Assembly (NCBI RefSeq): GCF_004010195.1
Contig: NC_057718.1
Span: 72,530,626-72,594,625, forward strand
Origin: Chiloscyllium plagiosum
Taxonomy: Eukaryota
Direction of reading: 5' to 3'
Length of the DNA stretch: 64,000 bases
The notes below the pieces were generated by a model, which had not been told where the DNA came from, made no database searches, and saw only the letters and a program-made list of their open reading frames with translations. Position 1 is the first letter of the stretch. Every line of letters begins with the position of its first letter. The translations under genes and the position numbers were made by a program. This document shows positions 1 through 64,000 of the stretch, piece by piece.

Positions 1-380
1 TCCTTTCCACCACTGTAATATTATCTTTGACAAGCAATGCCACACCTCCCCCTCTTTTACCCCCCCCTCTGACCCTACTACAACATTTAAATCCTGGAAC
101 CTGCAACAGCCAGTCCTGTCCCTGTTCTAGCCATGTCTCCGTAATAGCCACAACATCGAAGTCCCAGGTACCAACCCACGCTGCAAGTTCACCTACCTTA
201 TTTCGTATACTTCTTGCATTGAAGTATACACACTTCAAGCCACTTTCCTGTTTACAGGCACCCTCCTTTGAAATTGATGCCATGTTCCTAACCTCCCTAC
301 ACTCCAGGCCCTGCACCCTGAAGCTACAATCTGGGTTCCCATGCCCCTGCAGAGTTAGTTTAAACCCTCCCCAAGAGCAC
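1..380 (-). mobile_element. CR1-clade LINE fragment, start of ORF2 AP-endonuclease
   Basis: Minus-strand translation GLKCVYFNARSIRNKVGELAAWVGTWDFDVVAITETW...GGKRGGGVALLVKD. Confidence 0.85.
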
Positions 381-601
381 TAATATCTGATATTTAGACC
401 AGAAAATGTGAATTTTCATGATGATTAGCTCATACAAAATTGTTGTTTCTATTGAGCCTCATTTACAATTACTTCATTTCATTTAGAAATTGCAAAAACG
501 TTCTCATTGTCTATGCTAAAGGTCTACTATCTGAAAACTGTCAAGCCATAGGTGTGTGTAAAGAAATGGAGAGAAAAAGTAATATGGATCACAATACTTA
601 C

Positions 602-663
602 CCATGAGATCCCTGAATGTGGTTTTGTCATGGGTCATAAGGTGATCTATGATGGCCCTCCAA
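602..663 (-). CDS. DOP1A: DOP1A coding exon (62 nt, phase 2/1)
   Basis: aaatttgcag|T TGG...ATG G|gtaagt; WRAIIDHLMTHDKTTFRDLM. Confidence 0.95.
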
Positions 664-1430
664 CTGCAAATTTGAAACATATCTGTTAAAACTACAGATG
701 AATAGAGGATACTAAAGTTGTTGCAAGCCACTATTTAACCAATGCAGACAGGCAAAATTATAAACAGCACAGTATTTATTTTTAATTTATTTTATTTAAT
801 AAGCATTTTCCTCAAAAGTCTCTTTTATTTTCCTGATGATTTTGGAATTTGGAATCAGCCTGTTTACAATGCACTTCTTTTTCTTGGGTACACACTTAAC
901 TCCCATACTCCACATCAAAGCTTCAAAGTGCTTGTTCTTTATTCCAATTATAATCTCAGCAATATTTTCCACATCCGCTTTTGTTCACTTTTTCATTCCT
1001 TTGAAAGTTCTTTCTTCAAAGCTTGATAAATGTTAGATTTATTTCTATTGTTTACAACAATTCTCAGAGAAACTTTATGTTTGATGCTTTTTTTTGTCCT
1101 ATATAGTATTTAGTGCAGTCCTTGCATGGTATTTGTACACTACATGCGTGGCTACAGGAAAGCCACACACACAGACCAAGTCCTAAATCATGAAAGTAAT
1201 CACCCCAACACACACAAACGAAGCTGCATCAGGACACTATTCAAAAGGGCCACAACACACTGCAGTACATCAGAACTACAAAAAGAAGAAGAGGAACACC
1301 TATACAAGGTATTCGCCAAAAACGGATACCCGCGCAACTTCATCAACAGATGCCTAAGAGAAAGACCACAGAACGAGGACATACCACAACCAAAAGGACT
1401 AGCCACACTACCATACATCAGGAACATCTC

Positions 1431-1693
1431 NNNNNNNNNNNNNNNNNNNNNNNNNNNNNNNNNNNNNNNNNNNNNNNNNNNNNNNNNNNNNNNNNNNNNN
1501 NNNNNNNNNNNNNNNNNNNNNNNNNNNNNNNNNNNNNNNNNNNNNNNNNNNNNNNNNNNNNNNNNNNNNNNNNNNNNNNNNNNNNNNNNNNNNNNNNNNN
1601 NNNNNNNNNNNNNNNNNNNNNNNNNNNNNNNNNNNNNNNNNNNNNNNNNNNNNNNNNNNNNNNNNNNNNNNNNNNNNNNNNNNNNNNNNNNNN
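1431..1693. other. Assembly gap (N run)
   Basis: 263 N. Confidence 1.
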
Positions 1694-1734
1694 TTTCAGC
1701 TGTCCGCTGTCGTGGTTGGTATATTGGGTACCCA

Positions 1735-1774
1735 GCACTGATGATGTCGCCTAGCCAGGGGACGAAACGTTTGC
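1735..1774 (+). ncRNA. Minimal type-I hammerhead ribozyme motif (PLE terminal repeat)
   Basis: GCA-CTGATGA-T-GTCGCCT agcc AGGGGAC-GAAAC-GTT-TGC: stem I GCA/TGC, stem II hairpin, ACGT palindromic stem III, GUU triplet. Confidence 0.7.
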
Positions 1775-2958
1775 AACAAAAACTTCCAGCTCGGCGAACA
1801 GAACCACAGCAACGAGCACCCGAGCTACAAATCTTCGCACAAACTTTGAATTCAATAGTGTTGCTTGCAAGTTAAAGTACAAGGAAATAAATGTGAATTA
1901 TTTTCCATTATCCCAAGATGAATCACACTCCTGTGATCTATTAATTTAATGCTCCAAAGTAAGTAATTTATTCATTTAACTGAAGTGAGAGAGAAAATGG
2001 GAATGACTAGATGAATGGACTGAATGACCTCATTTTGTGCAATAATGACTCTATCCTAAATGCTCTGGCATTCAGGTATCAGCATTTGATAAAGTCTCTA
2101 CTGTTTATTTTATTTCCACATTTGTTTATTTATCTGGATTAAAATATATTGCTCTCACTTTCTATTTGACCTTCTTGACATCTAATTTTCAAGTTGACTA
2201 CTCCTTCCCTCCCTCTTTATTAATTAGTCTATTCAATCCTGCTTGGTTGAGACGCAGCACATATTAAATTCATCAAACTGGTTTACCAACCCCACTCTCC
2301 CAACCAAAAAAACTTTCCCATCAATTTGGCTGGCACATCACACCCTGAAAATGGTATTTCATTCGGTATGCTCTTCTGACGAAGATTAGCAATAAACCAG
2401 AAAAGAAACTTCAGTGTGCCTTTCAATTTTCAATGCCAAGTCAACTAGTTGGTTATCTTCTCCAGAGTCGTTTCCTCTAGAAGGGTAGTGATTAGAAGTG
2501 ACAGCTCAATTGGGAATGGACATTTGTGTGAAAATATCATTACAACCATAACTGTCCCAGTAAGTTTCATTCTTAAATCTCAATTCTTCTTCTTATACCT
2601 CAAGCAATTCTCTCTCCAGGACCTGATGTAGTTCTAAAACTTGCTTCAACGGGTGTTCTGGTAGATGTATTGAATAAATTTAATTAGTCTTTTGTTAGAA
2701 TAAATTGATGTGTTTTCTTTCCATCTTATTCCCAGCTTTCTGAGTTTTAAACTGTTTCTTGGAATTTCAAGGGAACAATCTACTGGAACTAATGGTATCA
2801 AGGTACCTTCATAGGTTGAAAAAACATTTCCTCGACCACACCATCCAACTCAATCCACTTTCACATTCATCCTACTTGGAATACTTTTGGTAATCAGAGA
2901 ACAGAGTTGGTTTTTCTGGAATATTAAGAAATAAACTGCAATCTATATAGGGACTTAC

Positions 2959-3108
2959 TGACTAACGCATGACGCATCCATATGGAAGAAGTTAGGGTCC
3001 ATAAACAGATCAAATGCTTCTTTTTTCCAAGCTCGCCTTGTATACTGGTAGCCACTCAGACTGCTTACCAATTGGACACATGCTCGGTAACTTGGGGCAT
3101 TGTGAGCA
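2959..3108 (-). CDS. DOP1A: DOP1A coding exon (150 nt, phase 2/2)
   Basis: ttacttctag|T GCT...AGT CA|gtaagt; [49 protein letters not shown](H). Confidence 0.95.
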
Positions 3109-3539
3109 CTAGAAGTAAATCACAATAGTTTTAGAGCCAGAAGAAAAGCTGAGCAATAGTTTATATTGAATAAAATTGAACACTGTATGTATAAGAAACC
3201 ACAGAAAATAACAAGGATTTCCAACACAGAATCCACAGACCCAGAAGAATCACCAGCTTATAATGCTTTAAGTGCAGTATGTCTTAAAATGTATCAAATT
3301 CGTGTCCAATTGTACAGATTTCAATGCACATTACAAGTGTGAGAAAGTAATCGTTATTGCTGTTCAGGTTCAAGTGAAATATGACAAAAAAAACTGTTTT
3401 GCTCAATAAAAATGAGATGATTACTGAATGCATAAAAACAAAGGACATCTGTACATAAAATAATTAAGCATCTGAATTGTACAAATCAATTTTACAGAAT
3501 ATGTTTTCTACTTAAACTCAGCACCAACTTGCTGGTAGT

Positions 3540-4100
3540 GTGTCCAAGTTTGCAGAAGACAAATAAGGTGAGTGGTAGAGCAAAGCGTTCAGAGGACTGT
3601 GAAACTTTGCAAAGGGACATAGATAGTTGGGACATAGGTAGTTTATGTGAATGGGCAAAGGTCTGGCAGATGGACTACAATGTTAATAAATGTGAAGTCA
3701 TCTGCTTTGGTAGGAATAACAGTAAAAAGGACTATTATTTGAAGGATAGAAAATTGCAACATGCTACAGTGCAGAGAGATAGAAGTAAAGATGATGGGTG
3801 AAACAAGGACAAGAGGGCATAGCCTCAAAAGATTTAGGACTGAATTGAGGAGGAGCTTCTTCATGTAGAGAGTTGTGAAGCCAAGGAATTTCCTGCCCAG
3901 TGAAGTAGTTGAGGCTTCTTCACTAAATGGTTTCAAAGCGAAGACTGATCATTATTTGAACAGTAATGGAATTAAACGTTACAGTGAGAGGGGGGTAAGT
4001 GGAGCTGAGGCCATGAAAAGATCAGCCATGATCTTTTTGAATGGCAGAACACGCTCATAGGGCCAGATGGCCTACTCCTACTCCTAGTTATGTTCTTATG
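3540..4100 (+). mobile_element. CR1 LINE 3' fragment (decayed)
   Basis: LQRDIDS...WAKVWQMDYNVNKCEVICFG; 3' UTR ending tatgttcttatg. Confidence 0.8.
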
Positions 4101-4889
4101 TAAACAAAAAACTTGTAAGGAATATGCAGTCATCTTTCAACTCAGTATTTAACACAGCGACATTTAACTTTATTTTGGAAATTTGTCAGCACATTAGAAC
4201 ATCAACAGACTCGCAGCATAGTTTTGGATTAGCATACAGGTTTGTAACCAATGCATTATGAGTTCTAATCCCCAAATGTACTTTTCGGGTAGCAGTGAGG
4301 CAGTGGATTAGGCTCCCACAGTGTTCTACCTGACTGTACAGCATACCTGGGAACAAACAGGCATTTTGTCCTGCTGGTGTACAAAAAAAGAGACAGGAGA
4401 AAAAAGAAATCTTGTAAACAAAGGTAAAAGGTTTAGCCTCATCCACCCACCTAGCCCGAACAAAAAAATGGGCTTGAAAGACTAGACATAAAAACTGGTT
4501 TAATTCAATGAGAGAATTAGTGAAAACAGAAAATGCTGGAAATAGACAGCAGATCTGATAGCAGCCTTCCAATTTCTTTCTCAGATTCCTCTCAATTCAT
4601 TGATGACCTTTGCGCAGTACTACGAGTTTCTGCCTTGCACCTTCAGGTGGCTGAAATGGAAGATTCTTGACTTGCAGATCTTTGGACATCTGGAACAGGA
4701 CAACTCACAGCTGGAATTCAGCATTTTTTAAAATCCTTCTTTGCTGCCACTTTGAGACCCAAGATTTTAATGCTGGGGCAAAGAATGGAGGAGTTGTCAC
4801 CATTCTGAACAGTCAGTAGCAAGTTCCTCCTTGCCATTAAAGGTCACTGCTGTCACTGTTTGAGGAGAATTTAAGATGGCTTTGAAGCA

Positions 4890-5335
4890 TTTTTATGTTC
4901 TCTCATGGAATATTGTTTTCTAAGAGGTTTTCTGCCATCCACTGACCAATTCATCATAGTTTATGATGCAGCAGTTTTGTCTGGAAGCTTTGCACCTGGT
5001 TTCAGGAATGATGCAAGTATTTACCCAACAGTTCTCCCATTAGGTATGGAGAATTCCGCAGTGGCATAGCTAATCAGATTTCGCTAGTATCCTAATATAT
5101 TACTGATAGACAGTTGCGTTTCTCTGCAGTACACTGCATGAAGACAACTGCTCTGAACACTAAGACATTTGTTTGCTCAATTAAATCTTTACTTTTAATA
5201 CATTTGATGTAGTTTGTTCAAGTTGGAACTGATGCAGCTAATATGCTCAGTGATGGCCTTTGGTGAGAGGCCGTTGGCAAGGTCTGGGAAATGTTCCACA
5301 TACTTCAAAGTCTCTCCAACATAAGAATTGGGAAA
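4890..5335 (-). mobile_element. RTE-clade LINE RT fragment (highly decayed)
   Basis: Minus-strand residual ETLKYVEHFPDL..GLSPKAI..ISC resembles the RTE V..F.YLGS.LS..A.ID.EI..RIS motif. Confidence 0.55.
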
Positions 5336-5747
5336 TGAAATATCAGAATGGCTAGCTGCAGGTTTATCTAATTTTCTTGTTTGGACAGCATTCAGGATTG
5401 GGTCAAGTTTCCTGTATGCATAATTGAATGGTAGTGCAGATCTTACTGATAAAGGACCACTGATATAGAACCCTGGATTTCTCTTTACAGATGCTATCAG
5501 ACGTGACGTATTTATATTGGGTTTTAATTCAGATTTCCGGCATCAAAGAACTATGCTTTGGAATAAAATCTGTTTGTTAAACTGATAAATGAACAGTTAC
5601 AGTCATGAATTGCAAATATTAGGCTGGAAAACCAAAAGGTACACAGAATTGAAATTCAGTAATAATGACAGTCCAGCACAAGGCAAATTAGTCTTACAAA
5701 TGGTACATGAGGAATAAAACCATAACTGTACTCTAAAGTAGAGGTAC

Positions 5748-5857
5748 CTGTGATTGCGTAGATAGGGAACAACATAGTACATAATGTTAACAAGTAATGG
5801 GATAACTTTTTCCTTTTCTTCACTGTGAAATACCATGTCGAAAAGGTGAGCTAAAAC
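5748..5857 (-). CDS. DOP1A: DOP1A coding exon (110 nt, phase 0/2)
   Basis: ctgtcttttag|GTT...CAC AG|gtacct; [36 protein letters not shown](S). Confidence 0.95.
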
Positions 5858-7957
5858 CTAAAAGACAGCAGAAAATGCATACTTTACATACAGCACACTG
5901 TAATAGGTATTCAATAATATGTTTTGTGTTGGTATTGTATAACAAAGAGTTATGGCAACAAAAAAGAGAAATTAATGGAGAACTGAAACTGTTCAGTGGA
6001 CCAGAAACATTGACTCTGCTTTCTCTCCCCGATGCTGCCAGACCTGCTGAGATATTCTAGCAATTTTTGTTTTTTCTTCAAATTTCCAGCATACACAGTT
6101 GCAGAGTCATAGAGATGTCATTGGTTAGGCCACTTTTGAAATATTGCGTGCAATTCTGGTCTCCTTCCTATCAGAAGGATGTTATGAAACTTGAAAGGTT
6201 CAGAGTCATAGCGAAGTGCAGCATGGAAACAGACCCTTCAGTCCAACTCATCCATGCTGACCAGGTATCCTAAACTAATCTAGTGCCATTTGCCAGCAGT
6301 TGGCCAATATCCCTCCAAAGCTTTCCTATTCATGTACCCATCCAGATGCCTTTTACATGCTGTAATTGTACCAGCCACCACCACTTCCTCTGGCAGCTCA
6401 TTCCATACACACACCACTCTCTGCAGGAACAAGTTTCCCCTTAGGTGTCTTTTATACCCTTCCCCTCTCACCCTAAACCTATGCCCTCTACTTCTGGACT
6501 CCCCCACTCCAGGGAAAAGACCTTGTCTATTTATCCTATCCATGACCCTCATGATTTTATAAACTTCTATAAGGACACACCTCAGCCTCCACTCCAGGGA
6601 AAACAGCCTCAGCCTATTCTGCCTCTCCCTATAGCTCAAATCCTCCAACCCTGGCAACATCCTTGTTAATCTTTTCTGAACGCTTTCATGTTTCACAATA
6701 TCCTTCTGATAAGAAGGAGACCAGAATTGTACGCAATATTCCAAAAGTGGCCGAACCAATGACCTTCCAACTCATATTCTTAATGCTCTGACTAATTAAG
6801 GAAAGCATACTAAACACCTTCTTCATTATTCTATCTACCTGCAACTCTACTTTCAAGGAACTACGAACCTGCCCTCCAAGGTCTCTTTGTTCAGCAACAC
6901 TCCCTAGGACCTTACCGTTAAGTATTTAAGTCCTGCTGTGATTTGCTTTTCCAAAATGCACCACCTTGCATTTATGTAAATTAAATTCTATCTGCTAATC
7001 CTCCGGCCCTTGGCCCATCTGATCAAGATCCTGTTATATTCTGAGGTAACCTTCTTCACTGTCCACTACACCTCCAATTTTGGTGTCATCTGCAAACTTA
7101 CTAATTATACCACCTAATTATTTATATCAATGATAAAAAGCAGTGGACTCAGCATCGATCCTTGTGGCACTCCACTGGTCACAGGCCTCCAGTCTGAAAA
7201 ACAACCCTCCACCACCACCCTCTGTCTTCTACCTTTGAGCCAGTTCTGTATCCAAATGGCTAGTTCTCCCTATATTCCATGAGATCTAACCTTGCTAACC
7301 AGTCTACAATGAGGAACCTTGTTGAACGCCTTACTGAAATCCAGATAGGACACATCCACTGCTCTGCCCTCATCAATCCTCTTTGTTACTTCTTCAAAAA
7401 CTCAAGCAAGTTTGTGAGACATGATTTCCCACGCAGAAAGCCATGCTGGCTATTCTTAATCAGTCCTTACCTTTCCATACATGTGTAAATCCTGTCCCTC
7501 AGGATTCCCTCTAACAACCTGCCCACTACAGATGTCAGACTCACTGGTCTATAGTTCCCTGGCTTTTCCTTACCACCTTTCTTAAATAGTGGCACCATGT
7601 TAACCAACCTCCAGTCTTTCGACTCCTCACCTGTGACTATCGATAATACAAATAGCAAGGGGTCGAGCACACAGCTCGATCCCTTGCTCCCACACAGTTC
7701 TAGGGTACACCTGATTGGGTCAGAGGGATGTATCCACTATTATGCATTTCAAGACATCCAGCACCTCCTCCTCTGTAATTTGGACATTTTTTAAGATATC
7801 ACAATTTATTCCCCCAAATTCTATATCTTCCATGTTCTTCTCCACAGTAAACACTGATGCAAAATACTCATTTTGTATCTTCCCATCCACTGCGGCTCCG
7901 CACATAGGCTGCCTTGCTGGTCTTTGAGGGACCCTTCACTCTAACAGGAATGTAACA

Positions 7958-8197
7958 GGGGTGGCATGGTGGCTCAGTGGTTAGCACTGCTGCCTCACAG
8001 CACCAGGGTCCCAGGTTCGATTTCCTCCCACAGTTTAAAGATGTGCAGGTGAGGTGAATTGGCCATGCTAAATTGCCAGTAGCGTTAGGTGCATTAGTCA
8101 GAGGGAAATGGGAATGGGTGAGTTACTCTTTGGAGGGTCAGCGTGGAATTGTTGGGCCAAAGGACCTGTTTCCACACTGTAGGGAATCTAATCTAAT
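7958..8197 (+). mobile_element. HE1-type tRNA-derived V-SINE, internally deleted, nested in CR1 A
   Basis: A box TGGCTCAGTGG, B box GGTTCGATT, LINE-like 3' end and aatcta tail. Confidence 0.85.
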
Positions 8198-8591
8198 ATA
8201 TTTTCTCTGGACTTTTGTTATGTCATTTCTGAAGGCTTCCCATTTTCCAGCTGCCCCTTTACATGCGAACATCCGCCCCAAATCAGTTTTTGGAAGTTCT
8301 TGCCCGATACCGTCAAAATTAGCCTTCCTCCAATTTAGAACTTCAACTTTTAGATCCAGTCTATCCTTTTCCATCACTATTTTAAGACTAATACAATTAC
8401 GGTGGCTGGCCCCAAAGTGCACCCCCACTGATGCTTCAGTAACCTGCTTTGCTTTATTTCCTAAGCGTAGGTAAGATTTTGCACCTTCTCTAGTAGGAAC
8501 ATCTACATACTGAATCAGGAATTTTTCTTGTGCACACTGAGGAACTTCCTCTCCATCTCAATCATTAACACTATGGCAGTCCCAGTCTATG

Positions 8592-8729
8592 GAGAAAGTG
8601 AGGTCTGATAGAAAAGCACAGCAGGTCAGGTAGCATCTGAGAAGCAGGGTCCTGATGAAGGGCTCTGGCCTGAAACATCGATTCTCCTGCTCCTCGGATG
8701 CTGCCTGACCTGCTGTACTTTTCCAGACA
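8592..8729. mobile_element. Short PLE terminal insertion (inverted arms) with degenerate hammerhead, 9-bp TSD
   Basis: TSD CAGTCTATG at 8583-8591 and 8730-8738; CTGATGA AGGGC tctg GCCT GAAAC ATC at 8652-8679. Confidence 0.8.
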
Positions 8730-8976
8730 CAGTCTATGTTCGTAAAATTAAAATCCCCTACCATAATCACCCTATTATTCTTAGAGATAACTGAAATCTC
8801 CTTATAAATTTCTTTCTGAATTTCCCACTGAGTATTAGGGGGTCTATAATACAATCCCAAGAAGGTGACCATCCCTTTCTTATTTCTCAGTTCTACCCAA
8901 ATAACTTCCCTGAATGTATTCCCAGGAATATCCACCCTAAGTACAGCTGTAATGCCATCCCTTACCAAAAACACCA

Positions 8977-11900
8977 AAGAACAAATAAAATTTACAGCCC
9001 AGGAACAGGCCCTTTGGCCCAAGCCGATCCAAATGTACTGTCTAAACCTGTCGGTCAATTCCTAAGCATTTGTATCCCTCTGCTTTCCACCTACTCATGC
9101 ATCTGTCCAGACGCATCTTAAATGAATCCACTGTGCCTGCCTCTACCAGCTCTGCTGGCAACGCGTTCCAAACGCCCACCACCCTGTGTGAAATACTTGC
9201 CGCGTGTATCCCCCTTAAACTTTCCACCTCTCACTTTTAAAGCATGACCTCTGGTTATTGAATCCTTCACCCTGGGAAAAAACTTGTCTCTATCAACCCT
9301 GTCTATACCCTTCATGATTTTGTAAACCTCAATCAGGTTCTCCCTCAATCTTCTTTTTTCTAGTGAAAATAAACCTAACCTACTCAACCTCTCTTCATAG
9401 CTAGCACCTTCCATACCAGGCAACATCCTCGTAAACCTTCTCTGCACCCTCTCCAAAACGTCCACATCCTTTTGGTAATGTGGCAACTAGAACTGTACAC
9501 ATATTCCAAATGCGGCCAAACCAATGTCTTGTACAATTTTAATATGACTTGCCGGCTCTTATGCACAACACCCCATCCAATGAAGGCAAGCATATTATAT
9601 GCCTTCTTGACCACTCTATCCACCTGTGCAGCAACCTTCAGGGTACAATGGACCTGCACTCCCAGTTCACTCTGCCCATCAACTTTTCCCAAGGCTCTTC
9701 TGTTCATTGTATAATTCGCTCTAGAATTAGACTTGCCTAAATGCATGACCTCACATTTGTCTGGATTGAAAGCCATCTGCCACTTTTTCGCCCAACTCTC
9801 CAGTCTATCTATATCTTCCTGTTTTCTCTGATAGTCCCTTATGCTTTCTGCTACTCCACCAATCTTTGGGTCACCTGCAAACTTGCTGATCATACCAACA
9901 GCGCCCTCTTCCAGATCATTTATGTATATTACGAACAACAGTGGCCCCAACATTGACCCCTGTGGAACATTTCGAGAAACTCCCTTCAACTACTACTCTG
10001 TAACCTGTTGCTCAACCAGTTCTTTATCCACCTAGCTAGAAAGATGGGGTACTGGGCTAATGGTCGGATACTTGGTAGTGTGGATGAGCAGAGAGATCTT
10101 GGTGTCCATGTACACAGATCTTTGAAAGTTGCCACCCAGGTAAATAGTGCAGTGAAGAAGGCATATGGCTTACTGGCTTTTATTGGTAGAGGAATTGAGT
10201 TCCGGAGTCCTGAGGTCATGTTGCAGTTGTATAAGACTCTGGTGCAGCCGCATCTGGAGTATTGTGTGCAGTTTTGGTCGCCATACTATAGGAAGGATGT
10301 GGAGGCACTGGAACGGGTGCAGAGGAGGTTTACCAGGATGTTGCCTGGTATGGTAGGAAGATCGTATGAGGAAAGGCTGAGGCACTTGGGGTTGTTTTCA
10401 TTGGAGAAAAGAAGGTTTAGGGGTGACTTGATAGAGGTGTACAAGATGATTAGGGGTTTAGATAGGGTTGACCGTGAGAACCTTTTTCCACGTATGGAGT
10501 CAGCTATTACGAGGGGGCATAGCTTTAAATTAAGGGGTGGTAGATATAGGACAGATGTTAGGGGTAGATTCTTTACTCAGCGAGTCGTGAGTTCATGGAA
10601 TGCCCTGCCAATAGCAGTGGTGGACTCTCCCTCTTTATGGGCATTTAAGCAGGCATTGGATAGACATATGGAGGATAGTGGGCTAGTGTAGGTTAGGTGG
10701 GCTTGGATCGGCGCAACATCGAGGGCCGAAGGGCCTGTACTGCGCTGTATTCTTCTATGTTCTATGTAACACCCTGCACACCATGTGACTTCACTTTCTC
10801 CATTAGTCTACAATGGGGAACCTTACTAAAGTCCGTGTATATGACATCAACAACCCTTCCTTCATCTAACAACTTGGTCACTTCCAGAACTCTATTAAGT
10901 TGGTAAGGCATGATCTCCCCTGCACAAAACCATGTTGCCTATCACTGATACGCTCATTCTTTTTGAAATATAAATAGATCCTACCTCTTTGTACCCTCTC
11001 CAGCAACTTCCCCACCATCGATGTGAGGCTCACTGGTCTGTAGTTACCCAGAATATCCCTACTACCCTTCTTGTATAGGGGGACAACATAAGCTACCGTC
11101 CAGGCCTCCGGCACCTCACCTGTATTTAAGGATGCCACAAAGATATCTATCAGGGCCCCAGCTATTTCCTCTCTCTCGCCTCCCTCTGCAACCTGGGATA
11201 GATCCCATCCGGTCCTGGGGATGTGTCCACCTTAATAGCCTCTAGCATACCAACACATCTTCCCTACTTATGCCAACGTGATCCAGACTAATCAAACTTC
11301 TATCTCTAATCTCAAGATTCATCATGTTCATCATGCTTCCCTTTTCCTCTTGGCTAGTTGTACAATTTCTCCTGTCATCCACAGTTCACGAATCTTTCCC
11401 TTCCTATCCTTTGCCTTCAATGGGACATGCCTATCCTGCACTACCGGTAACCTATCTTTGAAAGCCTCCCACATCTCAAATGTGGACTTCCCTTCAAATA
11501 GCTGTGTCCAATCCACATTTCCCAGCTCCTGAGTAATTTTGATATAATTGGCCTTGGCCCAGTTTAATATTCTTACCTTAAGACCACTCTCTTCTTTATC
11601 TACGAGTATTCTAAAACTTACAGAATTGTGGTCACTGTTCCCAAAGAAATCCCCCACTGCAACGTCTACCACTTGTCCTGGCTCATTCCCCAGTACCAGG
11701 TCCAATATGGCCCCTTCCCTCATCGGACTATTGACAAACCGCTCTAGAAAACTCTTCTGGACGCCTCGGACAAATTCTACTCCATCCAGACCTCTGACGC
11801 TAAGTGTATCCCAGTCAATGTTGGGAAAATTAAAATCTCCCATTACCACTACCCTATTGCCTCTGCATCTATTCATAATCTGTTTACCTATTTGTTCTTC

Positions 11901-13572
11901 TTCCTCATGCTCACTGTTGGGAGGCCTGTAGTACAGCCCCAACAATGCAACTGAACCCTTCTTATTTCTCAGCTCCACCCATAATGCCTCACTACCCAAG
12001 ACCGCCATAGTGTCCTCCTTTAGCACAGCCGTGATATCGTCATCATGCCGTTCCTTCAACCAAGTCTCTGTGATAGCAATAATATCATACTCCCAGGCAC
12101 CAATCCAAGCCCTAAGTTCATCTGCCTTACACACTATATTCCTTGCATTAAAGTAGATGCATTTCAGGCCACCAGTTCTTCTGCGCTCACATGCTCTCTG
12201 CCTATTCTTCCCTTTATTAATGTTATCTGCATAATTCTTACCGTCTCCACCTCGCTGCCTACTTGTCTTCTCTTATGGTTCCCAGTCCCCTGCCACATTA
12301 GTTTAAAACCTTCCCAACAGTAGTAGCAAAAACTCCTCCAAGGACATTGGTTCCGGTCTGGTTCAGATGTACACCGTCCCTTTTGTAATCGCCCCACCTT
12401 CTCCAGAAGTTGGTCCCAATGTCCAACAAATCTGAACCCCTCCCTCCTCCACCATCTCTCAAGCCACGTGTTCATCCTACCTATTTTTTCATTTCTACGC
12501 TGGCTAGCATGTGGCACTGGTAGTAATCCCGAGATCACTACCTTTGAGGTTTTTCCCCTTTAACTTCTCTCCTCGCTCCCTGAATTCTTCTTTCAGGACC
12601 TCATCTCGCTTTCTACTTATATCGTTGGTGCCTATATGCACCAAGACAACTGGCTGTTCACTCTCCCCTTTTAGAATGCTCTGCAGCCGATCAGTGACAT
12701 CCCTGACCCGAGCACCTGGGAGGCAACATACCATCCGTGAGTTCAGTTTTCGGCCACAGAACCGCCTATCTACTCTCCTCACAATAGAACCCCCTATGAC
12801 TATGGCCCTACGAGTCTTTTTCCCACCCTTCTGAATAGCAGTGCCCACCAGGGTGCCATGATCTTGACAACTGCTGCCCTCCCCTGGTGAGCCATCTCCC
12901 CCAACAGTATCCAAAACAGTATACCTGTTTTGGAGGGAGATAACCACAGGGGACACCTGCATTGCCTTCCTACTCTTTTTGTGTCTTTTAGTCACCCATT
13001 CACTATCTCCCTCAGCAATCCTAATCTGCGGTGTGACCAGTTTACTAAATGTGCTATCCACGACCACCTCAGCACTGCAGATGCTCCACAGTGAGTCCAT
13101 CCGCAGCTCCAGAACAATCATGCAGTCAAACAAGAGCTGCAGCTGGACACACTTCTTGCAAGTGTAAGAGTCAGGAACATCAGGCAAGTTCCTAACTCCC
13201 ACATCAAGCAAGAGGCACATGCACAGGCACAGGGGTCTGAGGCCCCCTGCCATTGTAAGCTTAGCTTTATATGAACTAACTGAAATCAAACAACGCACTT
13301 AAATAAATGAAAAAGAAAGATAAGAAATAAAAGCCTTACCTTACAGGGTCATTTTCTTCTGGTTAGAGGAGGGGGTGGGAGGGAGATACTTACACGTGTA
13401 GTATCTCGGGTTTTGCCACTGCCCAAATATAAATTAAGCCCTTACCTTCCCGGCAGCCCTCGCTTCACTCCTCCTTCTCTCCTCACCGCTCTGGCAAAAT
13501 GGAGGCCCGACTCCCGAGGTAAGTCCGTTTTTATGCGGGAAAACTTACCCTTCCCGGCAGCCCTCGCTTCAC
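8977..13572 (-). mobile_element. Near-full-length CR1 LINE (copy B) nested in copy A, with ORF1 (zinc-finger-like + SGNH esterase) and frameshifted ORF2
   Basis: ORF1 12164-13298 (YTCKKC; GGSIVR...CCLPGARV...HIGTND), EN 11331-12134 (AITETW, GDFN, SDHN), RT 9384-9989; tail at 8977. Confidence 0.88.
10042..10767 (+). mobile_element. Young 5'-truncated CR1 LINE (copy C) nested in copy B
   Basis: Uninterrupted ORF2 C-terminus (within ORF 10008-10691), 3' UTR and ttctatgttctatg tail; copy B resumes at caccctgcac. Confidence 0.9.
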
Positions 13573-15124
13573 CTCCCCTCCTCTCTTGCCTCCTCCCCCC
13601 CCCATCCTTCCTGTAGCATTTGTATCCTGGAACATTAAGCAGCTATTACTGTCCATCCCTGAGCCACGTTTCTGTAATTGCTATGATATCCCAATATCAT
13701 GTTCCTAACCATGCCGAGTTCATCCGCCTTCCGTGTTAGGCCTCTTTACTTGAAGTAAATGCAGTTTAATTTAGGAGTCCGACTCCTGCCCTGACTGTAT
13801 GACTCACTCCTTTTCCCAACTGTACCAGTCTTAGATTGATCTCTTTCCTCACTATCTCCTTGGATCCCATTCCCCCTTCCATCCTAACTAGTTTAAATCC
13901 TCTCGAGCAGCTCTAGCAGATCTCCCTGCCAGTTTCTTTGTTCCCTTCCAATTCAGGTGCAGTTTATTCTTCTTGTACAGGTCACTTCTACCTCAGAAGA
14001 AATTCAAATGATCCAAAAATGTGAACCCTTCTCCCATGCACCAGCTCCTTAACCATACATTCATCTACTCTATCCTCCTATTCCTACCCTCACTAGATCG
14101 TAGCACCGGGAGTAATGCAGATATTACTACCCTTGAGGACTTCCTTTTTAAATTCCTGCCTAACTTCCGCTATTCTCTCTTCAGAACCTCATCCTTTTTC
14201 CTTCCTATTCGTTGGTTCCAATGTGCAATATGACCTCCTGCTGCTCCCTCTCCCCTTTGAGAATATTATGCACCCTCTCGGAGACATCCTTGATCCTGGT
14301 ACCAGGGAGGCAACACATCATTCTGACTTTTCGCCGCTGGCCACAGAAATGTCTGTTTTTGCCTCTGACTACAGAGTCCCCTGTCACAATAAATCACTTG
14401 GAAACCGATGTACCCCTCATTCCAGTAGAGTCAGTCTTGATACCAGAAACTTGACTGCTCATGCTACATTCCCCTGAGAGTGCATCAACCCCTACATTTT
14501 CCAAGACAGCTTACTAGTTTGAAATGGGGATAGCTGCAGAAGACTCCTGCAATACCTGCCTACCTCACCTATCTTTCCTGGAGTTAACCCATTTATCTGG
14601 CTGCATCTACAGCTTTTCTCCTCTCCTATAACTGCCATTTATCTCACCCCCTTGCTCTTGTAAATTCCTCACTGCCTCTAACTGTTACTCCAACCGATCC
14701 ATTTGATATGATAGGATTCACAACCAAAGACACTTCCTGAAGACATAATCCTCAGTAACATGTAAACTCTGCCTAAACTCCCACATCCGACAAGAAGAAC
14801 GTATCATTTTACTAAAGGCCATCATTGCTCCTTCACAATCTACAGGCCCAGAAAACAGCACCATTATTTTGCTCTTAAAAAAAGTGCTCCAGGCTAACTT
14901 AGTACTTACAGTTTATATTTTTAAAATTTAATCAAGAGGCAGATTTCAATAAACATAATTAAGAAAGAACCCGCTCTACTCACTACTGTAGACTTACAGC
15001 AAGATTGCACATTAAAAACTATGCAGTTATTTGTTCCTGTATTGTGAGCTCTCCCACAAGGTTCCTCCAAGATCAGTTCGTTTTTTTTGTTGGTAGCTTT
15101 ATAATAATACTGGCAATTGTCATA

Positions 15125-16435
15125 CACAGAAGGTAAACAGTACAGCTCAGGAACAGGTGCTTCAGCCCACCTGTGCCAGACAGGATGCTATTCTAAACAA
15201 ATCAACCTGCACATGGTCTGTATTCCTCTATTCACAGACTACTCATGCCTCTGCCTAAATGTCTCTTAAACATTGCTATTGTATCTGCTTCTACCATCTT
15301 CCCTGGCAACATGTTCCAGACACTTATCTGTGCAAAAAAAACCTACTACTGCACATCTTCTTTAAACTTTTTCTCTGTCAAGTTATATTTCTGCCTTCCT
15401 AGTGTTTGCTATTTCCACCCTGGGAAAAAGACTACCCACCATATCCACGCCTCCCATAATTTTAGATACTTGTATCAGGTCGTCCCTCAGCTTCCGACAC
15501 TCTTGTAAAAACAATCCAAGTTTATTTGATCCCTCGTTATAGTTAATAAACTCCAGGCAACTTCCTGATAAACTTCTTATGCACCCTCTCCAAAGCTTCC
15601 ACATCTTTTATATAGTGTAGCAACTAGTACTGCACACAATACTTCAAATGTGGCTGAACCAAACTAAGACTTGCCAACCTTTACACTCAATGCTCTGAAT
15701 AAATAAGGCAAGCATGCTGTATACATCTACTTTTACCACCTTATCCACTTGTTCAGTCAGACAATATTGATTTGCACTGCAAACTCCTCTATATATCAAT
15801 GTTCCTAAGAGTCCTGCCATTTATTGGGGCAGCACGGTGGCACAGTGGTTAGCACTGCTGCCTCACAGCGCCAGAGACCCGGGTTCAATTCCCGACTCAG
15901 GTGACTGTCTGTGTGGAGTTGGCACGTTCTCCCCGTGTCTGTGTGGGTTTCCTCCGGGTGCTCCAGTTTCCTCCCACAGTCCAAAGATGTGCAGGCCAGG
16001 TGAATTGGCCATGCTAAATTGCCCGTAGTGTTAGGTAAGGGGTAAATGTAGGGGTATGGGTGGGTTGCGCTTCGGCGGGTCGGTGTGGACTTGATGGGCC
16101 GAAGGGCCTGTTTCCACACTGTAAGTAATCTATTCTAATCTAATCTTATTGTATACTTTCCTCTTCATTTTATCTCATACTAGTCTGGATGAAACTCCAT
16201 CTGTCATTTCTCTGTGTAACTTCCCAACTGATCCATATCCTACTGTATCCTTTGATATCTTTACTCACTATCCACAACTCCACCATTTCTCATGTCATTG
16301 CAAACGTACAAATTAGACCACCCACATTTTCATCTAAATCGTTCATATACTTATATTACAAAGGTACGAGCACTGATACTTGCAGAACACTACTGGTCAC
16401 AGATCTGTAGGCAGAAAAACATTGCTTCACAACTA
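15125..16435 (-). mobile_element. CR1 LINE 3' fragment (decayed, interrupted by SINE)
   Basis: 3' UTR motif acagtacagctcaggaacagg and RT C-terminal remnants. Confidence 0.75.
15826..16145 (+). mobile_element. HE1 V-SINE, full length, young
   Basis: GGGGCAGCACGGTGGCACAGTGG...GGTTCAATTCC...taatct tail; TSD ttattg. Confidence 0.92.
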
Positions 16436-16785
16436 CCAGGGGCATGGATAGGGTAATAGACAAAGTCTTTTCCCTGGGGTCGGGGAGTCCAGAACTAGAG
16501 GGCATAGGTTTAGGGTGAGAGGGGAAAGATATAAAAGAGATCTAAGGAGCAACTTTTTCACACAGAGGGTGGTACGTGTATGGAACGAGCTGCCAGAGGA
16601 AATGGTGGAGGATGGTACAATTGCAACATTTAAGAGGCATCTGGATGGGTATATGAATAGGAAGGGTTTGGAGGGATATGGGCCGGGAGCTGGCAGGTGG
16701 GACTAGATTGGGTTGGAATATCTGGTCGGCATGGACGGGTTGGACCGAAGTGTCTGTTTCCATGCAGTACATCTCTATGACTCTA
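16436..16785 (+). mobile_element. HER1/CR1 LINE 3' end
   Basis: RGERYKRDLRSNFFTQRVVRVWNELPEE; tail ctctatgactcta. Confidence 0.85.
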
Positions 16786-17931
16786 AATATTTGGATGAGT
16801 ACTTCAAATACTGTCACATTGATATGGGACAAATGCAGGAAATTGGGATTAGCCCACTTTTAATGGTAGTTATCTCAGTGCAGGCTTGATGGGCGGAAGA
16901 GCCTTTTCTGCACTGCATGAATCTATGGCTAATCTACATGTAATTCCCAAACTTTTTTTAAAATCACCGCCCCCCCCTCCCCCATTCTCCTCTAATGAGA
17001 CCATCTGGCAAACCATCATCTCACCACACTTCAGTTAACACTGCATAGAGGAGACATGAGGGGGATATGGGGCAGTCTTAACATGGAAGTGAAGGCTACA
17101 GAGACTAATAACTATGAACTAGGAAACAGAGATCGGCTTCCTCATCTGCCAGGTTAACCACCTGTCTCCCACCATTACCACCTTGGGAAGTAGTAGCTAC
17201 AATTCAACCTAGTAGCCAACTCCTACAGACCAGAGTGAATAGGTTAACTTTTATAATTGGTTAAACAGTCAAACAGAGTTAGAAGGCAATTTTCAAAATG
17301 CAGATTGGCAAAACTAGAGTCTGGTGAACATTAGCACATCACTGTCAGGTGCAATATGGCGAATTAACAAGAAATGTTTCTACTGAATCAATACTTTTGA
17401 AAATAAAAGGCTATTTTAACAGAGCAAGTCTAGCACCTGTTCATTGGTCATTTGGCTAGATGTCTGCACCTTAAGGCTGTTGCCTTTCTTATGTCCTGCC
17501 GCTTTTACCTCACAAGGCATGGTTATTATCTGCCTTTATGTTATATGCTGCAGTCAGTTCTGCTTCCAGGCAATGCTAAAGATTGTATTGTAGTAACATT
17601 ACAGATGCAGTAAGAGGTCTGAACCCAGAAATGATAAATCACTGGATTTCCAAACTCAGATTTCAAACTGAAGCTACATGTACAACTCTTGGAAACATTA
17701 TAGCTATCACATGATATTTTTATAATGGCACAAAGCTTTTCGATTCATCAGCCAAGGTTGGCTCTCTGTAAATAAGCTGAATGCTCTCTAAAGTGTTTAG
17801 ATTAACATTTGAAATGCCATGGCATTCAAAAATATGGGTCAAGTGCTGGAAAATGGAATTGGGATAGAATGATGTGCGATGACAGTATAGATATGATGGG
17901 CCGAAGAATGTTTTTGTGCTGTAAAAGCTTA

Positions 17932-20900
17932 TGTAATGTTAGGCTTAAAAATGATATCCCCAAACCAGGATTAATCATTAAGAGTTACTGGACATGGTAA
18001 TAAGCAATTGCAGGAAAATACATGAAGAACAGGCTTTGTTATGCTACACATCTAGAAATCATTGGTCAGATCACATTAGGAGCGTTATGTTCAGGTCTGG
18101 GCAACTTATTTGAGGAAGAATGTTAAAGCCCTGGGGACATTGCAAAGGAGATTTACTAGAAAGATACCAGGGATGAGAAATTTTAAATACAAGGAAAGAT
18201 CAGAGAAATCTAGAGCTAGAGCTTATTCTCTTTGAAGCAGAGAAGATTAAGAGGTGATTTTATTGAGTTGTGCAAAATAATGAACTTGGACAGAGCAAAG
18301 AAGGATATGTCAGTAGCTAGGGGTCACAATTTCAAGATTGTCAGCAATTTAGCTGAGAGTGAGACGAGGAGGAACTTTACTTAGAGTTGTTAGGATTTGG
18401 AATGCGCTGCCAGGAGGTGGATCCCATAGGAGCTTTCAAAAGAAAGCTGGAGATAGATTTAAAAGAGATGAATTTAGAGGACTATGGATATATGGATGGA
18501 GAATGGGACCAGTTAGGTAGTTCTTCTGGGAGCCAGTACAGTTATAATGGCCTCATTCGGTTCTGTAAAATTCCAGGATACTAGTCCAAAAATAGCCTGT
18601 TTTGGCTGGAAGGTAACTTGCATAAGCTTGGGAACCAACTTATGCAAAGATACAGAGACATCTGGACCTGTTTTTAACTTAAATGAAGGCTTGGGAAAAG
18701 TACTCACAAGTTGGCACTTAATATCAGATTCAGAAAAGCATTAAGATTGGGGACTTTTTCCGGCTTGTGAGACTTTCATCTTCAGCTGGTGTTTGTAAGA
18801 ATGAGCCCACAAACCTTCACCAGCAGATTGAGATTCATGAGACTCGTATCATAGAATCGAAGATAGTGCTCCAAGTGCCACTGTCGCCAAGCCGAAAGAC
18901 AGTGAGACTCATTAGTTTGCATAAGCTAATAAATTTGCTATGTATTCAAGTGCAAATTCCCTTCTTCTATTCATTTTGTTCTGAACTTAAAAAAAACCTA
19001 TTAGGTACTTTCAGCCTAACAGTACACTTGGTGCTGTGAGCAGGGTCTGAGCAAAATGTTGGTTGGAAAGCAGGATCCTGCTCCCACACTTTAATGAGAC
19101 TGAAACATTCCATTCCAACAGCTGGTTTGTTCTCAGTATCAGTGAACCATTAGCAATTGTCATAGTTACATACTTGCTGTATCACAGTTGCAGTGACTGA
19201 ATTGGCTTTATATTTGAAGCTGTGAGAAGCAGTAGTCTTTGAAGTTATCATGTGACTGGCATAATCAAAAATACGACAGGTAGATAGTTTAATAAAAAAG
19301 TTAGGATCGGGACAGCAAGAGGCGTACTGTATTTGTAGAAATATGTGATGGTATTTATGAGTGCATTCTTGATAGACTTTCAGAGGTTATGAAAAGAATA
19401 GCTGAGTTAGAAACTGTCCATAATAAGTTAGCAGATAAGGAAAATAGAAAGCTGCAGAATTGGTAAAAGAATGGAAGGCTAAAAATGACTACCAACAGGA
19501 AAGCACTGTACCCAATACTCGGAAAGACTGCAGGTAGTCCAAACTTTATGAATGGACAAACTGGATATTGATATTGAAACCAATGATAAAATGGACTTCT
19601 CTCTTGGTATAGCACAAATTAAAACATGCCAGACAGATATCTATGAACAGACAGCAGCTGGGACTTTATCTCGCAAGATGAGGTAGGTAACCTTGACAAT
19701 GAAATCGATGATGTTTCTCCAACTGTTACATCGCTGTGTAATAAGAAAAAGCAGGTATGTAATGTCTCCCAGGAGTCAGAAGGGATGCACGAAGGAATAG
19801 AACCATTAGACCACATGTCTTTTTGCCCCAGTGAAGTTAAAAAAAGTCTGCTGTGAAAATTGGATTATATTCACAGAAAATTCTCATGACAGTTACAAGG
19901 ATTGCAACCTTTCCATTGAACCAAGATCAGTACTAAAACAAGGACTAGTCTGAAAGCATCATAGGTTCAAGACTTTGCAGAGGGTGTAGAAGAGGATATC
20001 ATGTTGCAGCTTCATAAGATTTTGATTCAGGCATACTTAACAGAATTCCAATCAATTCTGCTCTCCACATTACAGGAAGAATGTGAGGCTTTGCAGAGGG
20101 TGCAGAAGAGGTTTACTGGGATGCTGCCTAGATTAAAAGATAAGAGCTATAAGGAGAGGCTAGAAAAACTCAGGTTCTTTTCTCTCGAACGGTGGAAGTT
20201 GTGGGGAGACTGGATAGAAGTCTAAGAAAATCATGAGATTCATAGATAGGGTTGAATTTTTTTCTCCAGAGTTGAAATGTCTAAAACTAGGAGCATTTAA
20301 GGTTGTCGTCATTACAATCATTCCATTGCCAGTGTGATTTTGTTTCTAAAAGTGAACTGAATTGGATGATTTAGCCACCACCAGGAACAGTGGAACCAGG
20401 CAAACAGGATACATAGGAGAAAGTGAGGACTGCAGATGCTGGAGATCAGAGCTTAAAAATGTGTTGCTGGAAAAGCGCAGCAGGTCAGGCAGCATAAAAG
20501 GAGCAGGAGAATCGACGTTTTGGGCATAAGCCCTTCTTCAGGAATGAATTACAGAGGATACATAGACATCCTTCACCAACTTTTAATTTTTCATAAAATC
20601 AAGAATGCATAGCATAATCTTAGAATACCTATGTAAATATGCAGAAGTGGTTGTTACATCTGATGTAACTAAGGAGCAGGAATGCATGGCAAAAATGCAC
20701 TGAAGAATGGATATACTTGACAAAATAGTTAGTGTGGGCTGGAAGAGCACAAAAACAGTTTAAATAATAAGGCACTGACACACAATCCATAGACAAACTG
20801 ATTGTAAAACAATAACAGTAGTATTGATGAGGTGGAGGTAAAAATACAATTGGAGACAAAGAGGGGAAATATTGAAGAGCTGGAGAATCTAAATTCACGT

Positions 20901-21609
20901 ATAAACCTGTTGCTTGTGAAGCATGAGTCAATCTTAAATTTTACGGTCTCGTAAAATCAGCAACAACATGTATGTGCTTATCATCTCAATCATCTGTTTT
21001 GAAGATATTATGAGTGAAATGCTGCGGTAGGCTTAAAAATATCTCCAACCCAAATTGTTAAGAGTTAATTGGACATGGCAATAAGCAATACAAGCAAAAT
21101 AAGTGAAAATATGTATAAAAACAGCCTGCTTTGGCTAGAAGGTAACTGCAATGAACTTGGGTGAGCTTGGGGACAGACTGCTGTGCAGAGACACAGGTAA
21201 ACCTGAACCAGTTTTTGCATGAAGGAATGTTTGGAAAAAACACTCAGAGATGGCAATTAGTATCACATTCCGAATAGTATTAATTTAGGGACTTTTCCCA
21301 GCTCATGGCACTTTCACCATCGGGCTGGTGTTTGCGAGAACAGAGCCGTGGACCTTCACCATCAGACTGGAGTTCATGAAACTAGTGCCATAGAATCTGA
21401 GATTACACTCCAAGTGCCATCATCGCCAGTCCCCCAACGAAACTCATTAGTTTGCATATGTATAGTTTAAGCTATTGATTTGCTCATTAGTTGCTTTATG
21501 AAGGAGATCAAGCTAATACTTTTGCTATATATTGAAGCCCATGTGTCTTCTTGAATTTATTTTGATCAGACCTTAAAAATCCTGTTCGGTACTTTCAGCC
21601 TAACCATCA
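17932..21609 (+). mobile_element. Old LTR retroelement with two diverged LTRs (17932-19026 containing a CR1 insert; about 21020-21609) and a decayed interior
   Basis: Direct repeats 18585-19020 vs 21118-21604 and 17940-18007 vs 21028-21087; termini TGTAATGTTAGGCT / AGCCTAACAGTACA; PBS-like TGGTGCTGTGAGCAGGGT at 19029-19046. Confidence 0.72.
20416..20547 (-). mobile_element. PLE terminal fragment with degenerate hammerhead
   Basis: Minus strand: ATTC CTGAAGA AGGGC ttat GCCC AAAAC GTC GATT (GAAAC changed to AAAAC). Confidence 0.8.
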
Positions 21610-22227
21610 GTACCATGTACTGTTCTATTCCCTATTGCTGTACTATCCCACCTTGCTTTCTTCTGAAATCACAGTTCGTCTTTTTCATCAAGGTTGTTTG
21701 TAACAAGCTCCAGATCTCTTTCATCAGGCTTGTAGGTAACAAGTTCAAAGTCACTACCAATCAATCGTAACTTGAACCTGTATGTAGTCCTGCATTGTAC
21801 GTTGCTTCCCTGATGTGAGAGTAAAGAGCAGCACAGAAAGCGTAGAATATTCTGCATACAGTAAATGAGTAAACTGCATGCTAGATTTGACCACACCCTG
21901 ATTCAACTTGACTTCCTCCCCAACTTGAGTACCCCTTCCAGCCTGACTAAGTCTCAACTGACCTGACCCAATGCAATGAAATAGAGAGGGAAGATTTGAG
22001 GTCCTATTCAAGAATGAAGGAAATAGTTTTAAAAAAAAAATGAAGATAGTAATCTCTGGATTACTTCCTATGACACGTACTCCAAAGAATAGGGATAGGA
22101 TGATGGGGACAATTAGTTTGTGATTTGATGTGTCATGCAGGAGGGAGGCTTGAGATCCTTGGGAAATTGAAACATGTTATAGGACAGAAGGCATCTATTC
22201 AAATTGGAATGGACATTTACAGAGATA

Positions 22228-22356
22228 AACAAAGAACTGCAGATGCTGAAGATCTGAACCAAAATCAGAAATTGCCAGAGAAACTCAGCAGGTCTGGCAG
22301 CATCTATGGACAGAGAACAAAATTAATGTTTCAAGTTCAGTGACCCTTTTTCAGGA
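22228..22356 (-). mobile_element. PLE terminal fragment with degenerate hammerhead
   Basis: Minus strand CTGAAAA AGGGTC actg AACTT GAAAC ATT followed by the gatgctgccagacctgctgag tail. Confidence 0.7.
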
Positions 22357-23340
22357 CATACTTATAGAGATATAGGACCACATCTTCCTGTCAAAAATGA
22401 TTTTGGGCACATTGCTGTTGCTCTTGAAGCTTTTTATACCCTGCTGCATTTTCAACTGGGACTTGCATCCCAGCAAAAGCAGAAGTCTGCCTCCCAACCT
22501 CTCCAGGAGAGTTGAAGGAAGGAGACAACGCATACCCTTTTACAACTCTAGCTCACATTCAGATATTTTGATAGGCTGGTGTTAGGTGAGGGGGTGACTG
22601 CAGAGTTCTGTTGCCAGGAGTGGTGAGGACGGTGGGGGGATTGGGTTGGAGGGAAGGTTGCCAGGTTAGGGAGGCACATGGGTCAGGTCAATTGATGCTT
22701 AGTCAGGCTGGGAGGGGTATTCTAGTTGGGGAGGAAGTCAAGTTGGATCAGAGAGTGGTCGAATCTAGTATGTGGTTTGCACAGGCGTGGAGGCACTGTT
22801 GACCAGGTATTAACCAGCCTGACACTGCCACGCTAGGTGTGCAGGTAAGTTCATTGTAGCTAGTTCATAACTCTGACCTTGAGCTCAGTGTTGAAAATTT
22901 TGTGCAGGGTACGAGGCAGTGCAATCAGAGCATTAAAGTTTAGACTTCCCACACAATTTCAGAACATGTGTGCATGTAGGACTTCTACAGTGTCCAAACA
23001 TGCAAACCAGACAGGAGCCTCCAAATTACACCAGGAGTAACCAAAGTGATCCAACTGATGATCAAGTCATGCTGATTCAGCCTAATACCTAGGAACAGCA
23101 GTGGGATATTTCAGTAAAGGAAATAGAAAACTTCTGTCTGCTACGCAGTGATTTTGTTGGAAAATGAGCTATAGCAGCATCAGGCTCAGATATGGAGTCC
23201 TAAATGATAACATGTCAATGCAAAAAATCTACCTTCACATGAGTTCTCCAATGGAAGTCAGTCCCTTTGTAGTGGAACATCTGGAGCGTAAAGGTGTCAA
23301 GAGAAAAAATATTTAAGCAAGATGTGTTAAGTTTCCATAC

Positions 23341-23423
23341 CTCAGCCAGTAAGGTCAGTGCATGCACACTGTATACAGAAGGTGTGATACTGGACGTCTC
23401 CATCACCGGGGTCAACATAATAT
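23341..23423 (-). CDS. DOP1A: DOP1A coding exon (83 nt, phase 1/0)
   Basis: tcctgtccag|AT ATT...GAG|gtatgg; (D)IMLTPVMETSSITPSVYSVHALTLLAE. Confidence 0.95.
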
Positions 23424-24282
23424 CTGGACAGGACAGAATATATAAGTCAAATAACAACATAACTAAAAATGGTTTTGAACTGAAAATGTCATGAAACCCA
23501 ATTAAAACTAGTAAAATCAATACTATAGAAATCTCCCATTTATTAAAAAAGTTGCTTCCATTGATTTTTGAGTACCACAAACCACTGCCTAATCGAGTTA
23601 CAAGGCTAGGTTTCAATGTCCTCAACCAAATAATCTATCTAGACACTGAAAAGTTACCTTTACAAGCCTGGAATTTTGTTCCTTCAGATTTTACTTTTTG
23701 TTGTTAATCTTAAAACAAGATATTTACCTTTTGGTTTCACCTCTCAATTCCATCTAATTTTTTCTATTTCTGAATACAATATTACATTGAACTAAACATT
23801 CTAATTTACTCTCTCTGCTTGACTCATTAAGAATTCTTCAATGGGGTCAGCCAAGTGGTACTGAATAGCTGGCACTGTATGTTCATTGTTGATTGTAAAA
23901 TCTATTTCATTGCATCAAATCATTTCTTAAATTAAATTCAAAGAGCACTTAAAGTTGAAAACTATTGTCGATCCTAAAGTTAAATTAATTCCAAGTTGAG
24001 AATAAGCATTTTTCGCTTTGAGATATAAAGTATTTTTCATTAAGAACAAAAAAAATTATATGGTGATATTAGCAGACTGGCTCCTAAGTTGACACTGAAG
24101 ATTACTGTTGATGTATTCAATTGGGAAAGCTGGTTAAGTTATTTTACCCATCACCTAATGCCTCCCCAGCTAACCATGACTAGCATTTTATCCAAAGAGT
24201 TTAATACTCTTTTAAAATGTCTATTTCATTAATGGTTTTGATAGGTGTGTTCACATAGTGTCAGAATTAGAATGTTTCACAC

Positions 24283-24427
24283 CTTCAACATCTCTTTCCA
24301 AGTTGTTTCCTTCCAATAGGATTTGTGGAGAAGCTTTTACTTCGAGATTCCTCCTTAGCCAGGTGGTCTGCTCCAAAGAAGACCCTGCAATGTTTCCAAT
24401 GGCCTCCACTATCTTATGGGTGATATC
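24283..24427 (-). CDS. DOP1A: DOP1A coding exon (145 nt, phase 0/1)
   Basis: gatgtgctag|GAT...GAA G|gtgtga; [48 protein letters not shown]. Confidence 0.95.
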
Positions 24428-24554
24428 CTAGCACATCAAAGACATAAGCAGGCTTTAAATGTCACTTACTAATGTAATATTGATGCGACAAGATTGATTT
24501 ATCATTAACTAATTGGGTTCTCAAAGTAGATTTATCAAATATAGCTAGCTTTAC

Positions 24555-24621
24555 CTGTAGGTCTCTTTGGTCCTTTTTGTTTTCCAGATTGGGATTTTTC
24601 ATGATAAATTCGTTAAGTACT
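24555..24621 (-). CDS. DOP1A: DOP1A coding exon (67 nt, phase 2/0)
   Basis: tttgtctgcag|A GTA...CAG|gtaaag; VLNEFIMKNPNLENKKDQRDLQ. Confidence 0.95.
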
Positions 24622-25450
24622 CTGCAGACAAAAGTCAAGAACAAAATAATATTAAAAGCATTCCTAAATCCTCAGCCCATTCCAAAGCATTCAGCAATCA
24701 ATAAACTATTTTTGCAATGCACTTGTTTTGTATGGAAACATGGACCAATGTCCAACAAATGTGGTGACTAACATTGGTCATGCTGATTAAGTGATTAATG
24801 TTTAGTAATATCAATGCACAATGCCTTTAATGCATCTCTACTGTATTTTTGGCATTATGAATACGAATAACCACTGCACATTTTCATTCCTACTGGCTAC
24901 GTTACCTCTACGGAAATGAGTCGTTAATGGCTTCAGACACAGATCATTGAAAATATTATAAGTATATTACTGGAAATCTTCATTTACCATTACCCGTTTT
25001 TCTTTCACTTTTTTATTGGGCCCTGAAATCTAATTAATTTATTTCAATGCAGTTTACTATAGCATTGTGACCCAATTGGTGCCATTTTGGTGCGATTTCT
25101 GTCACATTTTGACTTGAGATTGTTCCCCCTACCCAGTCTTGCAACTTCCAGCCATATTATGTTGCTGAATGTCTGCACCAGGGAACCCCCACCAACAAGG
25201 TCCAGGTAGCCTGCTTGGGCCAGGCTGCAACTGCTATCCAATAGTATCCCAAAATGTTTAATTTTATATCGATACTTATTTAATTCACCATCATGACAAT
25301 TTAGTGAGTTAAAGCACTATATTTCAACTTACACGGTACAGTAATAATGTTTTTTTTTTATTTTTTAAAGAAGGTCCTATGGACTTTAACTTTTAATAAT
25401 GATTCCTATGGGAATCAATGTTTCACGTAATACCATTTCATTTAAAAGAT

Positions 25451-25771
25451 GAGCATCATGATGGTTCAATGGTTAGCACTATGCCTCACAGCACCAGATA
25501 CCTGGGTTCAATTCCATCCTCGGGAGCTTGCACATTCTCCATGCCTGTGTGGGTTTCCTCCCACAGTCCAGAGATGTGCTGGTTAGGTGGACTGTCTGTG
25601 CTAAATTGCCCATAGTGCCCAGGGATGTGTAGGGTGGGTGGATTATCCATGGGAAGTGCAGGGTTACAGTAACAGGATAGGAAGGTGCATCTGGGTGACA
25701 CGCTCTTCAGAGGACTGGTGTAGACTCAATGGGACAGTTGGTCTGCTTCCCATTGATTCTATGATTCTATG
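25451..25771 (+). mobile_element. HE1-related SINE, diverged
   Basis: ggttagcact..gcctcacagc, GGTTCAATTCC, V-domain, gattctat tail. Confidence 0.8.
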
Positions 25772-26332
25772 CTTTATTTAAAGTTGGGATTTTCTGGAAC
25801 AACAACCAAAATTTAAATGAGGGTTTCTGAAGATTCTTCATTTACAGTAGAATCATTAAAGAATCAGAATAGATTTGTATGCAACTTTAAATTATACTGC
25901 ATCTGAAGTCATTACGGCTTCCTGAAATTTTAGATAAGCTTTCAGAACAGGGTCAAACATCTTCTGTGTTATTCATCCCAGTGACTTGTTTATAATTCCT
26001 CAGTTCACTTCACAGTTGAACACTGGATGCATCTTAGATGGTTTGATTTCACTCTCCATCAATGCTATCTTCACCCAAAACTTTTGGGTAAATATGACAG
26101 TCTGCCTTGAACAGTTAAGTCTCGAAAGGAGTGAGAGTCTACCAGTTCCAGATCCATGCAGGCAACAATAATTCTAAATTAACTGCATGTCAAGAGCCTT
26201 TTCCCAAAGCACTTGATCAAATCCAATTCACATACAATACTTAAGTCCGCATTAGAATATTTTGACATTAAAAATGTAATCCTGCCTCTCTGCGCCTCCT
26301 ACCTACCCTGAATAAATTCTAGTTCTTCTTAC

Positions 26333-26437
26333 CCAAGGATAAGAAATTGCCCTGGTGGTGGTAGATAAAGTTGAACAGAATCTTTCAGCAATGTTAAAAG
26401 GGATGGCCAGCTGTCTACTAAATTCTGCACTGAAATC
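26333..26437 (-). CDS. DOP1A: DOP1A coding exon (105 nt, phase 2/2)
   Basis: ttctcttcacag|G ATT...CTT GG|gtaaga; ISVQNLVDSWPSLLTLLKDSVQLYLPPPGQFLIL(G). Confidence 0.95.
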
Positions 26438-26801
26438 CTGTGAAGAGAATGTCATATCAAGTTAGGAAGCTTCAAAATCAGCGTAGATTGCAATCAAAAT
26501 TTCATTGTTATTTATGTTAAACTTTACATGACATGACAGAATGCACACTTTTTTCAAAGTTACTTTCCCCTTTTCCACAATATGGTAAAGTTTCAAGTCA
26601 TAAACAATCACAGAAATACTGAAGAAATCAACAGGTCTGGTGACATCTTTGGAAAGAGAATCAAACATAATTTTTTGAGTCAGATATGATCAGTGGTGGA
26701 AGAAATTAATGTCTAAAGTATCAGTTGGAGAGCTAAGCAAGCAGTTGAAACTTTATTGCTGGAACAGCACAGCAGGTCAGGCAGCATCCAGGGAACAGGA
26801 G

Positions 26802-26837
26802 ATTCGACGTTTCGGGCACAGGCCCTTCTTCAGGAAT
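26802..26837 (-). ncRNA. Minimal type-I hammerhead ribozyme motif, intact core
   Basis: ATTC-CTGAAGA-A-GGGC ctgt GCCC-GAAAC-GTC-GAAT on the minus strand. Confidence 0.8.
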
Positions 26838-27104
26838 GAGCAGAGAGTGTTCAGCAGGAGAAGATAAAAGGTAGGGAGGAGGGACTTGGAGGAGGGGCGT
26901 TGGAAATGTGATAGGTGGAAAGAGGTCAAGGTGAGGGTGATAGGTCGGAGTAGGATGGAGGCGGAGAGGTCAACAAGAAGACTGCAGGTCAGGAAGGCGA
27001 CGTGGTCGACGGTGCCCTCCACCGCATCTCCTCCACTTCCAACTCCCCTCCTCCAAGTCCCTCCTCCCTACCTTTTATCTTCTCCTGCTGAACACTCTCT
27101 GCTC

Positions 27105-27140
27105 ATTCCTGAAGAAGGGCATGTGCCCGAAACGTCGAAT
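27105..27140 (+). ncRNA. Minimal type-I hammerhead ribozyme motif, intact core
   Basis: ATTC-CTGAAGA-A-GGGC atgt GCCC-GAAAC-GTC-GAAT. Confidence 0.8.
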
Positions 27141-27180
27141 CTTCTGTTCCCTAGATGCTGCCTGACCTGCTGTGCTGTTC

Positions 27181-27748
27181 NNNNNNNNNNNNNNNNNNNN
27201 NNNNNNNNNNNNNNNNNNNNNNNNNNNNNNNNNNNNNNNNNNNNNNNNNNNNNNNNNNNNNNNNNNNNNNNNNNNNNNNNNNNNNNNNNNNNNNNNNNNN
27301 NNNNNNNNNNNNNNNNNNNNNNNNNNNNNNNNNNNNNNNNNNNNNNNNNNNNNNNNNNNNNNNNNNNNNNNNNNNNNNNNNNNNNNNNNNNNNNNNNNNN
27401 NNNNNNNNNNNNNNNNNNNNNNNNNNNNNNNNNNNNNNNNNNNNNNNNNNNNNNNNNNNNNNNNNNNNNNNNNNNNNNNNNNNNNNNNNNNNNNNNNNNN
27501 NNNNNNNNNNNNNNNNNNNNNNNNNNNNNNNNNNNNNNNNNNNNNNNNNNNNNNNNNNNNNNNNNNNNNNNNNNNNNNNNNNNNNNNNNNNNNNNNNNNN
27601 NNNNNNNNNNNNNNNNNNNNNNNNNNNNNNNNNNNNNNNNNNNNNNNNNNNNNNNNNNNNNNNNNNNNNNNNNNNNNNNNNNNNNNNNNNNNNNNNNNNN
27701 NNNNNNNNNNNNNNNNNNNNNNNNNNNNNNNNNNNNNNNNNNNNNNNN
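27181..27748. other. Assembly gap (N run)
   Basis: 568 N. Confidence 1.
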
Positions 27749-27958
27749 TTCCCCCTCCCCCCACCTTGTCTCAGCCGAATCCCTCCAGCCCGGCTCCGCC
27801 TTCCTGACCTGCAGTCGTCTTCTTGACCTCTCCGCCTCCATCCTACTCCGACCTATCACCCTCACCTTGACCTCTTTCCACCTATCACATTTCCAACGCC
27901 CCTCCTCCAAGTCCCTCCTCCCTACCTTTTATCTTCTCCTGCTGAACACTCTCTGCTC

Positions 27959-27994
27959 ATTCCTGAAGAAGGGCCTGTGCCCGAAACGTCGAAT
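27959..27994 (+). ncRNA. Minimal type-I hammerhead ribozyme motif, intact core
   Basis: ATTC-CTGAAGA-A-GGGC ctgt GCCC-GAAAC-GTC-GAAT. Confidence 0.8.
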
Positions 27995-28244
27995 CTCCTG
28001 TTCCCTGGATGCTGCCTGACCTGCTGTGCTGTTCCAGCAATAAAGTTTCAACTTTGATCTCCAGCATCTGCAGACCTCACTTTCTCCCCGAGCTAAGCAA
28101 GCAGGCTAGTTTGGTTTGGATGGTGTTAGGCTTTGCAGGTTTTATTTGCAATTGCAACAATCCAGGAAGGTTAGGAGTGTTTCATCAAAGCCCTGACTTG
28201 CGCCTTGTAGGTGGTGAGCAGGATTTGGCGTGTCAGAGATGAGT

Positions 28245-30300
28245 GGCCATCTCTGGACCCTTCTCTGGACTCAGGGAAGTGCCAGAAGACTGGAGAATTG
28301 CAAACAAAAGAATGATTGCGAGGATAATCCCAGCAATCAGAGACTAATTAGTTTACTTCAGTGGTGGGACAATGTCTAGAAACAAATATTTGGGATAGAA
28401 TTAGTAACTACATGGGGAAAAAAGTAGATCAGTGAGGCAGTCAGCAGGACCTTTTTAAAAGGGGAACTCTAGTTTAACTTACTCGCAGGAATTTTTGAAG
28501 AGGTAACGGAAAGGGTCAATGAGGGTAACACAGTTGATGTGATATACATGGGTTTCCAGAAGGCTTTTGATACAGCACCACATGACAGAGTTATGAGGAA
28601 AACTATAGGTCATAGTATGAAAGGAACAGTAACAAAGTTGATACAAAGTGACTAAGTGATAGAAAATAGAGTAATGGTCAATGGATATTTTTCAGGTTAG
28701 TGAGAGGTTCTGTAGTGAAGTTCTGCAGGGATTGGCATTGGATCCTTGCTTTTCCTGATATATGTTAATGATTTAGATCTTGCTCTGCAGGGAACAATTT
28801 CCAAGTTTGTAGATGACACAATGTGGAACTCCAAAAGGACATCAGCAAGATGGTGGAGCGGGCAGTTGAGATTCAATGCAGAGAAGTGTGAGGCGATGCA
28901 CTTTGGTTGGAAGAACATTGAAAGACAATATAAAATAGGGGCTACAATTCTAAAGGGGGTGCAGAGGCAGAGGAACACAGGTGTATATGTGTACAGATCA
29001 TTAAAGCGTACAATGTTTAGATTAGATTAGATTAGATGCAAACTCCACACAGTCAGTCGCCTGAGTCGGGAATTGAACCCGGGTCTACAGGCGCTGTGAG
29101 GCAGCAGTGCTAACCACTGGGCCACCGTGCCGCCCAAAGATGTTCTCATCTTTACTAATAGAGGCATAGTGTACAAGAGCCAGGAGATATAGATCTTAGG
29201 GCTACAGGAACAGGATACTGAGTGAGATGATCAGCCATGAACATATCGATTGGTGGAGAAGGCTCAAAGGGCTGAATGGCCTATTCCTGATCCTATTTTC
29301 TGAATTTCTATGTACAGTTGTGGGTGCCGCACTATAGAAAAGATATGAATGCATTTGAAAGAATGCTGAAGCGGTTTAAAAGGAAGGGTTGTAAAATATT
29401 TACAATTATTGAAGACGTTGGGAATGTTCTCAGAGTCATAGAGATGTACAGTATGGAAACACACCCTTCAGTCCAACTAGTCAGTGTCGATCAGATATCC
29501 CATTTGCCAACACTTGGCCCATATCCCTCTAAATGCTTCCTATTCATATGCCCATCCTGATGTCTTTTAAATGTTGTAATTCTACCAGCCTCCATCACTT
29601 TCTCTGGTAGCTTATTCCATACACTGTGTGAAAAAGTTGCCCCTTAGGTCCATTTTAAATATTTCCTCTCTCACCCCAAGCCGATGCCCTCTACTTCTGG
29701 ACTCCCCACCCCAGGGAAAATACTTTGTCTATTTACCTTATTCATGCCCCTCAGGATTTTATACAGCTCTATAGGGTTACTCCTCAGCCTCCAACACTCT
29801 AGGGAAAACAGCCCCAGCTTATTCAGCCTCTCCTTTTGGGTCAAACCTTCCAACCCTGGCAACATCCTTGTAAATCTTTTTCGGAACCCTTTCAAATTTC
29901 ACAACATCCTTTTGATCTCCTTGGAGAGAAGGGTGAGTGAAGATTTGATAGCGATTTTTAAAATCATGTCTAGGTTGGACAGAGCAGATAGAAAGAAGCT
30001 GTTCCTGCTGGTTAAAAAAAAAATTAGGGGGCATAGATTTAAAGCGACATGGAAATTAAGCGATGAGAGAGAAAATGCTCCCACACAGCAAGTAGTTACA
30101 GTATGGGGGATGCACTGCCTGGAAATGTGGGGCAAGCAGATGAACTGAGGCATTCAGGATGGCACTAGATGATTATTTGGCTAGAAATGTGTGCAGGGAT
30201 ATACAGGAAGAGGAAAGAAATTGGCTCCAAGTATTATAATCGGTGCAGGCATGAAGGGTTAGATAGCCTCCTTCTGTGCCTTCCAATTCTGTGATTCTGA
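28245..30300 (+). mobile_element. Decayed CR1 ORF2/3' end with nested SINE and a minus-strand HER1 3' fragment (about 29430-29912)
   Basis: GEVPEDWRIAN, LLFLIYVNDLD...ISKFVDDT, WVPHYRKD remnants. Confidence 0.75.
29017..29135 (-). mobile_element. HE1 SINE, tRNA head joined directly to (TCTAA)n tail
   Basis: Head identical to young copies, central and 3' body missing. Confidence 0.85.
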
Positions 30301-30471
30301 GTGTTATTTGCAGGAGATCCCAGTCTTGTGCATTCACAGTATTGAAATGACAGGTCCAGTTCAGCTTTTGATCAATGGTAATCTCTAGGATGTTGATAAT
30401 GTGGGGTTCACAATAACAATATAATTGAATGTAAACATTTTCTAGTCAGAGTTATATAGCATAGCAACCTT

Positions 30472-30794
30472 TTAGATTAGATTAGATTAGATTACATTAC
30501 AGTGTGGAAACAGGCCCTTCGGCCCAACAAGTCCACACCGCCCCGCCGAAGCACAACTCACCCATACCCAGACATTTACCCCTTACCTAACACTACGGGC
30601 AATTTAGCATGGCCAATTCACCTGACCTGCACATCTTTGGACTGTGGGAGGAAACCGGAGCACCCGGAGGAAACCCACGCTGACACAGGGAGAACGTGCT
30701 AGCTCTACACAGTCAGTCGCCTGAGGCGGGAATTGAACCCGGGTCTCAGGCGCTGTGAGGCAGCAGTGCTAACCACTGTGCCACCTTGCCGCCC
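30472..30794 (-). mobile_element. HE1 V-SINE, full length, young
   Basis: Reverse complement of the 15826 and 44293 copies; (TTAGA)n tail. Confidence 0.92.
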
Positions 30795-31850
30795 AACTAG
30801 TCCACGCTGATCATGTTCTCAAACCAAGCTAGTCCCACCTGCCTGCCCATTTCCCTCCAAATCTTTCCTATTCATGTACTTATACAACATTTAAAGAAAT
30901 TTGGAACTGTAGCTGCATCCACCACTTCCTCTGGCAGTTCATTTTACAACTAACTACTCTCCATGTAAGAAAGGTGCGCCTCATGTCCTTTCTAAATCTT
31001 TCTCCTCTCACCTTAAAAATATGTCCCCTAGTTGTGAACTCTCCCACCTTAGACAAAAGACCTTTGGTTTTCATCTCACCCATGCCCCTCATGATTTTAT
31101 AAGTCTCTATAAAGTTACCCCCTAAACTCCTATACTCCACTGAAAAAAGTCCCAGCCTATCTCAGGTTTGATTCCAGCCTTGGGCGACTGACTGTGTGGA
31201 GTTTGCACATTCTCCCCATATCTGCGTGGCTTTTCTCCAGGTGCCGCAGTTTCCTCCCACAATCCAAAGATTTGCAGATTGGGTGAATTAGCCATGCTAA
31301 ATTGCCCATGGTGTTTACAGATGTGTAGGTTAGGTGCATTATTCAGGGGCAAATGTAGAAAGGTAGCAGAATGGGGTTGGGTGGGTTACTCTTCGAAGAG
31401 TCAGTGTGGACTTGTTGGGACAAATGGCCTGTTTCCACACTGTAGAGATTCTACTCTATGATAAAGTATTCAGCCTACTTTTGTAACTCAAATCCTCCAT
31501 TCCCGGCAAAATCTGGGTAAATCTCCTTTGAACCCTCTCCAGTTTAATAATATCCTTCCTATAACAGGGCAACCAAAATAGCATACAGTACCAGAATAGC
31601 ATACAGAAGAGGCCTCACCAATGTCCTGCACAACTTTAACATGATGTCCCAACCTATACTTAAAGGTCTGAGCAACGAAAGCAAGCAAGCATGCTGAACA
31701 TCTTAACCACCCTGTCTATCTGGGATGTAAATTTCAAAGACTTATATACCTGAATCCCTCGGTCTCTTTGTTCTACAACACTACCCACGGCTGTACCATT
31801 AACTGTATAAATCCTGCTGATGTTTGTTTTACCTTCATATTTATCCAAAT
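30795..31850 (-). mobile_element. CR1/HER1 3' fragment with nested SINE
   Basis: TRGHIFKVRGERFRKDMR; GSVVEQRD remnants. Confidence 0.75.
31163..31460 (+). mobile_element. HE1 SINE, 5'-truncated
   Basis: B box onward, V-domain, 3' tail. Confidence 0.8.
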
Positions 31851-31854
31851 TAAA

Positions 31855-32168
31855 GATGGCACGGTGGCTTTGTGGTTAGCAATGCAGTCGCACAGCGCCA
31901 GGGACCCAGGTTCGATTCCAGCCTCGGTGGGGAGTTTGCACATTCACCCAGTTTCTGCGTGGGTTTCCTCCCACAATCCAAACATGTGCAGGGTAGGTGG
32001 ATTGGTCAGGCTAAATTGCCCATAGTGTTCAGGGACATGTAGGTTAGGTGTATTAGTCAGGGTTAAATATAAAGTAATGGGTTCGGGTGGGAGAGTCTTT
32101 GGAGGGTTGGTGTGTATTTGTTGGGCCGAAGGGTTTGTTTCCACACTGTAGGAATTCTATGGATTCTA
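31855..32168 (+). mobile_element. HE1 SINE, diverged
   Basis: ggcacggtggc..tggttagc, GGTTCGATTCC, tail attctat. Confidence 0.82.
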
Positions 32169-32994
32169 CTTATTATCTCATTAAGTAAAATTATGATCAA
32201 TCATCATTCATTCAGACAGCGGGATACATTCAGTAAACTCAAAGAAAAATGAATCATTTATTAAGGTAGCAAACAGCTGGATTCATTCAGTGTAGTCACA
32301 GAAAAATCAGGAATCACCCATTTTGGCCACTAAAGAATTAACCATTTAAGCTGGGAAGACAGTCTCCACTTCAGTTATGAGAAGGCAGAAAACCTCCATT
32401 TTGGCCTGAGACAAGGGAGACCACTTCAGAACATCAGCATAGAACAGTTACTACTTTATCACAAAGTAAAAGCATTTTAAACAAGAAAAATAAATAATCA
32501 CATTGGGAAGACATGGCATGAAATATAATATTTACCACGAAGCGTTAACTTCAGAGATGGGACAAATAGAGTCCTAGAGATGTACAGCATGGAACCAGAC
32601 CCTTCGGTCCAACCCGTCCATGCCGACCAGATATCCCAACCCAACCTAGTCCCATCTGCCAGCACCCGACCCATATCCCTCCAAACCCTTCCTATTCTAG
32701 AACAAAGAATTGTACATCTGGGAAAAACCAATTCTTAAAATACAGAACAGCTTCCAAATCAGATACTAAATCATAAGTTGATACACATTTATCTACAATT
32801 GGGACATAGCTAATAACATTATAGCTGTCAAAGGGTAAGAGAAGCAACAAATACTTCTAATGCAGTACTGAAAACCTCTTAAACTTACTTTAATCTCAGA
32901 ACAAATAAAATTATTGAAAGGACAACATTTAATAGAAGAGTTCAGCATCTGGAAATTCCATAGATGATTTCATTAACAAACTCTACAGATTGAA

Positions 32995-35670
32995 TCAACA
33001 AGGTCATTTATGTGCAGAGTCACAAGAGATGGGTGAGATCCTAAATTAGTATTTCTCTTCAGTATTTAAAGCTATGGATGTGAGAAAACCTGGGGAAATA
33101 AACAATGATGTATTGAAGATTGCCCACATACAGTAGTAGTAGTGCTGGAAATCTTAAAATGCATTAAGGTAGATAAATTCTCAGGACATGATAACGTGTA
33201 TCCTAGGATGCTGTGGGAGGCTAGGGAGGAAATTGTGCGGCCCCAGTGGAGATATTTGTATTATTGACAGTCATTGGTGAAATGCCCAAAGTTTATAGGA
33301 TGGCTAATCTTGTCCCTTTATTTAAGAAAGGCTGCAGGGAAATGCCTGGGAACTACAGACTAGTGAGCCTAACATCCATGGTGGGCAAGTTGTTTTAGAG
33401 GGAGTTCTGAGGTATAGGATCTATAGGCATTTGGAGAGGCACAAACTCATTTGGGATAGCCAGCATGGTTTTGTAAGTGAGAAATAGTGTGCACGAATTT
33501 GATTGGGTTTTTTGAAGGGGTGACCAAGAAAATAGATGTGAGCAGTGCAGTAGACATTGTCAACATTCTTCAGCAAGGCCTTTGACAAGGTACCATGTGA
33601 TAGGTTGTTGAGTATGGTTAAATTCCACGGGATCTAGTGAGAGCTAGCCAATTGGATACAAGGTTGGCTTGACGGCAGAAGATAGAAGGTTGTGGTAGGG
33701 GCTTGTTTTTCAGACTGGACACCTGTGACTAGTAATATGCCACAGGGATAGGTGCTGGGTCCACTGCGATTTATCATTTATATAAATGATTTGGATGAGA
33801 ATTTAGGAGGTATTGTTAGTAGGTTTGCGGACGACACCAAGATAGGTGGTATAGTGGAGAAGGTTATCTGGGAATGCAACGAGATCTTGACCAACTGGGC
33901 CACTGGGCTAATGAATGACAGATGGATTTTAATTTAGATAAATGTAAGGTGCAATATTTTGGGAAAGCAAACCAGGACAGGACTTACACAGTCAATGGTA
34001 GGGCACTGGGGAGTGTTATAAAACAAAGAGATCGAGGGATGCAGGTTCATAGCTCCTTGAAAATGGAGTCACAGTTAGACAGGCCAATGAAGGCAGCTTC
34101 TGGCATGCTTGCTTTCATTGGTCAGAGCTTTGAATATAGGAGATGGGACGTCTTGTTGCAGCTGGACCAAGCATTGGTGAGGCCATATTTGGAGTACTGC
34201 ATGCAGTTCTGGTTACCCTGCTATAGAAATTTTATTATTAAACTAGAAAGTTTGCAGAAAAGATTTACTAGGATGCTACCTACACTGGAATTTTTGGCTT
34301 ATAAGGAGACGTTGGATAGGCTGGGTTGTTTTTCCTGGAGTGTATAAGACTTTGTATATAAAGTCATGAAAAGCATAGATACGGCAGATAGTGGACAGCT
34401 TCTCCCTGTGGTAGGGAAGCCTAAAACTAGGCGGCATAGGTTTAAGGTGAGAGGGGAGAAATGCAAAAGGGTCCAGAAGAGCAATTTTTCATACACAGAG
34501 GGTGGCGAGTGTCTGGAATGGAATGCCAAAGGTAGTGGTGGGAGTGAATACAAATCTGTCATTTAAGCAACATATAGACAGATACATGGGTGTGTTGCAA
34601 AGTTGGGTGAGTAATTGTAGATTGGGAGACAGAAATTAGAATTTGGTGTTTGTAAAACTTTAAAATACTACAGCGTTGCATGGTCCCTTTAAAAGATGGT
34701 GCTTTTTCTGTGCATAGGAATTAAAATGGATATCTGTGAGCAGCAGCTTAAGTTTGCAAAGACCAAGAGCCTGAATTGAAGCATTTGTATCAAAAGGCCA
34801 TATTGATAAGACCAAGCAGCAGTTTTTAGTCAATCAATTTGAACAATGCACTTAGATACCGAAAACCCATTAAATTGAAATCTTAGACAACATAGAACCA
34901 ATCTTATTGTAAGAAATATTGATACATCATCATGGGTACAAAAGAAGGGGGCAGTTGGATAAAGACCCCAGAGTTAACTGCCATCTGCCAGAGATGACAG
35001 CCATTAGCTTGAGAGAGAAATTGGCCCTCTCCGTCATCTATGTATTAAAGAAAGCATCATCTAATAACAATGGCATTCCTGGCAGAAAAACGCCAAAGAA
35101 GAAATTCCTAACAGAAGAATCAGAGGAAAAGGCATTCCTGACAGAAGAACTATGGGGAAGGCACAGAACATTCTAGAAGACATGTAACCTGGTTGTAATT
35201 TTGAGGGACTAAATTCTATTTTTGTTATAAATAGAATTAGGACTTGTATTTATTGGAACAGCATACCATTGGAATCGTGTTTTATTTGGGAATAGTTAGC
35301 AGTTAGAAACGATTTATTCAGTTTGTTAATAGTTTAGTTAAGTTGCTCAGTGTTAGAGTCAGATAAAATAAGTAGTTACTTGCAGATTTTAAAATGAGTG
35401 TTTGCGATTTATTTTATTTAACCACTAGAAGTTGCTAAGAAGTAAGTTACACTACTTTTCACACACTTTTTTTAGATTGTAGGGTGAGGTGTTCCTCTTT
35501 GGGTGTTTGGGTTTTAGTACTTAGAGGGGGTCAATCTCTGCTTTATAACAGATGGGATAGGTTGGAAGGGTATGAATCAAAAGCAATTCAATAGAACGAG
35601 GTTAAATTGTGAAAACTGGGCAGCATAGGCAAGTTGGGCTGAAGGGCCTATTTTCATGCTGTAGACCTCT
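32995..35670 (+). mobile_element. CR1/HER1 ORF2 + 3' UTR, interrupted by a solo LTR
   Basis: PGNYRLVSLTSMVG, YINDLD...FADDTKIGG, RPYLEYCMQFW; resumes after 35550. Confidence 0.82.
34593..35550 (+). mobile_element. Solo LTR (about 958 bp) inserted in CR1 3' end
   Basis: Termini TGTTGCAAAG...CTTTATAACA (8/10 inverted match, TG...CA); 4-bp TSD GGTG/GATG; CR1 sequence is continuous across it. Confidence 0.7.
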
Positions 35671-38029
35671 GAGACATGAGTGGTAAATCTTTTACATGGA
35701 GGGTGATTCACATGTGGAATGATCTTCCTGTGGAAGTGGTGGATACAATTACAACGTTTAAAAGACTTTTGGGTAAGTACATGAATAGAAAAGGTTTGGA
35801 GGGATATGGCCCAGCAGCAGCCAGGTGGGACTAGTTTAGTTTGAGAATTTGTTTGGAATGGACTGGTTGGACTGAAGGGTCCGTTTCCGAGTTATATGAC
35901 TCTACGATTCTATGAATGTATGAATTAGGAGTAGGCCACTCAGTCCCGAGCTAACTCTGCCTCAATTCTTGGCTGATCTGATAACTTTACATTCCCGCTT
36001 ATTCCTGATAAGCAAGGAGGTGAAAGCTTATCAAGAATCAATCAATTAATCAATCTACCTCTACCTTAAAAATATTCCAATTCCAGTTCCACCAATTTTT
36101 GAGGAAGAGAATTCCAAGGACTATATTTAAAAATTTGCTTAGTTATTTTAGATTTCTTGCTTTGTACAGACTCTTCAGTCAGAGACAGAGAAATATTGCT
36201 GATTGAAGATGCAGGGAAGCTGTGTTGTAAGAATAGGATGTTGGTGAGAAAGGTTTGAAGTAATGGAAATTGTGGCGACTTAAGCATGTGTCAGATGGTA
36301 CTTGCTATTGGAATTCCGTTCGAGAATGCAAAGGAGGATTAAGTGAAAGAACTTCTCAAAGGAATCTGGGAGAGCTGCCTCAGTACAGCAGGAGGAAAGA
36401 AAAGTTAAATAAAATAAATAAGAAGGGATTAGGGACTTTACAGCAAGACAAGACGCTGAAAGCGTGGCACAATGCAGTGTGGAGTTATCAGGCATGTCAA
36501 GAAACTAACAAGGTATAACTTTTCCATATTTTACAGTATTAGTTGCCCATTAAGTAATGTTTGGTTAAAGGCAATTTTAGTTATCTCTTAAAACTTAATG
36601 GATTGTTGTGGAATCCCCTGAAGTTGATCACTGGGAGAGTGAACTTACTTAAAACTTGTTGGTCTCTATAGGGTTTGTAAACACCATGAAAATGTTGTAT
36701 ATTCTCAAGTTCTGAAACAGCTGGAAAATGATGGTCAAGGCTTATGTTAATTCTCCTATTGCAACTCTTAACAGTCTAAGTACATATTAACTAGCCCTGA
36801 AATTTAAATATTTTTCTAACTGTTACAACGCCTGTTTCATCAGTCTATGTGAAAATAGATGTAAAACATTCAATGAGAGCTGGAAATATGTCCTTTGCTG
36901 CCGTACACACAGGTTAAACTTATGGTTGGCTCTTGATTCCATTATTTCTGGAGTTATTTGTTTGCTCTTTATATATTCATTTAAAAAAAAGGCTTCTTCT
37001 TTACATTCATTATTACAGCACAGAAGAGTTTATTTAGTTGACTGTTCTACACAGATCCAGAATGGACTCAATCTAAACTGTCCCATTCCCATGCGCAAAC
37101 CTAGTAGCCCTGAAAGTTTATTTCCCTCAAGTGCCCACTTAATTTCCTTTCCAAATCATACATCATCTTTCACCATGTTGATAGTTCCAGGTCATACTAA
37201 TTCATTCTTAAAAAAAGTTATTCTTTTATCCTTCTAACACCTTTTGCCTAAAACCTCAAATTTGTGCCCTCGTACAATCAATGGAACAGGTTTTCTTCAT
37301 CCACACCACCTAATCTGCATATCCCTCTCAAATCTCCCCTCAATCAACTTTATTCCAAGGAAAGCAACCCCAACTTCATGAACCTAATCCAATAGCTAAA
37401 ATGCCTTCATTATGCAGGAACCATTCTGATTAATCTCTTCTGAGTGTGAGATGACCAGATGTGTAGGCAATACTCCAGTTGTGGGCTGATCAGAGCTTCA
37501 TAAAGATTCATAATGATTTTCTTGCTTCTGTACTCAACGTTCTATTTTCCAAAGCCCAAGATCTCATATAGCCTGCAAAGTATTTGCTTCAATATGTTTC
37601 AACTTTCTGTCTCTGAACCATGTCTCTTAGTTCATATTATCTCTTCCTGTCCATTTTGCACACAGCATTTTCACACATTGAACTCAACACAGAGCAATCT
37701 GCTGGTTGTCTGCCATTCTGTTATTGTATCTACGTCTTACCGAGGAGCCGGGCAGTGTCACAATCTGTGGGGGAAGTGCACGGAATGGTGAGCATAAGAT
37801 TTGGACCCACTTACCAAGGAACCAGGATAAGCACTGATGTGGTGAGTACAGCAGAGCATAAATTCATACAATCTGAACTAATAGGGATAAATGGAATGAT
37901 ATCACAGGAAAGCGAGCTGATTGACTGTGTAAGAGAAAAACATTTAGGAACACAGATTTAAATTGCAGTTATTTTAAAAACTGTAAAATTATTTAGGGAT
38001 AAAGCTCGCTAGTAAGCCAAAGGAAATTT

Positions 38030-39190
38030 AAATCATGGCAGGCTAGGGCAGCCAAGTAGAATATTTGTCCTGTCACATGTGGAGAGTCACAAACCCTGCT
38101 ATTTTCCAAGATGACCACGAGTGCAAATGTTCCAAAAGCCCAAACTTGAGCTCTGGATTTCAGAAATTGAGCTGTAGCTGGAGACACTATAGCACATCTG
38201 CGAGGCTGAGAGGTACATACATAGTGTGTTTAGAGAGGTGGTCACTTCTTTCCTCCAGTCCCTGCAGCTGTGAAGAGAAAGGCTGACCACTAGGCAGTCA
38301 AAGAGAAACAGACAGGTAATGGAGGAGTGCCCTGCGGTCCTGCTTACAAATTGATTTTCCACTCTGGAAGTGGAGGAGGATGCTTGTATGTCAAAGGAGG
38401 CAGACCTCTGCCACCATAAGCTGCCTAACTATACAAGGAAGAAAGAAGAAAGCAGGAATGACAGTGGTCGGAAATTCATTAGTTAGGAGAACAGCCAGAC
38501 ATTTCTGTGGCTGCAGATGTGGCTCCAGCGTGACATGTTGCTGCCCTGGGCATTCTGACGGGTTATAAAACATACATTGTGGTACACATTGATACCAATG
38601 ATATATAGGCAGAAAGAGGAATGAGATCTTGCAACAAGAGTTCAGAGCACTAGGCGGTTATCTCAAAATTGCTCCCAGTACCATGTGCTAGGAAGCACAA
38701 ATAGGAGAATGGAGCAGCTGAATGCATAGCTCAAGAGTTAGTGCAGGATGGAGGGTTTTAGATTCCTGGATCACTGGGACCCTTTCTGGGGAAGGTGGGA
38801 CCTTAATAAGTAGGACAGCCTGCACCTGAACCAGAGTGGGACAGCATCCTTGCTAGCACTGTTGGGAAGAATTTAAATAGTTTAGCAGGGCCAGGCACCA
38901 CAGTATGTTAGTTCAATAGTGACCCAGCATGATTTTGAAAGGAATCAAGGCACAGCAAGTTCAGCCTTGTAAGTGTCTCAAGAGAGTAAGGTGAAATTGA
39001 ATGGCTTATACTTTAATACCAAGAGTATAAGAGGTAAACTTCAACACAGTGAATTGTGATATTGTTCCCATCATAGAGATGTTGTGAGGTACAGACAAGA
39101 CTGTCAATTTAACATTCTGGGATATAGGTTCTTCAGGCAGGACAGGGTGCAAAAGTGAGGTGGTTTCACATTATTAGTTAAGCAGTCAGT
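38030..39190 (+). mobile_element. Decayed CR1 ORF1 (SGNH) and EN start
   Basis: CLSCHMW, VVGNSLVRRTARHFCG...CCCPG, VVHIDTND remnants. Confidence 0.75.
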
Positions 39191-39479
39191 TATTGCACTT
39201 CAGGCCCAACATATTTCCTTTAGGATGAAATGTAGGAGAAAAAAGCCATGAAAAATCTAAATGTGTAGGAATTTCAAGACTGGATAAAAAGGAAAAGAGA
39301 GAGATATATAGCAGGTACAAAAGGAGCAAAACAATAGAGGCCCCAGAGCAGTAAAGCAAGTGCGGGGGGGGGATCGCTGAAGTAATTAGGAGGGCAAAGT
39401 GTGGGTGTGACCCCAAGCGGTGCAGAGTTTGCCCCTGATACCCACTAATTCTACCCAGGACTCCTTGATGTTACACTCA

Positions 39480-40220
39480 ATTGAATATGGTGTCGATATC
39501 AAGAGCTATCACTCTCATCTCACTCCTGGAATTCAGCTTTTTTTTGTCAGGTTTGAACCAGGCTGTAATGAGGTCAGAAGCTGAGTACTCTGGCAGAAGC
39601 CAAACTGTGCTTCACTGAACAGATTATTACTGTACAGATGTTGCTTGAAAACACTGCTAATTACATCTCCCCATCACTTTACTGATGATCCAGAGTAGAC
39701 TGATGGGGTGATAATTGGCCTGGTTTGTCTGTCCTGCTTTTTTGCACAGGACATACTTGGGTAATTTTCCACATTGTCGGGTAGATGCCAGTGTTGTAAC
39801 TGTACTGAAAGAGCTTGGCTAGAGGAGCAACAAGGTCTGCAACACAAGTCTTCAGTATTATTGCTGGAATGTTGTCAGGGTCCATAGTTTTTGCAATATC
39901 CAGTGCCTCCAACCATTTCTTGATATCACGTGGAGTGAATTAAATTGGCTGAAGACTGGTATCTGTGATGCTGGGGACCACTAGAAGACGCCAAGATGGA
40001 TAATTCGCTTGGCACTTCTGGCTGAAGATTGTTCTGAATGCTTCAGCTTTATCTTATATGCGGATATGGCAGGCTCCTCTGTCACTGAAGATGGAGCTAT
40101 TTATGCAGCCTTCTCTTCCAGTGAGTTGCTTAATTGTCCATCACCATTCACGACGAGATGTGGCAGGACTGCAGAACTTAAATCAGATCAGTTATTGTGG
40201 AATCGCTTAGCTTTGTCTAT
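39480..40220 (-). mobile_element. L2/CR1-clade LINE RT fragment (distinct family)
   Basis: ALDIAKTMDPDNIPAIILKTC...PLAKLFQYSYNTGIYPTMWKITQVCPV. Confidence 0.75.
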
Positions 40221-40224
40221 GTCA

Positions 40225-40397
40225 GGTACAGACAGCTGGGATCATTACAAAGAGTGGTGAACTCGGCCCGGACAATCACAAAGGATAACCTCCCATCTAT
40301 AGAATTCATCTACCAGTCCCACTGTCAAGGAAAGGCCGCCAGCATTCTAAAAGATCCATCCCACCCTGGCAATGTTTTTCTACAACCTCTACCATCA
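40225..40397 (+). mobile_element. Rex1/Babar-like LINE C-terminal fragment
   Basis: LQRVVNSARTIT..LPSIEFIY..C..KAASILKDPSHPG..LQPLPS. Confidence 0.7.
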
Positions 40398-40409
40398 ATG
40401 GAGTCATGA

Positions 40410-40562
40410 CTCACCTTCTCTCAGCCTAGTATAAATACCTCCCTATTTCTCCCTTTTTTTTTTAGCTTTGACAAAGGATCAGTTAGACTCGAAACGTCAG
40501 CTCTTTTCTCTCCTTTCAGATGCTGTCAGATCTGCTGAGATTTTCCAACTTTTTCTCTTTTA
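40410..40562 (+). mobile_element. PLE terminal fragment with degenerate hammerhead (40464-40502)
   Basis: AGCT-TTGACAA-AGGATC agtta GACTC-GAAAC-GTC-AGCT then cagatgctg tail. Confidence 0.7.
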
Positions 40563-41104
40563 GATCACATGGGATCCGGGGGAGCTAGCCAATTGGATAC
40601 AAGATTGGCTTGAAAGTAGGAGTCTGAGGGTGGTGGTAGAGGGTTGCTTTTTGGACTGGAGGCCTGTGACCAGCCTTGTGTGCTGCAAGGATCAGTGCCT
40701 TGCCACTGCTTTTCATCATTTATATAAATGATTTGGATGTGAATAGCCAAGGTCTTTTTCTGAGGGCGGGGAATCCAAAACTACAGGGCATAGGTTGAAG
40801 GTGAGAGGGCAAAGACTTAAAAAGAATATTTACGGCAACGTTTTCACATGCACGTATGAAATGAGCTGCCAGAGGAAATGGTGAATGTGGGTACAATTAC
40901 AACATTTTAAAAGGCATTCGGATGGGTGTATGAACAGCAAGTGTTTGTTTTTACAAAGAGCGTGGCTAGTGTATGGAATGAATTGCCGGGGAAGCGGTGG
41001 ATGCAGGTACAGTTACAACTTTAAGGACATTACAAACATGAATAGGAAGGGTTCACAGGGAAATAGATCAAATACTGGCAAATGAGACTAGGTCAGGTCG
41101 GGAT

Positions 41105-41378
41105 AGAACATAGAACATAGAAGAATACAGCGCAGTACAGGCCCTTTGGCCCTCGATGTTGCGCCGATCCAAGCCCACCTAACCTACACTAGCCCACTAT
41201 CCTCCATATGCCTATCCAATGCACGTTTAAATGCCCATAATGAAGGAGAGTCCACCACTGCTACTGGCAGGGCATGAACTCACGACTCGCTGAGTAAAGA
41301 ATCTACCCCTAACATCTGTCCTATACCTACCCCCCCTTAATTTAAAGCTATGCCCCCTTAATTTAAAGCTATGCCCCC
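41105..41378 (-). mobile_element. Young CR1 3' end, same subfamily as copy C
   Basis: Reverse complement of about 10512-10766, with catagaa tail. Confidence 0.85.
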
Positions 41379-41499
41379 TTGCCTGGTCGCCATGAAGGAG
41401 GTGGACCAAAGGGTCTGTTTCCACGATCTGCGATGGCAGGATTCAAAACCAGGGCCCCCAGAACATTAGCTGAATTTCTAGAATGATGATAGCATCCCC

Positions 41500-43585
41500 T
41501 CTCCTTGAATTAGTATTTCACATCTGTCTTTACTCAGAAAAAGGAAGATGCAAGTACAGAATTCAAGAATATTTTACTGTAAAGTTCTTGAGCAAAATGA
41601 TACAAGAAGAATGGAGGTTTTGACTGATAGAAAAGCAGACAAATCTCTAGGACTGGACAAATCATATCCCAGGCTGCTGGAGATGAGAGAGGAAATTACA
41701 ACAGCCCAGACCTAAATTTTTAAAGCATCTCTAACCATAGCAGAGGTGCCAGCGAACTGGAGGACAACTATTGTAGTTCCACTTTACAAGAAGGGTGGTA
41801 GAGACAGATTAAACGAACTAAAGACCAGAGAGTCTAACATCAGTGGTAGGGAAATTATTGGAGAAAATAGAGAAGGAGAAAATTAAGGAACTTAATTTTT
41901 CTTTTTGGAGGTATCACAAGTTCTTGGAATCTTTCCTAACTGCTCTCATCTTCTCCTTTAAAGCAGGTTTGTCTGTAGAGTTTTGCTCAATGTAGTACTA
42001 AACAAAGGGAACCTTTGGACCAATGCCAAAGGACCTAATGAGCCCATGCATAAGACATGGGGTGGCACGGTGGCACAGTGGTTAGCACTGCTGCCCCTCA
42101 GCGCCAGAGACCCGGGTTCAATTCCCACCTCAGGCGGCTGTCTGTGTGGAGTTTGCACATTCTCCCCGTGTCTCCGCTTTCCTCCCACAGTCCAAAAATG
42201 TGTAGGTTACATGAATTGGCCATGCTAAGTTGCCCATAGTGTTAGGTGAAGGGGTAAATGTAGGGGAATGGGTCTGGGTGGGTTGCTCTTCGGAAGATCG
42301 GTGTGGACTTGTTGGGCCGAAGGGCCTGTTTCCACACTGTGGATAATCTTAAAAAAAAAATGCAAGGTTTGATCAGGAACAGTCAGCATGGCTTTGTCAG
42401 AGGCATGTCATGCCTAACAAATCTGGTAGAGTTTTACGAGGAGGTAACGAAGTGTATGGATGAGGGTAGGGCAGTTGGGACAAATTTCATGAGTTTCATC
42501 CAGGCCTTTGACGAGGTCCCACATGGGAAACTGATACCGAAGGTAAAAGCTTTAGGGATATAGAATAACTTGGCAAGTTGGATCCAAAATTGGCTTAGAT
42601 AGAAAGTGGTAGTAAAAGGCTGGTTGTGTCACTGGAACCTGATCTGCAGCAGTGTATCACAGAGATCAATGCTAGGTTCCTTTTTGATTGTGGTAATCAT
42701 AAATGATGTAGATGAGGGTTTGGGCAGGGTACGTAAGTTTGGAGATGGCACAAAGATTGGCTGAGTAGTTGACAGTGAGAGAAGGCTGCAGGAGGATAAA
42801 AATGGATTCGCTAGATGGGCAGGTAGGTGGCAGATGTAATTTAATCCTGATAAATCTGAGGTAATGCACTTTGTAAATAAGGGACAAGACAAGGCAATCC
42901 AACAAATGGCAGGATAGGATGCTGAGACAAATAGAGGAATTTTAGGGTTCTTGTCTATTGATCCTTGAAGATGGCAATACAGGTTAACAGAGCAGTTACA
43001 AAAGCATACATAGTGCTTGCCGTTATGAATCATGACATAAATTGTGTTGGAGCTATACAAAACCTTAGTTAGAGAATAGCTGGAGTCCTGTGTGCAGTTC
43101 TGGTCACCACATTGTATGTGATTGCACTGGAGGAGGTGTAAAGGAGATTTACCAGCATGTTGCCAGGGATGTAGTATTTTAGCTGTGAAGACAGGCTGGA
43201 TAAGCTCAAAATGTGTTCTTTGGAGTAGAGAATGTTGAGTTGGGGACCTATTAAGGAGTATAAAGTCATGAGAATCATGGACAAGGTAAACAAAAAAGAA
43301 CTGTTCCTCTTAGCTGAAGAAACAATAAAAAGGGGCCATAATTTTGAAGTGGAAGGCAGAAGATTTAGATGGAATTTGAGGAAAAGCATTTTCACACAGG
43401 GTACTACATGAAAAGGCAGTAGAGGCAGAAAACCTCTCAACTTTTAAAACGTATTTGGCTGAGTATTTGAAGTGTCATAACATTTAAGGGCCTAATGCAA
43501 GGAACTGGACGAGTATAGGTCAGAGTATATTTTTGCCAGCAAAGACATGGTGGGCTGAACAGCCTCTTGTGTACTGCATGATTCT
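41500..43585 (+). mobile_element. Decayed CR1 ORF2/3' UTR interrupted by SINE and a templated insertion
   Basis: EVPANWRT, QHGFVRGMSCLTNLVEFYEEVTK, CVQFWSPH. Confidence 0.8.
42059..42350 (+). mobile_element. HE1 V-SINE
   Basis: A/B boxes, V-domain, 3' tail. Confidence 0.9.
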
Positions 43586-44199
43586 TGTTGCAGGCAACTG
43601 ATGTAATGGTAACTGTGTCATACCTCCAAGTTCGATATCACTGACAAGTTTAATTTGCCAATTTTTTAAATGGTCATTCTTTGCTCATTTTGCTTTTGAT
43701 TCCCATTTGACTCCCATGATTTTCATACTCTTCTAGATTTTCAGTTGCATTGATCCTTTGGCATTGGTCCCTTTGTTTAGTACTACATTGAGCAAAACTT
43801 TACAGACAAAACCTGCTTTAAAGGAGAAGATGAGAGCAGTTAGGAGAAATTCCAAGAACTTGTGATACCTCCAAAAAGAAAAACTGCAGTTCCTTGAAAC
43901 AAATACATGTACCCAAATTGAAAGACCTTTAAAGACTGATGAGAGGAAACATAGCAAGCAATACTAAACAAGTTGTCTGGTGTTAGGCTCACGGTAACTG
44001 TCAATTCATATCTCGGCACTCCCTCGCCCTCACCCTGTGCACTTCAGAACCACCACCACTTGACCTCCAACAAGACAGTTTTACAAACCAGACTTCAGAT
44101 TCTAAAAAGCAGCAAGAGTAACAAGATGCATCAGAATAACGCAATCTGGGGCAGAGTCACAACCATGTCCAAAGTCACAATCTGTTGTAAAAAACGATA

Positions 44200-45060
44200 A
44201 ATAGAGTCATAGAGACGTACAGCACAGAAACAGATCCTTTGGTCCAATTTGTCCATGCCAACCATATATCCTAAGTTAACCTAATCCTATTAGGGGCGGC
44301 ACGGTGGCACAGTGGTTAGCACTGCTGCCTCACAGCGCCAGAGACCCGGGTTCAATTCCCGCCTCAGGCGACTGACTGTGTGGAGTTTGCACGTTCTCCC
44401 CGTGTCTGCGTGGGTTTCCTCCGGGTGCTCCGGTTTCCTCCCACAGTCACAAAGATGTGCAGGGTCAGGTGAATTGGCCATACTAAATTGCCCGTAGTGT
44501 TAGATAAGGGGTAAATGTAGAGGTATGGGTGGGTTTCGCTTCGGCGGGTCGGTGTGGACTTGTTGGGCCGAAGGGCCTGTTTCCACACTGTAATCTAATC
44601 TAATCTAATCTAATCTAATATTAGCCAGCATTTGGCTCATATCTCTCTAAATTTTGCCTATTCATGTACCATCCAGATGCCTTTTAAATGTTGTAATTGT
44701 ACCAGCCTCCACCATTTCTTCAGGCAGCTCATTCCATACACACACTACCCTCTGTATGAAAAAGATGCCACTTAGGTCCCTTTCAAATCTTTCCCCCCTC
44801 AACTTCAAACCCCACACCCAGGGAAAAGATCTTGTCTATTTATCCCATCCATGCCCCTCATGATTTTATAAACCTCTATAATGTCACCTCTCAGCTTCTG
44901 ATGCTCCAGGGAAATCAGCCGCAGCCTATTCAGCCTCTCCCCATAGCTCAAATCCTTTAACCCTGGCAACATTCTTGTAACATTTTCTGCACCCTTTCAA
45001 GTTTCACAATTTCATTTCTATAGCAGGGAGACCAGATCTAAATGTATTCCTAATGTGGCT
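44200..45060 (-). mobile_element. HER1/CR1 3' fragment with nested SINE
   Basis: agagtcatagag 3' end; RT C-terminal remnants. Confidence 0.78.
44293..44618 (+). mobile_element. HE1 V-SINE, full length, young
   Basis: (TAATC)n tail; TSD tattag. Confidence 0.92.
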
Positions 45061-45515
45061 ATTTTTTACTCATCTTAAACTGCCCTTGAGAAGATTCTTT
45101 CTTGCTTTCTTTATTATGAGGGCTTCTTAGGCAACATCAGAGAGCAGTTAAAAGTCAACTGCAATGCTCCAAGAGTTGAATCACATAAATAAGAAAACCA
45201 AATAAGATTTACTTCGCTAAAGGAACTGAATTTAAATTCCTAGCCGTGGTGGGATTTGAGCTCAGTCTGATCACTAAGTTGGTCCTTGTACCACTAGTTC
45301 ATTAAATTCAGAATGATGCTATCATATATATAAAAAACTCAGATACATAGGTTTGCATCACCACTTAAAAACAAAGCTGATGCACGTGAACCAGCTTAAA
45401 ACTCTATCTTCGCATAGATTTAGTCAGAATGGACAAAAATGAAAAACTGCATCAAATAAATTGATCTGTATGGTACAAATTGTAAACTGTATATAGTACA
45501 CTTAAAGCACATTAC

Positions 45516-45571
45516 CTTTGGATATACGCATAGAAAAACTGCAACATACAAACTTCTTCTGGAACTTGCTT
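45516..45571 (-). CDS. DOP1A: DOP1A coding exon (56 nt, phase 0/2)
   Basis: ttttatgtttcag|AAG...CAA AG|gtaatg; KQVPEEVCMLQFFYAYIQ(R). Confidence 0.93.
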
Positions 45572-45934
45572 CTGAAACATAAAACAGATACAAGGCAAAT
45601 TGCTTAACTATATGTAGAATTTTCTTGCAATTTAGTTAATAAGTAGCCGTTAGTCATTGGCTGCCACATGCCTTCACTATATATTTTTCTTTAATTATAG
45701 GACTGAAGCAGTCCATGGCCAAATGTAGCAAGACCTGGACAATATCCAGGCTGAAAAGTGACAAGTAACATTTGCACCACACAAATGCCAGGCAGTGACC
45801 ATCTCCTTAGAGGCAATCTAACCATTATCTCTTGACATTCAATGATGCTTTCATCGCTGAATTCCCCAGCATCCTGTGATTGTTATTGACCAGAAAGTGA
45901 ACTGGACTAATCACATAAATAAAAGGTCATAGCT

Positions 45935-46150
45935 CCACAGTTACCATAGTCCCTGAGGACCATAGGGTTGTTCTCTTATTACAAAATGATGACTGGTTAA
46001 CCTGGAAGGTCATCACACCTCAAGCAAATGGAAAAGGTGAGAAGGCAGACCTTCATGGTAACCTCTGCCAGTGTGGGAGTTGACCCTGCACAGTTGGTGT
46101 CATTCTGCATCTGTCAACCAGTTGTCTAGCCAATTGAGCTAACTAAACCC
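45935..46150 (-). mobile_element. Second tRNA-derived SINE family (non-HE1)
   Basis: Minus strand GGGTTTAGTTAGCTCAATTGG (A box)...GGGTCAACTCCC (B box). Confidence 0.6.
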
Positions 46151-46626
46151 AACAGCCACATCAATACAGTTGCTACAAGAACAGGTCAGAGGCTAGGAAA
46201 ATTGCAACAAGTAACTCACTTCTTCACTTCCCAAAGCCTGTCTATCATCTACAAGGCGCAAGTTAGGTGAATACTCCCCAGCAGCCTGGATGAGTGCAGT
46301 TTAAACAACACTCAAGAAGCTTGACACTATTCAAGACAAAGCAGTCCACTCTGTTAGCAATGCATCTACAAATACCCATTCTCTGCCCCACCGAAGTTCA
46401 GGAGCAGCATTGTGTACCATCTACAAGATGTACCATAGAAATTCATTAAAGATTCTTACGCAGCACTGTCCAAACCCATGGTAACCACAGTAAATACACA
46501 GGGCAACAGATACATGGGAACATCACCACTTGCAAATTCCACCCCATGCCCTCACCATCCTGTCTTGGAAATACAATGCCACTCTTTCAGTGTCATTAGC
46601 TCAAAACTTGGCCAATGTGCCACCGT

Positions 46627-46941
46627 GGGCGTCACGGTGGCACAGTGGTTAGCACTGCTGCCTCACAGCGCCAGAGACCCGGGTTCAATTCCCGCCTCAG
46701 GCGACTGACAGTGTGGAGTTTGCATGTTCTCCCCGTGTCTGCGTGGGTTTCCTCCGAGTGCTCCGGTTTTCTCCCACAGTCCAAAGATGTGCGGGTCAGG
46801 TGAATTGGCCATGCTAAATTGCCCATAGTGTTAGGTAAGGGGTAAATGTAGGGGTATGGGTGGGTTGTGCTTCGGCGGGGCGGTGTGGACTTGTTGGGCC
46901 GAAGGGCCTGTTTCCACACTAAGTATCTAATCTAATCTAAT
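46627..46941 (+). mobile_element. HE1 V-SINE with inverted 5' duplication
   Basis: Full body plus tctaa tail; 46612-46627 is an inverted copy of 46633-46648. Confidence 0.9.
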
Positions 46942-48007
46942 TTAAAAAAACTCCTGGAATTCCGTCCTGAATGGCATTGTAGGTCCACATATAGCAAATA
47001 ATCTATTCCACCCAAGGAAACAAAGCTTATTCCAATGGTATTCCTTCATCCAAAACTTACATACCACCCTGAAAGATCCTACCAAAAAAAATTAAGGACC
47101 ACTACTAGGAGCTAAACTGGGAAATTACTGCTAATATACACATTAAGAAGCGCACAAAATAAGCTGGAAAATACTACAGATGCGGGAAATATTAAATTAA
47201 AGCCTAAACTATTTGGCAGGTCAGGTAGTACCTGTGGATAGAGATAAACAATTAACCAGTTGGAGCATATGTCCCACCAAGACTGGCATCGAAGCTGGGA
47301 AGAGACTAAAATTAGTCTCCTCAGTTGGTTTGTTGGTTCTGTCCAACCTCTGCGTGATTTCTGAAGTAAAAAGGGAAGGGGTGATAGGGAAGGGTTAACT
47401 GCCTGCATGCAGGTAGCTCATTAATAACTGCTGAAGGCCAATTAAATGTTGTAGGAGATACTGGTTTAGATGCCTGGAATTCACAGAAGCACCACTTCAG
47501 ATAGGCGAAGATCATGCCCTTTCTGTCTTGATGCAAAAGCAGCTAGAGGTTGCATTCAGGGGTGGCCTCATTACAAAAGTAATGTTTAAAAGGGATTTTA
47601 AGAAGTTACAAATTGAGAGCTTCCATTTTGAAGTACTATTTCTCTTTCATATGGTTATTGCTCCTAACAGGGTTGAGAAGATCTCCAGCATTATGAGTCT
47701 GCCTCCCACATTTAGTTAGACAGTAAGCAGTCACTAGAACCCTGTAGACATCACAATCAGTGTTTCCTCCTGGGGGCTGCAATGGGATGAATTCCATAGG
47801 AAGTTACTATTTCCCATCCTAGAAGCATTGTAACAGTGATCATGTGACCCATTCAAGTCACAAAGGCTCTCTTCCAGAGCAATCCAGTCAGTCTTATTCC
47901 CTTGTTCTATCTTTATGGATATGTTTCTCTCAAATGTCCATCCAATTTCCTTTTAAAAATCATTGCTCATCTCCACTTCCATTATCTTTGCAGACAACAG
48001 GTCAATT

Positions 48008-49381
48008 AGTGGTGGGCAGGTTGTTGGAGGGAATCCTGAGGGACAGGATTTACGTGTATTTAGAAAGGCAAGGACTGATTAAGGATAGTCAACATAGCTT
48101 TGTGCATGGGAAATCATGTCTCGCTAACTTGATTCAGTTTTTTTTAAAGAATCAGGAGTTGTATGAATAGTAACAAAGAGGACTGATGAGGGAACAGCGG
48201 TGGATGCAATCTATATGGACTTCAGTAAGGCGTTTGACAAGGTTCCTCGTGGTAGACTGGTTAGCAAGGTTAGATCACATGAATACAGAGACAACTAGCC
48301 ATTTGGATACAGAACAGGCTCAAAGGTAGAAGACTGAGGGTGGTGACGGAGGATCACTTTTCAGACTGGAGGCCTGTGACCAGTGGAGTGCCACAAGGCT
48401 CAGTGCTAGGTCCAATGCTTTTCATCATTTATATGAACGATTTGGATGTGAACATAGGAGGTATAGCTAGTAAGTTTGCAGATCACACCAATATTGGAGA
48501 TGTAAAGGATAGTGAAGAGGGTTTCCTCAGAATGCAACGGGATCTTGATCAGATGGGCCAATGAGCTGAGGAGGGGTAGATGGAGTTTTATTTAGATAAA
48601 TGTGAGGTGCTGCAGTTTAGAAAGGCTATTCAGGGCAGGACTTATACACTTAATGGTAAGGTCCTGGGGAGTATTGCTGAATAAAGAGACCTTGGAGAGC
48701 AGGTTCATAGTGCCTTGAAAGTGGAGTCGCAGGTAGATAGGATAGGGAAAGCGTCATTTGGTATGCGTGCTCTTATTGGTCAGTGCACTGAGTAAAGGGG
48801 TTGTGGCTGTACAGAGCATTGGTTGGGCCACTTATGGAATAGTGTGTGTAATTCTGGTCTCTTTGCTATTAGAAGGATATTATGAAACATGAAAGGGATC
48901 AGTAAATATTTACAAGGATTTTGCCAGGATTGGAGGGTTTGAGCTAAAGGATGAGGCTGAGTAGGCTGATGCTGTTTTCTCTGGAGCGTGGAGACTGACG
49001 GGTGACCTTATAGAGGGTTATGAAATCATGAGGTGCATGAATAGGGTAAACAGACAAGGCTTTTTCCCTGGGGTGAGGGAGAGCAGAAGTAAGGAGCATA
49101 GGTTTAGGGTGAGAGGAGAAGGATTTAAAAGATCCCTAAGGGGCAACATTTTCATGTAGAGGATAGTGTGTGCGTATGGAATGAGCTGCCAGAGGAAGTG
49201 ATGGAGGCTGGTACAAATATAACATTTAAAAGACATCTGGATGGATATACGAATAAGAAGGGCTTACAGGGATATGGGCCAAGTGCTGGCATATGTGACT
49301 AGATTAATTTAGGCTATCTGGTCAGCATGGATGCGTTGGACCGAAGGGTCTGTTTTGTGCTGTACATCTCTGTGACTCTAT
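48008..49381 (+). mobile_element. HER1/CR1 RT + 3' UTR, 5'-truncated
   Basis: [24 protein letters not shown]...KFADHT; tail ctctgtgactcta. Confidence 0.85.
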
Positions 49382-49908
49382 TAGCACTCACTGAAACAAA
49401 AACACTCTTCTTCACATTCCTCCTGCATCACTTCCCCAAGATCTTAAAACTGTGTCACTAATCCTTATACCATCAGCTAACTGGAATAGTTTTTCTTTGG
49501 CAGGTCTAAATGAAAGAAACAAAGGCGGGCACACGAGTATTAAATCTCCCCTAAATATTTGTTCCAAGTAGATCAACCACAGGATTCCAACTGAACCACG
49601 TTTTTAAAATCCCTCATTCCTTGGACTATTCTTTCATAATGCTCCTTGGGTGCTGCCTGACCGGCTGTGCTTTTCCAGCACCACCACTTTTTGAAGGCGA
49701 ATATAGAAGCTGATCAGTGGCAAATGGAATTCAATCTGGATAATTGTGAGGGGATGCACTTGGGCGAGACAAACATGGCAAGGGAATACATGACCAACAG
49801 CAAAATCCTGAGAAGCACCGAGGATCAGAGGGACCACAACTAGATGAAGTGGTTAAGGTGGCAGATGGGAGTTCTGTGTGGTTCTGGAATCCACATTATA
49901 GAACAGAT

Positions 49909-51755
49909 GTGGTTGGAAGTTTATTTGCTGAGTTGGTAGATTTGTTCTCAGACATTTCTCAGAAAAAGAACCAGAAGAGATATCACCCACCACAATAGCC
50001 CAAGACACATAAATAGAAAGCAGGATAGAAAACCAGCGCTTTATCAGAGGCTCACTGATGACATTACCTAGCATGGTGAAGAAACATCCGAGAACAAATC
50101 TACCAGATCAGTAAGCAAACTTACAACCACATCTGTTCTACAATGTGGATTCCAGAACGACACAGAACTCCCATTTGCCACCTTAACCACTTCATCCAGT
50201 TGTGGTCCCTCTGATCCTCGGTGCTTCAATCTGTGCTACAAATCTTATTTAAAATCACAAACTCTTATGGGCGCAATATGCTCAAATTAGCCCAAAGATG
50301 GGAAACCAATACCATCTGACTGAGTGCCACCTACCAACAACTGTGCTTCCTACACAAATGCCTCAGGAAACAGGTACTACCACGATGTATCAAATACAAA
50401 CCATCTCTCAACTCGCCACAATCTAGAAGAACATCAGAACAGAATGGCTGCAGGATGCTACAATAAATGATGAATGATAACCACAATCAACTCCACAAAT
50501 GAACCAGGGATTTGATGCCAAATAACTCTGTACTCTAATGCAGCTGGCCATGAAAGGACAAGTATGTTAAAACCCCACGAGCCATCAACACTAAACGACA
50601 GCCAAACTCTCAATACACGGACAATTCAGAAACTTGGATAAAGAATGTGTCAGACTGACCACTCTCAGACACGGAAAAACCTGTCTTAGTACAAGGGATG
50701 AATTTCAACCACATGGACAAAAAGGACTTCCTAGCAGCACTGGAATCCACCCTGAAAGACAATGGACTTACGGATGAAATCCAGCAGGCCATAAGACAGA
50801 CAATAGCACTAACACTAAGCACAAAGAAAAAGGTGAACACACTGGAAAACTCTGGAAGGAGTCAGAAAAGACAGAAATATCATAATCCTAGCAGCAGGCA
50901 AAGGATGCATGACCATCATCCTGAAAGAACAAAGATTGAAAAAGCAAAAACACTACTCGCAGACACTGACAGATGGCGATGGACCTGACTCCATGGTTAG
51001 AAAAGCATATTATAGCAAACCCTGAGGAAACCTCACAAAATAGGTGAAATTAACAAGACAGACCTCCAAAGAATGAAACCTGAAGGATCCAACACACCCA
51101 GTTTCTACAAATTACCCCACTTGCTGCCCCACCCCCCCACACCCCCCAAGACCTGTAGCCTCATTTCCTAGTGCACCGACATACAGACTAGCAAAGGAAC
51201 TGCAATGCAAACTGAAACACCTAGTAAAAGACTCAAGCCATTCCACCCAGGAATTCCTTGACATCACCAAAGACACCAAGGTGTCTTTGTGAAGACCTGA
51301 TTCACATTAATAAACATCACTATAGCCAAAGAAACACAAGGACACAAACACCTGAGAGTACCAACTCCATCAGCAAGGACAGCATCTCAAATTAGTAGAC
51401 CTGTGCCTTACAACTCATTCCACCTTCAACGACAAGACCTACAAACAAATCAATGGAACACCCATGGGAATCACCAATATCAGGACTCTTATCAGAAGCA
51501 GTTATGCAGAGATTAGAATGAATAGCCCTTCCCATGATCCAGCCCATGCTTTGGATCCACTACATGGATGACACCTTTGTCATCACGAAGCGCAATAAAT
51601 TAGAAGAAATTCACAAACACATAAACAACATCCTTACTGGTATAAAGTTTACCAAAGAGGAAGAGGACAACAGACTCCTCTTCCTAGATGTCACAGCAGA
51701 ATGAAAAGCCAATAGAGAGCTGTAGACCAGCGTCTGCAGGAAAGCCACTGTCTCA
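49909..51755 (+). mobile_element. Penelope-like (Poseidon-type) element: terminal repeat with hammerhead, decayed ORF with RT
   Basis: FLHKCLRKQVLP N-terminus, GMNFN, TYKQINGTPMG, WIHYMDDTFV (YMDD at 51561-51572), FLDV; hammerhead-like motif at 50051-50092. Confidence 0.88.
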
Positions 51756-52395
51756 CACAGTCCTACAGATACACACACTCCTACAGACTCATAACACTCA
51801 TGTAGACCCTCTCTCATACACAAGGTCTCTCTCATACGCTCACACACACACACTCCCACACTCCCTCTCACAGGCTTATACCCCTTTAGACTCACTCCTA
51901 ACACCCCACCCCCATGCGCACGCACACACATGCACACACGTTTGTGGGGTGAATTTGTATGTGCAGAATTACATTTTATTTTGCTCAAAAAAAACTGCAT
52001 GAATCCATTCTGTAAATCTATTTTTTTAAGATTAGAATCAGCCTGAACATTGTAGCACAGACAGTCTCACACAGGGCAGCTCTTAATGCGTTATCTGAGA
52101 CGACATGACAATGATTGTTAAGTTCACTTGAGAATGTAACTTTAAAAAGTTCTGCGATTTATATATGAAAGAACTGAAACCAACATGTTCATTCTAAAAA
52201 ACGAGACTCTTAAACAAACCAGATCTTTTTCAATATAAAATTTCAGTCACATCAGACTATAAGCTTTTGCTATAAATTATGTGTCTTATGATTTTATACT
52301 CCAAAACCATCTGATGTAGGAGCAGCGCTTCGAAAGCTAGTGCTTTTAAATAAACCTGTTGGACTATAACCTGGTGTTGTGTGATTTCTAACTTC
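51756..52395 (+). mobile_element. Second PLE family 3' part (CA-rich spacer, hammerhead-bearing end)
   Basis: CAT-CTGATGT-A-GGAGC agc GCTTC-GAAA-GCTA-GTG at 52308-52342, then aataaacctgttggactataacctggtg. Confidence 0.75.
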
Positions 52396-52577
52396 GTGAA
52401 ATGCAGTGACCAGAACTGGATACATTTTAGTTGTGACATAACTAGAGCTTTATCAAGTTCAATATAATTTTTCTTTTATACTGAATGAATCTATTTACAA
52501 TATCTTAGATCTACTGTCCGATTTGCTTTGCAAACAATTCTCTTCCTTGCCACCTTCAAAGATCCAAGCCCATTTTT

Positions 52578-52890
52578 ATTACAGATTAGATTACAGATTA
52601 CATTACAGTGTGGAAACAGGCCCTTCGGCCCAACAAGTCCACACCGCCCCGCCGAAGCGTAACCCCTACCTTTACCCCTTACCTAACACTACGGGCAATT
52701 TAGCATGGCCAATTCACCTGACCTGTACATCTTTGGACTGTGGGAGGAAACCGGAGCACCCGGAGGAAACCCACACAGACACGGGGAGAATGTGAAAACT
52801 CCACACAGTCAGTCGCCTGAGGCGGGAATTGAACCCGGGTCTCCGGCGCTGTGAGGCAGCAGTGCTAACCACTGTGCCACCGTGCCGCCC
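52578..52890 (-). mobile_element. HE1 V-SINE, young
   Basis: Reverse complement of the consensus-like copies. Confidence 0.92.
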
Positions 52891-54682
52891 AAATTCATTA
52901 ATTCATTTTCTATTATATTTACCCCAGTTGAAATTGTTATTTGCATGTCTCTCAGCTTAAACCAATGCTTACATTTAGAGAGAGATGAAAGAGGAGAAAA
53001 ATACCCACTAACTGTTCACTTTTCCACAAGCAAATGCTCGATAATGGTTTTGCAGCCATTCAGAATTCCCCTACATTAAGATTGCCAACCTTTCAGCATG
53101 GGAGGGAGGCATATTTAATTTTTCTTTCACTCAGGGCAGCAGATTTCACGAAGACAGATTCTGTCATAACAATAAACATGAATTGTGGGGAAAACAAGTC
53201 CAAAGCGATAAGTTGATCATTAAAGTTGATCATTAATAAAAGAGACAAACAAAAAACAGCAGAGTCAACTAAGAAAACTTTTTTAAAATGCATTTTTGGT
53301 TCACAGTCAGACAAAGAAAGTAAGTACAACCCAACACCTGGTCAACAGAGAAGAGGGTGGAAACTGGATCTAAGCTCGGGAGATGGGTTTAACTGGGATC
53401 ACCTCTGATGGACACAGTCTGAGCTGGCCTCGATGGAATTCCCCTGAAAAGAAATTTCCTTCCAAAATGAATTTTCCTCCTCATCAGCTTCATAGAAGCA
53501 GGAAGATGAGGGCTCGAGTGCGCGGGAGTTCAGCTGAATTCAACAAATACTGTACACCCTCCCACGGACCTACTCACTCATATCCTCTATTCTCTAACAC
53601 TCTCAGCCTGGGAGGTTTACCAATGAATATCACTGAGGAGTACTAAAAGTGTCTTTCAAGGTACCAACATACCAACCCACAGCTTCTCCTGATTGCCATT
53701 GTTTCTATCATGCCCCAACCTCAGCTGAGGAAGTGCTCTGATTTTCATTTACCCCCAGCAAGCCCACCTGCCAGACAGTAGCCAGACTCTCACTTCCCAG
53801 CCTGCAGCAGGAGCTAGACGCTTGTTCTAACCCCCCACATCCTTCATTAGATAATGGTGGTGTCCCAACTCTAACCCAGCAGACAGCAGTTTCCCACCAG
53901 CATTTGAACAATGGCTAGTCAGGGCAATTTGTAGTTGCAGGTGCCTGTTGATCAAGCCTGCTCTGGATGCCTCTTATCCTTTCCACCCACACACTCCACT
54001 TTACCTGTCTCGGTATTTGATTAAAATCTTTTAAATTTGCAACATCTTCCATTTCTGACAAAAGATCGAGTAAAACATTAATTGCATTTGTCATTTTCAT
54101 AAATGCTGTCTGAATTGCTGGGGATTTAAATCATTTTTTAAAAACAGATAAAGTTGGTTTCAGAATTGTTCTGAAAGTAGGAATTTATAGTTGAATACAG
54201 ACTATTAGAAGTATCTTGAGGCACTTTATAAATAAGCTTTGGGAAATGGATGAGAGGCAAAGAGCAAGAATAATTGTGATAGGATTGAAATATTCAAATG
54301 AAGAACCCAGGTGAAAAATTTGAGAATGATTTGTGACCAAACAAAGGAAACAATGATAGACTTGAAATGCAAACTGTTTCTTTCTTTACAGATGCTATGT
54401 GACCTGCTGGGTATAGCCAGCATTTTTCTATCTTTTGACATTATGCATGATGTATGTTGCACAATTTATGAATAAGTATCTGACAGGGAGAAGGATGAAA
54501 AATAATGGACTTCCGTCAAAAATTGGGATTGATGTAAGTTATTAAAAAAATCTTTAATGGAAATTAGCAAGAGTACAAGAGTCCTTGATAAGCCCAAAAG
54601 AGAGAAATAATTCATTTGGAATTCAATGAAAAGTTTGCACACTATGGTATGTCACTTAAACTTTATAGGGGATATTATGGCC

Positions 54683-55008
54683 ATTAGATTAGATTAGATT
54701 AGATTACTTACAGTGTGGAAACAGGCCCTTCGGCCCAACAAGTCCATACCGACCCGCCAAAGCGCAACCCACCCATACCCCTACATTTACCCCTTTTAAC
54801 CTAACACTACGGGCAATTTAGCATGGCCAATTCACCTGACCTGCACATCTTTGGACTGTGGGAGGAAACCGGAGCACCCGGAGGAAACCCACGCAGACAC
54901 GGGGAGAATGTGCAAACTCCACACAGTCAGTCGCCTGAGTCGGGAATTGAACCCGGGTCTCTGGCGCTGTGAGGCAGCAGTGCTAACCACTGTGCCACCG
55001 TGCCGCCC
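54683..55008 (-). mobile_element. HE1 V-SINE, young
   Basis: Full body with (TTAGA)n tail. Confidence 0.92.
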
Positions 55009-55239
55009 ACACTACCATCTTGTAACAGATGGTAGTTGTGTCATTATAAGTTGACAAAATGCATATGGAAATCACAGAAATATAACATGTTATTGCATGA
55101 GATGGCTATCGGTTTTGGCTGTGACTAGTTTCTGATTAACATTAAACATGATAAAAAGTGAATAAATTAGATGTAATCAGCAATAAAGTAAAATAGTAAT
55201 CAAACAGTATCAACTCTTTAAAATCAATATTCAACGTAC

Positions 55240-55374
55240 CTTTTCCTTGGTTGAAGGTGGAGGCTGTTTTAACACTTCTTTCACTGTCTGTATAACAGTT
55301 TCAACCCTCATTACGCTAATGGAGCGCACTAGTTCCACCAACAACAACTGCTCAGGACAGGGTACAGGAATAAC
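55240..55374 (-). CDS. DOP1A: DOP1A coding exon (135 nt, phase 0/0)
   Basis: tttgaag|GTT...AAG|gtacgt; VIPVPCPEQLLLVELVRSISVMRVETVIQTVKEVLKQPPPSTKEK. Confidence 0.95.
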
Positions 55375-55501
55375 CTTCAAATATTAATATTACAATTTAT
55401 TTAATCTTGAAATTCTCTTACATGAATCAGTCTTATAGAAAACCAATCACAAAAGTGATGAAATGACAGCCACCCAATCAAAGGAATGGCACTTGCTGAT
55501 T

Positions 55502-55712
55502 TAAACGTGTGGTCCTGAAAAAGCACAGCTTGTCAGGCATGATCCAAGGAACAGGAGAATCAATGTTTTGAGCATAAGCCCTTCATCATGATGAAGAGCT
55601 TATGCTCGAAACGTCGACTCTCCTGCTTCCCAGATGCTACCTAACCTACTGTGCTTTTCCAGCGCCACACTTTTTGACTCTGATCACCAGCATGTGCAGT
55701 CCTCTCTTCCTC
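55502..55712. mobile_element. Head-to-head PLE terminal fragments forming a palindrome centred on the hammerhead core
   Basis: Centre CTTCATCA|TGATGAAG at 55581-55596; right arm GAGC ttat GCTC GAAAC GTC. Confidence 0.78.
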
Positions 55713-56440
55713 TTTGCTGATTTAGTGTGCCAAGGAACCTGGAAGTGGATTTATAAAGTGCTCAGACTTAGAATTATAGAATGATATACCACAGCGATGG
55801 TCACTTGGACCATCATGTCAAGTACTTCGTAGTTGAAATGAAATCAGAAAAATATCTGGATCAAAGCAACATTACAGACTGAGAAAGCAATGTCAGTGGC
55901 CATCACTTGGAAATGTATAAAGAATTAATGATTGGCATGCATTTTAACGCTTGCATGACAAGGTTCTCATTGTTTGAATCAGTTAAGTAAAACGAAAAAA
56001 GGAAAATTTCATCTTAGTGATAATAATTTAAATTTTTCACTGATGGGTTTGGTTCTTATTTATAACTGTTCCTATTTAAAGGTGGTGTGTGAGGCAAGTT
56101 GATGTGACACAAAGGGTGCTTGGCACATGCTGCCAGGGGAGGTGGTAGAAGCAGATAAAGTTTAAGAGATATTTAGAAGACACATGAACAGGCGAATAAG
56201 AGAGGAATACAGACCATGATTGGCGCAGACACGGTGGGCCAAAGAGTTTGTTCCCGCGCTGTACTATTCTATGAATACAGACGGACCGGTTTAGATGAAC
56301 TCAAATTGGAAAATAGATTTTAAATTATCATGTGACCACATGTATTTTTCAACTAGACATCAGTGGATGTTTGTTTGCTATTGCCCTGTTTTCTTAAGAG
56401 TTCAAAAAGGTCAATGCACTATTTTTGCACTATTTTAAAT

Positions 56441-56540
56441 GTTCTGAAGAAAGTACTAGACCAGAAATGTTAACTCTGCTTTATCTCCATAAATGCTGCC
56501 AGGCCTGCTGAGTTTTTCCAATAATTTCTGTTTTTGGTTT
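56441..56540 (+). mobile_element. PLE terminal fragment with degenerate hammerhead
   Basis: GTT-CTGAAGA...GAAAT-GTT-AAC then atgctgccaggcctgctgag. Confidence 0.65.
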
Positions 56541-56889
56541 TGTCACCATTTTAAAAGTTATGGAAGAAATTATATGCTGCACTCATCAGCACTTAAGTTT
56601 AAGAATTATGTTTTAACAATGGAAGATACCAAATGGATTAGACAATGACAATACTGATACAGCAAATTCTGAATGAAGTTCAGCTAATTAACAATAAGGC
56701 TAATACTCATATCAAACAGGCTTTAGAAGATAAATTACAGGAAAACTTGTGTAAGCAGGATTTGAGAGACATGGTCCTGCTAGCCCAATCAATTGGTACT
56801 TGAATTATATTAACAGTCACTTTATAAAGACATGATACATGAGGATCCTGCTCAATTACCACTTTCAAGCTTTAAAGCCAACACAAGTT

Positions 56890-58770
56890 TGATAAAAAAA
56901 AGGAAGCATATGTCAGGTATGACATACTAAAAGTACTTCAAAAGTATAGGGAGTGTTACTTAAAGAAATTAGGAGGGCAAAGATGAGCCATTGAATATCT
57001 TTGGCAGGTAGGATTGAGGAAAGCTCTAAGGACGTTCCATGTACTGTATATTAAGAATAAGAGGATCACTGGGAAAGGTACGGCCTATAGAGACCTAAGG
57101 GGCAAACTGTGTGTGAAGCCAAAGGATGTGGATCTCTCATCTATATTCACAGAAAAGACAGACATTGTAGCCGGGATTTCCAATTGAATGATGAGGTTCT
57201 AGAACGTGTTAAGATTAGTATAAGATGTTTTAGTGGGAATAAAGGTGCAATAATCCCCAGGGTGTGATGAGATGTATCCTGGGACGCTATCGGAGGCAAG
57301 GGAGGAGTCTGCTGGGGCCATGGAGGAGATATTTAACAATTTACTGGCCACAAATAAAGTGCTGGATAACTGAAGGATACTTAACATGGTTCCTTAAGTT
57401 CAAAATAGGCAGCAAGGATAGGCAAGGTAATTACAGACTAGTTAGTCTGGCATCAATGGTAGGCAGATTATTAGAAAAAATTCTGACAGACAGGATTAAC
57501 TATTACTTGGAAAGTCAGGGACTGATTAGGGATAGTGAGCATAGATTTGCAAGAGGGAGATCCTGTCTGTCTAATTTAATTAAATGTTTTGAGAAGGTGA
57601 TTAAATATATTGATGAGAGCTGTGCACTTATTAGGTTTACATGGACTTCAGTAAGGTTTTTGATATGATCCCACATGGAAGGCTGTTCCAAAGTTAACAG
57701 CCCATAAGATCCAAGGCAAGTTGGCAAACTGGATCCAAAATTGGCTTGCAAGTAGGAGGAATAGGGTGATAGTGAAGAGATATTTTTGTGATTCGAAGCC
57801 TGTGGGCAATGGTATATGACAGGGATTGGTGCTGGGACCCTTGCTGTTTGTTATGTACATTAATGATTGGGATGTAAACATAGAAGGTATAATGAGTAAG
57901 TTTGCTTTTGAAACAAAAATTGGCGGTGTTGTTGATAGTGAGGAGGATGGTCTCAGCCTACAGTCTGATATTGTTCAGCTGATAAATTGAATAGAGTAAT
58001 CCTGGTATTGCAAGGTGATGCACCTTGGGAGGTCTAATAAGGGAAGGATATACAAAATAAATGGTAGGTTCCACTAGCTTCAAGAGTTCTTGATGTATGA
58101 ATCTCTAATGGCTTCAGCACAGGTAGACCTGGTGGTGAAGGCAGCATTTCGGGGCCTTTATTACCCCGGAGCAAGGAAGACTTGTTACAACTTTGATAAA
58201 CATTGGTTAGGTTTTAGATGGAACACCATGTACAGTTCTGATTGCCACACTATCGGAAGTACATGAATGTGCTGGAGAAGGGGCAGACGAGATACACTAA
58301 GATGTTGACTGAGATGAAAAATCTCAGTTATGAGGAGGCTGGGCTTGTCTTTCTTGGAGCAGCAGAGGTTGAGGGTAGATCTGATTGAGATATACAAAAT
58401 TATGAGAGACATAGATAGAATAGGTTGAGAGAATCTCTGGAAGACGACCAGAGGGCATACGTTTAAGGTGAGGAGCAAGTGGTTCCAGGGAAACTTGAGA
58501 AAAACCTCTTTAATCCAGGGGGTTATAAAATTTGAGCATACTGATTGAGAGACTGGTGGAGGTGGATACTGTCACAACATTTAAGAAGCTTCTGGATAAC
58601 CATTTAAAATACAAGGGCTTAGCAAGCTATGAACCAAGTGAGATAAATGGGATGAGTGTAGTTAGGTGTCTGTTGGTCAGCATTGACATGGGGTGGGGTG
58701 GAGCAGGGGGAGGAGAAGGAAAAACAGCTGAAGAGCCTGTTTCTATGCTGTAGGACTCTATACCTCTAAG
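56890..58770 (+). mobile_element. Decayed CR1 ORF2/3' UTR
   Basis: GNYRLVSLASMVGRLLEKILTDRI...SCLSNLIKCFEKV; 3' tail. Confidence 0.8.
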
Positions 58771-58889
58771 TGTCTGCCTTTGAGAAAGAGTCAAAAGCAG
58801 GACAATGGCATAAAGTGATAATGGACTTCCTGCTAGAACAAAGTCTCATTCCACTGTAAACATTACTCTACAAAAGAGAGGAGTCTTAC

Positions 58890-59015
58890 TTTGTTTCTGA
58901 TGGTGCTTGCATTCTCTTTCCTCTCATTCCAAACATAAGCAATAGCTGCCATGAAGTGTACACCATGATTCATTGAGATGGGTCCTAAGAGCTCTAAAAT
59001 CTGTTGCCGGAGGCT
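58890..59015 (-). CDS. DOP1A: DOP1A coding exon (126 nt, phase 0/0)
   Basis: ctttctgaccag|AGC...AAA|gtaaga; SLRQQILELLGPISMNHGVHFMAAIAYVWNERKENASTIRNK. Confidence 0.95.
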
Positions 59016-59594
59016 CTGGTCAGAAAGGAACAAGAGACACACTGAATTAACTCAAAAATTAATTTATGGACAAGAAAACAAATCACAGTACTACATCTGA
59101 AACCACTGGATAATCTTAAATTCATGAACTGGCATTATGAAATGGGAAAAAAAAATCAGATATTATTTTCATTATCATCACAGTTATTTTAGTTCCGTAA
59201 ATCTTATAAGATTAAAGGCAATTCAAACACACAAGATAGGTGCCAAAGTACAAGTTAGTTAAGACTAATTAAAAGCCAAAGTTGTGACATGTAATCATTG
59301 CCCAGACTTTGTGACAAAACAGTTGAGAGGCTAACACTACTCACCATTATTCGAGAGCAAATCTACAGCAACATCCAGCAACTGGAAATGTGCCATTGGT
59401 GATGGGTATCAATTGTAGTTTTGTCAATGATGCCAACATCCCATAAAATAATTAAAATGTCTTAAGAATTGAAAGTGTGCAATAATATAAATTTCAGGTA
59501 CTTACCCACATGATACCTGTGAAATTCAGAAAAAAATTAAGGCTTGTATCTTACGTAATGTATCTTATTTAAATGCATTTTTAACAGTGGCAGA

Positions 59595-61305
59595 TAAGTA
59601 AGGTTGAGGAGAATCCAAAGGGATTCTACAAATATATTAGGGGCAAAAGAGTAACTAGGGAGAGAATAGGGTCCTTAAAGATTAACAAGTCCATTTATGT
59701 GGGACCACAGGTAGACCCTAAATTAATATTTCAGTATTTACTTGGAGAAAGACATGGAAGCAATGGAATGCAGGGAAGTAAATCCACATTACTGAAATCC
59801 ACATGCTGGAAGTCTTAAACGCATAAAGGTAGTTAAATCCCCAGGAGCTGATCAAGAGAATACCCGAACATCGTGGGAAGCCAGGGAAGAAATTGCAAGG
59901 TTCCTAACAGATATAGTTGATACCCACCGGTGAGGTACCAGATGACTGGAGAGTGGTTAATGTTTCATCATTAGTTAGAAAAGCTATTAGGAAAAGCCAG
60001 GGAACTACAGACCCATGAGACTGAAGTCAGTGGTGGGTAAGTTGTTGGAGGAGATTCTGAGAAACGGGATCTATATGCAATTGGAAAGGCTGGTTAGGGA
60101 TAGTCAGCATGGCTTTGTTCATGGGAAATTGTGTTTCACAAACTTCACTGACATTGCCAACAAGGGCTTTAACAAGTCCTTGACAAAGTTCAGTGTGGTA
60201 GACTGGTTACATCACATGGGATCCAGGGAGAGCCAGCCAATTGGATACAAAATTGGCTTGACAGTAGAACACAGAAGATGGTGGTAGAGAGTTGTTATTC
60301 CAACTAGAGGCCTGTGACCAGCGATGTGCCACAAGGATTGATACTAGGTCCACTGCTGTTCATCATTTATATAAACAATTTAGATGACACCAAAATGTGT
60401 GGTATAGTGGACTTTGAATCAGGTTATCCAAGAGATCAACGGGATCTTGATCAACTGGGGCAGTGGGCCAAGGAATGGCAGATGGAATTTAATTCAAACG
60501 AATGCAAGGTGTTACATTTTGATAAAACAAACTAGGGTAGGACTTAGACAATTAATAGCAGAGCACTAGGGAGTGTTGTTGAACAGAGGGGTGCAGGAGT
60601 GCCTTGAAATTAGCATCATAGTGTGGCAAAGGCGGCATCTGGCACGCTTACCTTCATTGATTAGAGCACTTTGTATGGAAGTTAGGACATCATGTTATGG
60701 TTGTATAAGACATTGGTAAAACCACATTTGGAATACTGCATACAATTCTAGCTGCCCTGCTGTAGGAAGAATGTTATTAAACTCGAGTGTGTGCAAAAAA
60801 AAAGATTTTTTACCAAGTCTGGAGGGTTTGAGTTATAAGGAGAATCTGAATAGGTTTTTATGGGTCTATTTGTATTTGTACCATAACTCTGCACACAGAT
60901 TAACAGTTCAAAAAAGATTCATGGGTTTAAACAGGCATACCATCTGGAGGGGCTGGGGCTTTTATCCCTAGAGTGTAGGAGGCTGAGGGGCGACTTTATA
61001 GAGGTTTATAAACTGAAAGGCATAGGTAAGGTGAATAGTCAAGTGAAGGGAAGTCCAAAACTGGATGGCATAGATTTAAGGAGAGAGGGGAAAGATTTAA
61101 AAGGGACTTGAGGGTTAATTTCTCATACAGGTGGTGCTCTAATGGAAAGGGCTGCCAGAGCTGAGTATAATTACAACATTTAAAAGACATTTGGACAGGT
61201 ACATGACAGATTTATGGGCCAAATGCAGACAAATGGGACTTTCTCAGTTTAGGAAACCTGGTCATCAGTTGAGCCGAAGGGTCTGTTTCCATGCTCTATG
61301 ACTCA
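59595..61305 (+). mobile_element. Decayed CR1/HER1 ORF2/3' UTR
   Basis: GEVPDDWRVVNV, TSDVPQGLILGPLLFIIYINNLDDT, WQMEFN. Confidence 0.8.
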
Positions 61306-62189
61306 GTGTAATTGATAATTGTGGCCAAATATCCTTTTTTGTCACTGTAACTTAGTACAGAGTCTCATTCTTCAAACATTTTTGAAAATACTTTAAAGAT
61401 AGATTTTTATCTCACATTTTCTTTTGTTTCTAAATTTCATCTTTTTTCCCACTCCTACTTTTAATTTCATTGAATCATTTAATTAGCTTGCACTGATTAC
61501 TCATACTTTTACTCTTCCTTATACAGACTCTCGAGACAGAATTTTCCGAGCTCCTGAGAAACATGGCAATGGCAATTCACTTAGGAAAACATGGCAGCAT
61601 ATTACATAACAATGCGCTGCCAGGTCACATTTTGTGTAGGGACAGGCTCCAGAACAGGATGCATTCTGATCTCTTATCTTGCTGTCTCAAGAGATATTAT
61701 AGTGGATGAATTTTGGAGGGATGGGAGAGTGGGGTGATCAGGTTTGGATAGGGGAGGCCTGGTTTCAGTAATCCTACCACGCTTACAATCTCCTATTGTA
61801 CTGGTGTGACACACTAGAGCTTATTCCAAAAGTGTGCAGCACGACTATGTCAACAGTTCATGTGCAGACATCCCATTGGCTTTCTTGTTGAAATCCTCCA
61901 TGTCCCACTGTATTGGTAATTCTGTTAAACTGGTCATTGCATGTGATGTAACACATTACTAAGGAGCTGTTCTGTTTCTGATATTCCCCACGTAGGAACC
62001 ATAACCAATGCGTCCAGCCACAGCAGTTGCTATTATCTCTGTGGCTGCTGCAAAACAAAGGTGCAAAGAAATTGAGGAGTGGCAATTCACCACCGAACCC
62101 AGGACCAGTAGCTGCTGAACAACCTCCACATAAAGTCGTCACAGCACAGTATGCTTCTGGCTGTGGAGGAGGTAGAGTAGACACAGAAT

Positions 62190-63150
62190 GCCCTCGATGC
62201 AATTTTGTTAGATGTGTAAGGTACAGTGCTGCCTTCAAATGAGATGGCTCAGCACAATTTCATAGCAAAGTGTCATCTAGAGCACAGCTTGTAATCTGAA
62301 AGAGTAGGTGACCATCCTATCACAATGGCAGGTTAGGTGACACCTGTGCTAAAACTTTATGCCACTGACTACTTCTGTTCTGGTCACAGGTCATGAAGCT
62401 TTTCCATCTCTCCATACATGTTGCTACATCTGCATGAAATGCACCAGAAATTCCAGCAATTTGTGTATCTGCTGGCTGCTTCCAAGGATCCACTGGGAAC
62501 TCTGAGATCTCTCAATCCTCAACTCATGAATGTATCAGAGCTATTACCAATATTTTTTCTGTAAGTTCACACTGCTTCACTTTGTTTCCCTGTGACAGAG
62601 TCAGCACTGCAGCCCAGCTTTACATAGAACAGTACAGCACAGTACGGGCCACAACGATGTTGTGGTGACTATCAACATAACTGGCTTCCCTAAGTGCATG
62701 GGGCTACAAATTGTACTTTGGCATGTAGAGAGCATCATATCATAATGCAGTTGACTTCACCAAAAGCAAAGGATACCATTTGGTCGATGTACAAGACATC
62801 TTGATCATCAGTATCAAATCTTAAAGGTCTGTGTCTGGTATCCTGGACACTGCCATGATGCCTGCATCCTTGACGACTGATGGATTCCTGTTTCATTTCA
62901 ATAAATGGATGCCAAACAAAGATGGCTACTGGGAGACAAGGGCTACCCCCTCTCCAATACTGATGAATCCACTACGCAAACACCTGACTGAGGCCAAGTA
63001 TAAGTAAAACTCAGCACATTCTTCCATGGGTCATTGAGGAGCAGATGGCAGCCCTCCTCAAAATAAGATTCTCTGATGTCTGGATTGATCTGGGAGGTTT
63101 AGTCGTATTGCATAATCCTTGCATGCTGTGAAGCAGGCAAAGGCATGTTA
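62190..63150 (+). mobile_element. Decayed PIF/Harbinger DDE transposase (pseudogenised)
   Basis: Ordered remnants: AGCFQGSTG..ISQSS, ITGFPK, FTKSKGYH, YPGHCHDACIL, WLLGDKGYPL (62923-62952), LMNPLR..TEA..NSAHS, LKIRF; frameshifts and stops. Confidence 0.78.
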
Positions 63151-64000
63151 TGTTGTACACTGAGGAGCTAGGTAAGTAGCAGCAGTCTTCTGAAAAAGAT
63201 AAACAAAAGGAACATCACTCTCCCCATGATTGAGTGAGTAGCATTGGGTACAACGAGCCATACAGGACTTAATGTTCACCCATTAGGTCAGAGTTGGTTA
63301 AAGTCATCATTCGTGACTGTAAATTTGTTACTTGAAAGGCAGGCAAACAAGCCCGTTTAGTCCCAGATGCAAATGCAACATTTCTTTCTGTTCTTCTCCC
63401 TCCTTGTTGTTCAATAAAAGTTAATATCAACAACATGTGAAGGTTTTACAACATGTGATGTTACCACAATCAACAATAAAATGTTATGCTACAATGGTTA
63501 AGGAAAGAGTAGTGGCTCTATGGATGGACAGTTTCTGATACTATACTTACCTGTACTACATATGTGCTCTCAGAAGCTTTTTTTTCATTTCGCCCCATTG
63601 CAAAAGGCTATCCCTGTCTGTGCTTTAAATCTGACACCTCACAGCTCAAGTAAACACTCTGCCGCTAGTGAGCACAAGACAGATGCACATAATGAATGTG
63701 GTGAGCAGTGAAGAACTGTATGAGACAAAATGCTATAAATTGACACTTAACAAATTTTTCAGCCCTGAGATATCTCAATGCAAATCGTTCAGATTGGTAA
63801 GGAAGTACACAATCACCTACTAGACTTTCACGGGGTTCATATTTCTTGTACAAGCAGCATCATTATTTTGGATTTTGAATTGCTACAAGTTCTAATGCAA
63901 AGGCACAAAAGTATGTGTGCAAGTGTCCAACAGATGTGATTCAGCTGATAGACAACATGTGCTGCATAATCTCAAGTGTGAGGAATTACACAAACAAACA

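What the first reader, a model, noticed from the sequence alone, without database searches (positions are those of the whole stretch)
1735..56474. Dispersed set of about 11 minimal hammerhead ribozyme motifs from several PLE terminal-repeat families in DOP1A introns
Seen: repeated stem I - CTGANGA - stem II hairpin - GAAA - palindromic stem III - NUH - stem I' at 1735(+), 8649(+), 20511(-), 22322(-), 26802(-), 27105(+), 27959(+), 40464(+), 50051(+), 52308(+), 55589(+, core C lost) and 56441(+). Stem I and II sequences differ between families (GCA/TGC, ATTC/GAAT, AGCT/AGCT, CAT/GTG, GTT/AAC) while pairing is kept, i.e. covariation around a fixed core. Established: Penelope-like elements carry minimal type-I hammerheads whose loopless palindromic helix III favours dimeric folding. 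Inference: most copies are 100-250 bp tails with no ORF, so they may be a non-autonomous, ribozyme-terminated short retroelement system mobilised by PLE RT.
Basis: partly seen in the sequence, partly recalled or inferred. Interest (0 to 1): 0.75.

Follow-up and report, generated by a model that had tools for sequence, protein, structure and literature searches.

The report
Penelope retroelement ends carrying hammerhead ribozymes
These motifs are the already described tiny hammerhead ribozymes at the ends of Penelope-type jumping genes, lying here at ordinary genome-wide density, and the short copies are likely dead by-products made when the element's enzyme ran off the front of its own uncut RNA, not a separate mobile element.

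Summary
The motifs are real, but the kind is known. All 12 sites carry a minimal type-I hammerhead fold in 10 separate insertions. Five keep an intact core (one is the U3-A8 variant); seven are damaged. They lie in DOP1A introns, mostly antisense, at genome-background density (0.30 vs 0.29 arms per kb).

Each family lies downstream of a Penelope-like ORF (Neptune/Nematis-type or Poseidon-type), shown directly for two families and by divergent hits for three. Copies show the known tails, head-to-head arms and target duplications.

A separate non-autonomous family is not supported: short and long copies intermingle on a tree (51 label changes vs 50.7 shuffled). Truncation is not random either. 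Of 411 Neptune-type arms, 201 start at -19..+6 of the core, about 30 nt below a TATA-like box, and only 5 start at -35..-20. There is no peak at the ribozyme cut site.

Best reading: the short copies are run-off cDNAs from internally primed, uncleaved PLE mRNA. The start site is inferred; no RNA evidence was obtained. Poseidon-type copies mostly truncate at random. This scan noted the same pattern before on other DNA of this and other shark-type genomes.

The parts
1093..1853 (+). Scrambled, 5'-truncated Poseidon-type PLE insertion (family C): ORF piece 1153-1430 (+), inverted ORF pieces 1093-1149 and 1694-1729, N gap 1431-1693; intact min-HHR 1735-1774 with long tail
   Evidence: 93-97% identity to ORF-bearing loci L315, L318, L322; no convincing TSD
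8592..8729 (+). Head-to-head family A insertion; min-HHR 8649-8682 (stem III damaged), partial inverted arm 8611-8648; TSD 8583-8591/8730-8738
20417..20554 (-). Solo short family A copy starting at the ribozyme edge; min-HHR 20510-20545 (G12>A); long tail; 11-bp TSD 20406-20416/20555-20565
22228..22361 (-). Solo short family B copy; min-HHR 22322-22357 (G8>A, stem III damaged); 11-bp TSD with one mismatch 22217-22227/22362-22372
26745..28089 (.). One young Neptune/Nematis-type insertion (family A1): inverted short-tail arm 26743-26999 with intact HHR 26802-26837 (-), ORF fragment 26998-27046, intact HHR 27105-27140 (+), N gap 27181-27748, ORF end and pLTR 27751-28087 with intact HHR 27959-27994 (+) and long tail; 15-bp TSD 26730-26744/28090-28104
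40395..40562 (+). Family E copy keeping the TATA box (40430); min-HHR 40464-40502 with U3-A8 core variant
   Evidence: no TSD found
49812..51750 (+). Decayed long Poseidon-type copy: inverted arm 49812-49959, damaged min-HHR 50051-50092 in the 5' pLTR, running on into a broken ORF from the N-terminus through the RT motifs
51766..52400 (+). Family D copy with long 3' UTR and TATA box; min-HHR 52308-52342 (A9>T; GC stem III); short tail; 5' boundary approximate
55504..55713 (.). Head-to-head family A insertion joined at the ribozyme edge; + arm min-HHR 55585-55618 (C3>A); 11-bp TSD 55493-55503/55714-55724
56441..56545 (+). Solo short family B copy; min-HHR 56441-56474 (stem II broken); possible 16-bp TSD with two mismatches
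597..59024 (-). Host gene DOP1A, ten 3' exons; all the insertions lie in its introns

Best explanation
The motifs are the minimal hammerheads of the terminal repeats of several Penelope-like retrotransposon families, and the short copies are likely run-off cDNAs made when the element's reverse transcriptase primed internally at a tail site on uncut mRNA and reached the predicted transcription start at the ribozyme's front edge. Shown here: link to PLE ORFs, two fixed 3' ends, target duplications, clustered 5' ends, no separate short lineage. Established elsewhere: internal RT initiation at two sites on unprocessed RNA (anole Poseidon element, in vitro). Inferred: (1) a TATA-like box drives a start about 30 nt downstream, at the first base of stem I; (2) priming at the tail sites near the mRNA's 5' end yields a 95-130 nt cDNA that is inserted without the promoter, so it is a dead end; (3) head-to-head units arise from two priming events, one on each cut strand, using the long and the short tail site. 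Single copies would not self-cleave without a partner, and an effect on DOP1A is unlikely.
For: ORF link: the 27959-28087 segment is 100% identical to the stretch 175 nt after a 749-aa RT + C-x4-C-x2-C linker + GIY-YIG frame in L303; family C follows 470-aa and 379-aa RT/GIY-YIG frames in L315 and L322. Same-strand divergent Neptune-like hits lie upstream of long copies: B 5 of 16, D 3 of 19, E 1 of 3, F 3 of 4 (two further B hits were inverted and three further D hits belong to neighbouring elements). 5' ends: of 411 arms in 140 loci, 201 start at -19..+6, 5 at -35..-20, 101 further upstream, 104 further downstream. In solo copies base conservation stops at -4 in families A, B and E; D extends further (26 of 74 profile starts at -14..-6). 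The TATA-like box lies at about -36, -32, -35 to -38 and -40 in A, B, E and D (read from profile consensus), i.e. 28-34 nt above the boundary. The boundary reads TCATTC or TCAGTT (initiator consensus recalled). Cut site: 14 ends within 3 nt vs 62 in the flanking 28 nt, p=0.68. Tree of 110 short and 62 long A arms: 51 label changes vs mean 50.7 (range 44-59) in 200 shuffles. Head-to-head pairs: 72 of 87 have exactly one long tail; 47 of 87 have a TSD vs 0 of 87 mismatched-flank controls. Literature: PMC11167929, PMC4209133, PMC3846280 (TATA + Inr in a rotifer pLTR).
Against: No transcript 5' end was observed. In A, B and E the predicted start coincides with the 5' edge of stem I, so only family D (small, blurred by inverted arms) separates 'start site' from 'structure edge'. 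An extra G expected from a cap is only suggestive: 12 of 36 solo copies vs 2 of 36 at a control position, but p=0.29 against a composition-corrected expectation. Poseidon-type family C does not show the pattern clearly: 47 tail-selected arms spread from -600 to +31, with 3 at the predicted -24..-22 and others at -2..0. D. virilis Penelope has a TATA-less internal promoter (PMC2377424 passages). Profile boundaries are uncertain by several bases. The tree uses 86 nt, so its resolution is low. No complete element with a 5' pLTR joined to an intact ORF was seen for the Neptune-type families.
Confidence: 0.6

Rival explanations
1. The copies are PLE ends, but the 5' cluster arises because RT stalls, dissociates or switches template as it leaves the hammerhead fold (or at a splice-related boundary) on a longer RNA, not at a transcription start.
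For: The boundary equals the first base of stem I in A, B and E. In D. virilis an intron ends at the 5' end of helix I (PMC4209133). Family B has a pyrimidine tract and CAG at this point. Family C has some ends at -2..0 and a junction class near -7, far from its TATA+30 position.
Against: RT usually pauses on entering a helix from its 3' side, not after copying it (established knowledge). Family D ends lie at about -8 or beyond, upstream of its 3-bp stem I. Family A has no AG at the boundary. Solo copies share no upstream exon.
Confidence: 0.2
2. Short RNAs are made from many promoter-keeping truncated or solo pLTR copies and are mobilised in trans by PLE protein, so the short copies are non-autonomous offspring, though not a self-renewing family.
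For: 101 of 411 arms extend beyond -35 and so can keep the TATA-like box; the tail sites that RT needs lie within the pLTR (PMC11167929); trans-mobilisation by pLTR sequences is reported in a rotifer (PMC3846280 passages). This shares the start-site step with the best explanation.
Against: It is not needed to explain any feature seen. LINE-type cis preference (recalled) would favour the coding mRNA, though this is untested for PLEs.
Confidence: 0.12
3. One reading: a distinct non-autonomous, ribozyme-terminated short retroelement (SINE- or retrozyme-like) that renews itself.
For: Short units of similar length with their own TSDs are very numerous; PLE-derived non-autonomous retrozymes are proposed for vertebrates including one chondrichthyan (bioRxiv 10.64898/2026.07.22.740005).
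Against: No separate clade; no better core conservation in short copies; no ends at the cut site; tandem arrangement is rare (5 tandem vs 51 head-to-head relations among 223 arms); short copies lack the upstream box.
Confidence: 0.05
4. Ordinary random 5' truncation of PLEs for all families.
For: It fits Poseidon-type family C and the longer Neptune-type copies.
Against: In family A the per-base chance of ending is about 0.03 at -19..+3, about 0.004 in most other bins (0.010-0.011 in two) and zero at -30..-20 (129 arms); pooled 201 vs 5.
Confidence: 0.03

Closest known systems
[quoted passage not shown]
   Same: Type I, loopless palindromic helix III, extra base between A9 and G10.1, many covarying families per genome, U3-A8 variant, mostly single dispersed motifs attributed to truncated PLEs, opposite-strand pairs 100-700 bp apart.
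   Different: No shark appears in the parts read. Extrapolated number here is far higher (about 2e5 core-intact motifs vs about 4,000 and 9,000 in coelacanth and Xenopus, by a different descriptor). The paper does not report clustered 5' ends in the parts read.
Endonuclease-positive PLE insertion structures: pLTR, inverted copy, 30-40 bp tail at one end (Craig 2021 PMC8557442, passages; Arkhipova 2013 PMC3846280, passages)
   Same: Head-to-head inverted arms, tail on one end, TSDs, TATA + initiator in the pLTR, Zn-finger-like linker in Neptune/Nematis.
   Different: Here about half of the arms consist only of the start-to-tail segment; solo pLTRs in the rotifer passages lacked TSDs and were put down to recombination or deletion.
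Anole Poseidon element PAc, Frangieh 2024 (PMC11167929; parts 1-2 of 4 read)
   Same: Two internal RT start sites that define the tail; both strands cut and extended; uncleaved RNA is the main template; protein-assisted hammerhead.
   Different: That work is in vitro on a Poseidon element; the 5' pile-up here is strongest in Neptune-type families and weak in the Poseidon-type one.
Non-LTR retrozymes (Cervera and de la Pena 2020, PMC7229834, passages; Li 2026 bioRxiv 10.64898/2026.07.22.740005, parts 1-3 of 5)
   Same: Non-coding, type I hammerhead, pLTR-related, a few hundred bases.
   Different: Retrozymes are tandem repeats processed to monomers and circles at the ribozyme; these copies are dispersed solos or head-to-head pairs bounded by start edge and tail, not by the cut site.

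Membership tests
PLE minimal type-I hammerhead | Core C3-U4-G5-A6-N7-G8-A9 / G12-A13-A14 (or U3-A8) with A15.1-U16.1 and NUH | tested here: met
   5 of 12 window sites intact, 7 damaged; 83 hits in 1.35 Mb vs 1-3 simulated
PLE minimal type-I hammerhead | Loopless palindromic helix III, unpaired base before helix II, G10.1-C11.1 | tested here: met
   CG 66 / GC 17 of 83; closing pair G-C 63, G-T 19 of 83, G being fixed by the descriptor
PLE minimal type-I hammerhead | Helix I pairing kept by covariation between families | tested here: met
   positions 1-2 paired in 72 and 74 of 83 with three or more pair types; position 3 in 36 of 83; 4 of 7 recurrent types fully paired vs 1.2 shuffled, 38 of 5000
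PLE minimal type-I hammerhead | Self-cleavage as a dimer | not testable with these tools
   The double-hammerhead fold scores about the same as two monomers and worse than the dimer MFE for 4 of 4 motifs; no activity data
Endonuclease-positive PLE | Single ORF with RT and C-terminal GIY-YIG upstream of the pLTR | tested here: met
   L303/L304 for A; L315/L322 for C; divergent same-strand hits for B, D, E, F
Endonuclease-positive PLE | Optional 30-40 bp tail at one end; inverted copies; TSD | tested here: met
   72 of 87 pairs with one long tail; TSD in 47 of 87 vs 0 of 87 controls
Neptune/Nematis clade (families A, B, D, E, F) | CX2-5CxxC linker between RT and EN | tested here: met
   present in the family A frame, absent in family C; not read separately for B, D, E, F
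Neptune vs Nematis; Penelope/Poseidon (family C, 50051) | Placement in an RT phylogeny with reference elements | not tested
   clade names rest on presence or absence of the linker only
Non-LTR retrozyme | Tandem repeats with a hammerhead in each unit | tested here: not met
   no hammerhead tandem array in the window; 5 tandem vs 51 head-to-head relations among 223 arms; one tandem pair across an N gap at 27105/27959
Non-LTR retrozyme | Unit ends set by ribozyme cleavage; circular RNA | tested here: not met
   no excess of ends at the cut site, 14 vs 62, p=0.68; circular RNA itself not testable here
Non-autonomous SINE-like family | Own lineage and own internal promoter | tested here: not met
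   51 vs 50.7 label changes; short copies start below the TATA-like box; an internal promoter was not assayed

The most novel reading that the evidence does not exclude
Hundreds of thousands of short insertions in this genome are the PLE counterpart of retroviral strong-stop DNA: start-to-tail cDNAs written into the genome. They would map the start sites of several PLE families to the first base of the hammerhead, show in vivo that the copied RNA is uncut and internally primed, and, with the one-long-one-short tail rule, record double priming by a dimeric enzyme.
Probability: 0.5. Interest if true: 0.6.

Novelty: new member of a known kind. Interest (0 to 1): 0.38.

Why it matters
As a ribozyme finding it is ordinary: dispersed minimal hammerheads from truncated PLEs were described in 2014, and this window is typical of its genome. 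The value lies in the ends. How PLEs copy themselves, and what their hammerhead does, are open questions. If the run-off reading holds, genomic copies give a large in vivo record that the template is not cut by the ribozyme, that the ribozyme is the first ~35 bases of the mRNA, and that inverted insertions are primed twice. Each point can be tested with 5' RACE and the published in vitro system.

Tried and rejected
First descriptor without the extra base before stem II: no strict hit; it was mis-specified and corrected. Rfam: no hammerhead match. Pfam scan of 150 stop-free segments, chosen from 285 listed plus one added: no DOP1 or PLE family; DOP1A was confirmed instead. Enrichment in DOP1A: rejected. 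Peak of ends at the cut site: 7 of 129 at +28..+31 in the first sample, but only 1 more in 60 further loci and no excess pooled. A fixed palindromic element for family C, suggested: an effect of the query, which included the junction; tail-only selection shows varied junctions. Cap-derived G: inconclusive. Partner-arm identity as a test of a shared template: uninformative, because best-of-many comparison favours young copies (3 of 45). Tail-only search for family A1 returned nothing, common words being skipped. Sequencing runs: no RNA holder listed; 2,143 reads from about 2% of RNA run X24 lay on both strands with no start pile-up at the predicted site; the library cannot map starts, so this is no evidence either way. 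Dimer energies: neutral. Literature searches that found no description of start-clustered or strong-stop-like PLE copies: Penelope-like + strong-stop, Penelope-like + twin priming, Penelope + solo pLTR, Penelope + shark + Neptune + retrotransposon, Penelope + elasmobranch + transposable element; all seen as listings only. Repbase/Dfam and subscription journals were not searchable.


Full report
Observation. All 12 sites hold the described motif, with one extra base between A9 and stem II and a loopless ACGU or AGCU stem III. A strict scan finds 4, against 0 in each of 20 simulated sequences. The other seven have core or stem damage. Three motifs (26802, 27105, 27959) lie within one 15-bp target duplication, so there are 10 insertions; clear duplications also bound 8649, 20511, 22322 and 55589. 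The window is G000:C9:72530626-72594625 of a 3.56 Gb genome. It holds ten minus-strand DOP1A exons. A cartilaginous fish is inferred from the DOP1A match; the tRNA-head SINE in the window resembles shark HE1 (recalled). Nine of the 12 motifs are antisense to DOP1A. The only intact sense copy (26802) is predicted to pair almost fully with the neighbouring inverted arm.

Is it special? No. Queries taken from the window and one sampled locus find 19 arms in 63,169 window bases and 223 in 763,756 bases of 80 loci taken at round coordinates on the large contigs. In 140 such loci (1,346,965 bases) a core-only descriptor finds 83 motifs against 1, 1 and 3 in simulations, 30 of them with three paired stem I positions. 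If the sample is representative, the genome has roughly a million arms and about 2e5 core-intact motifs; this is an extrapolation. Covariation is real at stem I positions 1 and 2 (72 and 74 of 83 paired), at stem III (CG 66, GC 17) and in the core (4 U3-A8 hits, of which up to 1-3 could be chance). The commonest subfamily carries a T-T mismatch at stem I position 3 (39 of 83).

What they belong to. Family A (8649, 20511, 26743-28087, 55589) follows an ORF with RT, a C-x4-C-x2-C linker and GIY-YIG: the 27959-28087 segment is identical to the stretch after a 749-aa frame in L303. The linker marks Neptune/Nematis (PMC8557442 passages). Family C (1735) follows a linker-less RT/GIY-YIG frame (L315, L322), so it is Poseidon-type; 50051 is an older such copy whose 5' pLTR runs into a broken ORF. 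Families B (22322, 56441), D (52308), E (40464) and F (not in the window) have divergent same-strand Neptune-like hits upstream in 5 of 16, 3 of 19, 1 of 3 and 3 of 4 long copies (two inverted B hits and three D hits from neighbouring elements left out). The 3' ends fall at two sites about 35 nt apart. Of 87 head-to-head pairs, 72 have exactly one long tail, and 47 have a target duplication against 0 of 87 controls. These are the known PLE features (PMC8557442; PMC3846280; PMC8969392; passages read).

Is there a non-autonomous family? On a tree of the shared 86 nt, 110 short and 62 long family A arms show 51 label changes; 200 shuffles give 44-59, mean 50.7. Best identity of short copies to long copies equals that to other short copies (0.904 both). 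The core is intact in 31 of 110 short and 20 of 62 long arms. Tandem relations are rare (5 vs 51 head-to-head). Ends at the predicted cut site are not in excess (14 within 3 nt vs 62 in the flanking 28 nt, p=0.68); an early hint did not grow with more loci. A self-renewing, ribozyme-terminated element or a retrozyme (PMC7229834 passages; bioRxiv 10.64898/2026.07.22.740005 parts 1-3 of 5; its supplements were not seen and list one chondrichthyan) is therefore not supported. The short alignment limits the power of the tree.

Why the copies are short. The 5' ends are not random in the Neptune-type families. Among 411 arms reaching at least +60, 201 start at -19..+6 of C3, 5 at -35..-20, 101 further up and 104 further down. 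In solo copies conservation stops at -4 in A (49 copies), B (29) and E (7), and near -8 in D. A TATA-like box lies 28-34 nt above that boundary in each of these families, and the boundary reads like an initiator (consensus recalled; a TATA plus initiator is reported in a rotifer pLTR). Frangieh 2024 (PMC11167929, parts 1-2 of 4; three text supplements searched with no hit; figures not seen) shows that a PLE RT starts internally at the two tail sites, cuts and extends both strands, and uses uncut RNA. An mRNA that starts at stem I has these sites about 95-130 nt from its 5' end, so priming there would give exactly the short copies seen. They lack the box and would be dead ends. Double priming would give the one-long-one-short pairs. 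The start site and the double priming are inferred.

Against this reading. No RNA 5' end was seen (searches are uninformative). In A, B and E the predicted start equals the edge of stem I, so stalling at the fold remains a rival. A cap-derived G is only suggestive (12 of 36 vs 2 of 36 at a control position; p=0.29 against composition). Poseidon-type family C truncates broadly: 47 tail-selected arms span -600 to +31, with 3 at the predicted -24..-22. D. virilis Penelope uses a TATA-less internal promoter (PMC2377424 passages). A complete Neptune-type copy with its 5' pLTR was not examined.

Comparison and verdict. Cervera and de la Pena 2014 (PMC4209133, parts 1-2 of 4) describe these motifs, their families, the U3-A8 variant, single dispersed copies from truncated PLEs and opposite-strand pairs. 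Dimeric, slow cleavage is reviewed in PMC6765202 (passages); Lunse 2017 is known to me only from that review's text and reference list. The finding is a new member of a known kind. The clustered 5' ends did not turn up in five literature searches, but earlier unreviewed notes of this scan reach the same idea on other DNA; my reading was noted, before that look-up. Interest 0.38.

Noticed in passing
window 27105-27994: Two intact sense-to-sense hammerheads 854 nt apart across a 568-N gap, the first below its own TATA-like box; the only place in the window where a cis dimer could form. The two flanks are 96.6% identical over 147 nt, so probably not a scaffolding duplicate.
   Followed up: partly
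window 49812-51750: Decayed Poseidon-type copy with inverted arm, 5' pLTR and most of the ORF through RT; its sequence after +79 differs from the usual tail of that subfamily.
   Followed up: partly
   Followed up: partly
family B and E tails, e.g. window 22290-22320 (-), 40503-40520 (+): Pyrimidine tract plus CAG directly before an ATG that opens a similar short frame (MLPDLL-like) in families A and B; possible splice acceptor or ORF start just after the ribozyme.
   Followed up: no
sampled loci: The commonest family A subfamily has a T-T mismatch at stem I position 3 (39 of 83 motifs), leaving a weak helix I; families B and C have GUU at the cut site.
   Followed up: no
window 7958-8200, 15826-16143, 30477-30796, 31165-31463, 31857-32169, 42059-42360, 44293-44611, 46626-46942, 52583-52894, 54684-55010: About ten copies of a ~300 bp tRNA-head SINE with a (TAATC)n-type end, some 94-97% alike; resembles shark HE1 (recalled).
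   Followed up: no
window 9387-13298 (-) and many shorter pieces: CR1/L2-type LINE fragments with endonuclease and RT frames; a fairly long copy at about 11.3-13.3 kb.
   Followed up: no
L181, L182, L189, L191, L192, L198 and L183, L190, L193: Two head-to-head insertions each present in several loci with the same flanks, mostly on small contigs: segmental or satellite-like duplication after insertion.
   Followed up: no
L304:270-700 (reverse strand): A Neptune-type copy whose 5' part is a tandem array of an ORF segment that keeps one frame open (893 aa in all).
   Followed up: no

Follow-up and report, generated by a model that had tools for sequence, protein, structure and literature searches.

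Does an intronic insertion that carries three hammerhead motifs act on the gene in which it lies, or is it the residue of a mobile element that brought its ribozymes along? The question is raised by a locus in a 64-kb stretch of the genome of the bamboo shark Chiloscyllium plagiosum—the whole of the DNA analysed, referred to here as the window—in which a TSD-flanked insertion in DOP1A contains two hammerhead motifs on the plus strand and one inverted copy in sense on the DOP1A pre-mRNA. We conclude that the insertion is very probably a copy of a Penelope-like retrotransposon (PLE) of the endonuclease-bearing kind, 5'-truncated and dead on arrival, which lies antisense in a 19-kb DOP1A intron, and that its hammerheads are passengers, namely the minimal pLTR motifs of the family. 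The features on which the argument draws are collected in Table 1.

Table 1. Features of the insertion, its host gene and related repeats, in order of position in the window.
Feature	Position	Strand	Remarks
Second PLE family, Poseidon type	1094-1860		ORF piece 1153-1431, 91% identical to bamboo-shark protein
Older copy, same pLTR family	8583-8738	inverted and direct arms, head-to-head	9-bp TSD
Solo 138-bp pLTR end with tail, same family	20406-20565	-	11-bp TSD
DOP1A exon downstream of insertion	26332-26437	-	35/35 residues identical to bamboo-shark DOP1A aa 1917-1951
Left TSD, 15 bp	26730-26744		exact repeat of 28090-28104
Inverted 5'-truncated pLTR arm, tail-less	26745-26999	-	255/257 identical to 27797-28053
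Minimal hammerhead core, sense on DOP1A pre-mRNA	26806-26833	-	C3 at 26833, C17 at 26806
PLE reading-frame fragment, 14 codons from 26999	26998-27040	+	family contigs extend the frame on both sides
Middle partial pLTR copy with hammerhead 27109-27136	27034-27180	+	probable gap-fill chimera or diverged donor 5' pLTR
Minimal hammerhead core	27109-27136	+	in middle copy, full core CUGAAGA...GAAAC-GUC
Assembly gap, 568 N	27181-27748		N run
3' pLTR with hammerhead 27963-27990	27749-28053	+	probable ORF stop 27805-27807, then UTR
Minimal hammerhead core	27963-27990	+	in 3' pLTR, full core CUGAAGA...GAAAC-GUC
36-bp PLE tail, one end only	28054-28089	+	absent from inverted arm
Right TSD, 15 bp	28090-28104		exact repeat of 26730-26744
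Older head-to-head copy, same family	55493-55724		11-bp TSD

Ten DOP1A exons were mapped on the minus strand of the window. With exon-edge mismatches set aside, they agree with the C. plagiosum protein at every position and show 2 differences from that of C. punctatum and 3 from that of Hemiscyllium. A Pfam search of 150 of the 183 minus-strand frames returned one match to DOP1_C and one to a LINE endonuclease, and a PDB sequence search with the exon at 26332-26437 returned no match. The insertion occupies the ~19-kb intron that runs from 45514 to 26438. The splice acceptor stands just before 26437, the inverted arm ends 307 nt upstream of it, and C17 of the sense motif was measured at 368 nt upstream, in agreement with the value of about 365 nt given in a first-pass annotation of this DNA.

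That annotation had described the locus as a single TSD-flanked insertion, and its boundaries support this. The 15-bp direct repeat that it reported was found and is exact; random placements within the window gave a match of more than 11 bp in 0 of 1000 cases, the longest being 11 bp. The inverted arm of about 255 bp was likewise found where it had been placed, and its two differences from 27797-28053 are at 27817 and 27822. The tail recurs on copies of the same pLTR family elsewhere in the window and in other family copies, seen in 30 listed contigs of sequencing run X1 that have a loose end before 26743. Two direct copies flanking the gap had also been claimed: the gap and the right copy (27749-28089) are borne out, but the middle copy starts at about 27034-27041 and not at about 27030, it is preceded by a fragment of an open reading frame (ORF), and there may be only two copies where three were counted. 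An ATG-initiated frame is open for 27 codons through the end of the right pLTR and the tail (28009-28089); in other PLEs the ORF begins in the pLTR (PMC11167929, PMC3846280).

The ORF fragment, overlooked in the first pass, lies between the inverted arm and the middle copy and outside both repeats. Logan contigs of four runs (X1, X3 and X5 from organism A, X10 from organism B) were placed on 25900-27075 (1,176 bases); the runs represent at most four samples from three studies, with X1 possibly the source sample, and those listed comprise 32 of 73,768 contig pieces and 24 of 732 loose ends. The family is evidently very large, since between 14,138 and 21,725 contigs per run fall on this 1,176-bp stretch, nearly all of them on the element. 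Among the listed contigs, a common upstream extension joins at 26998/26999 in 18, 8, 28 and 24 cases (X1, X3, X5 and X10, respectively), and a common downstream extension departs at 27040 in 24, 23 and 28 (X1, X3 and X5); read by hand, both extensions keep the frame from 26999 for ten further sense codons. Because the family continues past both ends of the fragment, 26998 is the point at which a truncated PLE body was joined to the inverted arm, and 27040 the point at which the window leaves the family's normal path.

The upstream extension ends in F-x-x-R-N-F-P, which by eye lines up in register with the thumb motif F-x-x-N-G-Y-P that Poseidon-type PLE proteins carry; this likeness and the loose-end consensus suggest that 26998-27040 comes from the thumb region of a reverse transcriptase (RT). 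Protein searches with the fragment were blank (0 of 155 candidates, 0 of 1, no Pfam match and no atlas match), a result of little weight because the queries held only 14 relevant residues or pLTR frame. Since no protein search confirmed the fragment, we treat the RT assignment as putative: what is visible of an ORF with a PLE-type RT and a GIY-YIG domain at the C-terminus is an in-frame stretch of 14 codons, with the thumb register assigned by eye and no database match. The element is probably of the Neptune type, an assignment that is graded in this way because its ORF is mostly hidden in the gap. No paper describing this shark pLTR family was found in the literature search, which did not extend to Repbase and Dfam.

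All three hammerheads had been called intact in the first pass. Full cores with GUC are indeed present, and all three copies agree with the consensus CUGANGAH...GAAA...NUH with helices I and II, but "intact" here means an intact minimal hammerhead: each motif has a 4-bp helix I, an unpaired A and a 4-bp helix II and is without helix III, in place of which there is only the palindrome ACGU (27132-27135 and equivalents). The cut sites given earlier (27136/27137, 27990/27991 and 26806/26805) are the correct C17 positions. For the three motifs, predicted pairing probabilities are 0.58-0.88 for the first pair of helix II and 0.04-0.23 for the inner pair of helix I. A minimal hammerhead without helix III needs a partner on the same strand, and the other minus-strand motifs of the family in the window (20514-20541 and 55562-55589) have broken cores; DOP1A itself reaches beyond the window, to which the partner search was confined. 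Rfam returned no match in the whole window at the gathering score and 17 matches in 26700-28150 at E ≤ 10, the hammerhead family among none of them; these weak matches are hairpin-type chance matches on the inverted repeat. As Rfam finds none, the motifs are called hammerheads from their core sequence and their stems. Neither viral contigs nor metagenome contigs yielded any locus when scanned for the hammerhead motif (0 in each).

During transcription of the DOP1A strand, synthesis of the antisense copy precedes that of the arm, and the two pair with a predicted energy of about -555 kcal/mol; this and the other fold energies given here are nearest-neighbour estimates without a positive control. 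All 28 core bases of the sense motif are paired in the 257-bp duplex with a predicted probability of at least 0.997, in line with the earlier expectation that the minus-strand motif would be trapped in dsRNA. Three things should therefore prevent the sense motif from folding: the absence of helix III, the lack in the window of an intact partner on its own strand, and its pairing in the duplex. The description of the insertion as self-neutralising is right as far as the predicted duplex goes, but the effect is a by-product of PLE integration. Nothing suggests that the hammerheads act on DOP1A, and in vivo they are presumably inert.

A 4-nt microhomology (27037-27040) links the middle copy to the ORF fragment, and the other end of the copy abuts the gap. 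It differs from the outer arms at 5 of 147 positions (27036, 27044, 27121, 27143 and 27153), all within 150 bp of the gap, and the outer arms show 0 of 147 differences from each other over this stretch. The divergence is not significant (Fisher p = 0.06, or p = 0.25 without the two junction sites), and the middle copy and both arms have two minority subfamily alleles in common. From 26999 to the probable stop at 27805-27807, which, judging from shark PLEs, is probably where the ORF ends, the distance is about 270 codons, provided that the gap size holds. Shark Neptune-type elements need roughly 250 codons over the stretch from thumb to end; in 5 of 10 motif-bearing Poseidon-type proteins 157-207 residues separate the thumb motif from the C-terminus, with a range of 85-368 over 11 occurrences. 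Neptune elements add a Zn-finger linker (CX2-5CxxC-like) between RT and endonuclease (PMC8557442). The other gap in the window (1431-1693) is no calibrator of gap size, because an inverted piece borders it.

On the simplest reading the ORF passes through the gap, and its start was overwritten during gap filling by sequence from another locus. Judged from the spacing, the gap most likely contains the remainder of the ORF, that is, the linker and the GIY-YIG endonuclease. The middle copy is then probably, though by no means surely, a gap-fill chimera over the start of the missing ORF, and the true insertion would have two head-to-head hammerheads and no tandem. This view is weakened by the microhomology, which at 4 nt is short for a gap-closer jump, by the shared alleles, and by the lack of significant divergence; a single-copy contig across 27040 may exist beyond the 32 of 73,768 contig pieces listed. 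The first-pass warning that the copy number might be mis-assembled was apt; the middle copy borders the gap and starts where the window leaves the family path. Whether the middle copy is a chimera or part of a true tandem, the element is an ordinary PLE.

The most serious competitor is accordingly a variant of the same PLE insertion, less probable but to be kept well in mind, in which the middle copy is real and derives from a partial-tandem donor whose upstream unit suffered a microhomology deletion; the locus would then consist of two direct pLTRs and an inverted one, with the body in the gap deleted or under-estimated and with three inert hammerheads. A pair of direct pLTRs together with one that is inverted is typical for Penelope, and microhomology deletions are common (PMC3846280). 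The subfamily alleles common to the middle copy and the arms, and a divergence short of significance, favour it too. The clustering of every deviating base near the gap tells against it, as does the distance separating the ORF fragment from the 3' pLTR, which is approximately what the rest of the ORF should occupy if uninterrupted. It also requires that two deletions occurred or that the gap size is about 2 kb too low, since the plus-strand hammerheads are 854 bp apart here versus 2.1-3.6 kb in full PLEs (13 of the 13 entries with two hammerheads in Table S1 of PMC4209133). A real middle copy is likewise the premise of a non-autonomous, retrozyme-like unit, which we consider very unlikely: a plus-strand transcript begun within the element would be cut twice as a dimer, and the ~850-nt monomer would circularise and move with PLE enzymes. 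The dimer geometry through ACGU proposed in the first pass is formally possible (20 of 20 base pairs in helices I, II and ACGU:ACGU are valid and nested), and animal non-LTR retrozymes derive from PLE pLTRs (bioRxiv 10.64898/2026.07.22.740005), but the tandem pair may not exist, there is no array, and the two plus-strand motifs are preceded by different sequences. The predicted cost of the dimer fold, calculated with no control, is 18.4 kcal/mol for a transcript starting after the arm and 246 kcal/mol if the arm is read through. A minimal hammerhead monomer showed no cleavage and dimers were cleaved poorly in vitro (PMC4209133), 8 of 9 Xenopus dimers were uncleaved and 1 of 9 was cleaved (bioRxiv 10.64898/2026.07.22.740005), and the PLE hammerhead of the lizard Anolis was cut only with the element's protein, with no RNA-seq ends at the cut site (PMC11167929). 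The monomer or circle that was thought to be excisable from the plus-strand unit thus finds no support, the tandem being perhaps absent and a read-through plus-strand transcript being expected to be trapped by the inverted arm. We also regard as quite unlikely a composite proposal in which a real middle copy marks a ~0.85-kb non-autonomous PLE derivative on its way to becoming a retrozyme, with a monomer or circle made from an internal promoter and with the arm as an antidote for sense intronic hammerheads. Were the antidote true, intact sense intronic motifs should be enriched genome-wide in fold-back insertions relative to antisense ones; were this the birth of a retrozyme, it would tie PLE truncation to retrozyme origin and show selection against exposed intronic hammerheads.

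A role for the host is as improbable as the retrozyme-like unit. The 257-bp hairpin would serve as an ADAR substrate or as a modifier of splicing or back-splicing, or it would permit conditional cleavage in sense when unwound. By prediction the duplex forms almost certainly in the pre-mRNA, long intronic duplexes are generic ADAR substrates, and on these general grounds the hairpin is likely to undergo some A-to-I editing, but such editing would be incidental and would make the hairpin neither a function nor a device. Domesticated intronic hammerheads do exist in amniotes (PMC6155905, section 9); here, however, the last 15 nt before the acceptor are unpaired in the predicted fold, the unwound motif would still be without helix III and without an intact same-strand partner in the window, and the locus, a single copy in a family of many thousands, shows no sign of conservation. 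The conditional intronic cleavage or editing element put forward in the first pass is therefore unsupported, the layout being one published for PLEs and recurring in older copies in the window. Least probable of all is a capture event, in which the gap conceals non-PLE DNA that lies between the two direct pLTRs and was moved in trans by PLE machinery. Cargo of this kind is known in the rotifer Adineta vaga with the same layout of two direct pLTRs, one inverted pLTR and a TSD (PMC3846280), but it again depends on a real middle copy; to the right of the gap there is an ordinary-looking ORF end followed by UTR, and the ORF fragment on the left points to a PLE body.

The insertion is young. Away from the gap the arms show 0 differences in 231 positions, which sets an upper 95% limit of 1.3% and is the only bound on its age; the earlier "very recent" is plausible, and "young" or "fairly young" is the description that is supported. 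In X1 and X3 a contig running from flank to element (25900-26768) with 0 mismatches includes 24 nt of the element, and in X5 the flank contig includes 5 nt of it; all of the junction contigs fall below the 31-base bridging standard. No empty-site loose end, and with it no sign of polymorphism, was present among the 24 of 732 listed for 25900-27075; contigs show presence and not absence. X10, from a related organism, is without cover at 26700-26739, a hole that proves nothing, and its joint at 26657-26762 begins in a repeated stretch; both were set aside. Contigs with at least 99% identity number 1,893-3,761 for the runs of organism A, compared with 223 for organism B; a lineage-specific burst of the subfamily may lie behind this difference. 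At 26620-26659 contig depth is raised to 60-180 in all four runs, apparently by a small repeat fragment in the flank. In X5 a 135-nt contig with a depth of 228 covers the DOP1A exon alone (26333-26438), against a depth of about 7 in the flanking intron, and this run may hold RNA-derived or exon-enriched material.

Several other repeats in the window belong to the same pLTR family. The copy at 8583-8738 has a piece of tail on its inverted (left) side, and its hammerhead core is present with a changed helix II. The solo end at 20406-20565, in sense on DOP1A, begins a few bases upstream of the hammerhead, the core of which is broken at G12. In the copy at 55493-55724 the inversion point is at the start of the hammerhead core and both cores are damaged; a fourth copy is a fragment without TSD. 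The PLE of the second family comprises inverted pieces at 1094-1135 and 1694-1731, a gap of 263 N (1431-1693) and a minimal hammerhead of its own (1738-1768); the two assembly gaps of the window are both inside young PLE copies. An older, frameshifted PLE body of Poseidon type with RT remains lies at 50055-51866, with a decayed hammerhead-like motif at 50055-50085. About one third of the window matches itself elsewhere, and LINE remains—presumably of CR1/L2 type—are dense at 6280-13300 and in many other places, with nested, fairly intact pieces at about 9100-13300.

Integration of the dead-on-arrival PLE copy would have begun with a staggered cut by the element's GIY-YIG endonuclease, which would yield the 15-bp TSD. 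Reverse transcription would start at the tail end of the pLTR and halt in the RT thumb region at 26998, and a second, inverted cDNA primed at a tail-less start site would produce the 255-bp left arm; the PLE tail has been mapped to two reverse-transcription start sites (PMC11167929). As it stands, the locus has little significance, being one of many thousands of copies with a layout already described between 2013 and 2021. It does carry a caution: short-read assemblies break at young PLE insertions that have inverted arms, and the sequence beside such a gap can mimic tandem ribozymes. Once the gap is closed, its near-identical arms and long TSD would make it a clean single example of how the inverted 5' arms of PLEs are formed.

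Domesticated intronic hammerheads fold as monomers with a stable helix III; no such fold is available here, and the core is paired in the predicted duplex. The insertion resembles the amniote intronic hammerheads of RECK, CTCL and DTNB (PMC6155905) in having a type I motif in sense in a host intron, but those are conserved across species, whereas this one is minimal, predicted to be sequestered, and part of a young repeat copy. With animal non-LTR retrozymes (PMC7761336; bioRxiv 10.64898/2026.07.22.740005) it shares a pLTR derivation, type I hammerheads and, if the assembly is right, two motifs on the same strand. Unlike them, it has no head-to-tail array of 150-300 bp units, and it has ORF sequence, an inverted arm and a PLE-type TSD; in the stretch as assembled, where the gap limits the view, no such array was found, and the sole tandem repeat has a 13-bp period. 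It falls outside the definition of a retrozyme in PMC7761336 because it is not a head-to-tail array and contains ORF sequence.

The closest counterparts are found among PLEs. The minimal hammerhead is defined in PMC4209133, and the motifs here agree with those described there in the CUGANGAH core, the unpaired base before helix II, the G10.1-C11.1 pair, the 4-bp helix I, the palindromic 15.2-16.2 positions and the absence of helix III. Helix II resembles that of an Acropora Neptune motif and has 4 bp, versus 7-8 bp in Schistosoma. The words "shark", "Callorhinchus" and "Leucoraja" do not occur in the one supplement file on PLE minimal hammerheads that was searched. Opposite-strand pairs 100-700 bp apart are reported in the same paper, and the legend to its Fig. 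S4A describes a 5'-truncated PLE with a second minimal hammerhead on the opposite strand at the 5' end. The typical Penelope structure has two direct pLTRs, an adjacent inverted pLTR, a TSD of 8-10 bp and an optional 31-bp tail (PMC3846280), and PLEs are known for inverted 5'-truncated copies, tails of 30-40 bp and trouble in short-read assembly (PMC8557442). The 15-bp TSD here is longer than in the examples of PMC3846280 and in the older copies in the window (9-11 bp). In its other features—a hammerhead in the 3'-end pLTR, an adjacent inverted and 5'-truncated pLTR set head-to-head, a 36-bp tail at one end only, a TSD, and a gap inside a young copy—the insertion is like the endonuclease-bearing (EN+) PLE units of the Penelope/Poseidon, Neptune and Nematis groups (Arkhipova 2013, PMC3846280; Craig 2021, PMC8557442).
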